From the IMG/VR virus record IMGVR_UViG_3300029197_000003: a stretch of DNA of 64,000 bases. The stretch is one strand, 5' to 3'. Source of the DNA: a virus. Shown one piece after another: positions 1-64,000 of this stretch. How positions within the stretch are numbered: the first letter of the stretch is position 1; each line of letters opens with the position of its first letter. A model generated the notes under the pieces. That model saw nothing but the letters and a program-made list of their open reading frames with translations, had not been told where the DNA came from and made no database searches. The position numbers and the translations under genes are program-made.

Positions 1-740
1 CTATCGTCTTTGCCATTATCTTCGCTCAGAGAGATGCTTAGACGTGTTATGGCGTTTATCTTGATAATTCTTACATCGCCGCGTTTAACGTAGTCATGAA
101 CGCGCCAAATTTCACTTTTGGGCAGAACGCCCTCGGCTATGCCGTTCACTCCCATGCCAGAGACGCACAATTCCTTGCGCAACTCTTCGCTGTCTCTGAG
201 GATTCTCAGCGAAAACGAGAAATCGCTCGCAGCGTCGTATGCCTGCCGTTTGATGGCGAATGCTGGTATCGTCATCTTCCTCGCGCCATTCTCGCGTTCA
301 ATCTTTGCAATAACCTGGTCGCGTTGTGGAAGAAATTCTTTGTGGAAGGCAACGCCGATACGCCTTGCGCTGAAGGTCGTGTAGCTGTCGTCGTACATGC
401 CAGCGGCATAGCGTGAGAAAAACAGCATCAACTCTGTTAGCTTATACGCCGCCGCAACGTTTGCGAAGTTCTCGCTGAACACGGTGATAGCGTTAGCCAT
501 CGTTGCATCTCTGCTGCCAGAGGCAACGTACATGGCTGTGACTTGCGCCTGCACCCATGTAGCGGCGGCACCGCGTGTAGCGTAGAGGTCATCAAGAGCG
601 CCAAGCGCAGGACAGACACGAGTGTACGCGCCGTCACCAATGCGCGACAGGTGAGGCCAGTAGCTCGGTGAGTAGTTCGCGTACAACTCAGATAGGCAGG
701 GATTCTTCTTCGTCCATTGGACGGAGACGCCGTAGTGCAT
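1..740 (-). CDS. hypothetical protein, C-terminus cut by the window edge
   Basis: The minus-strand frame is open from the ATG at 738-740 (MHYGVSVQWTKKNPCLSELYANYSPSYWPHL...) down to position 1. It is missing from the ORF track because it has no stop in the window. The plus-strand ORFs 96-416 and 118-384 are its antisense shadows. I recognise no family. Confidence 0.5.
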   Translation of the reverse strand, partial: MHYGVSVQWTKKNPCLSELYANYSPSYWPHLSRIGDGAYTRVCPALGALDDLYATRGAAATWVQAQVTAMYVASGSRDATMANAITVFSENFANVAAAYKLTELMLFFSRYAAGMYDDSYTTFSARRIGVAFHKEFLPQRDQVIAKIERENGARKMTIPAFAIKRQAYDAASDFSFSLRILRDSEELRKELCVSGMGVNGIAEGVLPKSEIWRVHDYVKRGDVRIIKINAITRLSISLSEDNGKDD

Positions 741-1707
741 CCTCTCGCAAACGCTCAATGACCGCAGCGTTTGCTTCTCGTTTCTCGTCTGTAGCTGATT
801 TCCTGACATAGTTCTTTTCTTTTCGGTTCCACATTCCAAGTCGAAGATTAAGGCTCCACGTGCGTTCTAACTCGTAGCGCATCTGTGTTCCACTCTTATT
901 CGGCTCACTCCAGTAGTCGAAGAAGTTGCGCACCATCGCCTTTCCGTACATCTGCACATAGGGAACGAGTGAATTGTAAAACTCCACCCTACGCCCCTCC
1001 ATTAATTTTTTCTTCCGCTCTATCTCCTTCTTCAAATCCTTGGGCGCGTCCGAAGTCGCGCCAGCGACGGAGGAAAAAGAAACTTTGCTTTCTTTGGTTT
1101 TTCCACTCTCGCTAAGAGAGTGTTTTTCTTTCTTTCTTAGCGAAGGTTGGGGCGAAGCTTTTTCTTTTTCTTTATCTTTTTCTTTTATAGGGGGTGTGGG
1201 GGGAAGGTTTTCTTTTTCTCTTTCGTTTTCTTTTTGGATAAATGGCGGATTTTTTGGTGGATTTGGCGGTGAGGTGGGTTGTTTGTTATTTTCCGTGTTA
1301 CTTTGCGTGTTGAATTGTGTGTTATTTTGCGTGTTACTTCCGTGTTGACTTACATCTTCGCATGTAACGTAATCATCAAAGTTTAAGACAGTTATAATAG
1401 TAAATAAGCGTGTTACTTCTGTGTTAATCGCTGTGTTACTTTGCGTGTTACTCTGTGTGTCATTCTGCGTGTTGGAGGTAAATTTGCGCAATACGGTACG
1501 ATAGCTCTGTTTGCTTATCCCAATTCTTTTACAGGCTTCAGTTATGGATAACGCCAATTGGCCGCGTTGTAAGGCTCTTCCCTTATATATCGTCGGATGT
1601 TCCGCTGCATGGGTAACGAAGTATAAGAACACCTTAAATTCGTTCAGACTCTCGTAACGCCCAATATCAAACACATCCTTATTAATCGTTATCCACTCAT
1701 TGCTCAT
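688..1707 (-). CDS. replication-initiator-like DNA-binding protein with internal iterons
   Basis: 339 aa. The N-terminal region looks like a winged helix (GRALQRGQLALSITEACKRIGISKQSYRTVLRKF). Two NTQ(S/N) peptide-repeat linkers are encoded by 12-nt DNA iterons. A K/E/P-rich linker and a conserved-looking C-terminal domain follow. The position at the head of the recombination module and the lambda-O-like layout are inference. Confidence 0.5.
   Translation of the reverse strand: MSNEWITINKDVFDIGRYESLNEFKVFLYFVTHAAEHPTIYKGRALQRGQLALSITEACKRIGISKQSYRTVLRKFTSNTQNDTQSNTQSNTAINTEVTRLFTIITVLNFDDYVTCEDVSQHGSNTQNNTQFNTQSNTENNKQPTSPPNPPKNPPFIQKENEREKENLPPTPPIKEKDKEKEKASPQPSLRKKEKHSLSESGKTKESKVSFSSVAGATSDAPKDLKKEIERKKKLMEGRRVEFYNSLVPYVQMYGKAMVRNFFDYWSEPNKSGTQMRYELERTWSLNLRLGMWNRKEKNYVRKSATDEKREANAAVIERLREDALRRLRPMDEEESLPI
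1295..1346. repeat. iteron array A: five copies of a 12-nt unit with core GTGTT(A/G)
   Basis: GTGTT cores start at 1295, 1307, 1319, 1331 and 1342, a spacing of 12,12,12,11 nt. The array lies inside the CDS 688-1707. Confidence 0.7.
1410..1473. repeat. iteron array B: six copies of the same 12-nt unit
   Basis: GTGT(T/C) cores start at 1410, 1421, 1433, 1445, 1457 and 1469. An AT-rich spacer of about 60 bp (1347-1409) separates this array from array A. Confidence 0.7.
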
Positions 1708-1906
1708 TTTCTTTCGATTCTTGGTAATATCTCATCACGATTTTTCTCACGCCCTCACGTGTGAGGCTCATGCGCTCAGCGATAAGATTATGCTTGCTGT
1801 AATCCGATGCCTCTGGGTATTCCTCCGTCAGCTCTTCATACATCATGATAACATTCTTGCGGCGCTTTTCTGTCGCCTTGCGATATTTACTTTTTGGTAG
1901 TTTCAT
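1697..1906 (-). CDS. small HTH-like protein
   Basis: 69 aa. The segment ERMSLTREGVRKIVMRYY resembles a sigma region-4/HTH segment. It overlaps both neighbouring genes, which suggests translational coupling. Confidence 0.4.
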   Translation of the reverse strand: MKLPKSKYRKATEKRRKNVIMMYEELTEEYPEASDYSKHNLIAERMSLTREGVRKIVMRYYQESKENEQ

Positions 1907-2343
1907 TGTATCTTTAGTAGTTTTTCGGTTTCTTGCTTGTAGTACTTGTATAGTTCGTCAATCTCGAATTTTCCAAGTTTGCAGGTCTGCTGCGATTTGA
2001 CCTTCAGTAAGTCAAAACGCTGCTGGCCTATCTTCTTAATTAGGTTCTCTCTGTAGCCTTCAAGATGCTCGGCGTTGAATCTATTACAATAATTACATTC
2101 GCTATTGCAATTGTCTTCGTCATACCGTGTACTCATGTGCCTACGACTGAAATAATGGCCGCAATCTGCCATGCGGAATGGCTTCACTTGTCCACACGAG
2201 ATACACTTGAATGCTTTGAACCCAAAGGCTCGGCTGTCGCGCAATCGGATATACAACGAAAATATCTTGTCAAGGCGCTCTATCGCCGTCCTTGATGCCG
2301 TTTTCTTCCCTGCTGCTTTCTTCTTGATATAATAGGGCATCAC
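1903..2343 (-). CDS. ninG: NinG/Rap-like recombination endonuclease
   Basis: 146 aa. It has the LDKIFSLYIRLRD motif, then CxxCG...CGHYFSRR and NCNSECNYCN Cys/His clusters. This pattern is typical of lambda NinG-family proteins. Confidence 0.6.
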   Translation of the reverse strand: MMPYYIKKKAAGKKTASRTAIERLDKIFSLYIRLRDSRAFGFKAFKCISCGQVKPFRMADCGHYFSRRHMSTRYDEDNCNSECNYCNRFNAEHLEGYRENLIKKIGQQRFDLLKVKSQQTCKLGKFEIDELYKYYKQETEKLLKIQ

Positions 2344-2780
2344 ACGTATTCTTTATGCCGTTCTACTTCTATTTCCGCTAATTCAAGCAACCTATGTTCA
2401 TCGCTCGAAGGAATGTAGATGCCTGCATTCATAGCACAGAAATCGCGAAACCGCTCAATGGCAAGGCTCATTTCTTCGGTGGTGAGGTCGGCAGTGCTCC
2501 TTACGCGCTCGGTATATCCAAGAATACGGTCGTTAACAAGTTCGTAAAACAATTCTCTGTTGCATACTTCCTTAAAGAACTTCTCCTTGACATACTCCAT
2601 ACTCTCGCCGTATTGCGAAGCGAAATAGGAGAGGATAACGTGAAGGTAACGATTCTGCGGCAGTGAGCGCTGCCGCTTCTTAGTCGTAAACTCTACGATA
2701 CCTTCACGCTTCTCAACGGCCTTCCTCACGTGCTCCATAAGGCGCTCTCTGTCCGACTGGTTACTCAAATCGTATTTCAT
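2340..2780 (-). CDS. ninB: NinB/Orf-like recombination mediator
   Basis: 146 aa. RSLPQNRYLHVILSYFA aligns by eye with lambda NinB RSLDQNRKLWACLGDVS. RSTADLTTEEMSLAIERFRDF aligns with STSRMRVGEFAELLELIQAF. Confidence 0.6.
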   Translation of the reverse strand: MKYDLSNQSDRERLMEHVRKAVEKREGIVEFTTKKRQRSLPQNRYLHVILSYFASQYGESMEYVKEKFFKEVCNRELFYELVNDRILGYTERVRSTADLTTEEMSLAIERFRDFCAMNAGIYIPSSDEHRLLELAEIEVERHKEYV

Positions 2781-2782
2781 TG

Positions 2783-3247
2783 TCAGAAGGGCAAATCGTC
2801 TTCGTTTCGTCCGCCGTACAGGTTATTGCCGCCGACAAACTCTTGTGACAATACTGTTTGCTGTGATTGTGCGCCCTGCTGCGACGGTGGTGCAAATGTC
2901 GGCTGCTGTGAAGGCTGCTGGCCCTCCTGCTTGCCGCCAAGTAGTTCAATCTCTCTCACGTTGAGGTCAAGGCCTGCAATAGCCTTGCCCTGGTTATCAA
3001 CTCACGCATGGCAGGAGATTCGCCCTGTCACGCATACCTTTGTCCCCTTGGTGAGGTATGGTGCAATGCCCGACGTATTTCCATTCATGATGCAGTCAAC
3101 GAATTGCACGTCTTCGCGTTTCGTGCCATCCTTGGCCTTCCATTTGCGATTCACGGCAACGGTAAATGTCGTGAACGGATTGCCGCCGTTCACTTGCTTT
3201 GTCTCGGCCGTCTTGGTGAGATTGCCGATGAAAATAGATTGATTCAT
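2783..3247 (-). pseudogene. ssb: single-stranded DNA-binding protein interrupted by one in-frame TGA at 3002-3004
   Basis: The N-terminal OB-fold part is MNQSIFIGNLTKTAETK...GRISCHA, followed by TGA. The same frame continues VDNQGKAIAGLDLNVREIELLGGKQ...NEDDLPF, ending in the canonical SSB C-terminal tip, then TGA at 2783-2785. The internal TGA aligns with Trp88 of E. coli SSB (GQLRTRKW-TDQSGQ against GRISCHA*-VDNQGK). Confidence 0.8.
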
Positions 3248-3525
3248 TTTTCTTTCTTTTTTAGTAACTTGTTAATATCTTTGACGGAATAGAGGATATT
3301 CCGTCCAACTTGTGATACCTTCAACTTGTAGACCTCGCGCCATCTGCTCAAAGTGTGAGCAGATACCTTTAGTAGTCTGCATGCCTCGTCGGTACTCATC
3401 CATCCGTCAGGTTCTTCGCGTTCCTGCATGATGGTTTCGATTCTGCTGATAACGTCAACCATGCGTTTCCATTCCTGCTGCGGAACAAGAACGAAAGCCG
3501 CGCCGTTCTGTAATATCTCGTTCAT
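3244..3525 (-). CDS. excisionase/MerR-type HTH protein
   Basis: 93 aa. WMSTDEACRLLKVSAHTLSRWREVYKLKVSQVGRNILYSVKDI matches the HTH_17/excisionase pattern. Confidence 0.55.
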   Translation of the reverse strand: MNEILQNGAAFVLVPQQEWKRMVDVISRIETIMQEREEPDGWMSTDEACRLLKVSAHTLSRWREVYKLKVSQVGRNILYSVKDINKLLKKKEK

Positions 3526-4442
3526 TTGATTTTTACGATTACGGATGAAGGCGTTTTGCTCTTCACCATGTATTTTTCATACATATCTGGATGGTCGGCC
3601 TTGAATGCCTTGCTGTCAAAGCTTGCTCGTTCTCCTTCGCATTTTCGTGTAATACTGATTTTCTGGCCGTCATATTTTTTGATATTGTTCGCGACCATGA
3701 TTGCTAAGATGCCGTCTTTGAGTTTATCATATTGCGCCTTGCAAAACTCCATCGCCTCTTTATATTCGATGATGGCAGCCTCTGCGCGGTTGATGTCTGG
3801 CATCATTTCTTCGTCAACGGTGGTAACTGGCAACGCTTCTTCAGTGTAAAGTAACTTCTTGACATCTTCGATTGATTTCCGCTCCACTTCCACAACCTTG
3901 TATTTATCTTCCCTGAACCATAAAGCATAGAGCTTTTTGACCTCTATGTTTGGATTTATCAGGTTAAAGAAATAAGCATAGATAGATAGTTGCCAACTCA
4001 CGTATTCCTCATTAAGATGGTAAGTAGTCTTCACGTCACCGAGAATAACGCCATCATCTTCTACATAAACCTTATCTATTGCAGAGGCATATTTTTCGCC
4101 ATCCGTGATAAGATATTCGCTTTGCAGATGATTAGCAAGGAAAGGAAATTCTGTCTGCGCCTTCATGTAGTTTTGAAGTTCCATGCAATCATCTGTTTCA
4201 ATTCCGACTTTGTCGTACAATTCAAGAACATGATGAATCCTCGTGCCTCTTGTCGCGGCACGTTGCAACACATCTTCGGGAACATCTTTATACTCATCTG
4301 GGAAGGCTCGTTCTTTGAGCCTTCCCGTGATTCCTTGCAACACTTCTCCATCTTTGGTGCAATAGGTGTGGCTTTCTGCATCAAACAGGATTCCGCTGTC
4401 ATTCAGTTTTATCTTCTTCATCGTCTTCATTATCGCCTTCAT
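3522..4442 (-). CDS. PD-(D/E)XK (RecB/Cas4-like) exonuclease, partner of ERF
   Basis: 306 aa. It has GTRIHHVLE and then AIDKVYVEDDGVILGDVKTT, a D...D-x-K nuclease core. It lies directly downstream of the annealase gene. Confidence 0.65.
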   Translation of the reverse strand: MKAIMKTMKKIKLNDSGILFDAESHTYCTKDGEVLQGITGRLKERAFPDEYKDVPEDVLQRAATRGTRIHHVLELYDKVGIETDDCMELQNYMKAQTEFPFLANHLQSEYLITDGEKYASAIDKVYVEDDGVILGDVKTTYHLNEEYVSWQLSIYAYFFNLINPNIEVKKLYALWFREDKYKVVEVERKSIEDVKKLLYTEEALPVTTVDEEMMPDINRAEAAIIEYKEAMEFCKAQYDKLKDGILAIMVANNIKKYDGQKISITRKCEGERASFDSKAFKADHPDMYEKYMVKSKTPSSVIVKIK

Positions 4443-4536
4443 ATTTATTTGCTATGTGTTGTGCATATTCGAGAAAAACTATAAACGCTAACGCAAAGGC
4501 CAGCAAAAAGAGAGAACAACAAATAACTTTTATCAT
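4399..4536 (-). CDS. 45-aa small membrane peptide, below the ORF-track size cutoff
   Basis: The product is MIKVICCSLFLLAFALAFIVFLEYAQHIANKYEGDNEDDEEDKTE. Its ATG overlaps the erf stop as ATGA. It has one hydrophobic helix and an acidic tail. Confidence 0.35.
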   Translation of the reverse strand: MIKVICCSLFLLAFALAFIVFLEYAQHIANKYEGDNEDDEEDKTE

Positions 4537-5171
4537 TTCGGGTATTTTTTAGATGCTTCTTGCACGGCCTCGCTAAATCGCGGATTGGATTGCAAGTCTT
4601 TATTCTCATTCCAAATCGTTGTGAGCGTTTTCCTGCTTCTCGCATGGCTTATATCTTGCAGGAGCAACATCAAGCGCTCCTCATCGACCTGCGGTGCTTG
4701 CTGTTTCACTTGCTTTGGCTTGGCCTGGCTCACCGTTGCAGTTGTACTCTGTTGTGCAGCTTGCACCTGCTGCGCGTATTCTGTCGTGTCTGCATCTTTT
4801 GTGTCGTCAATAGCAAAGAGATTACCAAGCGCATATTTCTTGGCATAACTCATTGCAGCACCTGTTATCTGCGAATCATCCATGCCTTTTTTCGTTTCTT
4901 CCTCGCGTGCCATTCCGCTTGCACTTTCACTTGTTTTTCCGTCAGAAATGGTGACCGTGCATTCTACATAGATGCGATTTAGATGTTCGCTGATTTTCGA
5001 TTCCGTCACCAGCGTCAAACCCATTTCGCGAAGAAAGGGTTTTGTCGCGGCCAATATGCTTTCTGCGCTTCTATAACGATAGTTACCAAACTTGTTATAC
5101 AAGTCCTTCGGCGCTTCTAACTTTGTCTGAATCAGATTCAGTTTTTCGTGTAATGTCATTTTATTTTCCAT
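4533..5171 (-). CDS. erf: ERF-family single-strand annealing protein
   Basis: The start is taken at MENKMTLHEKLNLIQ, just after a terminator. KFGNYRYRSAESILAATKPFL and SYAKKYALGNLFAIDD are ERF-like motifs. The 18 codons upstream in the ORF-track call overlap that terminator hairpin. Confidence 0.75.
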   Translation of the reverse strand: MENKMTLHEKLNLIQTKLEAPKDLYNKFGNYRYRSAESILAATKPFLREMGLTLVTESKISEHLNRIYVECTVTISDGKTSESASGMAREEETKKGMDDSQITGAAMSYAKKYALGNLFAIDDTKDADTTEYAQQVQAAQQSTTATVSQAKPKQVKQQAPQVDEERLMLLLQDISHARSRKTLTTIWNENKDLQSNPRFSEAVQEASKKYPK

Positions 5172-5183
5172 TGTGTTTGAATT

Positions 5184-5222
5184 TAAAAAGCAAAGCCGTC
5201 CGTACTTGCAGGTACGAACGGC
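5184..5222 (-). terminator. intrinsic terminator
   Basis: On the minus strand the RNA reads GCCGUUCGUAC-CUGCAA-GUACGGACGGC followed by UUUGCUUUUU. Confidence 0.7.
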
Positions 5223-5370
5223 CACCTTAGTATGAATTATGAGTATGAAAAGCGGAAGAACTAATTATCCCAATCCGTTGCGACCGCCCCTGTTAACTAT
5301 AGTCTCCTACCATTAACAAGTTGAATATTTGATAGAAACATCTTTCTTATATATAGCAAAAACGTAGTTG

Positions 5371-5607
5371 TCAAAGATTTCCATTAATAAGCGAATCTAC
5401 CTCTGGTATTTCGTGTTTATCGCTCCAATGAGAAATCAGAATCATCGTGACGTAGATAAGCAAGCATGCAGCTGCTTTTGTCAGCACCAAAAAGGCAATA
5501 AACCTCAGAGTGCTCCAACTATCGTCTGGCATAGCAATAAACAATATTGCCGCCATAAAGCTAACGGCAAAGAGAACGTAATATCTGTAGTTTGTTAATG
5601 CTTTCAT
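5371..5607 (-). CDS. small membrane protein, 2 predicted TM helices
   Basis: 78 aa with two hydrophobic stretches, YYVLFAVSFMAAILFIAM and FIAFLVLTKAAACLLIYVTMILI. Confidence 0.45.
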   Translation of the reverse strand: MKALTNYRYYVLFAVSFMAAILFIAMPDDSWSTLRFIAFLVLTKAAACLLIYVTMILISHWSDKHEIPEVDSLINGNL

Positions 5608-5619
5608 GATTGTAATTTT

Positions 5620-5973
5620 TTATTCTGCTTCGCTATTTCCTAATCTACTTGAACCATACAACCATCGTCTTACTGGTCTGAGAACCATTATAGCGGGATG
5701 GGTATCACAGCTTACATCACTTTCAAATACAAAGATTATTTCGCCAAACATGCCGTTTTCTCGCTTTAAACGAATATCTCTGCACCGCTTAATCGATGCG
5801 TTGATTTCATTAAGCCGTTTATTAAGGTCGGCAATTAGAACCTCTGGCGTATATTCTTCGTCGAACTCTATAAGACAATTCTTGTAGCTTTTAAGGTACT
5901 CGGCAAGTACCTCTTCTTTCATGTTTCTTCTATTACAAGAGACTGAAACAACAAAATAGTATTCCTTCTTCAT
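5620..5973 (-). CDS. hypothetical protein
   Basis: 117-aa ORF. Its start lies 17 nt downstream of the 3' end of tRNA-like element 1. Confidence 0.45.
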   Translation of the reverse strand: MKKEYYFVVSVSCNRRNMKEEVLAEYLKSYKNCLIEFDEEYTPEVLIADLNKRLNEINASIKRCRDIRLKRENGMFGEIIFVFESDVSCDTHPAIMVLRPVRRWLYGSSRLGNSEAE

Positions 5974-5990
5974 AATATGTTTTTATTGGT

Positions 5991-6097
5991 TGGTGCAGGT
6001 GAGAGGAATCGAACCTCTTATCTCACATATTCTATTTAATCAAATCATAACAACTATGGAACTTCCAAAAGTATGAGACCCAGTCTCAATCACCTGC
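5991..6097 (-). ncRNA. tRNA-like element 1, non-canonical, 107 nt with encoded CCA
   Basis: The minus-strand RNA has a perfect 7-bp acceptor stem (GCAGGTG/CACCTGC), discriminator A and CCA. The D-arm is TGAG-ACTGGGT-CTCA and includes GG. The T-arm is AGAGG-TTCGATT-CCTCT. About 55 nt lie between the D-arm and T-arm, and I could not fold a 5-bp/7-nt anticodon arm there. Confidence 0.35.
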
Positions 6098-6101
6098 GTG
6101 T

Positions 6102-6202
6102 AGCTCGCTGCGGAAATCTTCTCACCCATAACTTTTCACAGATTCACAGTTTCATTTGCGATGCAACGCTTTGCACCTCGTGAAAAGAACCGCAGCGAGC
6201 TT
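6102..6202 (-). ncRNA. structured RNA candidate closed by a 12-bp long-range inverted repeat
   Basis: AGCTCGCTGCGG (6102-6113) pairs with CCGCAGCGAGCT (6191-6202). Nested inside are CTTTTCAC/GTGAAAAG and TGCAA-AGCG-TTGCA helices. The element sits directly 5' of tRNA-like element 1 on the transcript. Confidence 0.3.
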
Positions 6203-6205
6203 ATA

Positions 6206-6553
6206 TCAATAAAGGAAATCGTACATCAGCGATTGTTCATGCTCCTCGTACAATTTTGCCTCCTTTTCAAGTTTTTCATACGCCTCTCGTTTGAGAGTTG
6301 CGTATAGCCCTGAATATTCGTTTAGGATAAGGATTTTCAATTTCACGTCCTCCACATCTTCTTCTACGTTGTAGACGGAACAATCGCTGCATTGCCAATC
6401 TTCATCAACGATTAATTCGACTTCGTAATTCTTCTTGCCAATCTCCATGTAGAAGTTGGCAGTGAGATAACCGCGTGTGCGGCAGATACACTGCTCTTCT
6501 GCATCCTGCATCAGCAATTCTCTTATCTCAGCAATTCTCTTAATCTTATTCAT
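6206..6553 (-). CDS. hypothetical protein
   Basis: 115-aa acidic ORF. Its start lies 20 nt downstream of tRNA-like element 2. Confidence 0.5.
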   Translation of the reverse strand: MNKIKRIAEIRELLMQDAEEQCICRTRGYLTANFYMEIGKKNYEVELIVDEDWQCSDCSVYNVEEDVEDVKLKILILNEYSGLYATLKREAYEKLEKEAKLYEEHEQSLMYDFLY

Positions 6554-6572
6554 ACAACAAGGTTTTAATTAG

Positions 6573-6656
6573 CTCAGATAGGTGGACTTGAACCACCTGT
6601 GCCGCCAAGTCCAAACGCAAACGAAAGGTGCCAGCTATCGGCATATCTGTCTGAGG
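6573..6656 (-). ncRNA. tRNA-like element 2, non-canonical
   Basis: The T-arm is GGTGG-TTCAAGT-CCACC. The 3' strand TATCTGAG can pair with CAGATA or CTCAGA at the 5' side. A central TGCCG...CGGCA helix encloses about 33 nt. I found no canonical anticodon arm. Confidence 0.3.
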
Positions 6657-6678
6657 AGGATATAAAGAATTTATGTAG

Positions 6679-6775
6679 TAGTTACATGATAGTTACATAA
6701 CTTCTCGTGGCAGCTCACGCGGTATGGATGATGCCGAACCTCATCCGTTTACAACTTCACGACATAGATAGTTAC
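6679..6775. repeat. three copies of TAGTTAC(A/T)
   Basis: TAGTTACAT occurs at 6679-6687 and 6690-6698, an 11-nt period. TAGTTACT occurs at 6769-6776. The palindromes CGTGGCAGCTCACG and TCACGTGA lie nearby. Confidence 0.5.
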
Positions 6776-6872
6776 TATCACGTGATGCCACTTTTTCGGG
6801 GATTTGGGCCTTGCTACTTCAATTTCACTTCCGTACCCCTTTGCCAATAAGTCAAAGAACACTTTTCGCTTG

Positions 6873-6956
6873 TGAGCCACGGCGGAATCGAACCGCCACA
6901 CACCATCAACAACTCAATTCTCACAACACAATGAATGGTGTGCAACCATTAGGCTC
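6873..6956 (-). ncRNA. tRNA-like element 3, non-canonical
   Basis: The T-arm is GGCGG-TTCGATT-CCGCC. The acceptor-like pairing GAGCC/GGCTC is only 5 bp. A central helix of 8-9 bp (CACACCAT/ATGGTGTG) encloses a 28-nt loop that begins TCATTG. No CCA is encoded. Confidence 0.3.
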
Positions 6957-7103
6957 TGTCTCGTTTTTCTCGGCAAGCAAGTCGACGACGATTAGTCAGA
7001 TTATCGCGAGACGTGAAAAAATAAAACACAGAACGCTTTCCAATTACTTGGATATTTGTATATTTGCGGTAACAAGTTGTGCAACTCGTTCCGTAACACG
7101 TTG

Positions 7104-7125
7104 CAAAGATAGATATAATATCTAT
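7104..7125 (-). promoter_or_regulatory. leftward -7 box TATCTTTG overlapped by a perfect 17-bp palindrome, an operator candidate
   Basis: The reverse complement of 7104-7111 is TATCTTTG, matching the Bacteroides TAnnTTTG box. ATAGATAT-A-ATATCTAT spans 7109-7125. A rightward TATATTTG box lies at 7059-7066. Confidence 0.4.
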
Positions 7126-7175
7126 TGTAACCAAATAAATCTTAGATTTTATTTCTAATTTAACACTTTACAACT

Positions 7176-7604
7176 ATGAATCTAAACGAAAGAATCCTTA
7201 CATTTATCAGCCACTTAGAAATGAATGTTGCTGAATTTGAGCGTAATTGCAATCTTAGCAACGGCTCTGTATCTAAAATGGGAGACAATACCAGACGTTC
7301 AACGTTAGAGAAAATATCTAAGATTTACCCATCTCTCAATCTCAATTGGCTCCTTACAGGAGAAGGCTCTATGATTTTAGGAGAGGAGAACGCGGTGCAG
7401 CAAAAGCAGGAATCGACAGAGAGTAAGGGCGATTTCGTAAGAGTGAAGATTCATGACGACCATGTTCACTACACATATATCAATCGTAATCACGTGTATG
7501 CCGTAAGAGAAGAGGCAGACCGTATCACCGTTTACATGACAAATGGTGATAACTATACCATCTTCGAGGACTTTAAGCGCGTATTGTCAGATTTACTCAG
7601 ATGA
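7176..7604 (+). CDS. XRE-family HTH regulator with a small C-terminal beta-rich domain
   Basis: 142 aa. The sequence ERILTFISHLEMNVAEFERNCNLSNGSVSKM...LNLNWLLTGEGSM is the HTH type common in Bacteroidota phages. Confidence 0.65.
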   Translation: MNLNERILTFISHLEMNVAEFERNCNLSNGSVSKMGDNTRRSTLEKISKIYPSLNLNWLLTGEGSMILGEENAVQQKQESTESKGDFVRVKIHDDHVHYTYINRNHVYAVREEADRITVYMTNGDNYTIFEDFKRVLSDLLR

Positions 7605-7802
7605 ATTCTTCCGCTTCTCGCAGTAATCTTCTATAATCGGCTTGATGTGCTTGGCCGCTTCGCTGAGGTCAGACAACTGCCGCATGACTTCATCACTTGA
7701 CACGTCTATCGGGCTGTCATTTCCACAATGCGGGTCGTTCAATACTTCCATTTCCTGGCTGTAATGCTTACCGTAAAACCTTAATTTGATATTCAGATAC
7801 AT
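7593..7802 (-). CDS. hypothetical protein
   Basis: 69-aa ORF. Its 3' end overlaps the 3' end of the convergent gene 7176-7604 by 12 nt. Confidence 0.4.
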   Translation of the reverse strand: MYLNIKLRFYGKHYSQEMEVLNDPHCGNDSPIDVSSDEVMRQLSDLSEAAKHIKPIIEDYCEKRKNSSE

Positions 7803-7812
7803 AGGTCAATTA

Positions 7813-8037
7813 TTAATGTGATTGAATCTTTTCTTTAAAGAACTCAACAGTTAAATCCTCTATCCTTTTAGCCAGTTCACCGTACAAACTATACATTATC
7901 TGCGTTTCTTCGCGTCTCACGTCCATCTCGCTGATAAAACTTGATGGGTTTAACTCACCATGAAACGTAACGTAAGTACAAATTTGTGGTTCGTCCGTGT
8001 TATGCGGATTCTTGTTTACTAATACATTTAATTCCAT
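7813..8037 (-). CDS. hypothetical protein, first gene of the leftward unit opposite the repressor
   Basis: 74-aa ORF downstream of the leftward box at 8174-8181. I see no HTH in it. Confidence 0.4.
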   Translation of the reverse strand: MELNVLVNKNPHNTDEPQICTYVTFHGELNPSSFISEMDVRREETQIMYSLYGELAKRIEDLTVEFFKEKIQSH

Positions 8038-8173
8038 ATTATATCAGTTTTTAAATTGTTAAATCCATCAGAGTAGATTTTTAGGTTCAAGTCTTGCTTG
8101 TTAGATATTTAATCGCTATTTTTGCGATAGATATTCCGCAAACGTGTTGTGTAACTTGTTTTGGAATACATTG

Positions 8174-8216
8174 CAAAGATAGTGTATTACCTGTTATTAC
8201 CAAGGAAAAACAGGTA
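8174..8216 (-). promoter_or_regulatory. leftward -7 box TATCTTTG plus an inverted repeat, an operator candidate
   Basis: The core TTGCAAAGATAG is the same as at 7101-7112. The inverted repeat TACCTGTT (8188-8195) / AACAGGTA (8209-8216) has a 13-nt spacer. A rightward TATTTTTG box lies at 8117-8124. Confidence 0.4.
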
Positions 8217-8264
8217 TTTACTTTATAGTTTAAATCTTATTGTATGGTTTAATATTATAATGCT

Positions 8265-9035
8265 ATGCAGACATTACGAGAACAAAGAAAAGAACGCCTA
8301 CAAGTATTCGGGTATTCCATGAATGCTTTCGCGAATAGTGTAGGTATAGAACCAAGTAATCTCAGTAAAATGCTTGATGGGAAGCAAAAGATTACACGGA
8401 GAACAATGGAAAAAATAAAGGCTCGTTTCCCTGAATTAAATTTTGATTGGATTCTATGGGAAACAGGTAACATGCTCAACGAGGATGCGCCGCGACTAAT
8501 GTCACAGCAAAACAATCCTCACTCACCAGAAGCGAGGATGGAGAATAATTACTATATGCATGGAGGGGCGGAAGGCGGCAACATCGCCGCACAGAACTTG
8601 GAGGTAAAAAGCGCATCCGAAGACGCACGTCCAATCATTCCATCATATATGTATAATATGCCAGACTATGATATATATGCAAACATAAAGAATGGTGCTG
8701 CAAACATGGAGATATTCTCTGTAGAAGGATTCATGAAGCAGATAGATATTATTTACAGAGTGCAGGATAATTCCATGACGCCAACCTTCACCAGTGGAGA
8801 CCTCATAGGCATCAGAAGACTGCCAGAGACAGAACACATCGTTAACGGAGATTATTATGTCATTGACACAAAACCGCATGGCGTACGTCTCAGAATCCTC
8901 ATTGAGAATGCTGATTCATACACCCTGCGGACGACAGATGCCAACCGTGACAGATATACCGACTTCAAAGTGGCCAAAAGCGAAATCATCAGTATCTTTG
9001 CCGTTATATTTCTTTTTAGACATAGCTTTGTGTAA
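8265..9035 (+). CDS. CI/LexA-like repressor: N-terminal HTH plus C-terminal S24 peptidase
   Basis: 256 aa. It has an HTH with LNFDWILWETG. The C-terminal VQDNSMTPTFTSGDLIGIRR supplies the Ser of a Ser/Lys dyad, with downstream Lys candidates. Confidence 0.8.
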   Translation: MQTLREQRKERLQVFGYSMNAFANSVGIEPSNLSKMLDGKQKITRRTMEKIKARFPELNFDWILWETGNMLNEDAPRLMSQQNNPHSPEARMENNYYMHGGAEGGNIAAQNLEVKSASEDARPIIPSYMYNMPDYDIYANIKNGAANMEIFSVEGFMKQIDIIYRVQDNSMTPTFTSGDLIGIRRLPETEHIVNGDYYVIDTKPHGVRLRILIENADSYTLRTTDANRDRYTDFKVAKSEIISIFAVIFLFRHSFV

Positions 9036-9253
9036 TGGAAAAGAATAACAGCGATGAACAAAGAAAAGAACTCGCAAAGTTCTTTTACGACTTGGCAAAG
9101 ACCATATTTACAACAATGGTATTGGGAGCCATATCGTCAGTCTTGATATTGGATAACGATTTGACTGCTTCTTCCCTTTTGTCTTTGATATTCGGTACAT
9201 TACTAACAACATTCCTTGCGACAATAGCTTATAAATTAAATAATAAAAAATAA
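9035..9253 (+). CDS. small membrane protein co-transcribed with the repressor
   Basis: 72 aa with two hydrophobic helices. Its ATG overlaps the repressor stop as TAATG. Confidence 0.5.
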   Translation: MEKNNSDEQRKELAKFFYDLAKTIFTTMVLGAISSVLILDNDLTASSLLSLIFGTLLTTFLATIAYKLNNKK

Positions 9254-9260
9254 AGCGGAA

Positions 9261-9377
9261 ATGGAAAATGTATTTAACTTACTCAATATATTCTACCTAA
9301 TTATGATTATAATTAGCGGTGGTATCTTGATTTGGATGCACACGAAGAATGGTAAAAGATGGCTTGACGGCCATTGA
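9261..9377 (+). CDS. 38-aa hydrophobic peptide, paralog 1
   Basis: The product is MENVFNLLNIFYLIMIIISGGILIWMHTKNGKRWLDGH. It is below the ORF-track size cutoff. Confidence 0.4.
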   Translation: MENVFNLLNIFYLIMIIISGGILIWMHTKNGKRWLDGH

Positions 9378-9386
9378 AATAATGAA

Positions 9387-9506
9387 ATGAGGAAAGAAAT
9401 GATATACTTTACTCTCATATTCTCAATATCAATCGTTTTTGTGATAGTCTTCAACTGGTGGCTATCTTGCACCAAGAACGGCCGCAAATGGCTGAAAGAA
9501 TTATGA
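9387..9506 (+). CDS. 39-aa hydrophobic peptide, paralog 2
   Basis: The product is MRKEMIYFTLIFSISIVFVIVFNWWLSCTKNGRKWLKEL. It shares the architecture of one TM helix followed by TKNG(K/R)(R/K)WL. Confidence 0.4.
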   Translation: MRKEMIYFTLIFSISIVFVIVFNWWLSCTKNGRKWLKEL

Positions 9507-9543
9507 TAAAAACGTCAAAACAAAATGAAGTAATAATAGTATC

Positions 9544-9888
9544 ATGAAGAACATCAATTTAACAAAGAAACATTACTTAGTTTTTGCTCTATCATTATGC
9601 TTATTAACTATAATAGGTGTAATAATAGGGATATGGTTTCACAGTGGACTGCTTCCTAAAAACTTATACTTACAAGAAGTCTACGATGTAAAAATCGTTC
9701 ATACAAACGCCCGATGTGGAACAATTAGACCTCAGGGAATAACAATAACGCCAAGGATAATTAGTAAGGAAAATTTTTTCCGTGAAAAATATTTCGAGGA
9801 GTTTAGAACGTGTGGCGTATGCTTCAATGACAGGCAATTTGAAAGGTATGAAGATGCCGTGAATGAAGCAACGAAACAAAAGAAATAA
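9544..9888 (+). CDS. N-terminally membrane-anchored protein
   Basis: 114 aa. It has one TM helix (YLVFALSLCLLTIIGVIIGIWF) followed by a soluble Cys-containing domain. Confidence 0.45.
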   Translation: MKNINLTKKHYLVFALSLCLLTIIGVIIGIWFHSGLLPKNLYLQEVYDVKIVHTNARCGTIRPQGITITPRIISKENFFREKYFEEFRTCGVCFNDRQFERYEDAVNEATKQKK

Positions 9889-9944
9889 TATTTGTATATT
9901 CAAAAGCCCTACCTTAATCGATAGGGCTTTAAAATTTCCCACCC

Positions 9945-11165
9945 ATGAAATACAGCATACTATTCTCCCCAGATACACGTGGAGACCTCAGATTAACTAT
10001 ACGGTATCAGATGAAGCGCTTTACCTTCTCCCTTGGATATAAGGTAGACTCAGCCAAATGGGATAGGGATACGCAACGATGCAAACGAAATACCACGCAT
10101 GGCGAAGAAAAGGTGCCTGCGTCAAGAATAAATACGGAGATACAGCGATACGAAAGCGAAATAATCCGCTTGGCAGATGCGTACAAAGAGGCACCGACAT
10201 ACGACCAGTTCAAGGAAGACATTTCTTCCTTGTTTAGAATAAAAGAGGACGGGATTTCAAAAAATAAAAACCTGTTTGACCTCTATAATAAATACGTAGA
10301 AGAGGCTGGGAAAGAAAGTGGATGGTCATCATCAGTAAGGTATAAGCATAATCAGATATGGCATAACTTGTACGACTTCTTGCCATCGGCAAAAATAGAA
10401 GACATAAACGCTGGCATGCTCTCTAAATTTCGCGATTACCTTATTACGCAAGGCTATCAGAATGAGACAGTAAAAAAGAAAATATCCATGCTTAAATGGT
10501 TCTTCCGATGGCTCGTCACAAAGGGCATCATTAAGGATGTGAGCTTTACTACTTATCGGGCAAAATTAAAGCGCTCAAATAACACGGTTGTATTTTTAAC
10601 TTGGGAAGAGCTTATGAAAGTCTATAATTACCCGTTTAATGAGGGTTACTTATCACGAGCGAGAGATGTATTCTGCTTTTGCTGCTTCACTTCCTTGCGC
10701 TATTCCGATGTCGCCAAACTGAAGAAATCCGACATACAAAATGGAATAATCAATGTCATAACTCAGAAGACAAATGCCGCTTTAAAAATCGAATTGAACA
10801 AATACTCCAGTTCAATCCTTGATAAATACACGAAAATGGAAGGAGACAAAGCATTGCCAGTCGCATCCAACCAGAAGATGAACAACTATATAAAAGAAGT
10901 ATGCCGCCAGTGTGAGTTAAACGAAGTCATCACATGCACCCATTATATAGGCAACAAAAAAATAACAGAAAGCAAGCCAAAGTGGAAGGCGGTTGGTACA
11001 CATTGCGGACGTCGTACATTCATTTGTAATGCCCTCATGCTTGGAATACCGCCATCTATCGTCATGAAGTGGACAGGGCATTCCGATTATAGAGCCATGA
11101 AGCCATATATAGATATAGCCGACGAAGCTAAGAAAAATGCCATGAATTTGTTTGATAAAATATAG
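9945..11165 (+). CDS. int: tyrosine recombinase / phage integrase, Bacteroidota type
   Basis: 406 aa. The order is an arm-binding-like N-terminus, a SAM-like core-binding region, then the catalytic region: TSLRYSD (Arg), HCGRRTF (His-x-x-Arg), WTGHSD (His) and MKPYID (Tyr). Confidence 0.85.
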   Translation: MKYSILFSPDTRGDLRLTIRYQMKRFTFSLGYKVDSAKWDRDTQRCKRNTTHGEEKVPASRINTEIQRYESEIIRLADAYKEAPTYDQFKEDISSLFRIKEDGISKNKNLFDLYNKYVEEAGKESGWSSSVRYKHNQIWHNLYDFLPSAKIEDINAGMLSKFRDYLITQGYQNETVKKKISMLKWFFRWLVTKGIIKDVSFTTYRAKLKRSNNTVVFLTWEELMKVYNYPFNEGYLSRARDVFCFCCFTSLRYSDVAKLKKSDIQNGIINVITQKTNAALKIELNKYSSSILDKYTKMEGDKALPVASNQKMNNYIKEVCRQCELNEVITCTHYIGNKKITESKPKWKAVGTHCGRRTFICNALMLGIPPSIVMKWTGHSDYRAMKPYIDIADEAKKNAMNLFDKI

Positions 11166-11215
11166 CGAGTTATAAAAAGTGGCACACATTATGTCACACA
11201 TTTTTCATAACTCGC
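11165..11215 (+). terminator. long hairpin at the integrase stop
   Basis: GCGAGTTAT (11165-11173) pairs with ATAACTCGC (11207-11215). The stem can extend through AAAAA/TTTTT and GTG/CAC. Confidence 0.5.
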
Positions 11216-11361
11216 TGAAAATTAGTAATAATTGTGGACCAGGAGGGACTATCCATTCTTACTTCTATTGGTATCTATAAGCCTATTTGTGTCTATAAAA
11301 CAGCGCTTTACGAATAATCCATATACATATATATGTAGATAGACGTATATAGATGTACGCA
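11216..11361. other. attP candidate: AT-rich region between two hairpins that share a 16-nt direct repeat
   Basis: AAAAGTGGCACACATT occurs at 11175-11190 and again at 11361-11376. Between them lie TATA/TAGAT-rich short repeats (CTATAA...CTATAAAA, ATGTAGATAGACGTATATAGATGTAC). The region lies directly 3' of int. Confidence 0.3.
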
Positions 11362-11398
11362 AAAGTGGCACACATTTTTTGTTATGTGTGCCACTTTT
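11362..11398. terminator. perfect 14-bp hairpin, bidirectional terminator
   Basis: AAAGTGGCACACAT-TTTTTGTT-ATGTGTGCCACTTT. It sits at the stop of the minus-strand gene 11398-11748. Confidence 0.65.
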
Positions 11399-11748
11399 CA
11401 TTTCATTGCCTCTACATACCTGTAAACCTTATCTTCTGGCGCATCTTCATCATCAAAGAAGAAAGCGTATGCAGCAACTGCTATCATCTCAGGAGACATA
11501 ATCTTATTGAAGTCAGCATAGGCATAGTTCAATGCTACATATTTGTCCCAATCGGTGACATGCTCTTTGAATTTCTGCTTGTTCGTTATCTCGCGTATAT
11601 CGTCAATGCTCCAATGAGGGCCGTTGTGTTCCTTTCCTTCATCGTCTGTGTAGTAAATTCTTTCTACGGCATCTATTGCAGAAACTTCGTCATAATGATT
11701 GCTGTGAGGTCTTAGATTCCCGTGATGTAAGATATAATATTTCTTCAT
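11398..11748 (-). CDS. hypothetical protein
   Basis: 116-aa ORF. It is the last gene before the int-proximal hairpins. Confidence 0.5.
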   Translation of the reverse strand: MKKYYILHHGNLRPHSNHYDEVSAIDAVERIYYTDDEGKEHNGPHWSIDDIREITNKQKFKEHVTDWDKYVALNYAYADFNKIMSPEMIAVAAYAFFFDDEDAPEDKVYRYVEAMK

Positions 11749-11800
11749 GGCAATTTTAATTTACAATGGTAGGGAAATTATCTTCCCTACCATCTTTGTG

Positions 11801-12625
11801 TTAAGCTGTTGTCGTTTTCAGAGCTGCGATAAGCTCCGCATTCTGCTTCTGCTGTGAGAGTTCCAGACGTGCATCATTGTAGCGCTGCTGCAAATCTGAG
11901 TTCCAATGACTGTTAAGTGTGTCGATTATGCGTTGCGTATTGTCCTGCCCTGCGCGAATAATATCGCATTTGTCCTGCGCATTTTGAAAGCCAAGAGCAC
12001 TAAAACCGCGTTCGACTGACGAGTTAATGAAATTCATACTCCTATTCAAAGATTCTGTCTGGCCTTGAATTGCGAGCTGATTCTCATAGCCCATTTTCAA
12101 AATACCCTGCTGTGTGTTGCAGCAACAATTCTGAATTGCACTTATAATGCTGGCATCACCGCGCTCGGCCGCATTGATAACACGTTCAGCGCTGAAACCT
12201 ACTTGCCCAGCAACATTTTCTACTGCTGAACGTATTGCACAAACGGCCTGTTGCAATTGATTGAAGTCGCAATTAAGATTCGCGCCAAGTGTTTTGAGGG
12301 CATCATCGTTACCCTTTATAGCTGACATCAGCAAATCTGCATTGTGGTTGTCGGCCATCTGTGAGCGTAGAGAGGCAATCTGATTTTGGATTTCTGCATC
12401 CTGCACGGCATTCCCTCTGTTGCCAAAGCCTCCGAATCCTGCACCGCCAAACAATGCAAGAAACATCATATAGGCAAATGGATTATTCATCCACTGATTA
12501 CCCATGCCTCCGTTCATCATTGCGGCCATCGCCATTGGGTCGGACTGTTTGTTTGCCATCGCTGCATAAGCCAAGGCGTCATTGTTGCCACGGTCGCAAC
12601 AGATAATTTTTTCTACTCCGTCCAT
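11801..12625 (-). CDS. hypothetical Gly/Met/Asn-rich, Cys-containing protein
   Basis: The start is taken at the ATG at 12625 (MDGVEKIICCDRG...). The TTG start in the ORF track overlaps the predicted -7 box. It contains the hydrophobic, Gly-rich segment NNPFAYMMFLALFGGAGFGGFG and repeated N/Q/C-rich helical segments. Confidence 0.45.
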   Translation of the reverse strand: MDGVEKIICCDRGNNDALAYAAMANKQSDPMAMAAMMNGGMGNQWMNNPFAYMMFLALFGGAGFGGFGNRGNAVQDAEIQNQIASLRSQMADNHNADLLMSAIKGNDDALKTLGANLNCDFNQLQQAVCAIRSAVENVAGQVGFSAERVINAAERGDASIISAIQNCCCNTQQGILKMGYENQLAIQGQTESLNRSMNFINSSVERGFSALGFQNAQDKCDIIRAGQDNTQRIIDTLNSHWNSDLQQRYNDARLELSQQKQNAELIAALKTTTA

Positions 12626-12676
12626 AATAATATGTTTTTTAAGTTGAATGCGGTAGGACTTTCCTGCCGTCTGATG

Positions 12677-12684
12677 CAAAATTA
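12677..12684 (-). promoter_or_regulatory. -7 box TAATTTTG
   Basis: The reverse complement of 12677-12684 is TAATTTTG, matching TAnnTTTG. It lies between the giant-gene terminator and the ATG at 12625. Confidence 0.35.
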
Positions 12685-12730
12685 CTATGAGACGTATTGT
12701 TTATTTTTTGTTCGTTTTGTTAGTTGTTTG

Positions 12731-12766
12731 TAAAAAACGGGTGCATGGTAATTTTCATGCACCCGT
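12731..12766 (-). terminator. intrinsic terminator after the giant ORF
   Basis: On the minus strand: ACGGGTGCATG-AAAATTAC-CATGCACCCGT followed by TTTTTT. Confidence 0.75.
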
Positions 12767-12776
12767 CAATCTTACG

Positions 12777-15700
12777 TCACTCTTCAACCTTACTTAAGGT
12801 TTCCTTAATCTGAGGTGTGTACTCGCTTTGAATCCTGCCAATTTTCTCATCGGCCTCTTCCTGCGTCTTGGAATCCTCAACGGCGCGAGCACATTCTGTC
12901 ATTATTTTCTGCACTAACATCTGTGCATGGTCAAGTGCTGCGCGTTTATCCTTGTCATCGCCAATATAACTTCTTGCGTTGTCAAATTGGCTCTTGACTG
13001 AATTATAGCTTTTCCATAGCATATAACTCATGAAATCCTTGCTCTTAGCAAATTCGTCAAGCTCTTTCACGTATTGACTGTTACCTCTCGCGGATTCTTT
13101 CTGGTAATTATCAATCTTGTAAATCAACTTTTGCCCCTTGTCGTATTCTCGTTGGAATCGCTCTCGTGCTGCACGATTATGCGTGCGGTCGTCTACGGAT
13201 TTAACCAAGGTACGGTAGAATGGTATCTCGTTAGACCTTATCTGCTCTCCTTGGATAATCTTAGCGATAACGCCAGAGGTTCTGCTGACAAATTTACCTG
13301 CGCCCCCTGTGTATGATTCAACGAGATGCTGAACCATTGCAGGGTTGACCTGCACACCTGCACGTTCGTAGTCGCCGCCGCCCTGCACCTCGTTCAACCA
13401 TTTAGACATGGCAATATAATTAGGATTGGTGCTTTGGTAAACATTTCTGAATGCAGGTGTATTCTTGTTGAACGGTTCTTTATAGATTGGCATTCCGAGC
13501 CAATTCTTATTGAAGGCAATTTCTACTTCTGGTCGCACCGCTGTTGGAACGAGAGAAAGCATGCTGCCGTTGCCTTCGGTCAAGTCAAGAGGCAGTATCT
13601 GTGACAATTGCTCAAATGCTTGAAATGTAATCTCGCTCGCTGGTAGATTTTCGCTGCCGCAAACAACCGTCCCCAACAGTTCACCAATGCCGTATGCTGC
13701 GCGATGCTCAATTGACATCGGAAGAGTTAAAAATCTTCCGTCCTTACCCAACGGCAGCATAATGCCCATTCTTCTCATAGATTCAGGCATATCCCAGTAG
13801 TCATCTGGGTCTCCGCCTATGGCAGACAACATCAATGGAATGCACATGGCAGAAAGCATGCCGAGCGTTACTGCTGCGCCGTCCCACATAAGCATTCCTG
13901 CTGTATGGTTAAGATGTAATCTAACATTCTTGTCAAGACCTTGGATGCTGGCATTTGAAAATGCGTAGAAATTCTTGAATACCGATGCTGCATAAGCGCT
14001 GAGAAAATGAAGATTGTTCATGCTGAAAAAGTTGGAAACATCCCATTTCCCTGCTGATTTACTTCCAGCGCCCTTGCGGTTGAAGTTTATAGTTACTTCC
14101 TTTGCATCCATGATAGACTGTTCCATAGAACGCCCCATCTGTCTGCTGGTAAGGAATACAGCAAAGCGCACCCAGTCTTCCGTGCAGCGGCTCAGATATT
14201 CCGCCCCCTTCATGTAAATATTCCAAGCGTCATTAATAACATAATGATGGCCGTAAACAACCTTATTACTAAGGCGTTCAATCTTACTTTTTCCTTCCTT
14301 GGCGCGAAGTTCAGAAAGAGCTTTAGTGATTTCGCCCTTATAACGCTCAACGCCCTTCATAAAAGTATAGCCTGTCTCGCCGCCATTGTAGATAAAATCG
14401 TAAAACGCCTTTTCTAAAGGATTGGACATATCAAGAGTATTGCCATTAAGTCGGTTGACAAGTCGGCCGATATTCTTGACGCACGTAAGATAGTTCTTAA
14501 CGTATCTGCCGTAATATTCCGTCCCCTCCTTTGGTATCAGTGTCGTTGAAAATTCCAAATCTCGCATGGCGTTAGAGATAGCGAACTCAACGTTTCTTGC
14601 CGTAGCCATTCTTGCAATCCAATTGGTCATAGCCTTCAAAGCAATAGCTCCAGGGTTTTCCGTGGCATCTGGGTTTAGTAAGCCATTGATAGCTTGCGCC
14701 GCCCTCGGGTTCCCGTTGATGGTCAGTATGTAGGTCTTGCCTCCACGTTTCACCATAACTTGATGCTCATTCATGTTTCTGCCGAGCACTCGGTATGGAA
14801 TATGCGGTTTCTGATGAGCCAAGGCGTAGGTGTCAGGTTCATCCTTAACCTTTTCCTCCATGTCATCTTGGAAATCAAGCATCACTTGGTTTGCTTCCTC
14901 CGTTGTCATGCCGCTTGTATCTGGCACAGCCACTGGCACCCATGCTCCGCGCGTGCCGTCTCCGTTGTCGTAGTCTTCATCAAATTTCACGTAGAGGTCA
15001 CTGACGCTGATAAGGTCGGATGGGTGGTTTAAGGCGAGGTTCAGCAATTGCTGTTTCATGAGATTGCGGTTAGACTGCATGATGGCCATTTCTGCCATAT
15101 TGCCGATAACTGCAAACGGGTCATCTGCAACACTCTTACGTCCCTTGGCTTTCTTCATGAAGCTACCCGTGCCTCCATTGATTGTTTGGTCGCCAAAATA
15201 TTCGTACACCTCATCACTCGTTGCTTCGTCAAAACCTCTGAGTGGAATGTAGTACTGATACATACTGCTTACATTGTCGTATGTCTCCTTACTTATCAGT
15301 CCTGCCTCATACGCTCTTTGAAGGGAAGACTTTGTAGCAGCACGAATGCTGTCCCACATGCTATCCGTCAGACTGCCAGCCTCGGCCTCCACTTCCTCTA
15401 CATATTTTTGCGCTTCATCCATAGCCTCAGAAACGCTCTGCGTTCCGAATAACTCTGTCAATCCTGCAAAGCTCTTCTCTTCATATTCATCAATGAAGTA
15501 GTCAAGCGTCTTCTGCCCAAATGGGTGCATGGATTTATATCTGTCATAAGCCTCTTCTGCGGCCTTTCCTGCCATATATTTTTGACGCTCCATGCCGTGT
15601 TTGGCCATCACATACGTCTTTATTTCTTCGTATGAACGGCCTGTCTCGCTGCCAAGCGCATGAATGGCCTCTATCATATCTGCATAAAGCGTCCTCTTGT

Positions 15701-16000
15701 AAATATCCATCTGCGCATAATTGCGACTGCTCATAGTGATATAAGCGTTATATGGATTTTCAAAGTCTCCAAGCTTAAAGCCGCCGTTTTTCTCTATGGC
15801 GTGTTGTAAGTCCTGAAGAGGAGAAAGCATGTCAACCCACGCGGTACGTTCAAGGTGCGAACCTCTCGTCACAAGTCTTTCATAAGTATCCTTGGCAAGG
15901 ATTTCCTGCAAATTATCCAGTTCTCCGCGGAGCAAAACGGAGTGCTCCTTCTTCTCCGTGTCGGTCATCGCGTTCTTCCCAGCCTTCAATTTATAACGCA
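12777..16000 (-). other. giant ORF: C-terminal module of about 1,070 aa with a hydrophobic cluster
   Basis: It contains YYIPLRGFDE (about 15226-15262). I recall a PLxRFG-type motif in large phage proteins, but this is unverified. A TM-like cluster AGMLMWDGAAVTLGMLSAMCIPLMLSAIGG lies at about 13805-13915. Confidence 0.35.
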
Positions 16001-19000
16001 TGGCAATACGCTCCGCTTCGGCTACATAGCGTCCCTTTTCGCCTGTCTTCAAATTCTGATAGCTACACCAAAGTATATAAGCAAGTTCCCTATCGCTCAA
16101 CTCACGGTTTTTCAGGCCCAAGAACTCCAGCGCACGGTTAAACAGTCTTCGGAGGGTAGCAAACAAGCCGCGTTCTTCTGCCGTCATACGTTCAAAGTCC
16201 GTGCGCTCTGCAAGCCCTGCAAGATATTCTTCTGTGGCGGTACGGAAATTCCATCCTTTTCCGCGACGCAATTCGTTGATAGCGTCTTTCACTTCCTGCG
16301 AAGCTGCCGCAAGAACGCTGTCAAGAAAAGCATCCATCACGTTATGGCCAAATAACTCTCTCAGTCCGTGATGGGCTACGGCTTCATGCAGGATGGTCTG
16401 CGTCACGTCTGCTGCGTCAGTGTTGTTCGACAATACCACGTGGATTTGCCCCGTTCTGGTATCATACCAGCCTTTGGCCGTGGCCTCTCTTCCTTCAAGG
16501 CCTTCGGCGCTTTCATGCACGACAACTCTGCCGCCAAGGTTGAGGTTCTCGGTGGCTTTCTGCGCGGCTTGGGCTGCCTCAACCTTTATCTTGGTGATGG
16601 TTTCTTCAAGCCCAATGTCATCGTTGCGGAACATAATGCCGCCATCTGCAACATTTTTGGAAGAACTTTCGTTAATATCAAATAATGTCGGTATCTTTGC
16701 ATCCGAAGAAAGGAATTCACCAGAGTACGTTACGGACGTAGGGAGTAGGGAGTCTTTTATCTCCATAACTCGCTGGCTGATACCTTTCTTTTTTGATTTA
16801 AAGAAACTCTTTGCAGTAAGGTTTCCCTTTTTTGTACTGCACACCTCAGTCAGGTTATACAATCCGTTACCAGCATCTTTCAAGAAGAAGAACAATTTGC
16901 GTCCGTCTTTCTTGTCCACGCCATAGAGTATGCCGTCTGGCTGGTTCAACACGTCCACCATATTCTGAATATCTTCATCTGTAAGTGGCACATTGTTACC
17001 TTTGTCCTTTTCATTCTCGCCATAATGGTCTGAACGGATATGGTTCAAGTCAGATGGATTGAGAACAAAGTCCACAAACTCTTTAAACTTCAAATCCGAC
17101 AATTTCTCCAAGTATGCCTTCCCGTCTGCACTCAACCGACCGATGCTTGCTGGTTTCCCGACAAACTCTCCTGTCTTTGCTTTTTGAAACAACTCGGTTA
17201 CTCGTTTTTTCATATCTGCTATAGTTGTAGCGACTTGGTGGTTTTCTTCGACCTTACCATCACTGAACTTAGTATCACCGAATCCTGTCTTCCTGCGCAT
17301 AACCACAGTATCAGCGGCATCGAATACGGTAGGCTTACCACCATTCTTCTTACGCTTGTAGGCTTCATGTAGAATAAACGCCCAGTCCTTATCACTCCAC
17401 TTTCTCTTGCCTGGGATTTTTAATCCGTCCAGCAATTTTTGTAGAGCCTTTTGAAGTATGGTGGTTAGCTTGCCCCAGAACGTAAGTTCCTCGGCGCTCA
17501 TCGTCTCAAAGCCGCTTTCACCGATGCGTCCAGCAAGGTCGGCAGCATACTCCTCTGTGGCATCACGCCTGAACTGCTCACTCTTCTTACTTGCCTCAGA
17601 ACGAGCCTTTTCAATGTCAGTATGATATAAAGTGTTAGTATCCTCGCCCTTCGCCTCATGCTCCTTGCGCTTTCTCTCGCGCAATCGGTCCACCTCAGCA
17701 TCGTACATCTTCTGTGCCATGCGGTCAATCGTGCCGCGTATCTCGTCCTTAGACACACGATAAAGTTCATCAAGAGCATTGTTCAGCTTCGCTTCATCGG
17801 GGAACAACACACGTAAACCATCATGTCCCACAACCTCATGCACAAACGTATTTTCAATATCTGCCATGTTAGCGTTGTTTGATACTACAATAGTCACCTC
17901 GCCAGTTATAGGATTGAAGCTGCCTTTCATTCTGCGCTGACGTACACTTGGAAGTGCTGCCACTTCTGCCTCTGTGCGGATTATGCGCACAGGAGTATGC
18001 AGACGTTCAGACAACTCGGTCACTCTCTCGCTCATGGCGCTTTCCATTACTTCCTTGGGTTCTCCGACCCACTTGCCAGCCGTCTTCGCATTGATGCGTG
18101 CAATATCCTCGTTGCTGATGAATGGCAGTTGGCCCTCACGTCCAGGGATAACATCACGACCCTCCCAATTCTGCTTGTCGAGTGCAAGACTTTCTACTGG
18201 TGTCAGTTCCTTACCATCCAACTCGAAGCGATAACCCATCTTTTCCAACTCCCTGCGAACCTGCGGTACAAAGCGGTTGTAGTCTCGGTGGCTCTTCAGA
18301 GCCTCACGCTTGCCAGGATGCTTCTTCCAATACTCGTCAATCATCTTCGCCTCTTCTTCGCGTGTGAGCACCTTGTCTATTTTGCTCCAACGTGAAAGAT
18401 ACAGCGTGCGGCCGTTGTTCCACTGATGTGCGCCAGTAGGCAACAGGGCATAATCAGCATGGAATGGCTCGTCTATCTCCGATTTTGGAATGAGGCTGCG
18501 AACCACAACAAGGTTCGGTCTCTTATTTGCCTCGCCAAACTGCGTGTTCAAAGGTGTTTCAATGGCATGGTCATAGGGGTCGTATGCAGCCCACAAACCC
18601 TTGTCTTTGGGGTTCTTCTTCAGGAAGTACTGCAACTGTGCCTCCTTGGTCTTCGGCTTTACGAATTTCAAGCCATCGTTAATCTGCAACTCTGTGCTCT
18701 TCTTGCCGTCAACCATGATGTAGCCATTTTTGTTGAGTTCGTCTAACTTTCGCTGCTGCTCATCGGTCAGTTTTATCTGCGGTGGATTGCTGTAGTTCCA
18801 CTTTCCACCCTCCAATGTCCTGCGCTCCCCTGTCTCAGCATCGCTGAATGCCATAGGCGAACCGAGTGTATCATCCTCAAAGGCCTGCACATTGCGATAC
18901 ACTGGCACAAGTTCACTGTCTGGCAGTGCCTCCAGCTCCATTGCCTTCGGGTCGTCAGCATCCAACAAACGGAACTTGGTCTTGTCTTCTTCCGATTGAC

Positions 19001-22000
19001 CAAGTTTGTTATACTCGGCATCGAGTTCTTTCTGCTTGGCAATGGCTTCATCAAGTTCTTTCTGCTTGGAGAAGGGCGCATCGCCCTTAGGCATGGTCTT
19101 CAACATCTCGCTGTTGGTATCATACTCACGATGGTACACCTCGTTGTTATGAATTATCTGCTCCAACAGACTGCGGAATACAAGACCTGCCTGTGTCGGG
19201 TCTTGCGGCATTCGCTTTGTGTAACGGATGCTCCATGCGTTGTTGCCTCCAATCTGCACCTCGTAGTGTGAAGACAGCAAGTCATCGTCTGTGACAAACA
19301 CGATATCGGCACGCTGACCGAAACCTGCAAGCACCACTTTTTTATTGTTCTTCAGTTGTTCGAGTATATACTGACCAGCTTCCTTTGGTTTGTCAAAGTT
19401 CTGTCCATAATAGGAATCTTCCACGGTTACCTTGACCTTTGAGGGATATGTGCCTTTATCATCTGGTTTGAAACCCTCTCTTTGTAAGTCATGAACATCA
19501 CTATCGCTTAACGAGATAAGGCGTTTCAAGTTCTCCACTTTCTTTGTCACTGTCTCGTAGTTCTGTCTCTTGCGCTGTTGGTCACGCAAGAAACCATTAT
19601 AAAGAGACTTCAACTTCTTCACCAACTTATCTTGCTTTGATTTCTCAAAGATAATTGGATTGCCCGAAAGCAAAGCAACCATCTGTGCAGGGTCGATATT
19701 GCCGTTTTCGTCAGCATCACCCTCGTCAAAGCTACGCTCACCAGATATGGTTCCCATCTTAAACTGCGTGAACATCTTGCCCTTCGCGTCAAGTAATTGA
19801 TACTTGTATAAGTCAAGGCTTCCCTCAGTGGCATAGTAGTGTACACGTACCTTATTATTGAGGAAATCATGAGCCACAACATTGCCCTGTCTGCTACCAC
19901 GACCAATACACTGCTCCAAGTCGGCAGGTTGCCATGGCACGGTCAGCATGTGCAGGTCAGTGATGCGTGTCTGTACATTCACACCAGTACCCATGTTTCG
20001 TGTACCTCCAATAAGAATGCGTACTTTGCCGTCACGCACCTTTTGGAACAATGCTTCCTTTTCCGTATCGTTCTTCACCTGCTGAATGTAGGCTATCTCA
20101 TCACGTGGTATGCCATAGTCTTTTGTCAGTCGGTTTATAATGTCATGATATGCATCGTATTTATTGCCCTTTGTTGGAACACCAAGTTCACAGAACACAA
20201 GTTGCACGCCTTTTTGCTCCTTCATTTCGTCATACGACTTCTTGATATTGTCACAGCAATAGGAAATCTTACCAACACTATCGTCCATATCTGGGAACAC
20301 AAGGCGCGGACTGACTGCCGCTTTTGCAGATATACCCGATGCGACAAGTCCCCATGGGAATTTCTTCGGGTTTATCGGGTGAATACCAAAATAGCTACCG
20401 TCCTTGGTCCGAAGCATCTTCACAACCTCGCGGTTTATCTCTGCTACTGCATCTGACTGTGGAACAATCACCGTCTTGCCGTCCACCTTTGGCTTGGGTA
20501 GTTGCAGGTTATAGTCGTTGCGCACATCGGCTATTTCCGCATAGAGTTGCGACAATTCTGGAACATTGTCGAAATAGCGGAAACGGTCTTTCATCTTGAA
20601 CTCGTTGGAAACACCAGCCTCTAACTCTGACGAATGTACGGCAAAGGTGCTTGCCCATGCGTCAAAGGTCGGCATACCCAACTGCTCCAGTTTGCGCGGG
20701 CGCAAATAGTTGAGCAAGTTGTATATCTCAACAAGAGAGTTTGTGATGGTCGTTCCCGAAAGGAATACTGTACCCTTGTCACCTTGGTGCATCTTCTGCA
20801 AGTGACGGATGCCTGTCAGCAAAGCAACGGCTTTGTTTGAACCTGATGCTTCGCCCAATCCTGCCACATTCTGGTAACTTGTGACATAGGGCAATGATTT
20901 GAACTGATGACACTCGTCCACAAACAGATAGTCTATACCCATGTTCTCAAAGCAGAACTCGCGGTCGGTGCTACGGTCAAGTCGTTTCTCCAACTTGGCG
21001 TGCAGGTTCTGTCTGCGCTTTTCAAGCGATTTTATCTGTCGCTTGGTGAGCTGGCTCTTGTCTCCTGTGCCATAAAGGTATTCAATCATGGCATCAAGCT
21101 GTGCAAGCTGCTCATTCACTACATCGCCTTCTGCCTCCTCAGAGTGAGGTATCTTGCAATATTGCTCATGGCTAACGATGATACAGTCATAATCGTTAAG
21201 CGAGATATTAGCGAAGAACTTCTTGCGGTTCTCTGTACTGAAGTCCTTTTCTGATGGTGCAAGAACACGCGCGGTAGGATAGGCCTCCTTGAACTCGCGG
21301 GCTATCTGTGGCACTGTTGACTTCAATGCCACAATCATAGGTTTCTTGGCTATGCCCATTCTGCGCATTTCCATAATGGCAGACTGCATTACAAGTGTTT
21401 TACCTGCACCTACGATATGGTCAACGATACCGCCTCGATTATTGATGAGCATCCATACGGCATCTTTTTGATGCGGACGGAGTTCCTTGCCCATCAATCC
21501 AGGCACGTTGAGGTGTGAGCCATCCCACTTGCGGAGCACTATGCGGTTGAAGCGGTCATTGTATGCTCGTTCCATTATCTGTATTCTTGCATCGTTACCA
21601 GGCAACCATTGCTCAAAATGCTCTCTGAGGTCGGCCACCTTGCTGTTGGCAAGCTCGGTTGCCTCCTGGTCTATCCATGTGTTGCCGTCTTTGTCCTTAC
21701 GCACAATGCGGAAGTCCTTGTCTTCAAGTGCTACTTGGAATATCTCCTTGATGCTCTTGTCGGCTGTCTTCCAATCATCTGCCTGTCCTCCAAGTTCCTT
21801 TTCTTCAATATTGATTTCAAAGGAGTCGGTTTCGGGAACGTACACCACACCACTCTTGATGATTTCTCTACGCTCACCGTCAACCCACTCATAGTTGCGT
21901 GAAGACGATGCGTGCAATCCAAGGGTCTCTTTCACAAAGTCGTTGAGCACTTCTTGTGGTATCCATCGTGCACCAAGGTGTATTGTGATGTCGTCGAATG

Positions 22001-25000
22001 GTATAGTGGCTGGCTGCACCTGTTCCAACTCCTTGACATTGCGTTCAAAGGTCGGGTCTGTTGCAGCTGCGGTCTTTGCCTCCTCCAATTTGGCTACTAC
22101 ATCGCCACTGAGGTATTCATCGCGTGTTACATAACGGTCTGTGGCATTAGGCTCCTTGAAAACAAGGTCGCCACACTGCTCAAACCAGTCTGCGCCCAAC
22201 GTCTTTTCGATATACTCGCCACGGATTTCACCATATTCTGCTAACGAGGTGGTTATGGCTTCCTGCGGTGTCTTAGCATCTTCAAGTTTGAGGGCTGGCT
22301 TGATTGTGTTCTTGGTGAAGATGTCGGACAATCCTTGGAACTTGCCGCCTTTCCATACTTCAAGTGCTTGCAGTGTATAGCCGTCAATGTCACTGAGGAT
22401 AACAGCGTTGTCGGTGTCCTGCAATTTGCCGTACTTGCTGACGAACTCACCGTAGGCTCGTTTGAGCTTGGCACGTAGCATGTTGAGCTTCGTGTCCGAA
22501 AGTCCATCAATCTGCCCTGCAATGAGTTCTTTCATGGCTGTACGCACCTCGCCCATGGCAATAATGCGCATCTTCTGCTTAGCCAGCTGTGGCTGCTCCT
22601 CAAACACTCTTGTCACCTCGCCATACTCATTCTTGGTGGCGGTCAGCACACCGACCTTGCCGTCTTGAATAACAAGGTTGCCTGTACTTACCCAGTTGCC
22701 ATCACCTTTATACTCCTCACGAACGGCTTGTTTAACCTCACGTGATGTGCGTGTGGTGTCAAAGAGCATTCCCTTGCGGTCGCCAACAATGCGCTTCACT
22801 GCTTTCTCCACCTCCTTGGCTATCTGGTCGGTGGTCAGTTCGCTATGCAAGCCGAAACTCTTGTCGTTATATTGGTTCCCTGCCACTACATCGCCTATCA
22901 TGTTCTTGCGGTTGCTCGCATAGTAGGCATTGTGCGACACCTTTTGCTTCTCACCATTGCGTTTGTTGGGTGCAGTGGTCTCGGCAGAAGACAGAAATGC
23001 TTGTTCGCGTGCAACATAGTCGGGGTTCTCGCGCGTCTTTTGTGCATCCTCTTCATCTTTCCACTTGCGGATATAGATGATGTCGGCCATTGCGCCTGTG
23101 CCTTGGAATGTGTTGTCGGGCAGTCTGACTGCTCCGAGGAACTCGCCCTGCTCGGCAATGTATCTACGGATATGCTGGTTACTCTGCGTATCCATCACAG
23201 CAGGACTTGTCATCATGGCAACAATTCCGCCAGGACGTGTAAGTTCGAGCATCTTCACAGCATAGTAGTTGTGAATTCTCTTCTGTGCCGACCGCTTAAT
23301 AGGGCTATTGTCGTTCTTCCATGTCGGGTCGTTTACTTCGATGTCACCAAATGGCACGTTACTTGTCACCACATCTTGCGAGTTCGGTGTAAGTCCTGAC
23401 TTTTCAAAGCCACAAATGCGCACATCAGCATCTGGATAAAGGGCGCGTGAAATCTGTCCCGAAAGCCAGTCAAGTTCAACGCCAGTTATCATTGTGCGCC
23501 CTTGAATGTCCTTCGGAAGTGTTCCCTCAAAGATACCGTTGCCCATTGAGGGGTCAAGGAAAGTGCCACCTTTGAAACCTGCAAGCGAGAGGAAAGAGTT
23601 CATCGCACTTGCAATCTTGGTCGGAGTATAGTATGACGATAGGGCAGCTCGCTTGATACCTGCAAACACGCCTTTCTTGCCATCTGGGTCAAGCGTGTCT
23701 ATTGCATCTGCGAGTCTATGGTATGGCGAATTGCCGTAGGTGTTCCTGCGCATCTGGTCAACCGAATAGAACTTGCTCAGCTGGTCTATCTGTCCCCAAC
23801 CACGGAAACGAGAAAGTATCTGTTTTTCCTCATCGGTGGCCTTACGTCCCTCTTTGAAGAGTTTGGCTATTACCTCAATGGCTGACACATTGCCCTCCAA
23901 ACGCTGTGCAGGAGTGTAGTTGTCGGCTTCATTGCCGTCTGTGCCATAGTGGAAGTTATTTGTAAACTTGCGCACAGGTGTACGCTGCTTCTTTACGGCA
24001 GAAGGTCTACTTCCCTCGCCAGTGGAGCTGGCAGGTTCTCCCGAAGAAAGTTCTTTTCCTCCTCCGTCAGTCTCTCCTGTCTGAACAGTGCGCGGTCCAG
24101 CAACTCGTCCACGCTCATCCGTGGCTCCGTTGGAAACTGTTCTATTAGCTGCGCTCTCATCACGTCCCCGATTTCCGACTGGTGGTTGTATTCCCCCGAC
24201 CTCATCAGTTCCATGTACTGCTCCGTCAGCTGCTTCTCGTCCGTTCTCACGGCTTGCATCAGTTGACCGCTCTCCGTCAGTTCCTGTAACTGCTGTGGTG
24301 CGTTTTCCTCCATCAGTTCCAGTTTCATCAATGCCCACGGTGTTCGGGCGTTCTCCTCCAGCCACTGTTTGGCTTGGGCTACTGCTATTGCTGTCTGCTG
24401 TTCCATTATTATTCGGTTTATCGAGCGGCCCAGCAAACAAATCGCCTACTGGCTGCTCTGGTTTAACTTTCTTAGTTGTCTTTTGGGCTGCTGATTTAGG
24501 TTTGCCTACTGGCTTTTCTGATGCAGTATGCTGAACACCGCCATTTTCAGAACGCCTCGTCACATCATCATTAATATGTATGCCTTCTGGCAATGCCGCA
24601 ACTGCATCCTCGTTAATACCATCCTCGTAGAAGTAGCCACCCTCATCATTTTTAGATACTATATGTCTCTTTGCAAAAGCCTTATCAGCTATCTTTTCAC
24701 TAAAACCCTTGTCATTAAGCAACTTCTTGTAAGTTTCCACATAACCATCCTTACGCAAAGACAGACGCACATCCGTCATGATTCTCTCACCCAAAAGTGT
24801 ACGAGCAGCTTGCGCATCAGGATTATTATCCACAAGTTCCTTGAATAACGGATGTTCCGTTATACGCTTGATAAGTTCAGTGTCGCTGATTGTGTTTGAT
24901 TCTGGCTTATGGCGCAACTGGTCGGGATGAGCATTAACCCACAAGACAGGAGCAAGACCTGTATCTATGAGGTAACCTCCCTCATCATTAGGATGCGCCA

Positions 25001-28000
25001 CAACAGCATCAGTCCATGTGCGGCCACCATCGGTTGAATACTGCACCTTGTCACCTGCTGCAAACTTACCATCTGAAACCTCAGTACGCTCAGGTAGATA
25101 CTTGTAGACTTCACGCTTCACCTTATCCAACAGTTCTGAATACGTCACGTCTTTGTTAACCCATACATTTATGCCATAGCGTCTGTCATAGCGGCCATTG
25201 CCATTAGGATTATCCACGCGAAACATGATACGAGTCACTTTGAGGTTGTCACCTTCAAATTTGGCAACACCTCTACCTGCTGATGGTACGAGTTGAATAT
25301 TCACATACAGCTCACGCCCCTCTTCCAATGGCAAGTGCATACTAACATCACCTCCTAAAGGAGCAATGTTTGCCACAGCAAGCGGTTTCGTCTTGCGTTT
25401 ACCTTTCTTGTCGGCCTCTCCGTGTGTAGCCTCGAAGCGGTCAAGTCCAAGGTCGTCAATCAACTGACTTGCAAGGTTTGCCGCATCCTTCACGGCCTTC
25501 TTCTCTGCATTACGCATGTAGCCGTATGCCTCGTTGTAGTCCTTCTCCACCTGCTCAGCCTCATAGTAGCCAAGCAGGGCAAGCTGCTCATTTACCTTGT
25601 CGAGGGTTTCGTCTACTCTTTCGGATGCTCCTCCAAGTTCTTGTCTATCGCTTGAAGTTTCTGCGAGATTTTCAACTTCGCTTGCAACAGACGTTGCTTT
25701 GCTTCCAATAGCATCTGTATTTGCTGCTGTCTGTTTTTCGGTTTCTTTTCGTTGCTCATTTCTTGTTGCTTTTAATTCATTGTTTGCTTTTTCTGCTGCC
25801 ACTTGTGCCTTGCCTTCCTCAACTATCATATTGGCTTGGGCAAACACATCTTTATGAGGCTTATCGAAGTTCTCCACATCAAAGGCATCAACTTCCTCTG
25901 TAGGAGTAAACATCGCTTGGTCATAACCAGGAATGCGTTTTGCACCCTCATAAAACGATTTCAGCCACGGCTTGATTTTATAGCCGAGACGGCTGACCAT
26001 TGCCTTTGCAAATTCGGGGAATTTCACAAAGCCTTGGTCAATATACCCCAATGAGTAGTTCACACCTGCATTGTACACAAAACGTCTCTGTTGAGAGGTC
26101 ATCGCATCGGGGTCACGGAACTTTATACCTCCGTCCAACTCTTCATCGCCAATACCAAGCAATTCACGAAGAATGTCCTCATCATGTTTCATTTCATCAG
26201 TAATGACAAGTTTCTTCTCACCATTCAGCTTTGGTTGCTCAGCTTTAGTCGGCTCTGATGGCTTCTGCTCTGCCACATCTGCGACCTCTACACGGTTTGC
26301 AGGCTTCTTGGCTGCGGTCTTCTTGCTTGCCGTTGGCTTCTTCGGCTCCACTGCATCGCGAAGCTCCTGCGCTGTCATTGGCTGATTATCTGCAACGGCT
26401 TCCTCATTACCAACCATTTCTGCGGCCTTGCGTGCGTCCTCTTCACTACGGAACATCCAACCACCGCTCTCACGGTCTTTCCAACCGCGTGCTGGGGCAA
26501 AGCGTCCCTCGCCTATACGCTCCTTAGCAAACTCCTTGACAGCACGCTCTTGGTCGGCTGTCAAGTTATGGTCAAACGTGAGCAGTGAAACATCACTCGT
26601 CTTACCTTTCTTGTTGGTATAGGTAGATGGAGTGATGGTGTACCCCTTGCTCTCGCTTGTTTTGGTCTGCTTTGTTTCAGCCTTTGTAGGTGTCGCTTCT
26701 TCCTTAGCAGGAGCATTGCCTATTGTCTCTTTCTTCACCCCAGCATACTCCGCAAAAGGTTTGGTCTTTCTCTTGCTCGACTCTATCCACTTTTCAAAGT
26801 CTTCGAGGTTCACTGCCGTCACGTCAATTCTGCGCCCATTCTCCCAACCCTTTTCATAGTTGGAAAGATAGGCGTTCCGTGCCTCTTCCATACTGTTGAA
26901 GCCAAGCATCACCTTGTGTTCGTCAAACGTGCCGTCTGGGTTGTACTGGTCAACCACAAACACATATTTGCCGTCCCACTTATCCATATCTTCTGCAAGG
27001 AACACGTCTATATGGTCGCCGTCCACGCCCTCCGTGCCACGGATATAGCCGTAGGTATTGTTCATCTTCACGCTCCACTTCTTGCCATTGGCATCCGTAC
27101 CGCTACGCTCGCTTCCCTTTGGGTTTTCGATGGTAACGTCAAACGCGCCAACCTTCACGTGGCCCATTTTGTAGTTACCTGCCTTCTTCTGGGCTTCGGT
27201 GGGAGAGGTCTCTACTTCGGCCGACGCGGATTTTACAGCGGATTGGGTGGAATTTTTCGGTCTGTTTTCTTGGGTGGATGGGGAGGATTCTGTAACTTTG
27301 TCGGTAGATAACTCCCTTTCAGCAGGATATTGGTCGGAATTGGGCCGACCCAGAAGTGCCTCTTGTTCGGGAGTTATTTCTTTGCTCTTATATATGATTT
27401 CCTCATTTTCAGAAAGATTTGCATTACTCCTACGACCAAACAGAGTAGTTATAGCGTTTACTTCTATGTCTCGTCCAGCGTTTTTCACATCAGCGCCGAC
27501 AACAACATAATCCCCTTTTTCTGTTTTAAGTGCAGTATATATACGGAATCCCTTCTCTTTATTTTTAAGCTGCGTTATAGCAAACGGATGCTCAATTGCA
27601 TGAGGAATTTGCTCCCATTCAGACTTTGTAAAATCATGCGAACCATCCTTTCCGAAATGACGCGCAATCACACCATACCTGATAGTGAATTTTGAGCCAG
27701 TCATTCCAAGATGCTTCATAAAATCGGGGGCCTTCGCGAAGTCAAAAAAATTTCTATTGAAAATCTTTGAAGCATAATCCTTTCCTTTTTTGTAGATTGT
27801 ATTAAGGACATTTTCTATTGTGGAGTTTAATTCGGATTCTGCTTCTTCGCTGGCACGCTTCGCTTCTTCTTCAGCCTTTCGTTTCGCCTCCGCTTCAGCT
27901 TTCTCTTTAGCTATCCGTTCCTCCACCACCTTTGCTCTCTGCTGGGCAGGAACTTCTGCTATAGCCTTCCACTTGTCAAGTTCTTCCTGCGCTTTGGCAA

Positions 28001-31000
28001 TAGCCTGTGTGCGTACTTTAGCGGCCTTTACCTTTTCTGCAACAGAAACGCCAGAAGGCAATTTTATCTTTTTGGCTTTCTCCAATGCCTTCTCCTTGTC
28101 TTCCACCATAGACTTAGCAATCTCTTCTGCTTCTATCACGTTTCCCGCTTCCTCAGTCAGACCAGTAAAAGCAGTTTCGGCATCTGTCTGCTCATAGATA
28201 GGATTTCCGTTTTCGTCCTTTGGAATGCGCTCCAAGGCCGTAGGCTTATGCTCCTGCTCTGCTTGGGCAATAGCAGGTTTTCCTGCGTCTTCCTGCCCTG
28301 CCTGCGTAGGTGTAGCATCCACCTGTGGCGCGACTTCCGTGTCGCCCACCGCCTCTGTTTCATTCCAAAGCACATTGCCGTTTGCATCAGCAATCTCAGA
28401 AACACCGCTATCGAAGTCCGCAAGAGGGATGCGGTCTACCATTTTCCCATTATATGGCGCGTCAAACTCAATCTCCACGCCGTCTGCTGACAGATTGGTG
28501 ACACGTCCACTGACGGCATTTCCGCTGCCGTCTTTCATCTTGACATGGTAATCGTATTTGACTTCTGGCTTCGTTGGCTTCTCAGTAGCATCCGTAGCTG
28601 ACTGAGGTGTGACACCCTCTGCCGCTCCCTGTGCGTCTTCTTCCGATACGCCCTCTTGCTCCTTGTTGGCCAAGTTGTACTCCTCATTCATCGGCCCTTC
28701 TGCCGCATGGTATTCTTCGTCTGTCTCATCCAAATACGGCTCAATAGCCTCAAACTTACGTCCGCGGCCGCGTTGCTCTCGGAATACATCAATAGGGATA
28801 AGATAGTCATTGTTGTTTTGGTCAACGACTAAGACGCTTGCAGGATTCCCTTGTTCGTCATTGAAAACACATTTAATACCAACTTGCCGTCTATGTCCCT
28901 CTTCGTCCATCAGAATACCGCCTTGACCTGCCAGCGGAGTGTCCATGTTTAGATTGATAAGTCTCTGCTGTTCCTTATTTTCAGCATCAATCTTATCGTA
29001 CTTCCGTTGACGCTCGGTCATAGCATCGGATTCTTCAACAATACCTTCCACTTCGGATGCAGGAATCATTTCAATAACACCATTACCTTCACTGACAACA
29101 ACCGTTTCACCTGTAATGCTTCCGTTTTCGTATCTTCCACGAATAAGGAACACTGGCTTCTCCCTTCCTTTCACGTTCACCAGAATAACCTTTCCAGAGC
29201 CTCCTTCGCTGTCTGCTTCGTTCTCGAAGGTTATCTGTCTGATTACGCTGTCTGCGTGCTGTCTGCGTATGCTTTCGTCAGAGGTGATGCCATCCATCGC
29301 GCCCTTCTGCTGCTCACGGGCATTCAGGTAGGCCGACAGTGCAGCGTTTGCGGCCTTCTCGTCAAGCCCATTTTCCTTTGCAACTTCCACACCTTTTTTC
29401 AACTGCTCGGCAGGGGTCTCGCCAAGCGTATCGAGGTATGCGTCTATATCATCAGTAACGCCAAGTGCTGACATAGCCATTTCTCGCGTGTCAGCAAATG
29501 CCTGCTGAGCCTGCGCATATTCCTGCGGTGTCTGCATGTTGCGACCTTCTGCGTAAGCATGAATGGTCATGGCGTTCATTTCGTTCAACTCCTCGCCCGT
29601 GAGTGAGAAGGAATACTTTTCGCTAACAGCATTATTAAATACGGCTTGTGCCTTCTGTGCTCTCACGTAATTAAGGAACGCCTTCTTTTGTTCGTCTGAG
29701 AGAGATTTATTCTGGCATACGCCTGCATATATAGCGTTCACCAATGGCTCACCCTCCAGTCTGAGGATTGTGTTTTGAATCTTGTCCCAGTTCTCGTTGC
29801 CAAATAAACGTCTTGCGTTGGCTTCTGCTTTATCATAAGCGCTATTGACAGAGCGGAGCGTTCTGTAATATTTGACAGAACTTGCAGTGGAGGAGAAACC
29901 AAGCATAAAGATTGAGGAGGCCCAGACACTCAATGCCGTGTCAAGATTTTGTCTGCTATCAAAGATGTCTGCAAAGGTATAATTTTCATCGAAGGTAGCC
30001 GTCATCGGATTGGCGATATATTCTTCCAATACCTCATTTACAAATCCATCATAGCCACCTTTTTCAAATGTGCCATACACCTTTGACATAGCCTTGGCAA
30101 AAGCGCCGTTTTGTATCATGTGGATTGTTTTGTTATACGGCAAGGCTTCGCCAAAACTGCGGAGGCTAATCTTCCCGATGCCAAAAGCCTTGGCCACAGG
30201 CTCCAATACGTAAGTACCAACACGCTCTGAGACGTTTTGTACGAGCGTGTTTAATCCTGAGTGTAACAAGGAGTGCCCCCAGCTCTTTTCTTGCTGTGTG
30301 CCCGTTACGACAATACGTTGATTTTCATCAAACGTGTAATTCATCAAGCCCATCTTCTCAATTGCAGCATCAGAGATGATGCGCGGCATCTGAAATGAGC
30401 TATCAATCACACCAGCGGCATTGATAGCTGCCAGTCGCGTTGTTGCTCGGATGGTGGTATCAAAGAGCCAGTTCGTGCCGTATTTCGCGGCCATTCTGCT
30501 TCCACCCCTGATAATACCTCTTGCGGCAACATTTCCTGCGCCATAGGTCGCTATCGCACCAATGGTGAAGGGGAACGAATATCCAGCACCGAATGCTGGG
30601 CCATAAAGACGGCCTTCCCCGTGTCTATGAAATGCCGACATTGACTCTTGACTGAGCGAACGTGCAAGCCCTAAGCGGTCTTTGGCTTCCTGACCCATTT
30701 TCCCTTCGTGCGCTTTCACTGCAACAAGGTTTTCACGCAAATTATAAAGACCGAAAGTCCAGTTATCCAAATCGGAGATACCTTCAAGAAAACCACCCCA
30801 GGCTCCTACTTTATCTCCTGTGCGTAAGGCTTCTAACGCCTGTGTATATTTCTTAATGGATTCTTCTAATTTTCTTATATTTCCCCTTGCGAGCGCAACT
30901 TCATCGCTACGTTTTACGCCTTCTTCAGTAGAAGATTCTAAGAGGTCTTTGTAAAAGCTTGGATTAAACATTTCTGGAATATAAGACCCCTTGACTGCAT

Positions 31001-32615
31001 CATGGTCTCCAAATTGCTTAAGCCGCTCCTGCTCTTTCTTTAGCGCTTCTCTGGCCTGCGCAATCTGCTGTTGCAAATACGTCTCCTTGTATGGAAGTTT
31101 TTTGGAGATTTCGTTATCCAACTCCACCTTGGCTTTTGCTATGGCATCCTCTTCGCTTTCTCCATTCTTAACGACAACAGGCACTATTTGCAATCTGTCA
31201 TCAGGGTTTAACAACACCCCCTCTTCGTTGAATTTTCCTCCTAAACCTATTTTAATAAGTTCCTGCGCATCATCCCATCTGCGCTGCTCAATCATGTACG
31301 GAAAATAGATAATATGGCAGACTTCCCCGTTTTGAAGGAAGTTGCCGACCACTCTGTTTTTCTCGTAGGGGTCTGTATAATCCTTTCCTTCTTCGCCGAA
31401 GGTCATCTTTTCGTATTGCCGTCTGAATAGCTCGCGCTGCGCTTCTACTCCTCCCCTTAAAATGCTTGGGTCTGGCGCTTGAAGCGGTCTGATACGGCCG
31501 TCTTGAAATAATACAAAAATCGTCTTATTCGTGCCATTATTATAAATGTCGCTTGCCATTAAGGCTGTATAATTGGCATGGTACATTCCGTTCAACGACA
31601 CATCGTCGGGGTATGCACCATCGGAGCGTTTCAGTCTTCTCTTTTGGTCTTCCTGCTCTAATTCAGCGGTTATCTTGTTTAATTTATTCTTATCGTAATT
31701 TAATGCTTCATTCCATCTTAATTCAGAAATCCATGCAGGTCTCTCCTTGCCTAATGCTTGAAGATTCCTCGCTTGAAGATAGACCGCATTAGGAGACATG
31801 CTCGCTGTCTCCTGTGTATAAATACTACCAAGCCCTCTAAGAGCCTTCCACTTTTCATACCTCTCCTGAATATCGCCGCCAAGCGATGCAAAAGTGTATT
31901 CCTTTGCACCGCCGCATACTTGATTCTCAAAAGTAAGTGCCGCCTCAAATACTGAATCCAAGTCTGCATCCTTTGGCAATGAGCGTATAGGGATATATCG
32001 TGCTGTCTGATTCAAGCGTACATAAGAATCCTCTTTTGGCTTCTGATAAGCCTTCTTCTTTAGGTCTTTTGCTGCCTGATTTGCGAGTTCTTCAAGGGAT
32101 TTTGAGTAAGCGTTGTTCGATATTTCTTCTGCGGCCTGTAGATAATAGTCCGTTCCTGCATTCCTCATGCGACTTACATTCGGATTGAAATCTTGAAGAG
32201 TGTCGATAGGGCGTTGATTTTCACTGACTGCCTCAGCGCTCACCTCTGGCTTTTCTTCTTTCTTAGCTTCTGGCTTTTTTGTTGGCGTGACTTCCACGGG
32301 CTTCATATCCTTGGATATAGAATCCGCGCCCATAGGCGTTTGTTGTGTCTGCGGGTCTATGGCGTGAAGACCTATCTTTGAAGCAAAATCTTCGTAGGTA
32401 TCGCCAATATAATCTACACCTCCCTTCTTCATAAAGTCGTACACTTCTTTACGATATGTGTAACCCTTTATACCTGGGGCGTAAAAATCATTATAGAAAG
32501 TATCGTAGTCCTTGTCATAGGCATTATTTAACTTCAACGTATTATATAATGCCGTGGAATATTTATCACTGCTGATAGGTCTTTTATCTTCCGTATTCTC
32601 CATATTTATCATCAC
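12777..32615 (-). CDS. giant polyvalent multi-domain protein, 6,612 aa, probably virion cargo or an ejection protein
   Basis: One frame is open for 19,839 nt. The start region GTGATG overlaps the stop of the upstream gene, so the likely ATG is at 32612. The catalytic motifs I could read are listed as sub-features below. Confidence 0.85.
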   Translation of the reverse strand: MMINMENTEDKRPISSDKYSTALYNTLKLNNAYDKDYDTFYNDFYAPGIKGYTYRKEVYDFMKKGGVDYIGDTYEDFASKIGLHAIDPQTQQTPMGADSISKDMKPVEVTPTKKPEAKKEEKPEVSAEAVSENQRPIDTLQDFNPNVSRMRNAGTDYYLQAAEEISNNAYSKSLEELANQAAKDLKKKAYQKPKEDSYVRLNQTARYIPIRSLPKDADLDSVFEAALTFENQVCGGAKEYTFASLGGDIQERYEKWKALRGLGSIYTQETASMSPNAVYLQARNLQALGKERPAWISELRWNEALNYDKNKLNKITAELEQEDQKRRLKRSDGAYPDDVSLNGMYHANYTALMASDIYNNGTNKTIFVLFQDGRIRPLQAPDPSILRGGVEAQRELFRRQYEKMTFGEEGKDYTDPYEKNRVVGNFLQNGEVCHIIYFPYMIEQRRWDDAQELIKIGLGGKFNEEGVLLNPDDRLQIVPVVVKNGESEEDAIAKAKVELDNEISKKLPYKETYLQQQIAQAREALKKEQERLKQFGDHDAVKGSYIPEMFNPSFYKDLLESSTEEGVKRSDEVALARGNIRKLEESIKKYTQALEALRTGDKVGAWGGFLEGISDLDNWTFGLYNLRENLVAVKAHEGKMGQEAKDRLGLARSLSQESMSAFHRHGEGRLYGPAFGAGYSFPFTIGAIATYGAGNVAARGIIRGGSRMAAKYGTNWLFDTTIRATTRLAAINAAGVIDSSFQMPRIISDAAIEKMGLMNYTFDENQRIVVTGTQQEKSWGHSLLHSGLNTLVQNVSERVGTYVLEPVAKAFGIGKISLRSFGEALPYNKTIHMIQNGAFAKAMSKVYGTFEKGGYDGFVNEVLEEYIANPMTATFDENYTFADIFDSRQNLDTALSVWASSIFMLGFSSTASSVKYYRTLRSVNSAYDKAEANARRLFGNENWDKIQNTILRLEGEPLVNAIYAGVCQNKSLSDEQKKAFLNYVRAQKAQAVFNNAVSEKYSFSLTGEELNEMNAMTIHAYAEGRNMQTPQEYAQAQQAFADTREMAMSALGVTDDIDAYLDTLGETPAEQLKKGVEVAKENGLDEKAANAALSAYLNAREQQKGAMDGITSDESIRRQHADSVIRQITFENEADSEGGSGKVILVNVKGREKPVFLIRGRYENGSITGETVVVSEGNGVIEMIPASEVEGIVEESDAMTERQRKYDKIDAENKEQQRLINLNMDTPLAGQGGILMDEEGHRRQVGIKCVFNDEQGNPASVLVVDQNNNDYLIPIDVFREQRGRGRKFEAIEPYLDETDEEYHAAEGPMNEEYNLANKEQEGVSEEDAQGAAEGVTPQSATDATEKPTKPEVKYDYHVKMKDGSGNAVSGRVTNLSADGVEIEFDAPYNGKMVDRIPLADFDSGVSEIADANGNVLWNETEAVGDTEVAPQVDATPTQAGQEDAGKPAIAQAEQEHKPTALERIPKDENGNPIYEQTDAETAFTGLTEEAGNVIEAEEIAKSMVEDKEKALEKAKKIKLPSGVSVAEKVKAAKVRTQAIAKAQEELDKWKAIAEVPAQQRAKVVEERIAKEKAEAEAKRKAEEEAKRASEEAESELNSTIENVLNTIYKKGKDYASKIFNRNFFDFAKAPDFMKHLGMTGSKFTIRYGVIARHFGKDGSHDFTKSEWEQIPHAIEHPFAITQLKNKEKGFRIYTALKTEKGDYVVVGADVKNAGRDIEVNAITTLFGRRSNANLSENEEIIYKSKEITPEQEALLGRPNSDQYPAERELSTDKVTESSPSTQENRPKNSTQSAVKSASAEVETSPTEAQKKAGNYKMGHVKVGAFDVTIENPKGSERSGTDANGKKWSVKMNNTYGYIRGTEGVDGDHIDVFLAEDMDKWDGKYVFVVDQYNPDGTFDEHKVMLGFNSMEEARNAYLSNYEKGWENGRRIDVTAVNLEDFEKWIESSKRKTKPFAEYAGVKKETIGNAPAKEEATPTKAETKQTKTSESKGYTITPSTYTNKKGKTSDVSLLTFDHNLTADQERAVKEFAKERIGEGRFAPARGWKDRESGGWMFRSEEDARKAAEMVGNEEAVADNQPMTAQELRDAVEPKKPTASKKTAAKKPANRVEVADVAEQKPSEPTKAEQPKLNGEKKLVITDEMKHDEDILRELLGIGDEELDGGIKFRDPDAMTSQQRRFVYNAGVNYSLGYIDQGFVKFPEFAKAMVSRLGYKIKPWLKSFYEGAKRIPGYDQAMFTPTEEVDAFDVENFDKPHKDVFAQANMIVEEGKAQVAAEKANNELKATRNEQRKETEKQTAANTDAIGSKATSVASEVENLAETSSDRQELGGASERVDETLDKVNEQLALLGYYEAEQVEKDYNEAYGYMRNAEKKAVKDAANLASQLIDDLGLDRFEATHGEADKKGKRKTKPLAVANIAPLGGDVSMHLPLEEGRELYVNIQLVPSAGRGVAKFEGDNLKVTRIMFRVDNPNGNGRYDRRYGINVWVNKDVTYSELLDKVKREVYKYLPERTEVSDGKFAAGDKVQYSTDGGRTWTDAVVAHPNDEGGYLIDTGLAPVLWVNAHPDQLRHKPESNTISDTELIKRITEHPLFKELVDNNPDAQAARTLLGERIMTDVRLSLRKDGYVETYKKLLNDKGFSEKIADKAFAKRHIVSKNDEGGYFYEDGINEDAVAALPEGIHINDDVTRRSENGGVQHTASEKPVGKPKSAAQKTTKKVKPEQPVGDLFAGPLDKPNNNGTADSNSSSPSQTVAGGERPNTVGIDETGTDGGKRTTAVTGTDGERSTDASRENGREAADGAVHGTDEVGGIQPPVGNRGRDESAANRTVSNGATDERGRVAGPRTVQTGETDGGGKELSSGEPASSTGEGSRPSAVKKQRTPVRKFTNNFHYGTDGNEADNYTPAQRLEGNVSAIEVIAKLFKEGRKATDEEKQILSRFRGWGQIDQLSKFYSVDQMRRNTYGNSPYHRLADAIDTLDPDGKKGVFAGIKRAALSSYYTPTKIASAMNSFLSLAGFKGGTFLDPSMGNGIFEGTLPKDIQGRTMITGVELDWLSGQISRALYPDADVRICGFEKSGLTPNSQDVVTSNVPFGDIEVNDPTWKNDNSPIKRSAQKRIHNYYAVKMLELTRPGGIVAMMTSPAVMDTQSNQHIRRYIAEQGEFLGAVRLPDNTFQGTGAMADIIYIRKWKDEEDAQKTRENPDYVAREQAFLSSAETTAPNKRNGEKQKVSHNAYYASNRKNMIGDVVAGNQYNDKSFGLHSELTTDQIAKEVEKAVKRIVGDRKGMLFDTTRTSREVKQAVREEYKGDGNWVSTGNLVIQDGKVGVLTATKNEYGEVTRVFEEQPQLAKQKMRIIAMGEVRTAMKELIAGQIDGLSDTKLNMLRAKLKRAYGEFVSKYGKLQDTDNAVILSDIDGYTLQALEVWKGGKFQGLSDIFTKNTIKPALKLEDAKTPQEAITTSLAEYGEIRGEYIEKTLGADWFEQCGDLVFKEPNATDRYVTRDEYLSGDVVAKLEEAKTAAATDPTFERNVKELEQVQPATIPFDDITIHLGARWIPQEVLNDFVKETLGLHASSSRNYEWVDGERREIIKSGVVYVPETDSFEINIEEKELGGQADDWKTADKSIKEIFQVALEDKDFRIVRKDKDGNTWIDQEATELANSKVADLREHFEQWLPGNDARIQIMERAYNDRFNRIVLRKWDGSHLNVPGLMGKELRPHQKDAVWMLINNRGGIVDHIVGAGKTLVMQSAIMEMRRMGIAKKPMIVALKSTVPQIAREFKEAYPTARVLAPSEKDFSTENRKKFFANISLNDYDCIIVSHEQYCKIPHSEEAEGDVVNEQLAQLDAMIEYLYGTGDKSQLTKRQIKSLEKRRQNLHAKLEKRLDRSTDREFCFENMGIDYLFVDECHQFKSLPYVTSYQNVAGLGEASGSNKAVALLTGIRHLQKMHQGDKGTVFLSGTTITNSLVEIYNLLNYLRPRKLEQLGMPTFDAWASTFAVHSSELEAGVSNEFKMKDRFRYFDNVPELSQLYAEIADVRNDYNLQLPKPKVDGKTVIVPQSDAVAEINREVVKMLRTKDGSYFGIHPINPKKFPWGLVASGISAKAAVSPRLVFPDMDDSVGKISYCCDNIKKSYDEMKEQKGVQLVFCELGVPTKGNKYDAYHDIINRLTKDYGIPRDEIAYIQQVKNDTEKEALFQKVRDGKVRILIGGTRNMGTGVNVQTRITDLHMLTVPWQPADLEQCIGRGSRQGNVVAHDFLNNKVRVHYYATEGSLDLYKYQLLDAKGKMFTQFKMGTISGERSFDEGDADENGNIDPAQMVALLSGNPIIFEKSKQDKLVKKLKSLYNGFLRDQQRKRQNYETVTKKVENLKRLISLSDSDVHDLQREGFKPDDKGTYPSKVKVTVEDSYYGQNFDKPKEAGQYILEQLKNNKKVVLAGFGQRADIVFVTDDDLLSSHYEVQIGGNNAWSIRYTKRMPQDPTQAGLVFRSLLEQIIHNNEVYHREYDTNSEMLKTMPKGDAPFSKQKELDEAIAKQKELDAEYNKLGQSEEDKTKFRLLDADDPKAMELEALPDSELVPVYRNVQAFEDDTLGSPMAFSDAETGERRTLEGGKWNYSNPPQIKLTDEQQRKLDELNKNGYIMVDGKKSTELQINDGLKFVKPKTKEAQLQYFLKKNPKDKGLWAAYDPYDHAIETPLNTQFGEANKRPNLVVVRSLIPKSEIDEPFHADYALLPTGAHQWNNGRTLYLSRWSKIDKVLTREEEAKMIDEYWKKHPGKREALKSHRDYNRFVPQVRRELEKMGYRFELDGKELTPVESLALDKQNWEGRDVIPGREGQLPFISNEDIARINAKTAGKWVGEPKEVMESAMSERVTELSERLHTPVRIIRTEAEVAALPSVRQRRMKGSFNPITGEVTIVVSNNANMADIENTFVHEVVGHDGLRVLFPDEAKLNNALDELYRVSKDEIRGTIDRMAQKMYDAEVDRLRERKRKEHEAKGEDTNTLYHTDIEKARSEASKKSEQFRRDATEEYAADLAGRIGESGFETMSAEELTFWGKLTTILQKALQKLLDGLKIPGKRKWSDKDWAFILHEAYKRKKNGGKPTVFDAADTVVMRRKTGFGDTKFSDGKVEENHQVATTIADMKKRVTELFQKAKTGEFVGKPASIGRLSADGKAYLEKLSDLKFKEFVDFVLNPSDLNHIRSDHYGENEKDKGNNVPLTDEDIQNMVDVLNQPDGILYGVDKKDGRKLFFFLKDAGNGLYNLTEVCSTKKGNLTAKSFFKSKKKGISQRVMEIKDSLLPTSVTYSGEFLSSDAKIPTLFDINESSSKNVADGGIMFRNDDIGLEETITKIKVEAAQAAQKATENLNLGGRVVVHESAEGLEGREATAKGWYDTRTGQIHVVLSNNTDAADVTQTILHEAVAHHGLRELFGHNVMDAFLDSVLAAASQEVKDAINELRRGKGWNFRTATEEYLAGLAERTDFERMTAEERGLFATLRRLFNRALEFLGLKNRELSDRELAYILWCSYQNLKTGEKGRYVAEAERIAMRYKLKAGKNAMTDTEKKEHSVLLRGELDNLQEILAKDTYERLVTRGSHLERTAWVDMLSPLQDLQHAIEKNGGFKLGDFENPYNAYITMSSRNYAQMDIYKRTLYADMIEAIHALGSETGRSYEEIKTYVMAKHGMERQKYMAGKAAEEAYDRYKSMHPFGQKTLDYFIDEYEEKSFAGLTELFGTQSVSEAMDEAQKYVEEVEAEAGSLTDSMWDSIRAATKSSLQRAYEAGLISKETYDNVSSMYQYYIPLRGFDEATSDEVYEYFGDQTINGGTGSFMKKAKGRKSVADDPFAVIGNMAEMAIMQSNRNLMKQQLLNLALNHPSDLISVSDLYVKFDEDYDNGDGTRGAWVPVAVPDTSGMTTEEANQVMLDFQDDMEEKVKDEPDTYALAHQKPHIPYRVLGRNMNEHQVMVKRGGKTYILTINGNPRAAQAINGLLNPDATENPGAIALKAMTNWIARMATARNVEFAISNAMRDLEFSTTLIPKEGTEYYGRYVKNYLTCVKNIGRLVNRLNGNTLDMSNPLEKAFYDFIYNGGETGYTFMKGVERYKGEITKALSELRAKEGKSKIERLSNKVVYGHHYVINDAWNIYMKGAEYLSRCTEDWVRFAVFLTSRQMGRSMEQSIMDAKEVTINFNRKGAGSKSAGKWDVSNFFSMNNLHFLSAYAASVFKNFYAFSNASIQGLDKNVRLHLNHTAGMLMWDGAAVTLGMLSAMCIPLMLSAIGGDPDDYWDMPESMRRMGIMLPLGKDGRFLTLPMSIEHRAAYGIGELLGTVVCGSENLPASEITFQAFEQLSQILPLDLTEGNGSMLSLVPTAVRPEVEIAFNKNWLGMPIYKEPFNKNTPAFRNVYQSTNPNYIAMSKWLNEVQGGGDYERAGVQVNPAMVQHLVESYTGGAGKFVSRTSGVIAKIIQGEQIRSNEIPFYRTLVKSVDDRTHNRAARERFQREYDKGQKLIYKIDNYQKESARGNSQYVKELDEFAKSKDFMSYMLWKSYNSVKSQFDNARSYIGDDKDKRAALDHAQMLVQKIMTECARAVEDSKTQEEADEKIGRIQSEYTPQIKETLSKVEE
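16020..16480 (-). other. giant ORF: zincin-like HExxH module 2, paralog of module 1
   Basis: The sequence is IHVVLSNNTDAADVTQTILHEAVAHHGLRELF, with HEAVAH within 16368-16394. The same downstream pattern (TEEY.A.LA.R...F..M.AEE..F...L) occurs in module 1. Confidence 0.55.
16770..17160 (-). other. giant ORF: nuclease-like module 2, PBECR-like, tentative
   Basis: The sequence is IGRLSADGKAYLEKL...NPSDLNHIRSDHYGENEKDKGN...LFFFLKDAGNGLYNLTEVCSTKKGNLTAKSFFKS. Confidence 0.3.
17345..17925 (-). other. giant ORF: zincin-like HExxH module 1
   Basis: The sequence is TIVVSNNANMADIENTFVHEVVGHDGLRVLF, with HEVVGH at 17823-17840. Confidence 0.55.
19850..21480 (-). other. giant ORF: SF2 (SNF2/DEAD-like) helicase module
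   Basis: Motif I is VGAGKTLV (about 21392-21412). Motif II is DECH (20907-20918). Motif VI is QCIGRGSRQGN (about 19880-19915). Confidence 0.8.
23190..23975 (-). other. giant ORF: N6-adenine DNA methyltransferase module
   Basis: Motif I is GGTFLDPSMGNGIF (about 23528-23570). Motif IV is SNVPFGD (23343-23360). Confidence 0.75.
26780..27185 (-). other. giant ORF: family-I inorganic-pyrophosphatase-like module
   Basis: TIENPKGSERSG...NNTYGYIRGTEGVDGDHIDVFL (27001-27060) parallels E. coli PPase [21 protein letters not shown]. Confidence 0.55.
27420..27780 (-). other. giant ORF: nuclease-like module 1, PBECR/barnase-EndoU-like, tentative
   Basis: The sequence is KIFNRNFFDFAKAPDFMKHLG...IARHFGKDGSHDFTKSEWEQIPHAIEHPF...YVVVGADVKNAGRDIEVNAITTLFGRR. 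It has conserved His residues followed by short beta strands. I assigned it by resemblance only. Confidence 0.3.
30520..30605 (-). other. giant ORF: Gly-zipper/hydrophobic segment near the N-terminal quarter
   Basis: The segment is GPAFGAGYSFPFTIGAIATYGAGNVAARG. Confidence 0.4.
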
Positions 32616-34027
32616 TTAAATACTTGTAAATCATTAGATTGTTTGATAGGCTTCGTTTCGCCATAGCTAACCCATTTTCCCTTGCTTCTGTCGAACTTTA
32701 TACGCTTCCCTTTATCGTTATAATAGACCGCGCTGCTATTCTGCTTGGCAGAAGGGATGTATCTATAACCTCCCTTTTGGGTGGTTTTTCCAGCCCCAAA
32801 CATAGCACCATTCCTCTCTGATGTAGAGTTAACATAAGCGCCCTTGTACTTCTTTGCTGCCGCATTAGCTTCTGCCTCGGTTGCATAGACGACATGGACG
32901 GTGAACTCCTTGGCCCTCTCGGCATTCCCAGTCCCTCTCGGAACGTAGATATATCGGTTCATGCGCCCCTGCTTATCTGGCTTGCCTGTGCCGCCTGCAC
33001 TTGTTTCGCTCCTATACTTATCGGCTGCTGCCTGATTTCTCGCAATGGTAGACGCGCCGACGGCAGCGCTTGTCGCGGCACGTTGCTTGGCAACATTGAG
33101 CATGCCCTCGTTATGTCTTCTTTGGTCTTCTGCTCTCTGTTTGTCGTTCTCGGCTTTTGCCTCCGCTGCTCTCTTGCGCGTATCAGCATCTTGTTCCTTG
33201 ATTTTAAGCTCAGATTGGGCAATAACGCGGTTGAAGGCGTCTTGTGCAAGTTTCTCTCGTGCTGTTTTTGCGGAAAGTTCCTGCTGCACGGCTTGCGTGT
33301 CAAGGCCGTATTTTTCTTTGAGAACCGCCATATACTTTGCAGCGTCCTTCTCGCGCTGTGCTACCATCTTATCCCATCGTGCCAAATTGGCCTTACTCAT
33401 AGAGGCATTGGGATTATAAGCGTTAGGTGCGCCCTTTGTCGTGAAATAAAGGTTGGAAAGCGCTTGGATGCCGTCACTGATAGCTGAATACAAAGCTCTC
33501 TGTTTGGCTCGCTTGTTCTCGCGTTCTTCCTTCTCTTTGGTGCGCTTAAGGCGGTCTAATGTCTCGTTGAGATAGTTGTTTAATTCCGTCAGTGAGTTGA
33601 CCTGCGCCTTATATGCTTCTGAGGGTGCTTCGCCCTTCTCGTTCAAAACGCGATTGTAGGCTTGCTCTGGCGTCTCATCAATGTTGGTTGGTGGTGTGGC
33701 GGTCGCCTGTGGCGTTGTCTGCTGTGCTGCCTGCGGTATTCCGTATTTCTGCGCATAAAGTTGCGTGGCAGTTTTCATATTCTGAGGTTCATATAACTGC
33801 GACTGCGGAATGTTAAGCGGTGGATTGCTCGCCAATGATGCCTCTGTAACCGCTGGTCTCTGCCCATAGTTCGGATTGGTGTTACCTTGGATGGCAGAAG
33901 GCGCTTGCCCTCCAGAAGAGGTCTGACCATTCTGCCAGTCCACGGGATATTGAGGATTAGCCTGCGGTGTGACAGGCTGCTCCTCCTGTTTTGGTTTAAC
34001 TCCTAAGATGTCACTTATTGCACTCAT
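32612..34027 (-). CDS. low-complexity Q/P/A-rich coiled-coil protein, a virion or ejection protein candidate
   Basis: 471 aa. It has a Q/P-rich N-terminus, K/E/A coiled-coil segments and a basic C-terminus. It is coupled to both neighbouring genes by overlapping stops and starts. Confidence 0.4.
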   Translation of the reverse strand: MSAISDILGVKPKQEEQPVTPQANPQYPVDWQNGQTSSGGQAPSAIQGNTNPNYGQRPAVTEASLASNPPLNIPQSQLYEPQNMKTATQLYAQKYGIPQAAQQTTPQATATPPTNIDETPEQAYNRVLNEKGEAPSEAYKAQVNSLTELNNYLNETLDRLKRTKEKEERENKRAKQRALYSAISDGIQALSNLYFTTKGAPNAYNPNASMSKANLARWDKMVAQREKDAAKYMAVLKEKYGLDTQAVQQELSAKTAREKLAQDAFNRVIAQSELKIKEQDADTRKRAAEAKAENDKQRAEDQRRHNEGMLNVAKQRAATSAAVGASTIARNQAAADKYRSETSAGGTGKPDKQGRMNRYIYVPRGTGNAERAKEFTVHVVYATEAEANAAAKKYKGAYVNSTSERNGAMFGAGKTTQKGGYRYIPSAKQNSSAVYYNDKGKRIKFDRSKGKWVSYGETKPIKQSNDLQVFK

Positions 34028-34572
34028 ACTTTTGCGTCGGTTTTCTGTTTCAAATCCTTTTTAGCATCTGCCATCTCGTCAAAAGCAAGCCCCGCCGTTG
34101 CTGCGGCTTGTCCGACACCTTGGATGGCGGCTGCGGTATTAGCTTGTTGTTGCTGAGACATCTGTATCCGTCTGTTGGCGAAGTTCTGCGTGTTGGCGAG
34201 ATGCTGATGTTCGATTGCGTCACGTTGCGCCATGCCTTGTGCGTTGATATTGCTCGCGGTCTGAGCGATGGCATTGTTGTTTTGTTCGCGTGCAGCCGCT
34301 GCTGCCGCCGCCGTGCCGCCCATCACGGCACTCTGCCCTGCCGCCGCCTGATTACGTTTGCGGATGCTGTCTTGCGTCATCGTGATAAGGCGCTGTGCAG
34401 AGGCACGCTGTGTATTGTCAGTATTGTACTCCCTGTCATACCAAGCCTTCTCTGCCGCTTCCTGCTCTTTGAGGAGACGGCGTTGTTTACGGGCTTCACG
34501 AGCATTCTTGATGCCGCCGAAGATGGCGCTTGCTGCGCCGACACCTGCTGAAATAGCTGTTCCTATTGCCAT
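34024..34572 (-). CDS. A/Q/N-rich small virion-type protein
   Basis: The start is taken at MAIGTAISAGVGAASAIFGG (ATG at 34572). It has an N-terminal Gly/Ala hydrophobic segment followed by a Q/A/N-rich helix. Confidence 0.4.
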   Translation of the reverse strand: MAIGTAISAGVGAASAIFGGIKNAREARKQRRLLKEQEAAEKAWYDREYNTDNTQRASAQRLITMTQDSIRKRNQAAAGQSAVMGGTAAAAAAAREQNNNAIAQTASNINAQGMAQRDAIEHQHLANTQNFANRRIQMSQQQQANTAAAIQGVGQAAATAGLAFDEMADAKKDLKQKTDAKV

Positions 34573-34655
34573 AGTAGTCTGTTTTATAAAGATATATATA
34601 TGAGGCAAATATAATCATGTATCTTTGCTATCGGTTTATAACTTTATAAAGCGAA

Positions 34656-34934
34656 ATGGCAACGGCAGTAAGAAAGTGTGGAAGAAAAAAAGGTACGCCG
34701 AATAAGGCTACACAATTGGGTCGGGAGACTATCGCAAAGTTTCTTGATGCTTACTCTTCCACGGGTCTCATGCACGAGGACTTTATGAAGCTAAAACCGC
34801 GCGAGCGTCTTATAATTGTTGAAAAACTGCTGCAATACCACATGCCGAAGTACCAGGCAATCACTTACGATGTGGCTATTACGGAAACAAAACTTTCCAT
34901 TGAGCAGAAATTGAAACAACTTTGCGGAGAGTAG
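34656..34934 (+). CDS. small basic protein, possibly DNA-binding, on the opposite strand inside the late block
   Basis: 92 aa, beginning MATAVRKCGRKKGTPNKATQLGRETIAKFL. A hairpin follows at 34974-35009. Confidence 0.4.
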   Translation: MATAVRKCGRKKGTPNKATQLGRETIAKFLDAYSSTGLMHEDFMKLKPRERLIIVEKLLQYHMPKYQAITYDVAITETKLSIEQKLKQLCGE

Positions 34935-34973
34935 ATTTTTCTTCATAATATTTATTAGTTTTTTCATTGGCTG

Positions 34974-35009
34974 AAATGCCCTGACAACATCTTTGCTGTC
35001 GGGGCATTT
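34974..35009. terminator. bidirectional hairpin between 34656-34934 (+) and the portal gene (-)
   Basis: AAATGCCCTGACA-ACATCTTTGC-TGTCGGGGCATTT. Confidence 0.6.
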
Positions 35010-35011
35010 CT

Positions 35012-37129
35012 TTAGCCATAAAGGGCCTGCGCTCCTTGCTGAACGGCCTGCATGTTTGTTCCTTGCTGTATCTGCTGTTGAAGCTGCGGCGGTAATCCCT
35101 GCGGCTGCTGCCCGTTAGCGATTTGCTCCTGCTGGCTCTTTACACTCTGCAAGAGACTATCGGCAAACGGGAAGTTACCATTTTCAAGCAACTGTTCCAA
35201 CGATATTTGACCACTCCGCCAAATCTCCATTAGGAAGTCATTGGCGAGCTGACGGTAAACAGGGGATGACGCACTATCCTCAATGCTGAGGTCATACTCA
35301 ACGTCCTGCATCTTTTCTGGGTCGTACTCCACTTGTGCGCCCCTTCTTCCTGCAATATTGATAATGCGCTTGCTGTCGTAGTATTGCTGTATATTCTTTA
35401 CCGTCTTGTACGCGCCGTCTATTATGAAGTTGTTGAAACTTTCAAAAACATCACTCAACGATACGGCTGCATTGTTGGTCTGCTGAGCATAAAGCGTTCC
35501 GCTGGTTCCAGACTGGGCCTGCTTGCCTTGGATGGCTCCAGTTACGCCGCTCACATTCTCAAAAAACTTCAATTGCAGACTAAGTATTTCATTGATGCCA
35601 ATGTTGGTTGAGTTGTTCACCACCTGTTGGGGGATGCGTCCGCTCTTTCCTGGCTTGTAGAATACAACACCATTAAACTTACGCCATTCGCTGGCAAAAC
35701 GCTTCATGCTAACACCTTCGGGGATACAATCGGTAGGAATCATAAGCACACCCTTTGCCGTGGCGCGTATCAGCCAGTCAAACAGGGTTATCAGTCGGTT
35801 CACGTAACGCTGCTGGTCTATGAATCCACCCATAAAACTCTTAATAACGCCATCAATGAATGGATATGCCTTGAATACGTATGGATGACTCTTATGGGCG
35901 TAGGGTGTCTCGCCCTCATCCAAAATATATCCAAGCGGAGTAATGAAGTAATAATACCAATAGGAATCCAAAAACGCCTCGGCCTCTATGAGCGGTATGT
36001 CGTCTTCTGCCATGCCAGCGGACGTACCTTGTGCGATTCGTTGTTCGTTGACGCTTACGACAAGTTCTTGGTAGTCCGCTTCGTCAACCTTGAAGTATTC
36101 TCCAGTATTGAGGTCGTGACATCGAAATCTCGGTTTCTGTTCTTTCCTCCACACTTCTATCACCCTGCACTTGTTTGTGTCTTCGGCAAAGAGAAAGTCA
36201 AGGCGTTTAAGGTCAAAGTTACCAAACTGACGCATAGAATAACTTATCTGCTCACGAGTTCTTGCGCTCTTGTATATCTCTTTAAGGTATCGCGCATCAT
36301 CACTACTCTTGGCAAACTGAGAGCATAATTCTTCAAAGGTAATATCGTGTATCTCACCAATGCAGTTGACATCCCATCCTCTGAAATCTCGCACGCCGTC
36401 ATCAATGAAGAAATAATTTGGATTCACATAATCAATCCAGCAATCATTGTTCTCATTGCGCCATTCATACGACATACGATGCACCACAAAGCCGCTGATG
36501 AGAAATTCTTCAAAACTTCTTGGCTTTACTTCATTCATTCTGTTCTTCTGCATCACGCATTGAAGCACAGTACTCATGGTCTCGCTCAACTCCTGCTCGT
36601 CGCGGTCTCTTGCAGAGCAAAACGGCTCTTTGTTTTGTGAACGAAATACGCCGAGCATACTGCGCATAACGCTCCACATGTGGTTGTTCTGTAAAGGTTC
36701 GCTACCCTGTGAACGGATATAGTCCGACTCGCGCATCTTCGTGGTGCATCCGAGCCTTCCTTGCACTTGAATGTAGTCACCAAGCTGGTCGCCATATACA
36801 TACCTTCTTGTCCTCTCGCGTTCCTTGCGGAAGGTCTCCATATTGTTCCAGTAGTCCTGCACTTGATAGAGGATGGCAAGCCCACGGCGATTCCCCTTTA
36901 GTTTTGAACGCTCAACGGTATCAAATTCCACATTGGGTTTGACACGTCTTCCGCTGACAACGCTCATTGAAAATAATTTGTCGGCCATAAAATCATGATT
37001 TTTCACGAAAATAATAACACGGCGTGTTATGCTTTCAATATCTTTAAAATACAGATGGGGCGTACCAATAAGCACGCCCCATCTCTTCACGTCAAAATCT
37101 TGTTTACACTCTCTTTCAGCATACGACAC
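35012..37129 (-). CDS. portal protein
   Basis: About 660-705 aa. An alternative start, MADKLF, lies at 36988. It has the RRYVYGDQ motif near the N-terminus, a Q-rich C-terminal tail, and a size and position typical of portals. Confidence 0.7.
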   Translation of the reverse strand: MSYAERECKQDFDVKRWGVLIGTPHLYFKDIESITRRVIIFVKNHDFMADKLFSMSVVSGRRVKPNVEFDTVERSKLKGNRRGLAILYQVQDYWNNMETFRKERERTRRYVYGDQLGDYIQVQGRLGCTTKMRESDYIRSQGSEPLQNNHMWSVMRSMLGVFRSQNKEPFCSARDRDEQELSETMSTVLQCVMQKNRMNEVKPRSFEEFLISGFVVHRMSYEWRNENNDCWIDYVNPNYFFIDDGVRDFRGWDVNCIGEIHDITFEELCSQFAKSSDDARYLKEIYKSARTREQISYSMRQFGNFDLKRLDFLFAEDTNKCRVIEVWRKEQKPRFRCHDLNTGEYFKVDEADYQELVVSVNEQRIAQGTSAGMAEDDIPLIEAEAFLDSYWYYYFITPLGYILDEGETPYAHKSHPYVFKAYPFIDGVIKSFMGGFIDQQRYVNRLITLFDWLIRATAKGVLMIPTDCIPEGVSMKRFASEWRKFNGVVFYKPGKSGRIPQQVVNNSTNIGINEILSLQLKFFENVSGVTGAIQGKQAQSGTSGTLYAQQTNNAAVSLSDVFESFNNFIIDGAYKTVKNIQQYYDSKRIINIAGRRGAQVEYDPEKMQDVEYDLSIEDSASSPVYRQLANDFLMEIWRSGQISLEQLLENGNFPFADSLLQSVKSQQEQIANGQQPQGLPPQLQQQIQQGTNMQAVQQGAQALYG

Positions 37130-37371
37130 ATAAGTGTTTTCATGCGGTAGATGCGTGAATTTTTCAAGGCATTTACCCTTTGCTGGCTCATGCCGCTTAA
37201 CTCAGCAATAGTGCCTTCGCTCATTCCTTTTTCGATTAGGTAATCAACGAAAACCACACGTGCATTCACACTTCGTTCACTTCTACTTGTCGTGAACTCT
37301 TCAAAAGATAAACCGCTTGCGTTCATTGTAGCTTCAACGGCTTTATCAAATAATATCTGTAATTGTTTCAT
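37087..37371 (-). CDS. small HTH protein
   Basis: The start is taken at MKQLQILFDK. ARVVFVDYLIEKGMSEGTIAELSGMSQQRVNAL resembles a DnaA-domain-IV/sigma-r4-like HTH. Confidence 0.45.
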   Translation of the reverse strand: MKQLQILFDKAVEATMNASGLSFEEFTTSRSERSVNARVVFVDYLIEKGMSEGTIAELSGMSQQRVNALKNSRIYRMKTLMCRMLKESVNKILT

Positions 37372-37406
37372 TTTAGAGGAATTAAAAGGTTGAATAATCT
37401 TTTGGA

Positions 37407-37895
37407 CTATCCTCGCTTTTTGCTCCTCTTGGAATAAACAAAATAATACCACGCGCCAATTATCATCAGCAATACCGCTGCAAACTGAAACAAGCAGTCT
37501 TTGAATCGCTGCAAAATCGGCGGTTTCTCCTTCACCGTCTTGTTTTCTTTCTCCTTTCTCGTCTCTTTCTTGTCCGTTACACTCGTCTGCTGCTCTTCCT
37601 GCTTAGCATTGATAAAGTGCTTTGCGTTTCGGTTAGAAATGATTTTCTTTTCGCGTTCCGTATCGGTGCGAAGAACCTTGCCATCTGAATCAACCGTTAC
37701 CATTGTTAGCTCGGTAATAAAGACGGTGTCGGAGAGATATACGGTGTCAGCAATCGTAAGAATCTGCCGTTGTATCAACGTGTCACGTCTCTCTATCCTC
37801 ACTGAATCCGTGAACTCTTTCTCAACGATCGTTGTCTTGCGCGAACATGAAACAAGAGAGAGAAGAACAATAAAGAATAACAATGCCTTTTTCAT
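37407..37895 (-). CDS. unimolecular spanin candidate
   Basis: The start MKKALLFFIVLLSLVSC contains a lipobox (LVSC). A C-terminal TM helix, FQFAAVLLMIIGAWYYFVY, is followed by a basic tail. Its ATG overlaps the upstream stop as ATGA. Confidence 0.55.
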   Translation of the reverse strand: MKKALLFFIVLLSLVSCSRKTTIVEKEFTDSVRIERRDTLIQRQILTIADTVYLSDTVFITELTMVTVDSDGKVLRTDTEREKKIISNRNAKHFINAKQEEQQTSVTDKKETRKEKENKTVKEKPPILQRFKDCLFQFAAVLLMIIGAWYYFVYSKRSKKRG

Positions 37896-38152
37896 ATCAT
37901 CGCAATCAAAATGCCTGCAACATCGCAAAAGAAGTCCTTCCACTCTGATGTTCCCTGCCCTGTGAATCTGTCGAGCAATTCCTTGGAAACGGCAACCAAC
38001 AGCATGACGGCTACCATAACCCATACTGGCAGGAAGATAAGTGCCATCTTGGAGATAATAGTCATTACGATAATATGTGTAAGGCCATCAATGCTAAGTG
38101 AGGCAGCGAAGCCTGCCACCTTGCTGCATAGCTTGTAAAACCACTTAATCAT
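37892..38152 (-). CDS. holin-like membrane protein
   Basis: 86 aa with 3 hydrophobic helices. It lies between the endolysin and the spanin, with overlapping stops and starts. Confidence 0.45.
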   Translation of the reverse strand: MIKWFYKLCSKVAGFAASLSIDGLTHIIVMTIISKMALIFLPVWVMVAVMLLVAVSKELLDRFTGQGTSEWKDFFCDVAGILIAMI

Positions 38153-38682
38153 TTGTTCAAAATAAGATTGTCGTACATAATTGAATTAATTCGGCGTTCC
38201 CATCCTCTAAGGTTTTCTTGCTGGCTCTTGTCGTTCTTAACAATACTCTTGACGAACAACAACCGCATTTGCTTGATACGTCCAAACAACGGCAAGCCGC
38301 TTGTGCTGTTGACGGCAGCCAACGTCTTGTTGCCGATGATGCCGTCAACCTTCACGCCTACGAGCTTCTGTAATTGTCGCGCCGCCGTGCCAACGCCGCT
38401 TGCCCATGCCCAATCAACCATGATGTTAGCAACATTCTGGTCTGCTACCTTGTCAAGTCTCAGCGCATCCCAGTACATGGTTTTGAAAATCTCCTCCCAT
38501 TCGCTGGTAGTCATCGCTTTCAAGGTTTCAACCGTTGCAGGCTTGCCCTTTTTAGCGCAATACCCTCGCCACGTGTTTATCGTCACGCCCTTGTTTGTCG
38601 CGCCTCCTCTGTCGTTCTTTCGGTTGCAAAAACCGCCCTCCCATGATAAAATGAAGGGAATTATTTGTTTGTAATTTGCCAT
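38149..38682 (-). CDS. endolysin: GH108-type lysozyme plus a peptidoglycan-binding domain
   Basis: ILSWEGGFCNRKNDRGGATNKGVT matches the GH108 EGG...D.GG.T..G motif. The C-terminal VKVDGIIGNKTLAAVN is PG_binding_3-like. Confidence 0.8.
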   Translation of the reverse strand: MANYKQIIPFILSWEGGFCNRKNDRGGATNKGVTINTWRGYCAKKGKPATVETLKAMTTSEWEEIFKTMYWDALRLDKVADQNVANIMVDWAWASGVGTAARQLQKLVGVKVDGIIGNKTLAAVNSTSGLPLFGRIKQMRLLFVKSIVKNDKSQQENLRGWERRINSIMYDNLILNK

Positions 38683-38767
38683 GTTGAATTATTTTTGTAA
38701 TTTTGTGGTGAAAGTTCTGAGAAGGTTAATGATGTATGCGTCTCAATGTTCGCACGTCTCAATCCAT

Positions 38768-39907
38768 TCAGAACTTTTTTATTTTTATAATTCCTCGATT
38801 AATCCATACTACGACTTTTTCTTTCTTCGTTGAATAGGTTCTCGAATATCCCTTGCGAAACCTTACTGCATACGCAATAAAGGAAAAACTCTTCGAAGGT
38901 TTTATTCTCGCCACACGGTTTATATCGATATTTTTACGAACTCGAAAGTAAGTCGTTTTGTTATTAATTTTTACCTCATGCCTATGGGGAATATGGTTTT
39001 CAATTGTAACTTTAAACTTTCTCCTTCTTTTGTAGGTGTAAAATCGAATATTTAATAAATCAAGTTCATCGTATTTTATAAAACCTTTTGAACTGCCAAT
39101 GCCTACTGGCTCGCAATAAGAAATTAGATTTCTTTTATCACTGTCTACGACATAAGAAGTGGAAGGAAGATTTTTTAGGTGTCTAATCTCGTATTTTTTG
39201 GATGACAACATTAATCCATTATCCATCAGAAATTGATTTAATCGCTCAGTCCTAATTATCTTAATATCCCCCGCCTGTGCGTTACTATACAAGTTTGTAG
39301 TACGGGTAATCTTAGCTAAAACATGTTGAAATGGTACACGATTAATATCATATAAATAGAGATATAAAACTAATAAATAACTTACGCGTTCTGGCTTAGT
39401 ATCTCCATAATTACTGTCTATTAATCTTTTTATTTCTGCAATGCTTTTACCTTCAATATCAGTTACAATAGGACCACAATAAAAAACAGACCCTCTGCTC
39501 CAAAATCCATTTTTGTCTATAACATCATACATAAAGGCAACGATATTTTTAGTGCCAACTTCGTATCCTTCTTGTTGAATACTTGGGAAACGAAACACCG
39601 CTGAATCATCCAATTTATCCAAATCAACCTTGAATTTAATCCTGCCATCGTGGAAGTAATAAAAATTACCCTTCTCTGGTGTCATCGGAATGGCCTTGTG
39701 TACAATCAATTTATTAAATCTTTTTGCCCCCCCCTGTTGACAAAACTTCATCCCATTAAACACAATCTCCCCATCCGTTGTGTAATGCACAACAGGGTCG
39801 CCCGTCTGATGGTCGTTTGTAATTGCCTCCCCTGTCGTTGACCCGACATCCACTTTAAAGAATCTCCCCTCTAACTCATTCCAAGGGGTTACAGGATTAT
39901 TGCTCAT
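38768..39907 (-). CDS. receptor-binding / tail fibre protein, paralog C of a shared N-terminal anchor
   Basis: The start is MSNNPVTPWNELEGRFFKVDVGSTTGEA...VVHYTTDGEIVFNGMKF. The N-terminus is shared with 40993-41856 and 45118-46032. The C-terminus is unrelated. Confidence 0.55.
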   Translation of the reverse strand: MSNNPVTPWNELEGRFFKVDVGSTTGEAITNDHQTGDPVVHYTTDGEIVFNGMKFCQQGGAKRFNKLIVHKAIPMTPEKGNFYYFHDGRIKFKVDLDKLDDSAVFRFPSIQQEGYEVGTKNIVAFMYDVIDKNGFWSRGSVFYCGPIVTDIEGKSIAEIKRLIDSNYGDTKPERVSYLLVLYLYLYDINRVPFQHVLAKITRTTNLYSNAQAGDIKIIRTERLNQFLMDNGLMLSSKKYEIRHLKNLPSTSYVVDSDKRNLISYCEPVGIGSSKGFIKYDELDLLNIRFYTYKRRRKFKVTIENHIPHRHEVKINNKTTYFRVRKNIDINRVARIKPSKSFSFIAYAVRFRKGYSRTYSTKKEKVVVWINRGIIKIKKF

Positions 39908-39908
39908 C

Positions 39909-40403
39909 TTACTTCTCCTCCTTCGTTGCCTCCTCAAACGCCTCGCCTGCATCCTTATCTTTCTTCTTTAGTATAGCGACAATAAAGCGTTTAAAAGAGA
40001 AATTAAACTTCACATTATGTATAGCGCACACGTGGCCTTTAATACTATCCAGTTCAAATATGGCAGCAAAGACAGAGCCTAACGCACCGCCCTCCTCGTA
40101 TGTACCTATACCCATAGGTTCAAGGAAAGACTTGCCAAGCAGCGCACCCGTCATGATGTAAATCATGTACTCGATGAATTTGCAAACGGTTCTTCTCCCT
40201 GCTCTGCTATATCTGAACGATTCCTTTTTCACCTTCACGCTTTCAGTCAGACCCAAATAAAAGTCTGCAATTATCATGAAGATAATAAACAACACCATCC
40301 ACCGCAGACCGTAAAACGTCTCTTCTATCTCTGTCGGAATGGTGTAATACGCTCCAATGCCTGCCAAGGCAACCAACGGATTTAAGATAAATGACGATTC
40401 CAT
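39909..40403 (-). CDS. phage holin-family membrane protein
   Basis: 164 aa with 3-4 TM helices and a charged C-terminal tail (KKKDKDAGEAFEEATKEEK). Confidence 0.45.
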   Translation of the reverse strand: MESSFILNPLVALAGIGAYYTIPTEIEETFYGLRWMVLFIIFMIIADFYLGLTESVKVKKESFRYSRAGRRTVCKFIEYMIYIMTGALLGKSFLEPMGIGTYEEGGALGSVFAAIFELDSIKGHVCAIHNVKFNFSFKRFIVAILKKKDKDAGEAFEEATKEEK

Positions 40404-40414
40404 CTTTGTCCCTC

Positions 40415-40981
40415 CTAAAGAAAATCAACCATTCTATAATAGGCATCACTGAACTCTGCCTTTCGTCTGAACTTCGCCCACATCCAAGGAATCGGAAGCA
40501 GCGTCTTCCAATTGTCCTTGGCCAAGACGTCATAGGCGGCAGTGTAGTACGGCATATCAGAACTTGACCACAATACGCGCCAATCTGGTTTCTTAACGCT
40601 CAGTTGCACGCATTGAATGTTGCTGAATCCTTTGAGGCATTCGGCAAGTTTTCTGAAATTGTCGTACACCTCAGTGCCTTCTTCGCATTCCCCTTCATAG
40701 GTAAGCAGATACATCGTCTTGACTGGCGAAGATGCTGCAATGCCGTTTAGTTCTGCCATGAGTTTTAGCAGGGATTTCTTAGCTTTCCACAAGCCATGTG
40801 CGGCAACGAATCTTCCTCTGCCATTGTCCCATTTCACGCGAAGGTCAAACAGACGGCAGCCGCATCTATGTTGTTGCACTAAGGTTTTTGACTGGCATTT
40901 TGAAAACGCGGAGACAAGGAACGACAAAAGGCCGTCACCTTTCTCTCCTGTAAGGCTGTTATGTGTTGCAATTTTAATCAT
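40415..40981 (-). CDS. PLC-like phosphodiesterase, PI-PLC X-domain-like
   Basis: IATHNS, RLFDLRV and VAAHGLW occur in the same order as Bacillus PI-PLC IPGTHDS, RIFDIRG and LHHGPL. Confidence 0.55.
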   Translation of the reverse strand: MIKIATHNSLTGEKGDGLLSFLVSAFSKCQSKTLVQQHRCGCRLFDLRVKWDNGRGRFVAAHGLWKAKKSLLKLMAELNGIAASSPVKTMYLLTYEGECEEGTEVYDNFRKLAECLKGFSNIQCVQLSVKKPDWRVLWSSSDMPYYTAAYDVLAKDNWKTLLPIPWMWAKFRRKAEFSDAYYRMVDFL

Positions 40982-40992
40982 GTCTTTCAGTT

Positions 40993-41856
40993 TTAATGGT
41001 TCAACGTTCCTGCCTCTTCCAGTTTATCAACGAGTGTTTTGCAGATAATGCGTAGATGGTTGATGGCAAACTTCGCCTCGTCAAGAGTGGTGACGCTTGG
41101 CACGGCCTTCAAAAACTCGTACTCACTTTGCAGATTGAGGTTGGCTTTCTTAACGCCGCCAATACTCGTTGTTGTAGCACTGGCAAGTGATATGATGCCG
41201 TTGTTGTCGTTTGTTGTATCTTTATATCCCTCTATGCCGTCATCCGTGACATTCAGACCATCACCGACCTTCACTATGCCGAACTGGTTTTTGGTGGCTC
41301 TGTTTAAAACTATATATTCCTGAGGAAGAGCTCGAAGATAATAGTAGCCTGTCTGTTTATGGTTTCCGTCTGTTGTTTCGTAATCATAAATAACATTTTC
41401 TTCGTAGCCCTGAATATGATTTATTGTCGCGTAAGGCTGTCCTTGTCTTGACCACCAAAACACCGTTACCATCATATTGTTCGCCACAGCTGATGCTGCA
41501 TCGCTCTGACCGAAGAAATTTACATAATTACCAGCTGCATCTCCGACAGCGAATAAAGGGTATTTCCCACCATCAGCAAGAAGAAATTCTTTCCACACAG
41601 GAGGCAAACTGCTTACTTCTTCCGCTGTCAGTGTGTAATTCTCATTTGATACCATAGCCATATTTTGAATCGCCTGCCCAAAATCCTTAATAAGCTCATT
41701 ATAGCCTGCAAACTGCACACCATTAAACACAATATTCCCCTCTGTCGTGAAATGAATAATCGCTGGATTCGTAGCCTTCAACGCCTCCTCTGTCGAAGTA
41801 TTCACGTCAAACCTAAATATGCGACCTTCAAGTTTTTTCCAATCAACTGTTGCCAT
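40993..41856 (-). CDS. receptor-binding / tail fibre protein, paralog B
   Basis: The start is MATVDWKKLEGRIFRFDVNTSTEEA...IIHFTTEGNIVFNGVQF. Confidence 0.55.
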   Translation of the reverse strand: MATVDWKKLEGRIFRFDVNTSTEEALKATNPAIIHFTTEGNIVFNGVQFAGYNELIKDFGQAIQNMAMVSNENYTLTAEEVSSLPPVWKEFLLADGGKYPLFAVGDAAGNYVNFFGQSDAASAVANNMMVTVFWWSRQGQPYATINHIQGYEENVIYDYETTDGNHKQTGYYYLRALPQEYIVLNRATKNQFGIVKVGDGLNVTDDGIEGYKDTTNDNNGIISLASATTTSIGGVKKANLNLQSEYEFLKAVPSVTTLDEAKFAINHLRIICKTLVDKLEEAGTLNH

Positions 41857-41958
41857 AACCTTATAAAATAACAACATTCTCTGACAATGTGAAATGACAA
41901 CATCTGCACATTGCCAAAGAATGCTCATTAAACCACACTTAGTTAATAATTAGTTTGT

Positions 41959-42858
41959 TTACTTGTTTTTATTCTCCCCTCCAACAAGATTAATATTCGT
42001 AATCTCGATAACGTTCAGAAGGCGCATCGTAAATTCATGCCATTCCTTTTCGAAAGGAGCAACCATCTCTGGCGTGACGTGAATCTTATTCAGCGTACCA
42101 ATGATGTTGACGATAAATCCTTTGACGTTGACAGCCTCAAACATACCTTGGTCGTGCTTCATAAAGAACTCGTACAAGTCAATCCAACAAAGGCCCTTGA
42201 ACACCACATCCTTAATGATGTTGGTTGTATGCGTCAGAGAATCTTTACGCATTCGATAGGTGTAGCCGATGGTGTCAGCATACGCTACCTTGTTCGCAAA
42301 GAACATCATCGGAATAATGGTCGGCGTGTCCTCGATATAACGCCTATCGCTATATGGGACTTTGTTGCAGATTTCCTTGCGGATTATCTTGTTATTCATG
42401 AACACAATGCGCTCACCCCAAAACTTGGCAACCTTGTCGCGGCCTTCCGTTATGCAATTGCCGTAGGACGTGGCATCCCATGAGCCATCCTCTTTGAGGA
42501 TTTTCACGCCGCCGCTGACAATATCCGCGCCTGTAGCATCGGCTCTCGCAAGCAGTCTCTTGACAAAATCAAGGTCAATGTAATCATCGCCATCAAGCGT
42601 CATTACATATTCTGCATTTGCGTAGTCAATGCCGCGTCTGCGCGAAAGGCCAGCGCCAACATTCTCTTCATTCTCCAAGAGAGTAATTCCCTTGATTCTT
42701 CTGAGGATGTCAAGCGTACCGTCTGTTGACTTATCTTCAACGACAATAACCTCACACTTCTCTGTCTGATTCAAGGCGCTTGCAACACTCTGTTCAATAT
42801 CTCTTTCAACATTGTATGCCGTAATAACGATGGCACATCTGTACATTTTTCTATTCAT
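41959..42858 (-). CDS. family-2 glycosyltransferase
   Basis: The sequence CAIVITAYNVERDIEQSVASALNQT...VIVVEDKSTDGT...NVGAGLSRRRG...TLDGDDY carries the GT2 DxD/ED pattern. Confidence 0.8.
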   Translation of the reverse strand: MNRKMYRCAIVITAYNVERDIEQSVASALNQTEKCEVIVVEDKSTDGTLDILRRIKGITLLENEENVGAGLSRRRGIDYANAEYVMTLDGDDYIDLDFVKRLLARADATGADIVSGGVKILKEDGSWDATSYGNCITEGRDKVAKFWGERIVFMNNKIIRKEICNKVPYSDRRYIEDTPTIIPMMFFANKVAYADTIGYTYRMRKDSLTHTTNIIKDVVFKGLCWIDLYEFFMKHDQGMFEAVNVKGFIVNIIGTLNKIHVTPEMVAPFEKEWHEFTMRLLNVIEITNINLVGGENKNK

Positions 42859-42922
42859 ATTTCTTGTATGAGAGGATTAGGCAGGATGCACATCTGTACA
42901 CCCTGTCTAAATGTTAGTTTGG

Positions 42923-44263
42923 CTATGCCAGTTTCAAAAGGTCTTCCAAAGCGGAGACACGCCTTGCCAAAGCAGAGATGTCATTGGCGGTGGCGGCGGT
43001 AATTACTTGATAAGAACCTTCTATTTCTTTTCCCCAATTCAAAATACCATCTTCGTCAACCGAAAGCTCTACATTATTGGCAATTTTTACTCCACTTCCA
43101 ATTGCAACTTTATGTGCAACATCGTGTATAGCGACTAGGCTCGTCCCAAGATTTGTGCCTATTATTGTAGTATCAGAAATATCGACACCTTCTCCAATAG
43201 TAACATTTTTATGAATATCGACACCTTCATAAAAACGGATACCACTAGTAAAACCAGCACGAGTCAAACCAATAGCATCAAAACTCTCGCTATTTTCAAT
43301 TAAGATTTTTTCACCAATTTGCGCACCAGTACCAATAGATACATTACCATAAATATAAGCCTTAGGACGAAGAATCGCATAATTTATGCCATTCAAATCC
43401 GAAAATTGATATCCTCCTCCAACGACATCACTCTCTTTTACAATCTTCACATCCCCAATCTTTCCATCCACCGCATCAAGTTTCACCTTATCAGCAGCAG
43501 ACATAACACCAGCCGTGGTAGAGGTGGCAGGAAGAATACCAAGGTCACTTTCCGTAGTCGCCTCTCGTCCGTTGACAAAGGTAATGGTCTTCTTGAATGA
43601 TACGCCATTATCCTGCGCAAATTCCTCCTGTGCGAATTTCACATTTGCAACGGCGGTGTCTTCAATTTCGCTCTTCTTGGCATAGCTCGTCAAATCCTGC
43701 AAGCCCTGCAAAGCGTCCCAGTTCTTGGTGGCAGCAGGGTCAATGGCAGCACTAAAAGCAGTAACACATACCACGTTCACGCCAGCAGGATAAGCCTTGC
43801 CGTCAATGGTTATGGCATCGGTGATATTCCACACATCGCCAGCCTTTGCAGAAGTGAGAGCCTTCAACTGAGCGGCAGTGCATGAACCCTTAGTTGTGTA
43901 GACACTTCCAAGGGCAGAAACCTTCTGGTCTGCATAGCTCTTGGCAGAAGCGAGAGCGCTGTTAGCCTTCGTAGTCGCGTCTGTGGCGGCAGCACTGACG
44001 GCCTCCGTCTTCTTGGTGTCAGCATAGCTCTTCGCTGATGTCAGCGTGGCAGTGTCCTTGCTGTCAATTTCGCTCTTTGAATAAGTTTTGCCGCTTGCAG
44101 AGGCGATAGATGCTTTCAACTCTTTGTTGATGTCGCTCTGTAATTTATCCTCTTCAAGGTCAACGACCTGTGAGGCTTCAACTGCAACACCGTCACTCGT
44201 GTCTGATTTGATACGAGATGTATACTTGATATAATCGGATGCTACTCCGTATTTTTTTGCCAT
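42923..44263 (-). CDS. tail fibre protein
   Basis: 446 aa. It has repeated SAKSYAD...K fibre repeats and a C-terminal beta-helix-like region of G-x-hydrophobic hexapeptide-type repeats. Confidence 0.65.
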   Translation of the reverse strand: MAKKYGVASDYIKYTSRIKSDTSDGVAVEASQVVDLEEDKLQSDINKELKASIASASGKTYSKSEIDSKDTATLTSAKSYADTKKTEAVSAAATDATTKANSALASAKSYADQKVSALGSVYTTKGSCTAAQLKALTSAKAGDVWNITDAITIDGKAYPAGVNVVCVTAFSAAIDPAATKNWDALQGLQDLTSYAKKSEIEDTAVANVKFAQEEFAQDNGVSFKKTITFVNGREATTESDLGILPATSTTAGVMSAADKVKLDAVDGKIGDVKIVKESDVVGGGYQFSDLNGINYAILRPKAYIYGNVSIGTGAQIGEKILIENSESFDAIGLTRAGFTSGIRFYEGVDIHKNVTIGEGVDISDTTIIGTNLGTSLVAIHDVAHKVAIGSGVKIANNVELSVDEDGILNWGKEIEGSYQVITAATANDISALARRVSALEDLLKLA

Positions 44264-44274
44264 TTCTCTTTAGA

Positions 44275-45087
44275 TTAATAAAGTTCAACATTATGTACGC
44301 TCACGCCCATCTTTGATGCCATACGATACACTTTGTAAGTGATGCCAGAACCTGTTGCGTCAGCCTGCTTTACAAAGTTGACTGGCAGCGGCCCTTCGCG
44401 ACCAGCGAGGTTATTTGCCAAGTTAGGCGAAACAGTAACATCAGACGGAATCAGAACATAGCCATAGGGCTTTTCTGCCGTGAAGGAGAATTTATACGTG
44501 CCGTTTGAATTGCTCTGCAATTTCGTGCCGTTGACCTGAGCAAGGAACTTGGCCATCTCAGTCGCATCGCTGACAGGTGCTGTCTCGTAGGAGCTGACGC
44601 CAAACAAGATTTGATTATAAGCGTAAACAGTCTTTGATGCAGTTCTTGAAACTCCCTTAACGGTAGCATGTACGTCAAAGAGGGTAGTCGAACTTGCATT
44701 TACAGTGCCAGAATAAACGCCAGTAGACTTCTTCGTAACGGTGACAGAAGCGCCTCCTGCAGTCATCGTTGGCAGTGCATCAGCGTCAACATTCGCACCT
44801 GCAAATGTACAAGTGACGGTCAACGTGAATGCCGTTGATGTACCCTTGACGAATGTTGCGGAAGGTGAAACACTAAACGAAATCTTCGCCTTTGCGTCAT
44901 TCTCCTCCTTAACCTTTCGGTTCACATACTCTGCCTGCGTGTCCGAGATTCCACGGATAACGGCAGAGGCTTCATACACGAGCGCATTTTCGCTCTTGAC
45001 CACGTCAACGCGGCCTTCTGTGCCTGCTGTGTCAGCCTTTGAAGCCGCCACAGAGGCTTTCTCTCTGAATTTGATAAATTTTGCCAT
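44275..45087 (-). CDS. virion structural protein, beta-rich
   Basis: 270 aa, rich in T, S and V. Its position is between fibre genes. Confidence 0.4.
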   Translation of the reverse strand: MAKFIKFREKASVAASKADTAGTEGRVDVVKSENALVYEASAVIRGISDTQAEYVNRKVKEENDAKAKISFSVSPSATFVKGTSTAFTLTVTCTFAGANVDADALPTMTAGGASVTVTKKSTGVYSGTVNASSTTLFDVHATVKGVSRTASKTVYAYNQILFGVSSYETAPVSDATEMAKFLAQVNGTKLQSNSNGTYKFSFTAEKPYGYVLIPSDVTVSPNLANNLAGREGPLPVNFVKQADATGSGITYKVYRMASKMGVSVHNVELY

Positions 45088-45117
45088 GTTTTTTTATTTT
45101 GTTTTTAACTCATGAGT

Positions 45118-46032
45118 TTATTCGTCTGTTTGATTGAGGTTGAGAAGAAATTTGAGCATCTCAATGTCAGCTGAAGAAACGCCACCGCCGCCCTGTCCGA
45201 TTTGCTTGCGCAATTCATCCACTTGCGACTGAAGCTTCTCCATTTCGATGTTGACAGCCGATAACTCTTCTTCTATCTTATTGAATTTTATGCTGTCCTC
45301 GTAGATGGCCAACTCGTTAGCATCAACGCGCTTCTTCAACTTGGCGCTATCGCTTTGAAGATTGCCCACCTGCATACCAATCAGATTGACGTCTTCCTCT
45401 GTTTTGTCTTGGCGCTTTCTTAGCTCGTTGATGTCGTCGTAAATCTCCATTCTTATAGACGACACCTTTGCGGCATTATCGTCTATTTTCTTTTCAAGGT
45501 AGGCTTTCTCGGATGTTATGCGGTTGTCAAGATTGTCAACATTACCTTTTAATTCAAGGTAGTTGGCGTTGATAAGATTACCGATAGCTGTAGCATTGCC
45601 CTTGATTTGGGCAATCTCTGTATCTGTCGCGTCTGCCCACTGACGGGCGGCGGCTATATGCTGGGTTTCCTCCTTGTCTGTTATGGTGACACTCTGCGCG
45701 TCTGACGCAACGGCAGTAACGACGTTAGGCTCTGCGCCTTCTAAAATGGTGTCAAGCTTTACCTTGTCGGCACCATACATAAGGCCATCTATACCCCTCT
45801 CTGCCATCGGGAGGGTTACACTGCCAGAAGTGATGTCGCTGATATATTTCTTGCCATTGATGTAGATAACACTGGCACCGCCAAATACGGTTTCATTCAG
45901 TACAATACGGCCGTCTGTTGTGAAGCACAATACATGTGCAGGAACAGAGGAAGACATGGCCACATTGAAAGACGTGCCGACATCAACCCTAAACGGTTGT
46001 TCTTCGATATTTCCCCACGCTTCTCTTGTCAT
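45118..46032 (-). CDS. receptor-binding / tail fibre protein, paralog A, with a coiled coil
   Basis: The N-terminus is MTREAWGNIEEQPFRVDVGTSFNVA...VLCFTTDGRIVLNETVF. A long heptad-like C-terminal half follows. Confidence 0.55.
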   Translation of the reverse strand: MTREAWGNIEEQPFRVDVGTSFNVAMSSSVPAHVLCFTTDGRIVLNETVFGGASVIYINGKKYISDITSGSVTLPMAERGIDGLMYGADKVKLDTILEGAEPNVVTAVASDAQSVTITDKEETQHIAAARQWADATDTEIAQIKGNATAIGNLINANYLELKGNVDNLDNRITSEKAYLEKKIDDNAAKVSSIRMEIYDDINELRKRQDKTEEDVNLIGMQVGNLQSDSAKLKKRVDANELAIYEDSIKFNKIEEELSAVNIEMEKLQSQVDELRKQIGQGGGGVSSADIEMLKFLLNLNQTDE

Positions 46033-46035
46033 TGT

Positions 46036-46716
46036 CTATTGTTTTTCTGATGGTTGAATATGAGCATGTCTGTATGCCAATGCCGTCATTACCTGCATTT
46101 GGTCTACGGAAGAGAATACGGCAGCGGCCATTGCTGCATTTGCGTACACAATGGCGCGTCTCAACTTTGGGCATATAGTAATTTTGCCTTCTTTCGCCAC
46201 TGGCTTTTGCACATATTTGAATGATGCGACCTTGGCAGTCTTCGCGCTGCAATAAAACTCCAATACGTTGTTTGGTACATCTATGGCAATTGCTGGGTGT
46301 CTTGGTGTCGCACCAATGCCGCTATATTGGTCTTGAAGACGTTCATAAGCAGGAGTCTCCTGTGCGGTAGGCATTGACACGGCGTAATCCCAGTCGTTCA
46401 TCTTAAACGATACAAGGCGAAGGAAATCACTCGGCAGGGCAACGCTTCCTGCTTGTATGGCGCTACCTTTCTTCTCCTTTCCCCATGATACGATGTAGTC
46501 TTCTCCCTCCTTGACGGCATCATCGCACCCTTCCAACATCTCCAATGGCGCACCTTCTTCAATAGCCGTTGCAGCGTCAACCATTGTGGAGCGTATAATC
46601 TCGTCAAGTGTCAGCGTATCGGTGTCTCCAAGCATGGAAAGAGCCTTGCCGTCCATATTCTGGTCAAGCGCCACTCGTACCTCTTTCACCAAATCGTCAA
46701 TGTTGCAGGTCTCCAT
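46036..46716 (-). CDS. head-tail adaptor candidate
   Basis: 226 aa. The N-terminus IDDLVKEVRVALDQN...TLTLDEIIRS resembles head-tail connector families. The call rests mainly on position. Confidence 0.35.
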   Translation of the reverse strand: METCNIDDLVKEVRVALDQNMDGKALSMLGDTDTLTLDEIIRSTMVDAATAIEEGAPLEMLEGCDDAVKEGEDYIVSWGKEKKGSAIQAGSVALPSDFLRLVSFKMNDWDYAVSMPTAQETPAYERLQDQYSGIGATPRHPAIAIDVPNNVLEFYCSAKTAKVASFKYVQKPVAKEGKITICPKLRRAIVYANAAMAAAVFSSVDQMQVMTALAYRHAHIQPSEKQ

Positions 46717-46719
46717 ATC

Positions 46720-47136
46720 TTACTGTTTGTCGTTGTTGTCCTTTTCCTTGTCTTCCGTCAAACCTTTAAAGATTACCTTATGCTCGTAGGCAGTAGACAA
46801 TACCTGTGGAAGGGTTTTCATACTTGAACGCGGAACACCGAAGCGCTCGTTAAGAAATTCCTTGGCTTCGCTCATCGTGTCAACTTGAACAACCTCGGGT
46901 TCTTCGCTTTTTGTTTCCTCTTGTATTTCTTTCGGTTTCTCATCCTCCGTCACACGATTCAAGAAAAACTCCTTGTCATACAGGTAGTGGTGCTCCAAGG
47001 CCCAAATTTCTTCTGGGTCATTGGTGACGAAGTAACTTCCAAGTCCTGTACAGGTATCGAAATTCACATGTCTGTGCCTTCCATCTTCAAAAGTGAGGTC
47101 AAGAGATATAGTACAGGGTGCAATATATTTTTTCAT
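46720..47136 (-). CDS. hypothetical head-associated protein
   Basis: 138 aa. It is the first gene after the terminator that follows the capsid gene. Confidence 0.4.
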   Translation of the reverse strand: MKKYIAPCTISLDLTFEDGRHRHVNFDTCTGLGSYFVTNDPEEIWALEHHYLYDKEFFLNRVTEDEKPKEIQEETKSEEPEVVQVDTMSEAKEFLNERFGVPRSSMKTLPQVLSTAYEHKVIFKGLTEDKEKDNNDKQ

Positions 47137-47140
47137 GTCA

Positions 47141-47188
47141 TTAAAATTAAAAACGCGCCATAAGAAGCAGCCTTTTTCTTATGGCGCG
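47141..47188 (-). terminator. strong intrinsic terminator directly after the capsid gene
   Basis: On the minus strand: CGCGCCATAAGAA-AAAGGCTGC-TTCTTATGGCGCG followed by TTTTTAATTTT. Confidence 0.75.
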
Positions 47189-47194
47189 GAAAGT

Positions 47195-48637
47195 TTACTT
47201 ATGTGCAAGCTGCACGCGTGCATGTGCCTTTGGATAGCGTAGGTACAAGCAGGAGATTTCCTGCAAAACCGCTGCATCCGTGTTGCGGATTCCTGCCTTC
47301 TTCAAATCAAGGACGTTGCGCTTGAACGAAAGGAAGGTTTTCTTTGTGAGGTATTCGGGGTCAAGCACAAAGCCGCAATCCTTCATCTCGCACTGATTAA
47401 ACAACTCGTGGTGAATGGTGAGGATTTCGCCGAAATCGGTTTCCCATGATTTAAACTTCAAGTTCCATTTCTCAACAGAATCCTTCAGGCGGAATTTCTC
47501 TGACTTAACCTTTGACAGGGTAGCAAGGAGGTCGGAGCCACAGAACATAATCTTGCGGCCGTTACTCAATCCTGTACCTACAAAGATGTCGCGTGAGAAG
47601 TCAACCAAGTCGTCATCGCTAATAACGCAAGCGTTTTCCTTTTCGTCCCAATGGCCAATGGTGTACTTGGGGCAACCCATCCACCAAATACCCTTGGTGA
47701 AGTAACGAGCCATACCGTCTTTTGAGGCATGCTTAATAACATTCTTGTCGCCGAAAAGAATACTCATCTCCTGGGTCACACGCATATCGTAGATAGCGTC
47801 TTCTTCGAGGTCGGTGAAGTTCCAGTCAACTTCCTTATCGCTCATCTTGTCAATCGTAGACTGTTCCACCTGAATCATGTAGTTCTGGCAGTACTGCTCT
47901 TCTGCGGTCGGCAGATTATTGAATCGGCCAGTCTGTACATCCAATTCTCCGCATGACTTCCCCATACGTACAAGAACGGTCTTTGCGTTGATGGCAGGAA
48001 GCCAAATGTTGTTGCTCGTCTCGGTTGAAACCTCACCATTAACGGCAAACACCTGCGGATAACCTTCGCTGTCCTTTCCGCACACGCAAAGGACGAGGTC
48101 GGGCACCACTTCCTTCTTGGCGTCATAGGCGGAACCATTCTCCTTGGTGACAGCAGGAACACCGCAAACGCGAATAGTATCATCAATAGTGAAGATATTT
48201 GGGTCTTCAACCTTGAGTGATACGCGGTCGCCGCCAGTCTGCTTAACTACCGCTTCTTTAAGAAGGGTCTTAGTTGGACGTGTTCCTACGCTGTAGTACT
48301 TGACAATAAATGAATCCGTCTGTTGGGCGCTTGCCTGTCGGCTGATTTGGTCAATCGGCGTTGCCATAGGACGGATTTTGCAAATCTTCTGGTCAATGTC
48401 TTTGACGTAGAAATCGGGGTCTCCGTTCTCTCGTCCGTGCTGCATGGTGGCGGCACCTTCAACATTCATAGGCTTTTCTGGGCTTGCCGTGCCGCTGTCG
48501 GTCTTACCTGCGTCGGGCAAATCGGCGGCGGCAGCCATCATGACATTACCGCCTGCACCCAAGACAAAGCATAATACACTAAGAAGCAGGAAGCCAACAA
48601 ACTTCATTGCTCCTTTAAAACTGATAGTCTGTTTCAT
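47195..48637 (-). CDS. major capsid protein (HK97-fold type) with an N-terminal hydrophobic leader
   Basis: The start is taken at MKQTISFK, 22 nt after the scaffold stop. The core has IDQKICKIRPMATPIDQISR...TDFGEILTIHHELF...VLDPEYL...ISCLYLRYPKAHA, a pattern typical of capsid proteins. It lies downstream of the scaffold gene and is followed by a strong terminator. Confidence 0.65.
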   Translation of the reverse strand: MKQTISFKGAMKFVGFLLLSVLCFVLGAGGNVMMAAAADLPDAGKTDSGTASPEKPMNVEGAATMQHGRENGDPDFYVKDIDQKICKIRPMATPIDQISRQASAQQTDSFIVKYYSVGTRPTKTLLKEAVVKQTGGDRVSLKVEDPNIFTIDDTIRVCGVPAVTKENGSAYDAKKEVVPDLVLCVCGKDSEGYPQVFAVNGEVSTETSNNIWLPAINAKTVLVRMGKSCGELDVQTGRFNNLPTAEEQYCQNYMIQVEQSTIDKMSDKEVDWNFTDLEEDAIYDMRVTQEMSILFGDKNVIKHASKDGMARYFTKGIWWMGCPKYTIGHWDEKENACVISDDDLVDFSRDIFVGTGLSNGRKIMFCGSDLLATLSKVKSEKFRLKDSVEKWNLKFKSWETDFGEILTIHHELFNQCEMKDCGFVLDPEYLTKKTFLSFKRNVLDLKKAGIRNTDAAVLQEISCLYLRYPKAHARVQLAHK

Positions 48638-48659
48638 GTGATTAATAATTGTATTTGGT

Positions 48660-49493
48660 TTATTTGAATTTTGTTCGTTTTTCGTCAGAATCCCAAATGC
48701 TTCCGCGACTGGCGATAGCATCCAGTGCGCCAAGGTCAGGGCTGCTCTGACTTTTAGACGCGCCACGGCTCTTTCCTCCGAGTGAAGGAACACCATCGCT
48801 ATTCTTACTTTTTTTCAACTTCATGTCTATTTTCGCGTTGCGACCTCTGATTTCCCCCGCGTTTCCTGCTTCTTGCACATCCATGTCGTGCGTGATGGAT
48901 TTACGGGCGAGGTCAAGGCTTTCTTCTGTGAACTTACCTACGATAGCATCTGATGCAATCTGAACGATAAACTGAAAGGCTTCATCTACTTGTTCGTCTG
49001 TCAAATTGTTTTTCTTTTGCCAGTCGTCTGCGGCCTGCAAGGAATCGTCAAGGTTCTTCCTATATTCCTCCTCAAGGCTCTTTTCCTTGGCGACACGTTC
49101 AACATATTCTCTGTTCGCCGCTGCCACCTCTTCCTGCTTCTCTGGGTCGTTGGCCATATCGCCGACATCCTTTCCATACAATTTGATGAGCGTGAGGCGA
49201 GGGTCGCCACCATTGGCGAAGTCGGCAAACAGTGCTGCGTTGCGTTCGTCAGCGTTGAACATATTCGTCAACTTTCTTTCGTCTTCGCGGTAGCGGTTCA
49301 ATTCGCTCTCCGTACTGTCGTAGTCGTCAGAAATCTGGCCGAACATAGCCTCTTCATCATCAAAGTTTTTGTCGGGATATTTCTCAGAAAGTCGCTTCTT
49401 GAATGCGTCACGCTTGCTTGGTGTAGGCGTGGCCTCTCCTGCCGATGGAATCTTCACGTTGCCATCACCCGTACTAACTTGTTTATCTGCCAT
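48660..49493 (-). CDS. scaffolding protein
   Basis: 277 aa, acidic and helical, with a basic C-terminal tail. It lies directly upstream of the capsid gene. Confidence 0.6.
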   Translation of the reverse strand: MADKQVSTGDGNVKIPSAGEATPTPSKRDAFKKRLSEKYPDKNFDDEEAMFGQISDDYDSTESELNRYREDERKLTNMFNADERNAALFADFANGGDPRLTLIKLYGKDVGDMANDPEKQEEVAAANREYVERVAKEKSLEEEYRKNLDDSLQAADDWQKKNNLTDEQVDEAFQFIVQIASDAIVGKFTEESLDLARKSITHDMDVQEAGNAGEIRGRNAKIDMKLKKSKNSDGVPSLGGKSRGASKSQSSPDLGALDAIASRGSIWDSDEKRTKFK

Positions 49494-49532
49494 ATAATTA
49501 CTTGTTTAAGTGCTTTGAATTATGCTTTTAAG

Positions 49533-49595
49533 CAAAAGTAATTATAGTTAACTGCCAAATTCGCTTATCTTTATAACGGTAATTTATTATCTTTG
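49533..49595. promoter_or_regulatory. divergent late promoter region with two TAnnTTTG boxes
   Basis: The minus-strand box TACTTTTG is the reverse complement of 49533-49540 and points toward the scaffold gene. The plus-strand box TATCTTTG lies at 49588-49595 and points toward 49618. Confidence 0.4.
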
Positions 49596-49617
49596 CATTG
49601 TCAAAACATTTTACCGC

Positions 49618-50016
49618 ATGAAGAAAAAGTTTAGTACGATAGAATACGAGGGCGAGAGAGCGAGAGAGGTTATACATGCCTGTCGGGAGACAATGAAAAA
49701 AGTGAAGCATATCAATGTCCTTGACATCTTCGCAGAGGCCGTCAAGCAGCCATCGTCTCGCTACTGGGTAAGCGAGGACCGCGCAATCTATGTGATGCGT
49801 CGGATGCTTCGTGGTGACGACCTGTCTTACATGAGGCAGACGAAGCGAAAAATGTTCTACGAGCTTTTCTGGCGGTTCATCGAATGCAAGAGAAAGCACG
49901 AGGATGCAGGCGTGTGTAATATTGTCCGAAAGATAATATACACGCCTGCATCCTCATTTTTTCTCACATCGGCATCAGCAAAGGCAATATATTATAAGCA
50001 TAAGGATGAAAAATAG
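49618..50016 (+). CDS. hypothetical protein, small-terminase candidate by position only
   Basis: 132 aa. It is the first gene of the operon that contains TerL. Confidence 0.3.
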   Translation: MKKKFSTIEYEGERAREVIHACRETMKKVKHINVLDIFAEAVKQPSSRYWVSEDRAIYVMRRMLRGDDLSYMRQTKRKMFYELFWRFIECKRKHEDAGVCNIVRKIIYTPASSFFLTSASAKAIYYKHKDEK

Positions 50017-50494
50017 CAATCTTGACATAAATATCTTGTTGGCGGTCTCGTTGGCGCTTTTCGTGTTATCGTTCATCAGCCAAGATTCCGTGCAAATTTC
50101 ACGGAATATGGCCTTAAATCGCCTATTTTATCCCCTTTTTCACGCCAACTCGATTCATGCGATTTTAAATATATTTTGCATTCTTCAATTGGCGTTCTAT
50201 TACCGCATGTCGCGTTGGTATCTGCTGGCATCTTACATCATTGCCGTAACGGCACCTTCCAGCCTTATTGAAGGGACGATTGGTTTTTCTGGGGTTATCT
50301 TCGCAGCACTTGGCCTATATTCGATGATAGTAACAAGAGGGTGGGTGATTGCCGCTCATGTGGCCTTATATTGTTCGCTGACGGCATTATTTTCGTGTGT
50401 GAATACTCTACTGCACCTTTATTGTTATGCGGTTGGCTTCGTCTGCTCACTATTAATAACTGAAAAACAATGGTGGAGATGGAGAAAGATATAG
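50006..50494 (+). CDS. rhomboid-family intramembrane serine protease
   Basis: 162 aa with about 6 TM helices. FHANSIHAILN fits the TM2 H..xxH...N motif. GFSGVIFAALG fits the TM4 GxSG motif, with the Ser codon at 50288-50290. LLHLYCYAVGF supplies the TM6 His and Gly. Confidence 0.7.
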   Translation: MKNSNLDINILLAVSLALFVLSFISQDSVQISRNMALNRLFYPLFHANSIHAILNIFCILQLAFYYRMSRWYLLASYIIAVTAPSSLIEGTIGFSGVIFAALGLYSMIVTRGWVIAAHVALYCSLTALFSCVNTLLHLYCYAVGFVCSLLITEKQWWRWRKI

Positions 50495-52590
50495 AGCGGA
50501 TAATAGCAGAGGACAACGAGCGCATGAAGCGCTACCATTATGAGCCTAACCCGATAACAGGGGAAGGCTATTTTGGCGAGCGCGAGAAGATTGAGATAGA
50601 TGACTTCCCGATTCCTGTGCAGTTGGTTCCTAAAAGGATGCTGAAGATACCGTTCGTCAAGCAGCTGGTCAAGCATGGCAGTATAGAGAACTTCCTCTAT
50701 GAGGTGATGGAGGAGGAAAACACGGAAGAGGCACGTGACACGGTTGTGCAGCAATTCATTCGATACCGCATCCGCTATGATTTCCCCTTTTTCTCGGCCT
50801 TGTTCCTGTATATTAAGGCGAAAGGTGGAGGCCGTGACATCCTCTTTCGCTTGACACGCCCACAACGCAGATTGGTCAATCGCTTCATGGAGCTATATGA
50901 AGCCAAGAAGCCAATACGTATTATTCTTTTAAAGGCTCGTCAGCTTGGCGGTTCAACACTCATTCAGTTGTTCATGCTATGGATGCAGATAACGCAGGAA
51001 TACGGCCTTAACTCGCTCATTATCGCTCATCAGTCTATCGCATCGGACGAAATCCTTGATATGTTCAACAAGGCAGTAACGCAGCTGCCTTCATGGATAT
51101 TACATAAGCTTGGAGAGCAATACAAGGCGAATGAATCTACATTTGTCAATGTCGGCCACAGCGGAGCCATTAAACGTGTTCCTCAGCGAGATTGTAAGAT
51201 TAAGGTCGGAACCGCTGAGCGTCCTGATTCCTGCCGTGGTGGTGACTACAACCTTATCCACCTCTCCGAGGTTGGTCTATGGAAGACAACAGATGGAAAA
51301 AGCCCAGAAGACATTGTGCAGTCTGCCTGCTCTGGTGTCCTCTATAAGCATCGCACAATGATAGTGTATGAATCAACCGCTAAGGGTGTAGGAAACTTCT
51401 TCCACCGCGAGTTCCTTGCTGCCTTTGAGGGGAAATCGCAATTTGAAGCTATCGTTATATGCTGGTATGACATCGACCTTTATGTTCTGCCATTCGCAGA
51501 CGATAAGGAAAGAGAGAGCTTCGCGCGTTCAATGTATGAACATAGGAACGACACAGAAGCATCTTCTGAACGTGAGGAATGTGGCCAATACATCTACTGG
51601 CTATGGCAGAAAGGTGCAACATTGGAGGCCATAAACTGGTACATAGCTGAGCGCCGAAAATATTCAGACCATGCCCGTATGGCCTCAGAGTACCCCTCTG
51701 ATTACATTGAAGCCTTCAGCTTCAGCGGCGAAATCGTCTTCGACCGCCATCAAGTAGAAGAATTGCGTCACACATGCAAGGCTCCTCGTGCTGTCGGTGA
51801 CATCGTGGCTGACGCTAATGAAGGCATGAGAGCATTATCTAACGTTCGTTTCAGCGAAGAGAAGAAGGGTGGTTTGTCAATATGGGAATATCCAGAGATA
51901 TTCACGGATAACACGGTGGTTACTGACAGATATTTGACTGTTGTAGACATCGGTGGTCGTTCTTCCAAGGCAGACTGGTCGGTTATTGTTGTCTTCGATA
52001 GGTTCGCCATGCAGTGGGGTGGAAAACCAGAGGTTGTGGCCCAGTGGTACGGACACATAGACATGGATATTCTCGCATGGAAGGCAGCACAGATAAGCAG
52101 ATATTACGACAATGCAGAACTGGTGATAGAATCCAACACGTTAGAGACGCATGACAGGGAGCGAATGGTTGACGGCGACCAATCTGGTTATATTCTCAAC
52201 CGCATCAAGGATTATTATCCTAATCTATATGCTCGCGACCAATCAGAAGAAGAAATATTGCAGAACGCGCCTAAGAAATATGGGTTCCACACCAATACAG
52301 CGACCAAGCCAATTGTCGTCAGTGCATTGCAGCGAGCGGTGAGAGAGAGACTCTATGTTGAGCGAGACGGCAGGTGCCTCGACGAGATGATTAGCTATGA
52401 GCGCAAGCCAAATGGCGCATTTGGTGCCATTCTCGGCTGCCACGATGACCTGCTTATGACGAGAGCTATTGGCATGCACATCTGCTTCTCTAAGATGCCG
52501 CTTCCAAAGATAGTTGACAAGACAAGATATGTTGAAGAAGTCTTCCAACACGAGATACCAGGTAAAAATATTGACAACGAAAAACGTTAA
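50470..52590 (+). CDS. terL: terminase large subunit
   Basis: 706 aa. LLKARQLGGSTLIQ is Walker-A-like and LIHLSEVGLW is Walker-B-like. The C-terminal nuclease motif is TVVDIGGRSSKADWSVIVVFDR. Confidence 0.9.
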   Translation: MVEMEKDIERIIAEDNERMKRYHYEPNPITGEGYFGEREKIEIDDFPIPVQLVPKRMLKIPFVKQLVKHGSIENFLYEVMEEENTEEARDTVVQQFIRYRIRYDFPFFSALFLYIKAKGGGRDILFRLTRPQRRLVNRFMELYEAKKPIRIILLKARQLGGSTLIQLFMLWMQITQEYGLNSLIIAHQSIASDEILDMFNKAVTQLPSWILHKLGEQYKANESTFVNVGHSGAIKRVPQRDCKIKVGTAERPDSCRGGDYNLIHLSEVGLWKTTDGKSPEDIVQSACSGVLYKHRTMIVYESTAKGVGNFFHREFLAAFEGKSQFEAIVICWYDIDLYVLPFADDKERESFARSMYEHRNDTEASSEREECGQYIYWLWQKGATLEAINWYIAERRKYSDHARMASEYPSDYIEAFSFSGEIVFDRHQVEELRHTCKAPRAVGDIVADANEGMRALSNVRFSEEKKGGLSIWEYPEIFTDNTVVTDRYLTVVDIGGRSSKADWSVIVVFDRFAMQWGGKPEVVAQWYGHIDMDILAWKAAQISRYYDNAELVIESNTLETHDRERMVDGDQSGYILNRIKDYYPNLYARDQSEEEILQNAPKKYGFHTNTATKPIVVSALQRAVRERLYVERDGRCLDEMISYERKPNGAFGAILGCHDDLLMTRAIGMHICFSKMPLPKIVDKTRYVEEVFQHEIPGKNIDNEKR

Positions 52591-52600
52591 ATTATTGAAT

Positions 52601-52933
52601 ATGATTAGATTACTTAAAAGATTAAAAGCAAAGATGGTCTATAGTAAGGCCGTCAGAACGGCGGAATCGGCATCAGCCAAGGACAACGGCAACCGCTATT
52701 ATGTGATGCCTTCAACTGTTAGAGGAAAGGTGATTATCTTCGACCGCTCTCAGTTTAGAATTTTAAAGCGAAAGCACTACGTCAAGGAATCAATGAGTAT
52801 GCAGGATTGTGTAAAGAATTGCTTTTATCATACGCGGGATAAAGCAGGGAATGTGATGCACCCGCTGCTCGTTGAGAAGGGACGCAAACGCTTCTTACAG
52901 TGGTCTTTATACAGAAGAAAGGAGGAGAAATGA
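52601..52933 (+). CDS. hypothetical basic protein
   Basis: The start is taken at MIRLLKRLKAK, after the TerL stop. Confidence 0.45.
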   Translation: MIRLLKRLKAKMVYSKAVRTAESASAKDNGNRYYVMPSTVRGKVIIFDRSQFRILKRKHYVKESMSMQDCVKNCFYHTRDKAGNVMHPLLVEKGRKRFLQWSLYRRKEEK

Positions 52934-53409
52934 ATATAGTCATCAAGAAGGAGGACGTTATAGACGTTGTTTCGCGTTCTGTAGCGATTCTAAACAGACA
53001 GCTACAACAACAGCAACAACCGCAGTTTCTCGGAATTGACGAGTTTACGCGCCATTTCGCTGAAATTGATTGGACGAACGTGTGGTCTGTAATCACAACG
53101 GCAAGCGAGCGTTACATGACCTCTCTCAGTGAAGGGGAGGGAAGCATTACACTCACGCTCTCAATGCCGCCACGTTACACTCTTGAACAGGCACCATTAC
53201 AGCAGACATACAAGAATGTAGCCGCATGGACTATCATGTCCTTGTACGCGGAGAAAAACTCGGCACCAGCGAATATTTTGCAAGTAATATCTCAACAGGC
53301 TAATGTCTATTTGAGTCTACTGAAGGATTCTCTTGCTGGCCACCGCTCGGCACCAGTGAGGAAAGAGCCGAAGAAGGTAAAAAATATTGACAAGATAAAT
53401 TGGTTGTAA
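52930..53409 (+). CDS. hypothetical head/neck protein
   Basis: The start MNIVIKKED overlaps the upstream stop as ATGA. Confidence 0.45.
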   Translation: MNIVIKKEDVIDVVSRSVAILNRQLQQQQQPQFLGIDEFTRHFAEIDWTNVWSVITTASERYMTSLSEGEGSITLTLSMPPRYTLEQAPLQQTYKNVAAWTIMSLYAEKNSAPANILQVISQQANVYLSLLKDSLAGHRSAPVRKEPKKVKNIDKINWL

Positions 53410-53410
53410 T

Positions 53411-54004
53411 ATGAACAAGACACTGACGATTCATATATACTTGACCGAATTGCTTCATGAGATTGCTAAGACATCGTGGCAAATCGGCCGTTCTCGCAAG
53501 GGAATGCAGCAAGTATCTCACGCGGAAGACATTCAGGATATAGATGAAGAGCGGATATTGCGCTCCGTGCAAACGGCAATGAAGGATGTGAGGATTGCTC
53601 TTGCTGAATACATTGTAGAAGGTGCGACGACGGCAGATAATATATTATTATCAGCAACACGCAAGGCCGTTGCAGGCGATAACGCGATAACAATGACATG
53701 GGGTAGCGGAGTGACCGAGCAGGAAGAAGATAATGTAATCACCTTCGTTCTCCGCGTTCCTTCCAATTACGCGAATGGCCAAACTGATTCACTCGCCACT
53801 TCTACTCATTCCTATATTGTGAACTACGCCCTGTCTGAATGGCTATTGCAGACAGACCCAGCAGAGGCAGGGAATTACAAGCAGATGGCAGCAGAGGCGT
53901 TGCAACAGTTATATGCTGCATCCTTCGCGCGTATTCAGCCTCGCCGTGCGCATGCACCGAAAAACAAAAAACCACTAACCAATAACGAAGTGAGATATGA
54001 ATAA
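53411..54004 (+). CDS. hypothetical head/neck protein
   Basis: 197-aa ORF, tightly packed with its neighbours. Confidence 0.45.
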   Translation: MNKTLTIHIYLTELLHEIAKTSWQIGRSRKGMQQVSHAEDIQDIDEERILRSVQTAMKDVRIALAEYIVEGATTADNILLSATRKAVAGDNAITMTWGSGVTEQEEDNVITFVLRVPSNYANGQTDSLATSTHSYIVNYALSEWLLQTDPAEAGNYKQMAAEALQQLYAASFARIQPRRAHAPKNKKPLTNNEVRYE

Positions 54005-54536
54005 CTGTAGAATACCACGCACAACGAGAGTGACAATAAGACTGAAGACGAATAATCTTCTATACGACATCGCTCAAGCAGGATTCCTTTCCGCTGAAGC
54101 TGTTGCATTGAGGTATCAGGATAATCAGCATGTGAAGCACCGCATGAAGGATGTTGTAGAGGATGGTAATGTTGACATTGTTATCCGCGAACTTGACAAT
54201 GCCTACACGCATTCCATGTTGCAACTGTCTCAGTTCGCGCCTCCTTCTCCACGAGAAGAGGATATTACAATGACGGATGATTATAACGACTATCGAGAGA
54301 GCTACGACTATACCATACTCATCAACTATGAGCACGTACGCTTCCTTGCTGAGCGCCTGACCTCGCTGCTTCATGATTATCTTGTGTCATCTGCAATCTG
54401 CCACTATATCTCTGTTGTTGCAGACACATCACACTCGTCTGAATTATACAAGCAGCGAGAAGAAGATACCATTGGTGAGATTATCGCCATGCTATCCATG
54501 TATGATTGTGAGAGACCAATCACGGCTACAATGTGA
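53997..54536 (+). CDS. hypothetical head/neck protein
   Basis: 179-aa ORF. It overlaps the upstream gene by 8 nt. Confidence 0.45.
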   Translation: MNNCRIPRTTRVTIRLKTNNLLYDIAQAGFLSAEAVALRYQDNQHVKHRMKDVVEDGNVDIVIRELDNAYTHSMLQLSQFAPPSPREEDITMTDDYNDYRESYDYTILINYEHVRFLAERLTSLLHDYLVSSAICHYISVVADTSHSSELYKQREEDTIGEIIAMLSMYDCERPITATM

Positions 54537-54567
54537 CGAGTATTCTCGCCAATTGATTCATCCAACC

Positions 54568-54600
54568 ATTCCCGCAACAAGAAATTGCGGGAATTTTTGT
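54568..54600 (+). terminator. intrinsic terminator
   Basis: ATTCCCGCAA-CAAGAAA-TTGCGGGAAT followed by TTTTT. Confidence 0.75.
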
Positions 54601-54755
54601 TGCTTAACTGTTTTATTTATTTTCGCTTATTAAATATCTCTCTATCAGATAATTAACCTACAATATTGCCCCAATATTAAATAATAACAAAGGTTAAAAA
54701 TGCACCCAAATAAAAATTATCTTGATTTTTATGCTGCGATTTCAAGATATATATT

Positions 54756-54763
54756 TACCTTTG
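54756..54763 (+). promoter_or_regulatory. -7 box TACCTTTG
   Basis: It matches TAnnTTTG and lies about 52 nt upstream of the ATG at 54816. Confidence 0.35.
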
Positions 54764-54815
54764 CACTTGTAATAATAATTCTCACAGCCCTCGACATCAC
54801 GGTGAAGTCCTTACT

Positions 54816-55148
54816 ATGTTAATTGACAATATTAAAGCGAAGTTCGCAGACTCCATTTTTAGCTCAATTCATGAAGCATACGACATGCTTGTGAGTAGAT
54901 TAGAAGAAGCTGATTGGCACGTTGCCACATCAAAGCAGGATATTAACGAATATACCTTTGCTGATGAAGAGAATCCAGCAGTTGAAGGTGAGACCTTTAG
55001 GGTTGAATGCGACATTCAAGAGGGTAGTGAAGTATTCGTCTATGAGTTCCGCATAAGGGAATATTATTCAGACCCTGGCTCTTCTGACTACGCATACGTA
55101 ATTGACGTTTACAGAGATAGACATTTTGTTTTCTCGTCTGTTGAATGA
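54816..55148 (+). CDS. hypothetical acidic protein
   Basis: 110-aa ORF. Confidence 0.45.
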   Translation: MLIDNIKAKFADSIFSSIHEAYDMLVSRLEEADWHVATSKQDINEYTFADEENPAVEGETFRVECDIQEGSEVFVYEFRIREYYSDPGSSDYAYVIDVYRDRHFVFSSVE

Positions 55149-55168
55149 TGAATTATCACAATTAAAGA

Positions 55169-55348
55169 ATGACGACAAATAAGCAATCAAGCTGGGGCGG
55201 CCGCCGCGAAAATAGTGGCCGCCCCAGAACAAACAAGGTTACATTGCGAGCAAACGTAACGCCTGCATTCCTTGCCAAGCTAAAGGAGAAGGCCGAAGAA
55301 GGAAATATGAAGGTCGGTGAATATCTTGAAGAACATCTTAGGTTATAG
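55169..55348 (+). CDS. 59-aa ribbon-helix-helix-like protein, below the ORF-track cutoff
   Basis: The product is MTTNKQSSWGGRRENSGRPRTNKVTLRANVTPAFLAKLKEKAEEGNMKVGEYLEEHLRL. The GRP...beta-strand...helix-helix layout resembles CopG/Arc proteins. Confidence 0.4.
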   Translation: MTTNKQSSWGGRRENSGRPRTNKVTLRANVTPAFLAKLKEKAEEGNMKVGEYLEEHLRL

Positions 55349-55480
55349 TGGCCAAGCAAATTAATTTCATTCATAAGGCGCTGATTCTGAATGCTATTAA
55401 AAATAATATACCGCTTTTCAGCAAGTTACCAGCATATTAAATCCTTCCTTATACTTCGTGATTATAGCGAATTATAACCG

Positions 55481-55524
55481 AAAAACAAGGCTCGTCACGT
55501 TATAATGTGGCGAGCCTTGTTTTA
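55481..55524. terminator. bidirectional terminator between convergent units
   Basis: AAAAACAAGGCTCGTCAC-GTTATAAT-GTGGCGAGCCTTGTTTTA. Confidence 0.7.
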
Positions 55525-58377
55525 TCTCATTCTGTTTGCTTGTCTCATTTGGTATTCTACGCTCATACCGTCAATCGTCTCTCCGTCTTCCAGATTCGCC
55601 ATGACGACCGCGACAAACGCCTTATAAGGACTTCCGTGCAGCCTTGCGATTCTTGCCCTGGTTCCAGAGCCAACATACAGGTAGTTAGTGTAATCTCGCG
55701 TTCCAAGCAGAGCTACCGAGGCGTGTGCATTGTTGAGATTTCCACGTAACATAATGTCGGTGGTGGTTCCAAGCGCATGTGCGTTGTTCAACTTCATTGG
55801 CCTTGTGACAATTACACCTCCCTGCGCCTCTCCGTCCTCACAGACATTCACAAGCTGCGCTTCTATACCTTCTTGCGTGATTGCGAGTCCATCAGGATAA
55901 CTATTGACAGAATACTTATACTCGCTCCTGATTGTAGACCACATCTTACTTGTCAGTGATAACACATACGCATACATCTTATCTTGATTGAATACGATAA
56001 CTCGCTGCCGCGTGTAGTCATATACCATGCCTGCATTGTCAAGGTATGATAAAAAGCCTAAATCGGGAATTTCAGAAGATTCAACCCCTTCTGCTCGTGA
56101 CATTTTTTTGACAACATTATGACTAAGGAGTGAAGCAGGATTATCGTGCAGCACCTCTGTTATACAGGTAGATTGTGAACCACTTATCATCATAATGCCT
56201 CTCTTTGTCGGGAAAAGTACACTTCTATCAAGCGATATGATTGCGTTGGGGTTGCTGCACACGTCTCTCGTGACTGGGGTTGCCGTCTGATAGCTGCCAT
56301 CATTGCCGACGGATAATGCCCATACGCCGTTTGATGTGAATGCGTATAGAGGGAATTGACCGAACTGGCCTTGCGACATGGCGGCAACAGCGGATGCGAT
56401 TCCGACCACTTCTCCAATGCCGACATCGTTCACGCCTATAGATGGAAAGTAGAATGGATTATTCACGGCAGATGTATAAATAGACGAGCTAACCTCAACC
56501 TTCTTATTCTCGTCTCCTTTGTCCTGCGGAAGGTCTGATGGAAGATTAAGGTAGTCGGTATATAATGAAGCATAAGATAGATTCAGGAAATCGTGCATCT
56601 TCATCTCCATGCTCATGGAGGGCTTTAAAACTCCGCTTGTCGTCATCCACCATATTACATCCTTCGCCGACGTGTAAGGGCAGAAGAATAGAGTTGGAAC
56701 ACGATTGTAAGTACTGACATATATAGGGCATTTCCCTTCCGTGTACAATTTTATCTCTCTTCCTTCCTCAACGGTGACGGTGAATGCGTTTGACATTGTG
56801 GCGTATGAGATTGGTAACTCACCGAATGTAATGCCGCCGCCAGTCTCTGCATAGGTTACAGGTACATAACCATCGAAGCGGCAGAAAGATTGCCTTATAG
56901 GATAACCATCATACAGCTGCCTCGTGACGCCAGCAAGATTCAATCGGGAGTTGTAGACATAAGACCTTTTAGCAGAAATCTTCTCGTGTGATTGGTAGTC
57001 GTCTGTCATTACCTCGCGGTTGACAAGAGATTGTAAATAATCATCCTTCACCTTAATTGTGACCGCTTCCCCCTTCCTGCTTTGTTCGCTTGCATTGATT
57101 AACTCATTCAGCGGAATGCTCTTTAACAAGTAGAATGAAGAGCAATCCGTTAGCTTTTTTCGCATATCTTCGTCCGTTACGGCAGGAAGTTCGATGGTGT
57201 CAACCTCATTATACTTGCCAGCATCATTGGCAATGAATGCAGGCCTGCAATACGCATTAAACAGGTCTACCATTTTGAAGGCACTGTGGTATTTCGTGTA
57301 GTCTCCGCTGATATGTGAGACACTTGACGTCAATCCCCACATGAGGGCGTTAGTACTCAGCCTGCCAACGTAGTCACCTTTATTATAATCACTATAATTA
57401 ATCTTCGTGAATTGAATTGTGTCTACAATGCCGCCTGCATCATAGGTATAAAGAGGAGCGCTTACGAATATATCCACGCTCTTTACGATGTCCCCCCATT
57501 CCTCCTTGAATGCCTTGGTAATATTGTCTTCCATGAAAAAAGTGAGTGCAGCACGAACCGCGAATACGTCAACTCTGCAATCTGTCAACTTACTGCCGTT
57601 GTAGCTTGATTGCCGCAAAAACGGCATAATAGCATGGTAGGTGGAAGGCATCATCAATATAGGTGCGGAATGATGAACTAATGTTCCATCATACAGACGA
57701 AGAGCATACCTCACGAAGAAGGGAAAACAGAATTTCCCCTTGCCTGTTACATGCTCGTTGATGAGCTTAGATACTGGTGCCAGCATTGTCGTAGTGTACG
57801 CTGTCAGATGCTCGCGCTTGTAGATGTAATTCCTGTCGCTCGGCCACACCTCGTAATCGAAGTGAACAAACATACCATCTGCCTCGGAACATTCCTTACT
57901 ATATAGGATAGGCTCACCGAGTAATCCGAACCGCATACCTATCTCGGGAAGAGCATCGCCAAGAGACTTGTACGCTGTATTCTTCCACAAGTAATAGTTA
58001 ATGCTGCCCTCCGTGAATATCAATAGTGTATTGCCAACGGCATCTACATGAGAGACCTCCGCTTTCATTTTCGCGAACTCCACCATGTTTAGATTTTCAT
58101 CTGCCGCATTACAATAGTAGTAATTATAAAATCCTTCAAGAATCTGCCCGTCTTCGTCTGTTGCTTGTGATTGAAAGATGTAATGCTTATATCCTGAGCC
58201 AGAATGCACATAGAGGAAACGAAAGCCGATAGGGACCTGCATCACTACTTTTGGCTTGTGCATTGGGCGAACCTCACCATATTCATGCACGAGGTTGTGA
58301 AGCAACGCCGTCTGGCCGTCTTGACAAGCGTAGTCAGACGGCACGGTCGTCATTCCTGTTATAGCAATATCCATCAT
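55522..58377 (-). CDS. large hypothetical protein, 951 aa, possibly a virion or tail component
   Basis: It is beta-rich with no catalytic motif that I recognise. It is the last gene of the 63.8-55.5 kb leftward operon. Confidence 0.4.
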   Translation of the reverse strand: MMDIAITGMTTVPSDYACQDGQTALLHNLVHEYGEVRPMHKPKVVMQVPIGFRFLYVHSGSGYKHYIFQSQATDEDGQILEGFYNYYYCNAADENLNMVEFAKMKAEVSHVDAVGNTLLIFTEGSINYYLWKNTAYKSLGDALPEIGMRFGLLGEPILYSKECSEADGMFVHFDYEVWPSDRNYIYKREHLTAYTTTMLAPVSKLINEHVTGKGKFCFPFFVRYALRLYDGTLVHHSAPILMMPSTYHAIMPFLRQSSYNGSKLTDCRVDVFAVRAALTFFMEDNITKAFKEEWGDIVKSVDIFVSAPLYTYDAGGIVDTIQFTKINYSDYNKGDYVGRLSTNALMWGLTSSVSHISGDYTKYHSAFKMVDLFNAYCRPAFIANDAGKYNEVDTIELPAVTDEDMRKKLTDCSSFYLLKSIPLNELINASEQSRKGEAVTIKVKDDYLQSLVNREVMTDDYQSHEKISAKRSYVYNSRLNLAGVTRQLYDGYPIRQSFCRFDGYVPVTYAETGGGITFGELPISYATMSNAFTVTVEEGREIKLYTEGKCPIYVSTYNRVPTLFFCPYTSAKDVIWWMTTSGVLKPSMSMEMKMHDFLNLSYASLYTDYLNLPSDLPQDKGDENKKVEVSSSIYTSAVNNPFYFPSIGVNDVGIGEVVGIASAVAAMSQGQFGQFPLYAFTSNGVWALSVGNDGSYQTATPVTRDVCSNPNAIISLDRSVLFPTKRGIMMISGSQSTCITEVLHDNPASLLSHNVVKKMSRAEGVESSEIPDLGFLSYLDNAGMVYDYTRQRVIVFNQDKMYAYVLSLTSKMWSTIRSEYKYSVNSYPDGLAITQEGIEAQLVNVCEDGEAQGGVIVTRPMKLNNAHALGTTTDIMLRGNLNNAHASVALLGTRDYTNYLYVGSGTRARIARLHGSPYKAFVAVVMANLEDGETIDGMSVEYQMRQANRMR

Positions 58378-58763
58378 ACCTTCTTATCAATCTTGTATAA
58401 CTTCCTACCCTTAATCTTAACCACAGACACGTCCATTTGTACATGCTCTCCAGCTATCTTGTAATCATAGAAGATACGATTCACGGTTGGTACAAGGCAT
58501 TCAAATCCTATGCTGTCGTAATAGTCGTTTCGGCATAAGACTGAGCGGTATGTTCCGTCCTCGCCTTCATCTGACGAGAAATGAATGTAGTAACCCCCTT
58601 TCTCGTCTTGCACCACACGTGCTGCCACCTTACCGATTGGCCCGAGGTCTTTGCGTATGTATGCGATAAACCCGTCAGACAACGAGATTGAGTTGTCTGA
58701 CGAGTCTGCAATGATGTATAACCTACCGTAACGTAGTTTGCGAAAAATGTCCTTTAACTTCAT
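58374..58763 (-). CDS. hypothetical protein
   Basis: 129-aa ORF, overlapping its neighbours by 1-4 nt. Confidence 0.45.
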   Translation of the reverse strand: MKLKDIFRKLRYGRLYIIADSSDNSISLSDGFIAYIRKDLGPIGKVAARVVQDEKGGYYIHFSSDEGEDGTYRSVLCRNDYYDSIGFECLVPTVNRIFYDYKIAGEHVQMDVSVVKIKGRKLYKIDKKV

Positions 58764-59002
58764 TATTTATGCTGATAGTCTTTGTAGTCCTGGTTCCTGC
58801 TGCGGAAGCTGATTGTCTCCACGTAATCAAAAGAGCGATTTTTTTCAAGCGCTTGCTTGTGGCGGTACGCTTCTTCCTTGTTACGGAAGATATAGTTACT
58901 TATGCCATAATCGAATGAACCTGCCGACACAACGATATTGGCATAGTACTTCCTGCCAAATAGATGGCGGGTGAGCATGGTTAATAGCGATTCCTTTTCC
59001 AT
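58763..59002 (-). CDS. hypothetical protein
   Basis: 79-aa ORF. Confidence 0.4.
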   Translation of the reverse strand: MEKESLLTMLTRHLFGRKYYANIVVSAGSFDYGISNYIFRNKEEAYRHKQALEKNRSFDYVETISFRSRNQDYKDYQHK

Positions 59003-59059
59003 TGTGCTAAAGTAGTGTATTATTGGAATGCGTTGTGCTTATCTTTACCATTGATACTT

Positions 59060-59473
59060 TTAGAATTCAGTCTCAATGAACATTTCGATATTCTCCAGTC
59101 GCTTCATCTCCTTCTTAACCTCGTCAATATTCTTTTTCAAAAATTGCTTGATTAATAGTGAAGTGGTCTTTAAAATTTCCACCTTGTGGCAGTCAATCGC
59201 CTTAACCATAAACTCTTCCACCAGCGAATCATCTTTAAACCTCAACCATTCTTCTTTGATTGGTTCTCCCTGCTCATTGTCCCTATTCAAAACAAGGTAG
59301 GATTTCAGCTGAATGGTGAAAGGGTGCATACAATTCGCATTGACTTCTGTATTGTTGAATCCGTAGTAATTGGATTTATATGCGATAGAACGAAATTTTT
59401 TGCTTTTCTTGTCAACTGCTTCATCTAACATTCTCGCGGCCCTGTAGAGGTTCTTGTAATCTGTTATATCCAT
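59060..59473 (-). CDS. hypothetical protein
   Basis: 137-aa ORF. Confidence 0.45.
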   Translation of the reverse strand: MDITDYKNLYRAARMLDEAVDKKSKKFRSIAYKSNYYGFNNTEVNANCMHPFTIQLKSYLVLNRDNEQGEPIKEEWLRFKDDSLVEEFMVKAIDCHKVEILKTTSLLIKQFLKKNIDEVKKEMKRLENIEMFIETEF

Positions 59474-59493
59474 AATGGTTAGGGTTTGATTTA

Positions 59494-60087
59494 TTATTTC
59501 TTAATCATGTTGAAGTCGGCCCAAAGCTTGATGAATTGTTGGCCACAATACGTGGCGAGAGCTTCGCTCTTAAAGCAAAGGCGAGAATCGAAGACCGCAC
59601 CCGAACCCGAGGGGGCGTCAAACGAGGTCGAAAAAGCGAAGCCCGCCCAGTCTCTTGAATAGTCGCCTGTTGATATGAGGTGTCGGTCGGCTTTCCACTC
59701 GTCACTCTTCTCTGACAGTTCTTCTTCCGTCCATAGCGTGAACCAAGGATACCAACGTTCCTCGTCTTCTGTGAACTGAGGCTTCCAACCCTCATTCAGG
59801 GCGGCGGCGATGATGCGAAGCTTCATGTATGCGAGGATGTCTCTGTTTTCCTCTGCAACCTCGGGGTCACGCAGATTTGTGTTCTGATAAGCGAGAACAA
59901 AGGAGTGGTCTGCGCCTAACTCACGGCAAGCGTCCTCAAATGTCTTCACACGTTCTATAATCGGGCGATTTACGACTGTCTGTGCCTCTGTTTCTTTCAA
60001 TTCGGGTAAGAGCGCGAGAAGAACTTTTTTGACGCTCTCATCGGCTGTTTTCAAAGCAGCCTTTGCGTTTTCAATCTTGATTTCCAT
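59494..60087 (-). CDS. hypothetical protein
   Basis: 197-aa ORF. Confidence 0.5.
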   Translation of the reverse strand: MEIKIENAKAALKTADESVKKVLLALLPELKETEAQTVVNRPIIERVKTFEDACRELGADHSFVLAYQNTNLRDPEVAEENRDILAYMKLRIIAAALNEGWKPQFTEDEERWYPWFTLWTEEELSEKSDEWKADRHLISTGDYSRDWAGFAFSTSFDAPSGSGAVFDSRLCFKSEALATYCGQQFIKLWADFNMIKK

Positions 60088-60134
60088 AAATGCTGTTATT
60101 ATTTATAAAGATTCTTGTGGTCTGTAATATCCAT

Positions 60135-60180
60135 GATTGTTATGGTTTGATTGTTATGGTTTGATTGTTATGGTTTGATT
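60135..60180. repeat. perfect tandem repeat, 14 nt x 3.3 copies (GATTGTTATGGTTT)
   Basis: Copies lie at 60135-60148, 60149-60162 and 60163-60176, with a partial copy to 60180. The repeat spans the stop codon of the gene 60168-60608. Confidence 0.9.
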
Positions 60181-60608
60181 TTTACTCTTACCTTCCACAT
60201 GTCAAGAAGCGCTTGCAGTTCATGCACAGAGTCGATTTCGTACATAAACATCGCATCGTGCATTCTTCTTGAACCATCTGGGAGCAATATCGGGCAGAAC
60301 GCGTTATGAGATACCGCAGAAGGTCTAAGTCCGATGCTAATAGGCTCAAAATCTGCAAAGAGCACATTTACTCCATTCAATGACTTCTGCCATCCGTATG
60401 CTTTCAGTAGCCCTTCTGATAGCGGAAACGGCGACATATCTTCGTATGAAGAAATAGCCATTTGTCTGCCTCCATCTTCATATACCTCTCTATGACGAAT
60501 CGTACCGCTGATATTGTCAATACCTTCAACAATAGAGTATTTATAGCCTTCGTACTTGTTTTCTTTGGTGATAATATCGCCAATTCTTAATTCTATAATG
60601 TTTATCAT
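60168..60608 (-). CDS. hypothetical protein
   Basis: The start is taken at MINIIELRIGD, directly after the upstream stop. Confidence 0.45.
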   Translation of the reverse strand: MINIIELRIGDIITKENKYEGYKYSIVEGIDNISGTIRHREVYEDGGRQMAISSYEDMSPFPLSEGLLKAYGWQKSLNGVNVLFADFEPISIGLRPSAVSHNAFCPILLPDGSRRMHDAMFMYEIDSVHELQALLDMWKVRVKIKP

Positions 60609-60609
60609 T

Positions 60610-61374
60610 TTATGCCTCCTCATCTTTGACTTCTACACCGACAAGATGTTCATTCCCATCAAATGGTATGCAGTATTCGTAACATCCTCCAAGCGTTCTA
60701 TAATGATAGATGCCGAATTGCTCATAATGCGAAAACATATCTATCTTCCAGCTTTGTTTTCTGTTGCGAACAAGAACTTTATCGTAAGTATTAAAGTGTG
60801 GAGCTTTTTCTTCGACCATCGTTATTCTTCCGCAGTCGACAACAAAGGTGTACGATTGCTCCATCAATTCAAAGAAAAATTCACGCTGTTCATCTTCGGC
60901 TTTCTGATAATCTTTTGTGTTAACAGTCAAATGTTTTGGTCTAAACTCTTTTCCGCCAAATTCGCTTGGCTTGTCGAAGTAGTCAATTATGCTCATCTTT
61001 GTATAATTTCTTTTAGCCCAGCAATCAAAGACAAACATTTCGCCTTTTTGGTTGATAACGACATCACCATGTTTAAAGAACTTGTTCCAGTCACGCATTT
61101 CTGACGAAGGAAAAATAGTACATTCGCCGCTCTGCGCTTGCAACATTCTTCCGTTTGCGTCTAAAGGAATATCGACTGTGTTCGTGCTCTCGAGGACAAT
61201 AATACCATTGCTCGTGATACCTTTGAAGAACGCATTGCCAAACATAGTTGTGTATAGAATTATTTCATTGGGTTTATAATCGCGAAGAATCTCAGCGACA
61301 TTAACAGGTTCTTTTTCTGTTTTCTTCAATTCAGGCAGTGTGCAGCACTGCTCTGTGTCTTTATTAGTTGCCAT
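60610..61374 (-). CDS. hypothetical protein
   Basis: 254-aa ORF. Confidence 0.5.
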   Translation of the reverse strand: MATNKDTEQCCTLPELKKTEKEPVNVAEILRDYKPNEIILYTTMFGNAFFKGITSNGIIVLESTNTVDIPLDANGRMLQAQSGECTIFPSSEMRDWNKFFKHGDVVINQKGEMFVFDCWAKRNYTKMSIIDYFDKPSEFGGKEFRPKHLTVNTKDYQKAEDEQREFFFELMEQSYTFVVDCGRITMVEEKAPHFNTYDKVLVRNRKQSWKIDMFSHYEQFGIYHYRTLGGCYEYCIPFDGNEHLVGVEVKDEEA

Positions 61375-61385
61375 AGTTGTTTGTT

Positions 61386-61982
61386 TTATTCATTGTGTGT
61401 AAACATAGATTTCTCACGTTGCAATGGACTAAATGCGGAGACAGCCATCACAACGTAGCTGTAGAACTTGCCGCGGATGTTGAAGAAACCACTACCGAAG
61501 TAGACGAACCATGCGTTCCAACTGCTGTTCTCTGAACTACTCCAGCCCCAATCATCTTCATCGAACTGGTCGGCATTAAGCATTTTCAACACCTCGTTCA
61601 ATTCATCACGATAAGCGATAATCGTTCCAAGCTCATACAAACTTGGAAGATACCACTGGAGGTCGCCTTTCTTGTACTGCCAGCAACGCATAGCAGCAGT
61701 CATATCTTCGCCATCTTCCTCGTTCTGCTTCACAATATTGCGAGTAAGCTCCAGTCCACTCAATGTCTGCAAGGCTTCTGCTTCACCGCACTCCTTATTG
61801 AAGACTTTGCGGTTTCTCTCGCTGCACCAGATTTCATTCCACTGGTCAAGAGAAATAATCACACCTATCACCTCCGTTTGAAGGATGACGCCGATTAAAT
61901 CGCCTCTGTCAATACGGCCATTCTGATAGTCTTCAACTGATGCGATGCCTTGATTTGTCTTTAGGGATATTAAATGTTTCAT
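61386..61982 (-). CDS. DUF1566 (Lcl C-terminal-like) domain protein
   Basis: The sequence WYLPSLYELGTI...WGWSSSENSSWNAWFVYFGSGFFNIRGKFYSYVVMAVSAF matches the DUF1566 pattern as I recall it. Confidence 0.5.
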   Translation of the reverse strand: MKHLISLKTNQGIASVEDYQNGRIDRGDLIGVILQTEVIGVIISLDQWNEIWCSERNRKVFNKECGEAEALQTLSGLELTRNIVKQNEEDGEDMTAAMRCWQYKKGDLQWYLPSLYELGTIIAYRDELNEVLKMLNADQFDEDDWGWSSSENSSWNAWFVYFGSGFFNIRGKFYSYVVMAVSAFSPLQREKSMFTHNE

Positions 61983-62236
61983 AATTCCTCAAATTCCTTT
62001 CTATAATCCTCTAAATTCTTTCTTATGCACTTCTCCACTAAATCTTCTATCTCGCTACGTTGTGCCTCAGAAAGAAACGGATAAACACTAAAGCCATCCG
62101 TTGTGCGCACACCTTTAAGACGAATTTCAAACGTATATCCTCCATCAATCTTCTCTATCGCCTCAGAGATGAATTTCATTTCCTCGGCTATCTTGTTAAT
62201 CATTCTAAGTCTTTCTTCTGTCATGATTTTAGTCAA
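61979..62236 (-). CDS. hypothetical protein
   Basis: 85-aa ORF. Confidence 0.4.
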   Translation of the reverse strand: MTKIMTEERLRMINKIAEEMKFISEAIEKIDGGYTFEIRLKGVRTTDGFSVYPFLSEAQRSEIEDLVEKCIRKNLEDYRKEFEEL

Positions 62237-62241
62237 TTAAA

Positions 62242-62472
62242 TTATTCATCTCGTGTGATTTTATATCCTCGCATTACAAGCTCGTAAATAATATCATCCT
62301 CGCCAAGTAGGTCAACAGCCTTATTCGCGCCAAGCGCTTTGATAAAATCTTGTCTCTGATATAATTCAAGACATTCGAAACATTCATACACGAAATCTAT
62401 CTTCTCAGATTCAGGCAGGCAGTCCATTATGTTACCTGTATCCATGTCGTTATATATTCTATATTCACTCAT
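62242..62472 (-). CDS. hypothetical protein
   Basis: 76-aa acidic ORF. Confidence 0.4.
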   Translation of the reverse strand: MSEYRIYNDMDTGNIMDCLPESEKIDFVYECFECLELYQRQDFIKALGANKAVDLLGEDDIIYELVMRGYKITRDE

Positions 62473-62476
62473 AATA

Positions 62477-63265
62477 TTACCATTTATCTTCTAATAATTT
62501 TACCAAACCTTTACCATCGCGGAATCTGTCAGTCACAGCGTTTACGCACCTGCACACATATTCATCCTTGTTGAGATTAACGTCCCTACTTCCGCGAATG
62601 AATATCCGCTTTTTTATCAATTCTTCAAGAGAACAAAGGAGAGTTATAAGCGTCTCAGTGTTGTAGTCGTAGATACCTTTGATATATGAGTAATCTCTGT
62701 ATTTCTCCATGTCTCCTTTGCGGCAGGCATCTGCCAACTCTGCAACAATTCTCGTGCATTCCAACTGGGCATACAAGGCAGGGTCTGTCAAACATAGCTT
62801 ACAAGCCTGCATCATGCAGTAACGCAGCGCATCATATTTCTCTTTCATGTGCTCGCTGAAGGTGTCAACGAAGTGGTCATAGCCTTCAATATACCTTTCT
62901 TTCTGAATGACATTATACATCCAAGCATTCAGCCTCGCCACCTCGTCAACAATTCTTCTGCACGTCCGCTTGACTTCATGTCGATATATGTCCTTCCGCT
63001 TTGCAAGCGTGTCTACAGCATCACGTGCAAGCTTCATGGCATATTCAACGCGCATGAAGTGAAGGTAACATAATGCAGTGCAAATGCCGTATTCACGCCG
63101 CCTCTTATCGTTCATCTTCTTCCACATGGCAGCTTCATGCTCCTGCTCAGCTTCCGCGTAGGTGACGAGCAGATTGATATTCTTGTGAGGCACTGACATC
63201 AATGGTTCGTGACGTATGATGCCCGTATTTGGCCTCCATCTTACATCTGGCTTCCAATCATTCAT
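62477..63265 (-). CDS. hypothetical helical protein
   Basis: The start MNDWKPDVRWRP overlaps the upstream stop as ATGA. Confidence 0.45.
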   Translation of the reverse strand: MNDWKPDVRWRPNTGIIRHEPLMSVPHKNINLLVTYAEAEQEHEAAMWKKMNDKRRREYGICTALCYLHFMRVEYAMKLARDAVDTLAKRKDIYRHEVKRTCRRIVDEVARLNAWMYNVIQKERYIEGYDHFVDTFSEHMKEKYDALRYCMMQACKLCLTDPALYAQLECTRIVAELADACRKGDMEKYRDYSYIKGIYDYNTETLITLLCSLEELIKKRIFIRGSRDVNLNKDEYVCRCVNAVTDRFRDGKGLVKLLEDKW

Positions 63266-63591
63266 GGCAAATCCTCCGCATAAATCCATCTAACAATGTC
63301 CGCCTTGATGTCTATATCAGTAAACAAGCATACGTCTCGTCCTAAGACATCACGATAAACGGCCGCATAGGTTGGTGCAATCTTCTGTCCACTCGGCAGC
63401 ACGCGCTTGGCGTAGATAATTATCTCACTATTGAATGCAGGTTGTTCGTCTGCTCCATGCCAAAGGTTCTTGGAATATTCTTCCAGCGCTCGCCTCGCTC
63501 CAAAAGCAAACACTTCTTGTTCTATCTTACTCTTATAGCGCTGCTTCGCCTCTTTGTTTATGGCACGCATTGTTTTTATTGTAAGCTTCAT
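63262..63591 (-). CDS. hypothetical protein
   Basis: 109-aa ORF. Confidence 0.45.
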   Translation of the reverse strand: MKLTIKTMRAINKEAKQRYKSKIEQEVFAFGARRALEEYSKNLWHGADEQPAFNSEIIIYAKRVLPSGQKIAPTYAAVYRDVLGRDVCLFTDIDIKADIVRWIYAEDLP

Positions 63592-63758
63592 AAACTATAC
63601 CTCCTTATTATTTTGTCAATTCCATATCTTTCTTTCTCGTCTTCGCGGATAACTCCAGCCCTGTACGCATACATTGCGCTTCTCGGGAACCTTGGATAAC
63701 CGCTCGGCGAAAGCCACATCTTTTTGAAATAGATGTGCGTTATTTCTTCTTTTGTCAT
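63588..63758 (-). CDS. 56-aa hypothetical protein, below the ORF-track cutoff
   Basis: The product is MTKEEITHIYFKKMWLSPSGYPRFPRSAMYAYRAGVIREDEKERYGIDKIIRRYSL. Its stop overlaps the next ATG as ATGA. Confidence 0.35.
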   Translation of the reverse strand: MTKEEITHIYFKKMWLSPSGYPRFPRSAMYAYRAGVIREDEKERYGIDKIIRRYSL

Positions 63759-63798
63759 TTTGTCATTATTCTATTTACATGTCGCGTTTTGTCGCATT

Positions 63799-64000
63799 TT
63801 ATCTTTTATCTCCGCTGCCGTGTATCACGCAGCGCTTTCGCCTGTCCTCCAATTTTGAAATATTGGATTGACCGACTTCGCTAAGTGTAAATCCGAGGTC
63901 TTCCGCAAGAGCCGCGACATACCAAAGCACATCGCCAAGCTCATACTTAACGCTTTCCTTAAACGCTTTATCATCGAAGTTTCCGTTATTGTATCGGATA
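63799..64000 (-). CDS. mazG: MazG-like nucleotide pyrophosphohydrolase, N-terminus beyond the window
   Basis: The C-terminal 66 aa read ...[48 protein letters not shown]. This is the typical MazG EXXE-proximal helix and GSGD.R end. Confidence 0.7.

Follow-up and report, generated by a model that had tools for sequence, protein, structure and literature searches.

[quoted passage not shown] Two aspects of this family are new. Its proteins retain an N block at one end and a HEXXXH-plus-LPD38 C block at the other but vary in between, and the giant gene studied here is a mosaic with breakpoints at domain boundaries. We consider it likely that its product is a DarB-like, phage-type polyvalent protein of a temperate Bacteroidales gut phage, one that would be made late, packaged, delivered with the DNA and act early in infection.

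The window, by which we mean the whole 64,000-nucleotide stretch of viral DNA that was analysed (IMG/VR record IMGVR_UViG_3300029197_000003), encodes an integrase, a CI-like repressor and an attP that matches the 3' end of a tmRNA gene, and by these features the phage is temperate. It comes from the human gut, probably has a short tail and infects Bacteroidales, probably Prevotellaceae.

An intact reading frame of 19.8 kb

The gene had been read from the sequence as one minus-strand frame of 6,612 codons, and this frame is intact in independent relatives. The codon count starts from a GTG at 32615. The ATG at 32612 is the likelier start, because the upstream 471-aa ORF ends at 32612-32614 in a TGATG overlap, which had also been recognised; from this ATG the protein comprises 6,611 aa, with a mass of 741.5 kDa and a pI of 5.6. 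The ORF is real, as a 19.8-kb frame at 46-50% GC is beyond chance. In comparisons with homologues, substitutions fall mainly at third codon positions in all blocks of the ORF, which shows that it is translated, and the gene is under purifying selection.

Unbroken giant frames were found in 17 IMG/VR loci. Independent viral contigs, when stitched, gave intact frames of 5,448-6,780 aa, with 9 of the 16 stitched IMG/VR relatives exceeding the giant protein in length (maximum 6,780 aa). Contigs of one related lineage (A-type) carry the gene as a single ORF of 6,258-6,548 aa, including examples of 6,258 and 6,290 aa. The frames in isolate genomes measure at least 5,400-5,900 aa, values that are lower bounds as these frames run past the end of the fetched flank. 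Giant genes of this kind are thus real, and annotators should neither split them nor flag them as artefacts.

Domain organization

All of the catalytic motifs that had been picked out by eye are present, in the same order along the chain, and Pfam supports the modules to which they were assigned (Table 1). Profile searches gave LPD14, MuF_C, InPase, an N6-methylase, an SF2 helicase, PBECR3 and LPD38. The matches for MuF_C, InPase, N6_Mtase, ResIII/SNF2/Helicase_C and PBECR3 all lie above the curated Pfam cut-offs. LPD14 (aa 800-912) is borderline in the window, at 27.4 bits, and was found in three of six aligned homologues with a best E of 1e-13.

Table 1 Coordinates of the giant gene, its domains and neighbouring features in the window
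Feature	Position	Strand	Basis
Giant ORF	12777..32615	-	frame intact in relatives; third-codon-position bias
N block, aa 560-1640, contains LPD14	27696..30938	-	homology; Pfam LPD14
MuF_C, PBECR-type predicted RNase, aa 1656-1745	27381..27650	-	Pfam PF18819, E 2e-10
InPase, polyvalent-type inorganic pyrophosphatase, aa 1807-1945	26781..27197	-	Pfam PF18823, E 1e-55, full-length
Low-complexity G/T/S/A/P-rich linker, aa ~2700-2890	23946..24518	-	composition
LPD36-like region and N6-adenine methyltransferase, aa ~2890-3250	22866..23948	-	Pfam, PHROG, motifs
SF2/SNF2-type helicase, aa ~3700-4250	19866..21518	-	Pfam, tblastn, motifs
HEXXXH metallopeptidase-like domain 1, aa 4861-5120	17256..18035	-	paralogue of domain 2, 29% identity
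PBECR3, predicted RNase, aa 5171-5278	16782..17105	-	Pfam PF18812, E 2e-13
HEXXXH metallopeptidase-like domain 2, aa 5340-5534	16014..16598	-	motif conservation, model
C block, aa 5535-6612: helical region, TM-like segment, LPD38, helical tail	12780..16013	-	Pfam, phrog_14770, hydropathy
Single TM-like segment, aa 6241-6266	13818-13895	-	hydropathy
LPD38, aa 6271-6466	13218-13805	-	Pfam, 4.5e-33
471-aa gene, coupled to giant gene via TGATG	32612..34027	-	ORF list
194-aa ORF, more likely 182 aa from ATG 34572; opens three-gene unit	34024..34608	-	ORF list
Conserved divergent 92-aa ORF, between portal and three-gene unit	34656..34934	+	homologues
P22-like portal	35012..37129	-	Pfam P22_portal 3.5e-42; phrog_156 1.8e-87
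SU10-like capsid protein	47195-48796		
TerL	50470-52590		
Integrase	9945-11165		
att-like repeat	11151-11247		
Intrinsic terminator, directly after giant ORF stop	12731..12767	-	hairpin and U-tract

The InPase motif YGYIRGTEGVDGDHIDVF is located at aa 1855-1872. The methylase (Pfam N6_Mtase, aa 3077-3190, E 4e-10; also phrog_10089 and phrog_11801) carries YYTPT (aa 2995) as its TP cap, DPSMGNG (aa 3021) as motif I and NVPF (aa 3086) as motif IV, in agreement with the published description of these features (PMC5512222), and the GxGU motif of LPD36 is imperfect, reading GWGQ. The helicase matches ResIII (1.4e-9), SNF2-rel (6.8e-9) and Helicase_C (2e-6) over aa ~3710-4244, with motifs I, II, III and VI found as GAGKT (aa 3736), DECH (aa 3900), SGTT (aa 3953) and GRGSRQGN (aa 4238), and the helicase tile matches phrog_10089, 'DarB-like antirestriction', at 3.5e-194. 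Of the hydrophobic or Gly-rich segments that had been placed near both ends, the C-terminal one is the single TM-like segment, but the Gly-rich stretch at aa ~670-720 falls below the TM-like threshold.

The two HE..H motifs are also present as first read, HEVVGH at aa 4926 and HEAVAH at aa 5410, each followed by a TEEY (aa 5020 and aa 5461), and they are of the HEXXXH rather than the HExxH class. Judging from these signatures, they are the HEXXXH metallopeptidase variant that Iyer et al. 2017 described for polyvalent proteins, along with an autoprocessing logic (PMC5512222). Residues H70, E71, H75 and E122-E123-Y124 of the domain are invariant in 47 HEXXXH-domain sequences and in both window copies, and the downstream glutamate sits on the next conserved helix. 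In the structural model of domain 2 (pLDDT 85.6), a helix and three strands precede the HEXXXH helix, an order of elements like that of the zincin core (N-terminal helix, three-stranded sheet, two C-terminal helices). Its best PDB match is ArdC, at a weak E of 0.27 and TM of 0.25. A BFVD search gave 12 matches at E<=1e-3, all in large phage or polyvalent proteins, with no significant match outside phage polyvalent proteins; weak matches (E 0.04-0.5) were to IrrE-like, crAss 'zincin' and SprT-like proteins.

Genomic setting

The giant gene lies among head genes, as had been stated, but rather than sitting inside a virion-protein operon it belongs to a three-gene unit of its own, accompanied by a small divergent gene and candidate promoter motifs. 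One of these, a TAnnTTTG at 34613-34606, overlaps the 194-aa ORF at its TTG start. This ORF and the 471-aa gene share 4 nt (34024-34027), in line with the overlap previously noted. Contrary to what had been thought, the portal gene is not followed directly by this chain: a 403-nt gap between them holds the 92-aa ORF on the opposite strand. This small ORF is 100% identical at the amino acid level in two A-type contigs and 44% identical (E 4e-19) to gp58 of the cultured phage BKO1-TP3, which lies in the corresponding divergent position. The 471-aa gene product is related to BKO1-TP3 gp56 (43% over 74 aa, E 2e-16) and has no Pfam or PHROG match. The hairpin that had been called as a terminator behind the giant gene folds at -25.7 kcal/mol (z = -7.2), and none of 200 shuffles fold as well.

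This setting raises the question of whether the protein is virion cargo at all, or rather an intracellular or lysogen-expressed accessory protein ('moron') that defends the lysogen against other mobile elements or remodels the host from within. The three-gene unit occupies the end of the genome nearest attP, with the giant gene near the integrase and the att-like repeat, and such a position on the attP side of a prophage end is typical for lysogen-expressed accessory genes. Furthermore, a candidate promoter motif and a strong terminator of its own serve the gene, the divergent gene parts the unit from the portal, and in a decayed prophage (L003) at the tmRNA gene only a truncated copy of the giant gene is left between attL and attR. 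Host capture of polyvalent proteins for defence has been proposed by Iyer et al. (PMC5512222). Nonetheless, the homologous and collinear gp69 of Burkholderia phage JC1 is physically present in virions, and InPase and LPD38 have been reported only from phage-type, capsid-associated polyvalent proteins (PMC5512222). The gene itself occupies nearly a third of the genome, is translationally coupled and adjoins the portal in all relatives, and the truncated copy in L003 may be mere debris. An accessory role in the lysogen is therefore unlikely in our assessment.

Conserved ends and a variable middle

The size and domain combination had been thought to match no described protein. This does not hold, since BKO1-TP3 gp55 (5,553 aa) is collinear over all major blocks and the giant protein is surpassed in length both by stitched relatives and by other proteins with the same C block, for which an exhaustive search gave 6,399 protein clusters of up to 6,927 aa. 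C-block homologues were found in 335 phage records, among them those of Stx phages, Lessievirus and Vibrio phages. Among 147 representatives, the best of the 6,399 clusters, HEXXXH was found in 126, the N block in 105 and InPase in 89, with a methylase or helicase in 27-29 and PBECR3 in three. The N block typically begins ~260 aa from the N-terminus and HEXXXH ends ~60 aa before the C block, whose match ends a median of 37 residues (maximum 214) before the C-terminus in the 147 best. Over ~1,000 aa, the N block is 21-25% identical to BKO1-TP3 gp55, gp3 of the cultured phage BS-TP4 and isolate prophages. Most members, BS-TP4 gp3 among them, have no methylase-helicase, and anti-restriction is thus not the common function of the family.

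Such constant ends invite a structural interpretation, in which the protein would primarily be an internal-core or ejectosome component that builds the DNA conduit through the envelope, with the enzymes as secondary passengers. T7 gp14-16 and P22 gp7/16/20 are examples of such proteins. The portal is P22-like and, as first noted, no tape measure, tube or sheath was recognised among the ORFs scanned with Pfam and PHROG; separate ejection-protein genes were likewise not recognisable among them. The N and C blocks are kept whatever the payload, the TM-like segment adjoins LPD38, and the C block is common to short-tailed Stx phages and Lessieviruses. However, the giant protein has no sequence or fold likeness to any known ejection or internal-core protein. 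Pfam, PHROG and NCBIfam gave no match of the P22 gp7/16/20 or T7 gp14-16 kind, a fold search with aa 5340-6540 returned no match (best E 0.72), and a PDB sequence search with aa 4851-5560 found nothing. One TM-like helix is a thin basis for a channel and, combined with the empty structural searches, leaves a channel-forming or exit role of the C block as conjecture. In addition, the real ejection proteins could be products of several unannotated genes in the window. A primarily structural role overlaps with our favoured explanation rather than excluding it, and we regard it as quite unlikely. From the overall sequence-only reading we retain a polyvalent, DarB-like protein among head genes and, as a reasonable expectation, its packaging, but not its unmatched size; an ejection function gains no direct support.

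Mosaicism of the giant gene

The breakpoints of the mosaic, at aa ~1790, 2732, 4862 and 5350, lie in linkers or at the starts of HEXXXH domains. Those of the methylase-helicase cassette are at nt 24418, in the linker, on the left and at nt 18029, in HEXXXH domain 1, on the right. A-type contigs match the window at 93-100% over aa 1-2800 and at 94-99% over aa 4800-6612, and the stretch between them, aa 2800-4800, is matched by contigs of a second lineage (B-type) only, at 86-97%.

The same pattern might be produced if the ORF were wholly or partly an assembly chimera, with a B-type methylase-helicase cassette placed on an A-type backbone. The two lineages have homologous flanks, which are possible switch points for an assembler, and no IMG/VR or metagenome contig reproduces the right-hand junction at >93%. 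Yet A-type contigs carry their own divergent methylase-helicase at the same place in single ORFs, so that the giant size and architecture do not depend on this junction. The population holds many cassette states with the same domain-boundary breakpoints, as natural recombination predicts. Moreover, the window cassette is 3-14% different from every sampled B-type, and thus does not reproduce any known strain assembled alongside it, and the reading frame is preserved across both cassette junctions. An artefact of the whole ORF is excluded by the unbroken frames in IMG/VR loci and isolates and by the third-position bias. We therefore find assembly chimerism very unlikely, and take natural recombination as the likely origin of the mosaic.

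Proposed function and implications

In the explanation that we favour, the 742-kDa polypeptide would be made late from its own three-gene unit, enter the phage head and reach the next host cell along with the DNA, where its modules would work in the first minutes of infection. Packaging in the virion can reasonably be inferred from the presence of the homologous, collinear JC1 gp69 in virions. The dyad of LPD36-like/N6-adenine methylase and SF2 helicase would shield the incoming DNA from restriction, like P1 DarB; InPase may target pyrophosphate or nucleotide-like signals; and MuF_C and PBECR3, both PBECR-type, are predicted to work as RNases. The two HEXXXH zincin-like domains may cleave the polypeptide into functional units, either ahead of delivery or once it has taken place. 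A 'chassis' for encapsidation and exit would be formed by the two conserved ends, on one side the N block that includes LPD14 and on the other HEXXXH and the LPD38 C block with its TM-like segment, with the middle as an exchangeable payload that is swapped among co-circulating phages by recombination at domain boundaries. Ejection, proteolytic processing, anti-restriction activity and the chassis role are likewise inferred.

A broader proposal, which we put forward tentatively as possible rather than probable, is that this Bacteroidales family is a modular protein-delivery platform, with fixed chassis ends and a cassette bay between them, whose effectors (alleles of the DarB dyad, InPase, RNases and others) are exchanged among co-circulating gut phages at linkers and peptidase domains. 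If so, it would be a phage counterpart of polymorphic toxin systems, whose single polypeptides, as long as 6,900 aa, would thread through a short tail. The swappable middles could then serve as a catalogue of anti-defence effectors against gut commensals, with bearing on host range and on phage engineering in the microbiome. If packaging and ejection are true, no larger polypeptides would be known to pass through the tail of a phage; in the literature searched, the published maximum is 5,007 aa. Phages of human-gut Bacteroidales evidently devote up to one third of their genome to one protein. Cultured material exists in BKO1-TP3, BS-TP4 and prophages in Leyella stercorea MSK.21.24 and Prevotellamassilia timonensis, and the predictions are therefore directly testable.

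Comparison with known systems

The protein is polyvalent in the sense of Iyer et al. 2017, as had been claimed, with at least two unrelated conflict-related domains, LPDs and a head-gene neighbourhood. Like phage-type polyvalent proteins, it combines LPD14, MuF_C and PBECR3 with InPase and LPD38, the latter two restricted to that type, an LPD36-methylase-SF2 helicase dyad, interspersed HEXXXH MPTases and portal-terminase neighbours. Polyvalent proteins are typically '>2,000 aa' and have no fixed organisational theme (PMC5512222). In contrast, the giant protein is far larger, at 6,611 aa, and its subfamily does have a theme, that of conserved ends and a variable middle.

P1 is a myovirus, and its DarB, of ~2,255 aa, is essentially the dyad alone. 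Both DarB and the giant protein have an N6-adenine methylase with an SF2 helicase fused to its C-terminus, and these are homologous: the dyad had rightly been called DarB-type, and tblastn to P1 darB gave 27% identity (E 2e-22) over 39% of a 1,660-aa query, in three pieces. The same approach also relates the helicase to the DarB-like proteins of Bcep22 (gp75) and JC1. P1 DarB is the archetype of the dyad (PMC5512222), and its packaging requires Hdf, DarA and DdrA (PMC9144972), names that are absent among the Pfam and PHROG matches of the scanned ORFs.

The parallel with the virion RNA polymerase gp50 of coliphage N4, which is also very large, packaged in a podovirus head and ejected, is architectural only. 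Its C-terminal region, which is needed for encapsidation, has an MPTase followed by a further domain (PMC5512222), an arrangement paralleled by HEXXXH plus C block, whereas the RNA polymerase module is found only in gp50. Gp27 of the short-tailed Erwinia phage Pavtok, of 5,007 aa and 'the longest known phage protein' in 2021, is partly homologous to an ejection protein of P1 and is itself a putative one (PMC8402733); set beside it by description only, the giant protein is ~1,600 aa longer.

JC1 gp69 (Lessievirus, 4,515 aa) has a homologous, collinear methylase-helicase, 27.6% identical over 1,638 aa (giant protein aa 2819-4366 against gp69 1404-2938, E 6e-153), and a related C block (aa 5595-6475 against 3630-4409, E 3e-33). 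It was detected in CsCl-purified virions by mass spectrometry, with 51 unique peptides (PMC9144972), and virion location is proven for gp69 only. Both proteins are encoded at the end of a podovirus morphogenesis module, gp69 preceded by products of 196 and 510 aa and the window protein by products of 194 and 471 aa, although these upstream genes show no similarity to JC1 gp67 and gp68 (BLASTP E 3.1 and 0.55) and the hosts differ in phylum. BLAST found no InPase, MuF_C, PBECR3 or HEXXXH region in gp69. Membership of the Lessievirus-type giant virion proteins (JC1 gp69/Bcep22 gp75) was considered and rejected, because the N-terminal third of gp69 (aa 1-1259) is unrelated to the N-block profile (hhalign probability 0.08%).

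The closest cultured relatives are BKO1-TP3 and BS-TP4, with portals 58% identical to that of the window phage; the paper on them passes over the giant gene (PMC12694917). Gp55 of BKO1-TP3 (XPO94969.1, GenBank PQ571269) is annotated as 'DarB-like antirestriction', and BS-TP4 gp3 (XPO95421.1, 5,391 aa) as 'hypothetical protein'. Both are ~1,000 aa shorter than the giant protein, and gp3, unlike it, has no methylase-helicase. In the two cultured phages the three-gene unit is upstream of the portal, rather than downstream as in the window phage, and they encode a reverse transcriptase and a DGR target of 2,600 aa, a size that no ORF in the window has. Gp55 nonetheless aligns collinearly with the giant protein (N block 24% identical, InPase 45%, methylase-helicase 28%, HEXXXH 29%, C block 37%), and all three phages share the same three-gene unit with its divergent small gene, a temperate lifestyle and a Bacteroidales host.

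A giant gene at the end of a three-gene unit

The single minus-strand frame described in the sequence-only reading was confirmed, extending over 6,612 codons from a GTG. Codon 2 is an ATG within the TGATG in which the preceding 471-aa ORF terminates, so that the predicted product is most likely a protein of 6,611 aa (741.5 kDa, pI 5.6). The overlapping upstream chain was also borne out, with the 471-aa ORF sharing 4 nt with the preceding 194-aa ORF, as was the terminator, a 12-bp G+C-rich hairpin with a U-tract just past the giant-gene stop (−25.7 kcal/mol, z = −7.2; 0 of 200 shuffles as stable) that a consensus terminator scan missed. The unit thus consists of a gene of 194 or 182 aa, the 471-aa gene and, last, the giant gene. 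Contrary to what had been proposed, it does not start directly behind the portal gene: in the 403-nt gap between them, the opposite strand carries a conserved 92-aa ORF. A short gap separates this divergent gene from the unit and contains two back-to-back TAnnTTTG motifs, where chance would yield about 0.2 across the searched region; we take TAnnTTTG to be the Bacteroidetes −7 consensus. A sigma-70 promoter scan of the portal gap, which does not cover Bacteroidetes promoters, gave no match.

Two related contigs carry the 92-aa ORF (MATAVRKCGRKKGTPNK...) with 100% conservation, and gp58 of phage BKO1-TP3, which occupies the matching divergent position, shows 44% identity to it. The basic N-terminus of the 92-aa product suggests DNA binding. 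BKO1-TP3 has the same four-gene layout, with gp58 divergent from gp57-gp56-gp55, on the opposite side of the portal gene relative to the window.

Sequence comparison shows that the giant ORF is real. Frames were unbroken in all 17 IMG/VR contigs with a common mid-gene segment (97-99% identity), and in two contigs built on the same backbone as the window (95-97% nucleotide identity) the gene was one ORF, of 6,290 or 6,258 aa, in matching gene order. Complete ORFs of 5,448-6,780 aa were found in 16 stitched contigs, nine of them longer than that of the window, and frames in isolate genomes ran off the fetched flank at lengths of at least 5,511, 5,903 and 5,398 aa. In all blocks, substitutions between the window and its relatives fell mainly in third codon positions (for example 7, 4 and 47, or 58, 29 and 362, at positions 1, 2 and 3). 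One close relative, Logan contig ERR7339384_35816 (L004), whose C-terminal (C) block is 96-98% identical, has the giant frame in two ORFs with a 28-nt overlap (L004:3340-3367). The split is due to a sequencing error or else to a true frameshift or pseudogene.

The size of the protein is not unusual for its family. When the C-terminal 1,053 aa served as query in exhaustive HMMER searching, 6,399 clusters were found (1,275 at E<=1e-30), the 147 best of which had a median length of 4,547 aa, with 59 of at least 5,000 aa, 12 of at least 6,000 aa and a maximum of 6,927 aa. The earlier view that nothing comparable had been described therefore does not hold: the gene belongs to a very large family found in Bacteroidales prophages and is of a size typical for it. 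The sole record claim in the searchable literature, made for Pavtok gp27 (PMC8402733), stands at 5,007 aa, so that the size lies beyond published descriptions, but not beyond databases. Megablast of the whole gene against phage and plasmid collections gave no match. A 90%-clustered database yielded relatives of at most 2,186 aa, as against a family maximum of 6,927 aa when contigs and the 50%-representative library are considered. That the gene is split elsewhere, as these short relatives would imply, was rejected as a database artefact on the basis of the exhaustive library and the contig frames. That database appears to truncate or under-represent very long proteins, an effect that could mislead length-based conclusions.

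Domain anatomy

A Pfam search on ten overlapping tiles supported domain modules from the N- to the C-terminus, and all catalytic motifs of the methylase and helicase are intact.

Features of the giant protein (aa), the window (nt) and related contig L003, with occurrence among the 147 best representatives of the 6,399 clusters
Feature	Location	Support	Occurrence
Giant gene	12777..32615 (-)		
N-terminal (N) block	aa 560-1640		105/147
LPD14	aa 800-912	Pfam: borderline in window; 1e-13 in homologues	
phrog_10089, 'DarB-like antirestriction'	aa about 1380-4540	PHROGs	
MuF_C	aa 1656-1745	Pfam 2e-10	16/147
InPase	aa 1807-1945	Pfam 1e-55	89/147
N6_Mtase (methylase)	aa 3077-3190	Pfam 4e-10	27/147
ResIII/SNF2/Helicase_C (helicase)	aa about 3710-4244	Pfam	29/147
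HEXXXH regions	aa 4861-5120 and 5340-5534		126/147 (HEXXXH domain)
PBECR3	aa 5171-5278	Pfam 2e-13	3/147
phrog_14770	aa 5350-6600	PHROGs	
C block	aa 5535-6612		
LPD38	aa 6271-6466	Pfam 4.5e-33	
CI-like HTH-S24 repressor	8265-9035		
Tyrosine integrase	9945-11165		
Match to L003 repeats	11151-11247		
92-aa ORF	34656-34934 (+)		
P22-like portal	35012-37129		
GH108 endolysin	38149-38682		
Family-2 glycosyltransferase and hexapeptide-repeat protein	41959-42858 (-) and 42923-44263 (-)	Pfam 1.6e-29 (glycosyltransferase)	
SU10-like capsid protein	47195-48796		
TerL	50470-52590		
951-aa ORF	55522-58377 (-)	phrog_32516, E 1.6e-178	
L003 tmRNA gene	L003:9393-9796		
L003 direct repeats	L003:9783-9877 and 15980-16062		

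About half of the protein could not be assigned to a family (aa 1-800, 912-1650, 1946-2890, 4250-4860 and 5535-6240), and NCBIfam gave only sub-threshold generic methylase and helicase matches. Hydrophobic or Gly-zipper segments had been placed near both ends; only one strongly hydrophobic, TM-like segment was found, at aa 6241-6266.

The two motifs HEVVGH and HEAVAH noted previously are present, in the form HEXXXH rather than HExxH. The regions around them are paralogues, and all of 47 homologues retain the H, E and H together with an EEY further downstream. The second copy was modelled with confidence (pLDDT 85.6) as a helix, three strands, the HEXXXH helix and further helices. Its best solved-structure match, albeit not significant (E 0.27, TM 0.25), was the antirestriction protein ArdC, the archetype of the polyvalent-protein metallopeptidase (MPTase). 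In a viral structure library it matched 12 large phage proteins at E<=1e-3 and, weakly, IrrE-like, crAss 'zincin' and SprT-like proteins, and a PDB sequence search of the HEXXXH-PBECR3-HEXXXH region found nothing. An HEXXXH subset of polyvalent-protein MPTases has been described by Iyer et al. (PMC5512222), and the two regions are probably domains of this type.

Conserved ends and a mosaic middle

Domain counts and block positions among the 147 best representatives indicate that the ends are kept and the middle varies. The N block begins about 260 aa from the N-terminus, while the C block starts about 60 aa after the HEXXXH domain and stops about 37 aa before the C-terminus. Several near-identical relatives (98%; P0122, P0004/P0005) stop at a common point at about aa 6088 of the window protein (nt about 14357) and lack the TM-like segment and LPD38; one of them, P0122, is full-size at 5,566 aa. 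Either the prophages concerned are defective or LPD38 can be dispensed with.

When about 100 loci were compared with the giant gene in a binned identity matrix, several states of the methylase-helicase cassette emerged. A-type contigs were 93-100% identical over aa 1-2800 and 94-99% over aa 4800-6612, with a methylase-helicase middle too divergent for DNA alignment with the window. B-type contigs matched aa 1800-5400 (methylase-helicase 86-97%) and had N and C blocks unrelated to those of the window. Further loci had the N block, InPase and C block in common with the window around a different, shorter middle. Breakpoints lay at aa about 1790, 1955, 2732, 4862 and 5350, in low-complexity linkers or at the edges of InPase or the two HEXXXH domains. 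Since two scans found no independent contig with the window's exact right-hand cassette junction (nt 18029), this combination may, with low probability, be an assembly chimera at the level of the cassette, which would leave the architecture and size class unchanged.

The phage and its host

The window is essentially the whole genome of a temperate phage. Tape measure, tube and sheath families were not detected in it, nor was a tRNA in an ARAGORN scan. Sequence beside the integrase gene matches both ~90-bp direct repeats around a decayed prophage in a bacterial contig (L003), where a tmRNA gene (tag GENNYALAA) shares its 3' end with the left repeat; attP therefore targets ssrA. Between these repeats lies a lone truncated polyvalent gene, and the prophage keeps only a 2,059-aa remnant (InPase, LPD3 and part of the C block).

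Among cultured phages, the nearest relatives are BS-TP4, BKO1-TP3 and BF1-TP2 of Bacteroides, with 45-58% identity in the portal; among isolate genomes, they are Leyella stercorea and Prevotellamassilia timonensis. All metagenome matches came from the human gut. Close relatives of this Bacteroidales-type gene also occur in MAGs labelled Staphylococcus sp. and Bacillota (L179 and L204; 49-72% identity in the InPase region, with a frame of 5,246 aa in L179), most likely through binning contamination rather than a host jump.

Within the structural module, between the capsid and portal genes, lie genes for a glycosyltransferase and a hexapeptide-repeat (acyltransferase-like) protein. The two could serve lysogenic conversion by altering the surface of the host, or could alter the virion. 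The 951-aa ORF, with an end-to-end PHROGs match and a faint 'tail appendage' match, may encode the tail fibre or spike of this phage, which appears to be short-tailed.

Proposed function and comparison with known systems

The giant protein is almost certainly a polyvalent DarB-like protein, and the initial identification as such, probably virion-borne, was right. We propose that it is packaged, ejected and processed, that its methylase-helicase dyad counters restriction, and that its conserved ends serve packaging and exit. Packaging in the virion is quite probable, and the account as a whole is probable; the role of the ends as a chassis for packaging and exit is put forward tentatively.

Our claim is kept weaker because of several negative results. 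Profile comparison found no relation between the N block and the N-terminal third of JC1 gp69, and the two upstream genes had no similarity to JC1 gp67 and gp68, so both proposed homologies were rejected. The C block had no structural match, since the fold search with a low-confidence model of the C-terminal 1,200 residues (pLDDT 62.6, pTM 0.40) retrieved nothing. Searches of Pfam, PHROGs and PDB sequences revealed no similarity to known ejection proteins, and the giant gene is not mentioned in a paper on cultured Bacteroides relatives (PMC12694917) or two large prophage surveys. Mosaicism at domain boundaries and the layout of conserved ends around a variable middle are modestly new, neither having been found stated in the searchable literature.

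MPTase domains have been proposed to cut polyvalent proteins into units, and the MPTase-containing C-terminal region of the N4 vRNAP is needed for encapsidation (PMC5512222). Very large ejection proteins have to pass the conduit at least partly unfolded (PMC8402733). The DarB-type dyad is homologous to that of P1 DarB (E 2e-22), which resides in the virion and protects DNA against type I restriction (PMC9144972). JC1 gp69, detected in purified podovirus virions with 51 unique peptides (PMC9144972), is homologous to and collinear with the giant protein over about 2,800 aa, whereas its N-terminal third, together with gp67 and gp68, is unlike the window counterparts.

Follow-up and report, generated by a model that had tools for sequence, protein, structure and literature searches.

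A signal-peptide-like leader on the major capsid protein of Bacteroidales tailed phages and its co-occurrence with a phage-encoded rhomboid

The window analysed here, a 64,000-nucleotide stretch of viral DNA (IMG/VR record IMGVR_UViG_3300029197_000003), encodes a major capsid protein that opens with a conserved N-terminal leader resembling a membrane-targeting signal, together with a nearby minimal rhomboid intramembrane serine protease whose gene accompanies the strongly hydrophobic form of this leader across related phages. The reading that we favour, by a modest degree, is that the capsid protein is made as a precursor whose membrane leader may be removed by the phage's own rhomboid. The broader proposition, that in a large clade of temperate tailed phages of Bacteroidales the capsid is matured by a phage-encoded, rhombosortase-like rhomboid through an inner-membrane tether followed by intramembrane release, appears evenly poised on the present sequence evidence. 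To our knowledge, every known case of proteolytic maturation of phage capsids relies on soluble proteases acting on soluble propeptides, and we know of no rhomboid that acts in virus assembly. If the proposal holds, it would represent the first intramembrane protease in virus capsid assembly and a new class of maturation enzyme, provide evidence for membrane-gated prohead assembly, and connect the assembly of heads with the inner membrane in Bacteroidales phages that abound in gut and rumen. Moreover, natural bacterial rhomboid substrates are scarce, and the leader-rhomboid pairing would offer a system of one enzyme and one substrate whose natural sequence variants number in the thousands, including a natural substrate with a cytoplasmic N-terminus. 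A literature search found no paper linking rhomboids to capsids, the nearest remark being a single sentence on signal peptides of phage capsid proteins (PMC10367356).

The capsid gene and its N-terminal leader

The major capsid protein gene occupies positions 47195-48637 on the minus strand and encodes a 480-aa SU10-like protein of the HK97 type, an assignment supported by Pfam, PHROG, fold search and synteny. The upstream scaffold-like ORF (48660-49493, minus strand; 277 aa, phrog_22323), which contains no hydrophobic segment, ends at 48660, and the next ATG, 22 nt downstream at 48637, opens MKQTISFKGAMKFVGFLLLSVLCFVLGAGGNVMMAAAADLPDAGKTDSGTASPEKPMNVEGAATMQHG... in a frame free of stops to 47195. 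The earlier note's observation that this first ATG places the leader in frame with the capsid core can thus be read directly from the sequence. Residues 76-475 match the Pfam family SU10_MCP (PF17236; E 4.6e-28, 99 bits against a cut-off of 24.1), while phrog_26635 matches residues 8-479 (E 3e-211), so that the PHROG family profile itself takes in the leader. The AlphaFold2 model, of modest confidence (pLDDT 58.6), was used solely for confirming the capsid fold and the N-terminal helix. In a Foldseek search against the PDB with this modest model, the top matches were phage capsids, led by VP1 (9in6, E 3.6e-9) and including P1, S6, crAss001 and P22, with low TM-scores. A sequence profile of the capsid family returned VP1 as its sole PDB match (E 5.5e-6) and no close relative with a solved structure. 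The gene order runs from the scaffold-like gene through the capsid gene and a 138-aa gene to an SU10-like head-tail adaptor (46036-46716, minus strand; PF24175 at E 1.2e-4, below the curated cut-off, and phrog_22135 at E 6e-38), with a P22-like portal gene (35012-37129, minus strand; PF16510, E 3.5e-42) and the terminase large subunit gene (50470-52590, plus strand; phrog_2, E 1.8e-21) nearby. The genes discussed here currently carry annotations such as "DUF2951", "glycoside hydrolase" or "tail spike".

Codons 1-45 (48503-48637, minus strand, as for all parts of the leader) comprise nearly the entire N-terminal arrangement, in which a Lys-rich stretch is followed by a 14-residue hydrophobic core, a small-residue box (GAGGNVMMAAAA), an LPDAG motif and a linker. 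The n-region, MKQTISFKGAMK (codons 1-12, 48602-48637), contains three Lys residues (K2, K8 and K12), and the core, FVGFLLLSVLCFVL (F13-L26, codons 13-26, 48560-48601), reaches a best 15-residue Kyte-Doolittle mean of 2.73. The box, GAGGNVMMAAAAD (codons 27-39, 48521-48559), includes the candidate cleavage region at about A37/A38 and is followed by LPDAG (codons 40-44, 48506-48520) and a low-complexity linker rich in Gly, Ser, Asp, Thr and Pro (codons 45-60, 48458-48505). In the AlphaFold2 model residues 7-25 form a helix, and residues 27-119 have pLDDT values below 50. The leader of basic n-region, hydrophobic core and small-residue stretch described in the earlier note is therefore present, with the core counted as 14 residues; its estimate of about 50 disordered residues before the capsid core corresponds to the family median distance to the RPMATP motif, whereas here the first conserved core motif follows the leader after about 20-25 residues. 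Codons 1-38 display several features of a Sec-type (signal peptidase I) signal peptide, with a positive n-region, a 14-residue core that falls in the usual range of about 10-15 residues and small residues at -3/-1 (A35-x-A37) at the end of a long, 11-residue c-region, and the leader looks like a membrane-targeting signal in its sequence. A lipoprotein signal was considered and ruled out, as Leu precedes Cys23 and leaves no lipobox. Within the 64-kb window, no head, neck or tail protein other than the capsid protein starts with a hydrophobic leader.

Comparative analysis indicates that this arrangement has been widely retained. All 120 closest homologues (58-98% identity) share the leader architecture, and hydrophobic leaders persist down to 27% identity, 192 of 203 full-length homologues having one. 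The n-region has a family median net charge of +3 (at least +2 in 91% of leaders), the 15 residues past the hydrophobic stretch are neutral or negative in net charge in every homologue with a hydrophobic leader, and the residues of the core differ among homologues while its hydrophobicity is kept. In a 40-sequence alignment (A1), A35, P41, D42 and G44 are invariant, and G27, M34, A37, L40 and A43 are at least 90% conserved. The box has the family consensus G-A-S-S-G-V-[MLI]-M-A-x-A-[ST]-x; among 138 homologues its conserved positions are occupied by G in 112, V in 116, M in 121 and A in 129 and 116, respectively, and those of LPDAG by L in 133, P in 134, D in 132, A in 129 and G in all 138. 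The linker varies in both sequence and length. Across 36 independent pairs, dN/dS is 0.33 for the n-region and hydrophobic core, 0.17 from the box to LPDAG, 0.20 for the linker and 0.08 for the capsid body. These values, together with the retention of the leader in related phages, confirm at the sequence level that the leader is a genuine coding sequence, conserved and under purifying selection. About 12 database proteins were first read as leaderless relatives, but the fetched loci all show in-frame hydrophobic leaders upstream; these entries are probably miscalled starts and were left out as negative controls.

The rhomboid gene and its distribution across capsid loci

The rhomboid ORF (50006-50494, plus strand) lies about 1.4 kb from the capsid gene, encodes 162 aa, and overlaps both the preceding ORF and the start of the terminase gene. 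That preceding ORF is a conserved 132-aa frame (phrog_27246; 49618-50016, plus strand) situated directly upstream of the rhomboid, at the position expected for a small terminase subunit; in loci without the rhomboid (L089 and L328) it directly abuts the terminase gene. All catalytic features of the family can be recognised: the catalytic Ser belongs to the G-x-S-G motif that opens helix 4 (G93-F-S95-G96), which the profile aligns to GLSGVV of GlpG, the H-x4-H-x3-N motif of helix 2 is formed by H46, H51 and N55, and the catalytic His of helix 6 is H137, inside the region that is profile-aligned to GlpG 2nr9. None of these six residues (H46, H51, N55, G93, S95 and H137) varies among 45 diverse phage copies, the other copies sharing 19-38% identity with that of the window.

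The profile of the phage rhomboids matches Haemophilus influenzae GlpG (2nr9, E 2e-9) and Escherichia coli GlpG (E about 4e-6), and Pfam Rhomboid (PF01694) is matched by all 45 phage copies (best E 7e-13). Taken alone, the window copy reaches 17.8 bits (E 0.004) against Pfam Rhomboid, below the 22.6-bit cut-off, and has no match in NCBIfam. The rhombosortase model TIGR03902 is matched by 33 of the 45 copies (E up to 0.01, best 1.3e-7) and GlpG models by 6 of 45, and by these profile matches the phage enzymes appear closest to rhombosortases. Reading of the sequence gives the six hydrophobic segments of the six-helix core, of which a stricter automatic hydropathy scan recovers four, and Lys/Arg counts made by hand along the alignment point to cytoplasmic N- and C-termini and an active site that faces the periplasm. 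Because the AlphaFold2 model, built from 12 near-identical sequences, shows helices throughout at low confidence (pLDDT 45.5, pTM 0.28) and is unusable, family membership rests on the sequence profiles. On this basis, the ORF at 50006-50494 is assigned to the rhomboid proteases, with all catalytic residues retained.

No prohead protease of the S78/U35, S49/ClpP-like or T4 gp21-like types was detected among the structural-module ORFs of the window with Pfam and PHROGs, searches that very divergent members could escape, and structure-assisted annotation lists none over the first 45 kb of the related phage BKO1-TP3. The only protease families detected in the window are the rhomboid and an S24 repressor, with no other annotated in those 45 kb.

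The distribution of the rhomboid was assessed for distinct capsid genes with at least 3 kb of upstream DNA, and its absence was scored within 10 kb, or within 4 kb for loci from genome collections. In the clade of the window, the rhomboid accompanies all 150 capsid genes with a strongly hydrophobic leader. A distant clade (about 30-35% identity) with another box (GVxDAGAMTAD) pairs the rhomboid with a strongly hydrophobic leader in 4 of 4 cases, two further loci agreeing. Leaderless capsid genes are associated with the rhomboid in none of 9 cases, and 19 of 27 genes with weak leaders lack it, most of these 19 having decayed, charge-interrupted leaders. Wherever the rhomboid and a hydrophobic leader are paired, the position of the rhomboid gene is constant. 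Locus L328 illustrates the converse situation: portal, terminase, small ORF, scaffold and capsid synteny is intact, the rhomboid is absent and the leader is broken (MRKFWNVLYGIEGRRSQMKMAASTLPDAG). Hence, the earlier note's guess that rhomboids might act on the leader has gained a catalytically intact candidate, as judged by sequence, located in the head module and tracking hydrophobic leaders; this amounts to strong circumstantial support for the proposed cleavage.

Several features of this distribution affect its interpretation. Natural leaderless variants begin 1-7 residues ahead of LPDAG (MNLPDAG, MSTTSSPLPDAG and MEPTYLPDAG), and such starts may mark roughly where the mature N-terminus would lie. 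Most variants whose leader has decayed or is missing still have LPDAG, and decayed-leader phages retain both the box and LPDAG yet have no rhomboid, which implies that this conservation does not arise from rhomboid recognition alone. In the A2 clade (loci L082-L091 and L113), no rhomboid is found within up to 10 kb on each side, and the leaders are strongly hydrophobic with a different, two-segment design. Where the leader has decayed or is missing, the neighbouring terminase and scaffold genes are likewise absent from most loci, and the losses of rhomboid and leader are few independent events. The Prevotellaceae clade with decayed or missing leaders was sampled by a metagenome scan, and viral contigs contained nothing closer to it than 74%. 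Its neighbouring LRR and cohesin/dockerin genes raised the possibility of domesticated non-phage capsid genes, which was ruled out because the downstream 138-aa and adaptor genes are conserved; these loci are still phage modules in which the upstream half has been replaced.

Proposed processing and alternative explanations

According to the preferred reading, the basic tail, short hydrophobic helix and conserved small-residue box would target a capsid precursor to the membrane, where the rhombosortase-like rhomboid, encoded between a small ORF and the terminase in the late head module, would recognise the box. The cut would most likely fall near M-A-x-A|[ST]-x-LPDAG, at about A37/A38 in the window, and would free capsid subunits for assembly with the scaffold and portal. 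The rhomboid would thereby replace a classical prohead protease and couple capsid subunit supply to the inner membrane. Conservation of the box and LPDAG, a motif of about 20 residues, is far stronger than that of an ordinary c-region, which fits recognition by a dedicated enzyme. Compared with the published P4/P1/P2' rhomboid motif, the box agrees at P4 (Met) and P1 (Ala) and departs from it at P2'.

Topology imposes a particular constraint on such a mechanism. The positive-inside rule predicts a cytoplasmic N-terminus for the leader and export of the capsid body that follows, whereas rhomboid substrates known so far are normally N-out (PMC2941825). With an N-in leader and a periplasm-facing active site, a model with a single membrane span would leave the freed capsid body on the membrane's wrong side. 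For the capsid body to stay cytoplasmic, the leader would have to fold as a hairpin or loop, its tip extending to the active site on the periplasmic side and the flexible linker forming the return strand. Membrane insertion, rhomboid cleavage, the cleavage site and this topology are all inferred from the sequence features described above.

An unlikely alternative is that host signal peptidase I, an enzyme also named in the earlier note, cuts the leader at A-x-A as it would any ordinary Sec signal peptide, and that the rhomboid has another task, such as clearing the many leader remnants from the membrane or cutting a host protein. The classical n/h/c build agrees with it, as do a core of 14-16 residues, which is the length of a signal peptide and not that of a membrane anchor, the small residues at -3/-1 with a small-x-small box in 147 of 192 leaders, and the existence of one clade with leaders and no phage rhomboid; clearing of remnants would also account for the co-occurrence of leader and rhomboid. 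However, DNA is packaged in the cytoplasm, with which delivery of the sole capsid protein to the periplasm is incompatible. The conservation of the box and LPDAG well exceeds that of usual c-regions, and the fact that the leader is so strictly accompanied by a rhombosortase-like enzyme suggests that the two form a dedicated processing pair. The preference for Gln at +1 in Bacteroidetes is a tendency and no absolute requirement. Described as a rule for signal peptidase I substrates of this group (PMC10367356), it is not followed by the capsid leaders, in which +1 is Ser, Thr or Ala and Gln occurs among the 12 residues preceding LPDAG in only 5 of 138 sequences.

It is rather improbable that the leader is cut by an unrecognised soluble protease of phage or host origin and that the rhomboid is unrelated to it. 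Prohead proteases have been suggested to cut the capsid signal peptides of the proposed Nixviridae (PMC10367356), and many ORFs of the head module have no assigned function; on the other hand, the protease inventory given above for the window and BKO1-TP3 includes no such enzyme, and the tracking of the hydrophobic leader by the rhomboid would be left unexplained. Similarly low in probability is the possibility that the leader stays on the protein, either anchoring it permanently in the membrane or serving the procapsid as a hydrophobic N-terminal helix with a structural or scaffolding function. This would suit the A2 clade, whose leaders occur with no detectable protease, and the decayed-leader variants, which keep an N-terminal extension. 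Nevertheless, an uncut hydrophobic helix on many shell copies is hard to square with a soluble HK97-type capsid, the natural leaderless variants imply that the mature protein does not need the leader, and decay of the hydrophobic core coincides exactly with absence of the rhomboid. The alternative raised in the earlier note, that translation starts at a later Met (MNVEG or MQHG), which would leave the leader non-coding or an annotation artefact, finds in-frame Met codons at 57 and 65 but is very improbable and was rejected, since neither is conserved (the M57 column holds a gap or another residue, the M65 column Glu in 36 of 40 sequences, and any Met between LPDAG and RPMATP occurs in 19 of 120 homologues at scattered positions), while the leader persists to the identity and dN/dS levels reported above and lies within the PHROG profile.

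Comparison with known systems

In HK97 (delta domain, gp4) and T4 (gp23, gp21), capsid propeptides are removed by prohead proteases, and the present phages share with them an N-terminal extension of an HK97-fold capsid protein and a phage protease gene in the head module, cleavage being a prediction here. The HK97 and T4 propeptides are soluble and resemble scaffolds, and soluble serine proteases cut them within the prohead, whereas the phage of the window has a signal-peptide-like extension, a separate scaffold and an intramembrane enzyme as the sole candidate maturation protease detected. In staphylococcal phage 80alpha, the N-terminal leaders of capsid and scaffold proteins are cut by the host protease Prp, a likeness in that a short N-terminal capsid leader is removed by a protease other than the classical prohead protease; however, the 80alpha leader is short, non-hydrophobic and a mimic of ribosomal protein L27, and Prp is a soluble, host-encoded cysteine protease. 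The procoat of the major coat protein of filamentous (Ff) phage carries a signal peptide that is cut by the host leader peptidase. It resembles the present capsid protein as a virion subunit with a leader and an inner-membrane stage before assembly, leader removal being presumed in our case, but the Ff coat is a small membrane protein extruded through the envelope and not an HK97-fold shell that packages DNA in the cytoplasm.

Predicted signal peptides have been noted on capsid proteins of Porphyromonas gingivalis phages of the proposed Nixviridae (PMC10367356), the only prior mention found of capsid signal peptides in tailed phages, which likewise concerns a Bacteroidota host. This mention consists of one sentence, in which prohead proteases are assumed to do the cutting and rhomboids do not appear, and the likeness is one of description. 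Rhombosortases form a subfamily of rhomboids whose dedicated task is to remove a terminal sorting signal composed of a motif, a membrane helix and a basic cluster (PMC3237569, PMC6219818). In the GlyGly-CTERM/rhombosortase system of Vibrio and Shewanella, a dedicated minimal rhomboid co-occurs, as in the phages, with a tripartite terminal signal consisting of a Gly/Ser-rich motif, a hydrophobic helix and a basic cluster (PMC3237569, PMC6219818). In both systems the motif would be on the outside of the membrane, with the basic residues facing the cytoplasm. The GlyGly-CTERM signal is C-terminal, whereas the phage signal is N-terminal and arranged as its mirror image (basic region, helix, Gly/Ser/Ala motif), which implies that the chain crosses the membrane in the opposite direction. 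Furthermore, the rhombosortase system handles many substrates per genome, with secreted enzymes as cargo, while the phage enzyme would have one substrate, a cytoplasmic virion protein. The phage pair therefore appears to work like the rhombosortase system and is not a member of it.

A precedent for a rhomboid substrate with a cytoplasmic N-terminus is provided by Star, a type II substrate whose recognition motif lies on a flexible segment proposed to bend round and enter the active site (PMC2941825); the setting is the eukaryotic Golgi/ER, and the mechanism itself is only proposed. The apparently "wrong" substrate orientation in the phages would make the long-debated matter of how rhomboids read their substrates directly testable. 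Three cultured Bacteroides phages, BKO1-TP3, BS-TP4 and BF1-TP2, carry both the leader and the rhomboid, which makes such experiments feasible.

Conservation and translation of the capsid leader

The major capsid protein is encoded on the minus strand from an ATG at 48637 to 47195 (a 480-codon frame), and this ATG is the first past the end, at 48660, of a scaffold-like ORF (48660-49493, minus strand). The identity of the product is given by Pfam SU10_MCP, whose match to residues 76-475 scores 99 bits against a cut-off of 24.1, and by a modest AlphaFold2 model (pLDDT 58.6; helix at 7-25, disordered stretch at 27-119), whose top PDB matches are phage capsids. The profile phrog_26635 matches residues 8-479, so the leader is part of the family profile. 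This leader begins with an n-region carrying three Lys (MKQTISFKGAMK), followed directly by a core of 14 hydrophobic residues (FVGFLLLSVLCFVL), a small-residue box (GAGGNVMMAAAAD), LPDAG and a stretch rich in Gly, Ser, Thr, Asp and Pro; the span 48503-48637 singled out by the earlier note corresponds to codons 1-45. Among the head, neck and tail proteins of the window, the capsid protein alone has an N-terminal hydrophobic segment, the other proteins with such segments being the holin, the lysis-cassette lipoprotein and small early proteins. The window, a temperate phage or prophage, also encodes an integrase, an S24 repressor, an ERF recombinase, a P22-like portal, a terminase and a lysis cassette; hosts are gut and rumen Bacteroidales.

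The earlier note had proposed a signal-peptide or membrane-anchor-like leader with a basic tail, a hydrophobic core and small residues, and a hydrophobic leader is present in 192 of 203 full-length homologues with the RPMATP anchor of the capsid core. Among the 3091 capsid homologues found by search, the best 120 (58-98% identity) all have the same N-terminal design, and an exhaustive search against representatives of clusters made at 50% identity yielded 631 clusters, with the leader kept down to 27-30% identity. The n-region has a median charge of +3, and in none of the leaders are the 15 residues past the hydrophobic stretch net positive. A35, P41, D42 and G44 are invariant in a 40-sequence capsid alignment, and residue counts over 138 sequences give the box-to-LPDAG motif G-A-S-S-G-V-[MLI]-M-A-x-A-[ST]-x-L-P-D-A-G-[KV]-T-x-[SG]-G. 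Over 36 independent sequence pairs analysed by codon, dN/dS was 0.33 for the tail and core, 0.17 from the box to LPDAG, 0.20 for the linker and 0.08 for the capsid body. The note's alternative, translation from a later Met with the leader never made, is rejected because the two later Mets are not conserved: the M65 column holds Glu in 36 of 40 aligned sequences, and any Met between LPDAG and RPMATP occurs in only 19 of 120 homologues. On this comparative evidence, the leader is real and translated.

A phage rhomboid gene and its co-occurrence with the leader

Divergent from the scaffold-capsid operon, the plus strand carries a 132-aa ORF (49618-50016; phrog_27246, no known function), a 162-aa rhomboid ORF (50006-50494) and the terminase gene (50470-52590), with an overlap between each neighbouring pair. 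The window rhomboid alone scores a sub-threshold 17.8 bits against Pfam Rhomboid, which is matched by 45/45 phage copies; homologues occupy the equivalent place in essentially every related locus. Across 45 copies, 19-38% identical to that of the window, H46, H51, N55, G93, S95 and H137 are invariant and correspond to the rhomboid helix-2 motif, the helix-4 G-x-S and the helix-6 His. The family profile matches Haemophilus influenzae GlpG (2nr9) over its full length (E 2e-9) and Escherichia coli GlpG (E about 4e-6); the rhombosortase model TIGR03902 matches 33/45 copies and GlpG models 6/45. Six hydrophobic segments can be read from the sequence (a stricter automatic scan finds only four), and a hand count of Lys/Arg in the tails and loops of aligned copies predicts a GlpG-like arrangement, with both termini cytoplasmic and the active site facing the periplasm. 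A literature search found no paper on this gene, which is labelled "rhomboid" or, as in BKO1-TP3, "glycoside hydrolase" in the GenBank records of three cultured Bacteroides phages. The 132-aa ORF is always found immediately upstream: of the rhomboid gene in loci that have one, and otherwise of the terminase gene. It occupies the expected place of the small terminase subunit, and the rhomboid gene looks as if it had been inserted between this ORF and the terminase gene.

The co-occurrence counts take in each distinct capsid sequence that had 3 kb or more of upstream DNA, pooled from viral contigs, genomes and metagenomes, a leader being strongly hydrophobic at a 13-residue Kyte-Doolittle mean of at least 2.0. 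In the window's clade, 150 genes with such leaders have a rhomboid and none lacks one; a distant clade (30-35% identical, box GVxDAGAMTAD) gives 4 and 0, with two further loci in agreement. None of the 9 leaderless capsid genes, which begin shortly before LPDAG (MNLPDAG, MSTTSSPLPDAG, MEPTYLPDAG), has a rhomboid. Weak leaders are accompanied by one in 8 cases, near the threshold, and lack one in 19, mostly decayed with charged residues inside (e.g., MRKVRKMIDQLPQMLLQGAALLAGADTG). Absence from decayed or leaderless loci covers 10 kb on each side in metagenome loci and 4 kb in genome-collection loci. The cleanest single case is locus L328, where portal, terminase, small ORF, scaffold, capsid and adaptor follow in the usual order, the capsid protein has a broken leader (MRKFWNVLYGIEGRRSQMKMAASTLPDAG), and small ORF and terminase abut so closely that no rhomboid would fit between them. 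Most decayed or missing leaders belong to one, mainly rumen, Prevotellaceae lineage in which the entire upstream half of the head module has been replaced, so that the losses represent few independent events.

In this lineage (rumen contigs L315, L316, L318, L323, L325, L326, L309 and L310, and a subset of genomes L191-L246), the capsid (~80% identity), 138-aa and adaptor genes are kept, the capsid leader being decayed or gone, and the upstream scaffold, small ORF, rhomboid and terminase are replaced. In L316 the replacing genes encode a BspA-type leucine-rich-repeat protein of 1,929 aa with EF-hand motifs and, at the scaffold position, a 215-aa cohesin/dockerin-like protein. Six genome-collection loci (L173, L187, L188, L211, L223 and L225) place a Bacteroidales-type capsid gene in assemblies assigned to Clostridia, Bacillota, Lachnospiraceae, Oscillospiraceae or Staphylococcus, probably through binning or labelling errors and not as true hosts.

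A third, sister clade (viral contigs L082-L091 and L113) shows that leaders also occur where no phage rhomboid lies close by: its leaders are strongly hydrophobic, its scaffold, 138-aa and adaptor genes are as in the window's clade, and no rhomboid or other protease was found in the flanking DNA examined (up to 10 kb each side). These leaders are built differently, with two hydrophobic segments around a polar turn (e.g., LLLGLIPLLLFAVVMAIIAFYL-GEDS-AGIIFSVAGVAGVG; in L087, a 25-residue loop and a second segment of 17), which suggests a membrane hairpin with both ends cytoplasmic. In L087, the capsid ORF and one other stop-to-stop segment are identical on both strands, suggesting a self-complementary (fold-back) assembly artefact.

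Proposed cleavage, topology and alternative readings

The best-supported reading is that leader and rhomboid form a substrate-enzyme pair, a link strongly suggested by comparative genomics. The leader would bring the capsid precursor to the inner membrane, where the rhomboid would cut it off near M-A-x-A|[ST]-x-LPDAG; with Met at P4 and Ala at P1, this candidate site partially fits the P4/P1/P2' rule for rhomboid substrates (PMC2941825). From its charges, the leader is predicted to keep its N-terminus in the cytoplasm while the part behind it is exported, whereas the capsid has to stay in the cytoplasm. A hairpin or loop could resolve this topology problem, on which the two-segment leaders also bear: the core would span the membrane, presenting the box to the active site on the periplasmic side, with the flexible linker returning to the cytoplasm and sliding back once cleaved. 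Alternatively, the motif might fold back to reach the active site, as has been suggested for Star, a type II substrate (PMC2941825). The nearest parallel is the GlyGly-CTERM/rhombosortase pair, in which a dedicated rhomboid takes off a terminal signal made of a Gly/Ser-rich motif, a helix and a basic cluster (PMC3237569, PMC6219818); the capsid leader mirrors this signal at the N-terminus.

Host signal peptidase I might instead cut the leader, whose n/h/c pattern matches, leaving the rhomboid to clear its remnants; this would mean export, leaves a 20-residue conserved motif unexplained and is at odds with the missing Bacteroidetes +1 Gln (PMC10367356). A rival agent is an unrecognised soluble protease, as assumed for signal-peptide capsid proteins of Porphyromonas phages (PMC10367356), which leaves the co-occurrence unexplained; no prohead protease turned up in Pfam and PHROG scans of the window's structural-module ORFs, nor does the structure-assisted annotation of BKO1-TP3 show one in its first 45 kb. 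A permanent, never cleaved leader is unlikely because leaderless variants exist in nature.

The finding is real and unusual, and would best be classed under capsid maturation by propeptide removal. A literature search found no account of any rhomboid in capsid assembly, and signal peptides of tailed-phage capsid proteins were found mentioned before only in a single sentence of PMC10367356. Three cultured phages (BKO1-TP3, BS-TP4 and BF1-TP2) make direct tests of the link feasible.

Other features of the window and its relatives

The lysis cassette (37407-40403, minus strand) comprises a holin-like protein (39909-40403), a GH108 endolysin with a peptidoglycan-binding domain (38149-38682) and, within 37407-38024, an ORF with a classical short lipoprotein signal (MKKALLFFIVLLSLVSC), an example of an ordinary signal in this phage and far shorter than the capsid leader. 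Eight homologues (P0035, P0047, P0062, P0073, P0078, P0083, P0097 and P0102) are among capsid proteins 70-90 residues longer, with precomputed Ig-like or related domains (PF02368 Big_2, PF13287/PF13290), which hints at capsid proteins with fused decoration domains. Several head-gene annotations in the GenBank records of cultured relatives (PQ571269, PQ571277, PQ571263) are apparently wrong, the terminase being labelled "tail spike protein", the capsid protein "DUF2951 domain-containing protein" and, in BKO1-TP3, the rhomboid "glycoside hydrolase".

Directly downstream, in the direction of transcription, of a 471-aa portal-region ORF lies an ORF of about 6,611 codons (19.8 kb; 12777-32615, minus strand) with a single hydrophobic segment near residue 6248; its BKO1-TP3 counterpart is a 16.6-kb gene annotated "DarB-like antirestriction". 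Located among the tail and fibre genes (41959-44263) are a family 2 glycosyltransferase (41959-42858, minus strand) and a 446-aa protein with a C-terminal hexapeptide-repeat (left-handed beta-helix) part (42923-44263, minus strand). Downstream of the terminase, two overlapping ORFs of 197 and 179 aa (53411-54536, plus strand), both matching phrog_19255, represent a tandemly duplicated gene with no assigned function.

Follow-up and report, generated by a model that had tools for sequence, protein, structure and literature searches.

A mini-rhomboid protease gene in the packaging operon of a Bacteroidales podophage lineage, with the capsid leader as its candidate substrate

The current study concerns a 64,000-nucleotide stretch of viral DNA, hereafter the window, in which a small rhomboid gene sits between an uncharacterized ORF and the gene for the large terminase subunit (TerL) (Table 1). 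The rhomboid gene overlaps the upstream ORF by 11 nt and the TerL ORF by 25 nt, just as an initial sequence-only reading of this DNA had proposed, and tblastn also matches TerL to the protein annotated as such in 331 phage records. Scaffold and capsid are encoded on the other strand, by a divergent operon distinct from that of the rhomboid, and the 124-bp intergenic region between the two operons contains two -7 boxes that form a divergent promoter pair. The major capsid protein (MCP) matches Pfam SU10_MCP (6.3e-28) and phrog_26635 (4.6e-211). Its start codon was set by comparison with 55 relatives, and the 533-aa ORF that begins at 48796 is an upstream over-extension. Judging from position and composition, the acidic 277-aa protein encoded upstream of the MCP is likely to be scaffold-like, and the rhomboid operon is presumably a late operon.

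Table 1. Features of the rhomboid locus and of the other genes discussed, in window coordinates
Feature	Position	Strand	Remarks
Mini-rhomboid intramembrane serine protease gene (predicted)	50006..50494	+	162 aa, 6 TM
His51 codon CAT	50156..50158	+	
Asn55 codon AAT	50168..50170	+	
Predicted catalytic Ser95 codon TCT	50288..50290	+	Corresponds to GlpG Ser201 (GLSGV alignment)
Predicted catalytic His137 codon CAC	50414..50416	+	Corresponds to GlpG His254 by alignment
Small ORF, 132 aa	49618..50016	+	phrog_27246, of no assigned function; PHROG match 1.3e-28
Large terminase subunit (TerL), 706 aa	50470..52590	+	phrog_2 terminase large subunit, 1.8e-21
Bacteroides-type -7 box TATCTTTG	49588..49595	+	Faces the small-ORF/rhomboid/TerL operon, 22 nt before ATG 49618
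Partner -7 box TACTTTTG	49533..49540	-	Faces the scaffold/MCP operon
Acidic protein upstream of MCP, 277 aa	48660..49493	-	phrog_22323, 6.7e-83; function unassigned; position conserved
Major capsid protein (MCP), SU10/HK97 type	47195..48637	-	480 aa from ATG 48637
MCP leader and conserved motif, residues 1-45	48503..48637	-	Putative cleavage region for the rhomboid or for signal peptidase
Unimolecular-spanin-like protein, 162 aa from internal Met	37407..37895	-	Lipoprotein signal MKKALLFFIVLLSLVSC, C-terminal TM LFQFAAVLLMIIGAWYYFVY, then KRSKKRG
GH108 endolysin with PG-binding domain	38149..38682	-	Pfam Glyco_hydro_108 2.2e-23, PG_binding_3 2.2e-10
Holin-like membrane protein, 164 aa	39909..40403	-	TM segment; Pfam Phage_holin_4_1 1.8e-5, 25.3 bits, cutoff 22.2

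The 162-aa product had originally been recognized as a rhomboid from three segments, FHANSIHAILN, GFSGVIFAALG and LLHLYCYAVGF, all of which are present as quoted. Placing it by independent means required a deep alignment built from an exhaustive search, and searches with the single sequence or with shallow profiles were uninformative. Neither phmmer with the single sequence nor a 12-sequence profile found a match in the PDB, an hhalign comparison to one GlpG sequence was weak (probability 2.6%), and an AF2 model derived from only 12 sequences was poor (pLDDT 45). Against the single sequence, Pfam PF01694 scored 17.8 bits (E 0.004), below its gathering cutoff of 22.6; no PHROGs match was found, and NCBIfam, its rhombosortase model included, returned no match at E <= 1. 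When the PDB was searched with the profile of a 127-member family, whose members are 25-58% identical to the query, only GlpG chains were retrieved (best 2nr9, E 8.7e-10, positions 9-161), and both the GxSG motif and the TM6 His of the profile align with those of GlpG. Individually, 113 of the 127 members match PF01694 (best 2.1e-11), and a precomputed match to the same family exists for most of the relatives. The AF2 model from the deep alignment reached a pLDDT of 90.9 and a pTM of 0.87, with helices at residues 4-21, 49-65, 70-81, 95-105, 112-126 and 134-160 plus an L1 helix at 36-44. Foldseek with this model placed GlpG structures in all of the top 10 positions (probability 1.00, TM 0.58-0.70), followed by iRhom1 and Der1. 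Profile and structure prediction together make the family placement firm, with the Ser and His in register with S201 and H254 of GlpG, and by these alignment and modeling criteria the ORF almost certainly encodes a minimal rhomboid intramembrane serine protease (PF01694 / MEROPS S54). The rhomboid label for such genes already stands in public annotations.

The key residues of the protein are R39, H46, H51 and N55 (TM2), G93-x-S95-G96 and F99 (TM4), and H137 and G144 (TM6). The rhomboid signatures stand above chance, since H51, N55, G93, S95 and H137 are the sole invariant columns of the entire family (127/127). Among 100 rhomboids from phage loci, S95, H137, H51 and G93 are found in every one and N55 in 99. 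Conservation extends to H46 (126/127) and to G144 at H+7 (113/127), with H+3 being Cys instead of Gly. R39, present in 115/127 members, aligns with R137 of the GlpG L1 'WR' motif; the Trp before the Arg is missing, and L1 as a whole is about 22 residues long, some 10 fewer than in GlpG. Based upon these intact catalytic residues, the mini-rhomboid is predicted to be catalytically competent, and a median dN/dS of approximately 0.18 across the phage loci indicates that it is under purifying selection. Its predicted cytoplasmic loops contain 6.8 K+R compared to 1.7 for its predicted periplasmic loops, which by the positive-inside rule predicts a GlpG-like N-in/C-in topology with the active site towards the periplasm.

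The operon had also been described as preceded by a TAnnTTTG box, which is indeed present, and its position is conserved even though the number of such boxes in the window (62 compared to 46.7 +/- 6.9 expected) is not significant. An argument for the promoter from box counts was rejected for this reason, and positional conservation was used instead. Among 65 distinct homologous intergenic regions, a + strand box is found in 53, a - strand box in 60 and both in 51, set against a background rate of 0.00041 per nt, and the + strand boxes mostly lie 15-41 nt before the ATG. Transcription of the rhomboid operon is thereby predicted to start at one half of a conserved pair of divergent promoters, the other half of which would drive the scaffold and capsid genes. 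The small ORF lies directly upstream of the rhomboid in all linked loci and overlaps its start. Pfam and PDB searches revealed no family for it, and in a rearranged locus (L148), where TerL has moved away, the small ORF and the rhomboid are still paired. A role as the small terminase subunit (TerS) is therefore unsupported, because the ORF has no recognizable family and travels with the rhomboid instead of TerL.

When examining the distribution of the gene, the order small ORF, rhomboid, TerL was found in 79/79 informative IMG/VR loci retrieved by their MCP, in 24/27 loci from Bacteroidales genomes, and in three cultured temperate Bacteroides phages, BKO1-TP3, BS-TP4 and BF1-TP2 (PMC12694917). 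The same layout is kept around rhomboids that are only 25-28% identical. The genome loci came from a scan with a mid-diversity rhomboid alignment; a scan of Bacteroidales genomes queried with close rhomboid relatives yielded no loci. Further features of the lineage are an SU10-type capsid, a P22-type portal and a giant polyvalent protein. Given that the same small ORF/TerL setting recurs in viral, genome and cultured-phage loci, comparative evidence makes it very probable that the rhomboid belongs to the vertically inherited core genes of a large temperate Bacteroidales podophage lineage and is not cargo. The homologs are tightly phage-linked, which disposes of the concern that they might occur only as host-derived cargo. 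This lineage is prevalent in human gut viromes, with BS-TP4 found in 31% of 930 Chinese viromes (PMC12694917). The GenBank entries for the cultured relatives give TerL as 'tail spike protein' and one rhomboid as 'glycoside hydrolase'.

The MCP itself carries a hydrophobic leader, as had been noted from the sequence at the outset. It consists of MKQTISFKGAMK, a hydrophobic FVGFLLLSVLCFVLGAGG, and then N-V32-M-M-A35-A-A37-A-D-L40-P-D-A-G44-K. The leaders of relatives are likewise basic, then hydrophobic, followed by G-V-x-M-A-x-A-x-x-LPDAG, and this n/h/c architecture is common to all of the 55-64 distinct leaders, which on inspection have the attributes of a Sec-type signal (basic n-region, hydrophobic h-region, A(-5)-x-A(-3)). 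All of 64 distinct leaders have V(-8), A(-5), A(-3), L-P-D/E-A-G and G(+9), and M(-6) is near-invariant. The hydrophobic segment ends in a helix-destabilizing G-A-S-S-G, which takes the form G-A-[SG]-[SG]-G across the leaders. The leader could conceivably have been an artefact of ORF extension, with the true start at the Met-Met. This was rejected for several reasons: 1) neither Met is invariant, 2) L121 has V-L-L-A at the motif with no Met nearby, and 3) the upstream frame opens with an ATG 21-99 nt after the scaffold stop in the relatives, with one outlier. Moreover, the leader stays basic-then-hydrophobic while its sequence varies. The N-terminus is Lys-rich and the linker following the motif, which is probably disordered, is acidic (net -5 over 40 aa), so the charge distribution predicts an N-in/C-out orientation for the leader. 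Taken literally, such an orientation would mean that the capsid body is exported, which is senseless for a tailed phage.

The leader is found on the capsid protein of every informative rhomboid-bearing relative and is retained even when MCP identity drops to 26-30% or the MCP can barely be recognized (L122, L149 and L150). Two outgroups that lack the rhomboid, MW202692 and phage SU10, also lack the leader, both being very distant. Close MCP relatives devoid of the rhomboid were not encountered, as MCP seeds from the window, BF1-TP2 and L122 retrieved only rhomboid-bearing phages, and there was no natural case of a leader without a rhomboid or of a rhomboid without a leader among the relatives retrieved. 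These co-occurrences cannot be separated from shared ancestry.

Based upon these features, our main reading is that the mini-rhomboid is a core gene whose most likely substrate is the capsid leader and whose activity would release the capsid protein from the membrane, to which we assign a probability of roughly 0.45. Presumably, the leader would target the capsid precursor to the inner membrane or hold it there, and the rhomboid, made together with the terminase, would cut at V32-M-M-A35|A36-A37 (P4 = V, P1 = A, P2' = A). The cut would then detach the capsid protein or procapsid from the membrane so that assembly and packaging can proceed, and the rhomboid might be the functional counterpart, embedded in the membrane, of a capsid maturation protease. 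The sequence-only reading had named the capsid leader, the holin-like proteins and the spanin together as candidate substrates. Of these, the leader gains from its co-inheritance with the rhomboid across deep divergence and from its P4/P1/P2' spacing, and the holin and spanin lose ground because the lysis cassette varies. The proposal that the leader is the substrate of the phage rhomboid is the best-supported hypothesis from sequence comparison, albeit a tentative one. The fuller scenario, in which the capsid protein of these gut Bacteroidales phages is a membrane-anchored precursor and the rhomboid co-expressed with the terminase is its maturation or release enzyme, is somewhat more doubtful.

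The rhomboid recognition motif comprises a large hydrophobic P4, a small P1 and a hydrophobic P2' residue, together with helix-destabilizing TM residues (PMC2941825), and V(-8), A(-5) and A(-3) match its P4/P1/P2' spacing and chemistry in 64/64 leaders. The most divergent relatives conform less well, their putative P2' residue being Pro, Gly or Asp, and in 25/64 leaders P1' is Asp, which is not a preferred residue. Canonical rhomboid substrates are type I/III proteins with a single N-out/C-in TM (PMC2941825), and the charge-based prediction assigns the MCP leader the opposite orientation.

This same orientation lends weight to the foremost alternative, namely that the host removes the leader, a Sec-type signal or anchor of the ordinary kind, with its signal peptidase I, which would cut at A35-x-A37. 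The rhomboid would then have another task in the same membrane, perhaps the clearance of leader peptides, tens of thousands of which would be left over, or the processing of a second membrane protein of the phage. Host LepB could cut the leader, as A-x-A is a textbook site for signal peptidase I, and the canonical n/h/c organization, the invariant A-x-A at -3/-1 and the helix-breaking Gly upstream are all as expected for such a substrate. An N-in leader suits signal peptidase and is non-canonical for rhomboids, and the window does encode other single-pass membrane proteins. However, signal peptidase needs only small residues at -3/-1, which leaves the conservation of V(-8), M(-6), LPDAG and G(+9) unexplained, and it similarly offers no explanation for the universal retention of a rhomboid beside TerL under purifying selection. 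Signal peptidase I substrates of Bacteroidetes commonly carry Gln at +1 (the 'Q-rule'), whereas residue +1 here is S/T/A/G, providing a weak hint in the same direction. On balance, we regard signal peptidase processing with a separate rhomboid function as unlikely.

It is also conceivable that the rhomboid acts upon host inner-membrane proteins and that the capsid leader is unrelated to it. Bacterial rhomboids are reported to cleave membrane proteins of their own cell, such as TatA (PMC3712462) and orphan complex subunits (PMC7232013), and the gp93 proteins of the Stenotrophomonas phages DLP3 and DLP5 are encoded by rhomboid genes among moron-like genes. Possible roles of this kind would include envelope remodeling, the disabling of a transporter, receptor or defence protein, and rhomboid-type quality control. 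Yet accessory modulators are typically sporadic and located in variable regions, whereas this rhomboid is fixed inside the packaging operon across deep divergence and, as predicted from the promoter arrangement, would be expressed from the structural-gene promoter region and not from the lysogeny module, all of which renders a host target improbable.

Cleavage of a lysis protein to tune lysis timing seems still less probable, despite the presence of holin-like proteins in the window and of a u-spanin that fits the published rules rather well. No other ORF of the window combines a lipoprotein signal with a C-terminal TM, and the canonical N-out/C-in (type I) topology of the u-spanin is accompanied by the candidate motif F-Q-F-A|A-V, with P4 = F, P1 = A and P2' = V. 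Such a short motif is common in TM helices, though, and the lysis genes are 10-12 kb away in another transcription unit. The lysis cassette also varies among rhomboid-bearing relatives: in BKO1-TP3 and BF1-TP2 the endolysins differ, a different spanin-like protein with an N-terminal TM is present, and there is no lipoprotein u-spanin. Since the cassette is not co-inherited with the rhomboid, the u-spanin and holin were rejected as the primary, lineage-wide substrate. Finally, a non-proteolytic, Derlin- or iRhom-like membrane-thinning chaperone or dislocase that inserts or extracts the capsid leader or another client would agree with the unusually small size of the family, its trimmed L1 and L5 loops and the recovery of the pseudoproteases iRhom1 and Der1 by the fold search, but S95, H137, H51, N55 and G93 are invariant in >200 sequences and pseudoproteases characteristically lose such residues, making this role highly improbable.

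Bacterial rhomboids are nearly universal and few have an assigned substrate or role. The combination of a rhomboid in the packaging operon with a leader-bearing capsid protein provides a specific enzyme-substrate hypothesis that is testable in three cultured phages. If proteolytic release of the capsid precursor is correct, a viral rhomboid would for the first time have a defined role, phage head morphogenesis would gain its first intramembrane protease, the client would be a natural rhomboid substrate of type II orientation, and a new class would be added to the capsid maturation enzymes. Assembly of HK97-fold capsids would then be able to begin with a precursor tethered to the membrane, and would be coupled to the inner membrane. 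Should the capsid link prove wrong, there is still a defined phage-specific subfamily of mini-rhomboids of approximately 160 aa, which is close to the minimal catalytic core and thus useful for structural work. The mislabeled TerL and rhomboid entries in the records of the cultured relatives lend the assignments some annotation value as well.

The suggestion that a rhomboid is not a standard component of phage morphogenesis or lysis agrees with the literature searched, which contained no paper on a functional phage rhomboid, on signal-peptide-bearing capsid proteins or on a rhomboid/leader-capsid arrangement, and a 2025 review of the rhomboid superfamily never mentions phages or viruses. Phage-borne rhomboid folds of about 155-205 aa do exist in DLP3/DLP5 gp93 and in the 'GlpG-like' BFVD proteins of uncultured Podoviridae and Siphoviridae, which have neither a described function nor a capsid-leader link; DLP3 gp93 differs in lying among accessory moron-like genes, outside of the packaging operon. 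The closest structural parallel is GlpG of E. coli and H. influenzae. The two share the six-TM core, the TM2 H-x4-H-x3-N signature (H46/H51/N55 = H145/H150/N154), G93-F-S95-G96 (G199-L-S201-G) with an aromatic residue at S+4 (F99 = Y205), H137 (H254) with a Gly at H+7, and R39 (R137). However, the phage protein is about 160 aa in length compared to 276 aa, lacks the cytoplasmic N-terminal domain, has a shortened L1 without the Trp of WR, a very short L5 cap and a Cys at H+3, and is a core gene of a phage packaging operon.

With respect to function, the prohead proteases (HK97 gp4 and T4 gp21) trim the N-terminus of the capsid protein in the course of morphogenesis, and the T4 prohead is also membrane-associated until proteolysis, although the resemblance is possibly one of functional analogy only. 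Those enzymes are soluble, have another fold and are co-assembled in the procapsid, and their genes usually lie between those for the portal and the scaffold/MCP, whereas the present protein is an integral membrane rhomboid. No protease Pfam domain occurs in the other head-module proteins scanned, in keeping with the earlier remark that no classical prohead protease could be seen. This absence carries little weight, because it is the norm for scaffold-using podoviruses of the P22/SU10 type. A different parallel is offered by rhombosortase (cf. PMC11389362), a dedicated rhomboid paired with the conserved sorting signal of GlyGly-CTERM proteins. As a concept, both cases would entail a specialized rhomboid subfamily co-inherited with a conserved TM-plus-motif client tag; the rhombosortase system is cellular and its tag C-terminal, whereas the candidate tag of the phages is N-terminal and located on a viral capsid protein. 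In the AarA-TatA pair of Providencia stuartii, the rhomboid activates its substrate by taking off a short N-terminal extension. This pair differs in that TatA is N-out and its TM is kept after the cut, whereas the capsid leader is predicted to be N-in, approximately 35 residues would go, and the product must be soluble. Nevertheless, the capsid protein, like TatA, is proposed to be trimmed at its N-terminus before assembly into a large homo-oligomer, and V-M-M-A|A-A of the capsid leader follows the same P4/P1/P2' logic as I-A-T-A|A-F of TatA (PMC2941825, PMC3712462).

Profile, fold and conservation results together make it secure that the 162-aa protein, which the sequence-only reading had called a rhomboid intramembrane serine protease, belongs to that family. 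As a single sequence it scores 17.8 bits against Pfam Rhomboid (E 0.004), under the gathering score of 22.6, and it matched nothing in PHROGs or NCBIfam, nor in the PDB by single sequence or shallow profile; an AF2 model from 12 close homologs was poor (pLDDT 45). Exhaustive profile searching recovered 328 representatives of 50%-identity clusters at E <= 1e-3, 129 of them at E <= 1e-10 and almost all 150-175 aa long, and a family alignment was built from 127 of these, which are 25-58% identical to the query. Its sole invariant columns are H51, N55, G93, S95 and H137, with R39, H46, P84 and G103 nearly so, and 113 of the 127 members match PF01694 individually. The only PDB entries matched by this profile are GlpG rhomboid proteases, led by H. 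influenzae GlpG (2nr9, E 8.7e-10, positions 9-161), with E. coli GlpG at about 1e-6. The proposed catalytic residues align as expected, S95 with S201 of G199-x-S201-G and H137 with the TM6 His (H254), and H-x4-H-x3-N corresponds to H145/H150/N154. With the deep alignment, AF2 returned a GlpG-like model (pLDDT 90.9, pTM 0.87) whose ten best Foldseek matches in the PDB are all GlpG (probability 1.00, TM 0.58-0.70), followed by iRhom1 and Der1, while BFVD yielded 'GlpG-like' proteins from uncultured podoviruses. S95, H137, H51 and G93 are retained in every one of 100 distinct rhomboid genes taken from related phage loci, an aromatic residue always occupies position 99 (GlpG Y205), and median pairwise dN/dS is 0.18. 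Predicted cytoplasmic loops carry 6.8 K+R against 1.7 in predicted periplasmic loops, which argues for a topology like that of GlpG, in which the active site lies towards the periplasm.

The gene and its motifs lie where they had first been placed (see table), and it does overlap both neighbors, by 11 nt with the upstream 132-aa ORF and by 25 nt with TerL. The major capsid protein (MCP) and scaffold-like genes form a divergent minus-strand operon separate from that of the rhomboid, which corrects the earlier picture. A mechanically called 533-aa capsid ORF (47195-48796, -), which starts 53 codons above the real ATG at 48637 and overlaps the scaffold-like gene, was rejected as an over-extension. 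The Bacteroides-type -7 promoter box reported ahead of the rhomboid operon is present, and the total in the window is not significant (62 boxes versus 46.7 +/- 6.9 expected). Across 65 distinct homologous intergenic regions, a box points towards the rhomboid operon in 53, towards the scaffold/MCP operon in 60 and both ways in 51, against a chance expectation of about 0.05 per region; from this conservation, the two operons are predicted to share a conserved divergent promoter region. The phage is temperate, since the window encodes an integrase.

Features of the window discussed in the text
Feature	Position	Strand	Detail
Small membrane proteins	4399-5607	-	lysogeny/early region by integrase
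Small membrane proteins	9035-9888	+	lysogeny/early region by integrase
Integrase	9945-11165		
Giant ORF	12777-32615	-	single ORF, 6,612 aa
194-aa protein	34024-34608	-	between giant protein and portal
Unimolecular-spanin-like protein	37407-37895	-	lipobox, C-terminal TM
86-aa multi-TM protein	37892-38152		lysis region
GH108 endolysin	38149-38682		
Phage_holin_4_1-like protein	39909-40403		
Glycosyltransferase and hexapeptide-repeat protein	41959-44263	-	within structural/tail gene block
MCP gene	47195..48637	-	Pfam SU10_MCP 6.3e-28, core from about residue 76
Scaffold-like gene	48660..49493	-	
Promoter box TATCTTTG	49588-49595		22 nt before first ATG of rhomboid operon
132-aa ORF	49618..50016		upstream of rhomboid
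Rhomboid	50006..50494	+	162 aa
Ser95 codon TCT	50288-50290	+	sequence
His137 codon CAC	50414-50416	+	sequence
TerL	50470..52590	+	phrog_2 terminase large subunit, 1.8e-21

Relatives whose rhomboids are 34-43% identical show synteny identical to the window: an SU10-type MCP and a ~262-aa gene on one strand, a small ORF, rhomboid and ~700-aa TerL diverging from them with overlapping ends, and a P22-type portal and a 4,700-5,700-aa polyvalent protein nearby. In 80 IMG/VR loci gathered via the capsid gene and not via the rhomboid, the rhomboid fills the same slot in all 79 with enough flank (the other, L028, is truncated), and so it does in loci L120-L122, where it is just 25-28% identical to the query. 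GTDB species representatives carrying it include Bacteroides, Phocaeicola, Prevotella, Alloprevotella, Butyricimonas, Muribaculaceae, Rikenellaceae, Leyella and others, some copies lying within large chromosomal contigs (prophages) and others in ~60-68 kb contigs. The full arrangement recurs in 24 of 27 GTDB loci, the exceptions being one truncated locus, one unrelated cellular rhomboid and the rearranged L148 (Leyella stercorea An906, 5080-11112), where the small ORF and rhomboid, still overlapping, come straight after the gene for the polyvalent protein, and TerL is inverted and lies 3 kb further downstream, past a gene for 889 aa. The suspected co-occurrence with a leader-bearing capsid gene holds among related phages, and host-derived cargo lacking phage linkage is ruled out by these counts. 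The window therefore encodes a real, selected and, by prediction, catalytically intact mini-rhomboid, a lineage core gene co-oriented and overlapping with TerL. Two loci, L134 and L143, come from MAGs labeled Bacillota or Eubacteriales and carry this otherwise Bacteroidales-restricted module; the 68.7-kb L143 contig, about one phage genome, suggests a mis-binned phage contig, an argument from size inapplicable to L134 on its 151-kb contig.

The cultured Bacteroides phages BKO1-TP3 (gp50), BS-TP4 and BF1-TP2 (gp59) all carry the rhomboid, gp50 being wrongly labeled 'glycoside hydrolase' and gp59 being annotated 'rhomboid family intramembrane serine protease'; the paper on these phages does not mention it (PMC12694917). 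In cultured relatives (GenBank PQ571269, PQ571277, PQ571263), TerL is misannotated 'tail spike protein' (loci L017 and L098) and the MCP is labeled merely a DUF2951/DUF5309 protein.

The candidate substrate that we favor is the MCP N-terminus, in the window MKQTISFKGAMK-FVGFLLLSVLCFVLGAGG-NVMMAAAADLPDAGK. Across 55-64 distinct versions the layout of this leader is constant: its ATG lies 21-99 nt past the scaffold stop, with one outlier, and a Lys-rich start precedes a hydrophobic stretch, variable in sequence but constant in character, and then the motif G-A-[SG]-[SG]-G-V-x-M-A-x-A-x-x-L-P-D/E-A-G-K-T-x-x-G, in which V(-8), A(-5), A(-3), LP[DE]AG and G(+9) are invariant. After it comes an acidic linker rich in Gly, Thr, Ala and Asp, whose net charge averages -5 over 40 residues. 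We rejected the leader as an artefact of an upstream-extended ORF, because neither Met of its 'MM' is invariant and the related locus L121 reads V-L-L-A-A-A-T-A-LPDAG. A leader with a related hydrophobic-x-M-A ending persists in BF1-TP2 (MCP 47% identical), L122 (26-30%) and L149 (MCP barely detectable), while that of L150 ends differently; a rhomboid accompanies each. Two distant, rhomboid-free outgroups, MW202692 (the nearest TerL relative within the annotated phage collection) and phage SU10 (MCP starting MANPTLFVSY), have no leader. No lineage with leader or rhomboid alone was found among the relatives examined, a co-occurrence confounded by common descent.

The published rhomboid recognition motif has a large hydrophobic P4, small P1 and hydrophobic P2', with P3 and P1' variable (PMC2941825). 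V(-8), A(-5) and A(-3) match P4, P1 and P2' in spacing and chemistry, the leader's P3 and P1' positions likewise vary, and G-A-S-S-G just upstream is the helix-destabilizing type of element that rhomboid substrates need. The rhomboid may process the leader and so release a membrane-targeted capsid precursor, a hypothesis to which we assign a probability of about 0.4. The topological difficulty for this mechanism is real, as the distribution of charge in the leader points to an N-in/C-out orientation, opposite to the N-out/C-in of canonical substrates (PMC2941825). The leader's A-x-A equally makes a perfect site for signal peptidase I, and it is conceivable, if somewhat unlikely, that this host enzyme cleaves off the leader and that the rhomboid has another job; taken literally, a signal peptide would lead to export of the capsid protein, an outcome that cannot be final. 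Scanning of head-module proteins against Pfam gave no protease domain, in agreement with the claim that a classical prohead protease is absent, as is usual for scaffold-using P22/SU10-type podoviruses.

That the rhomboid targets a host membrane protein is improbable. Several small membrane proteins of the window (one of 72 aa with 2 TM, one of 114 aa whose TM is N-terminal, and others of 45 aa and 78 aa) could have superinfection-exclusion or moron roles and are formally candidate substrates too. Cleavage of a lysis protein seems slightly less probable again: the spanin-like protein has canonical substrate topology and F-Q-F-A↓A-V in its TM, but BKO1-TP3 and BF1-TP2, which both keep the rhomboid, differ from the window in endolysin and in spanin-like protein (N-terminal TM, Gly/aromatic-rich C-terminus), so co-inheritance with the rhomboid does not extend to the lysis proteins, and the holin and spanin once proposed were rejected as the main lineage-wide substrate. 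Two kinds of spanin-like solution occur in one phage lineage, a lipoprotein with a C-terminal TM in the window and, in BKO1-TP3 gp38 (L152, 21270-21836, -) and BF1-TP2 gp45 (L153, 24662-25129, -), an N-terminal TM with a conserved C-terminus whose last residue is Phe or Trp and which recalls an outer-membrane insertion signal. A non-proteolytic, Derlin-like role is very improbable given the invariant catalytic residues.

Elsewhere in the window, the 6,612-aa ORF probably specifies an ejected anti-defence protein of the polyvalent type; relatives encode at the equivalent place 4,700-5,700-aa proteins with ddrB-ParB, LPD, MuF_C and helicase domains, the BKO1-TP3 counterpart being annotated 'DarB-like antirestriction'. 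The family-2 glycosyltransferase (1.6e-29) and hexapeptide-repeat pair may have a role in modifying surface polysaccharide or in a tail fibre. The 194-aa protein begins with a weakly hydrophobic stretch rich in Gly and Ala (MAIGTAISAGVGAASAIFGG) and could serve as a membrane-active ejection protein; no counterpart was found at this position in relatives.

Relative to GlpG (276 aa), the phage protein is about 160 aa, lacks the cytoplasmic domain, has shorter L1 and L5 loops and carries Cys instead of Gly at His+3; all core family features are present, with the WR motif only half kept, its Trp being absent. It is neither a prohead protease nor, by NCBIfam search, a rhombosortase. The rhomboid label is already public, as 'MAG TPA: Rhomboid protease GlpG' on a protein with 98% identity and in the BS-TP4 and BF1-TP2 records. 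Other phage rhomboid annotations have no known function, DLP3 gp93 being listed among accessory genes (PMC7326821), and phages and viruses are absent from a 2025 rhomboid-superfamily review. We did not find described in the literature the packaging-operon position fixed across a whole lineage, the partnership with a capsid protein that bears a leader or the motif match. A capsid leader with a core rhomboid should surprise phage-assembly and rhomboid specialists alike, and the cultured phages make it directly testable. One of the two nearest functional analogies is rhombosortase with GlyGly-CTERM, where a conserved tag is paired with a dedicated rhomboid. The other is AarA-TatA, in which N-terminal trimming is reported to license assembly (PMC3712462).
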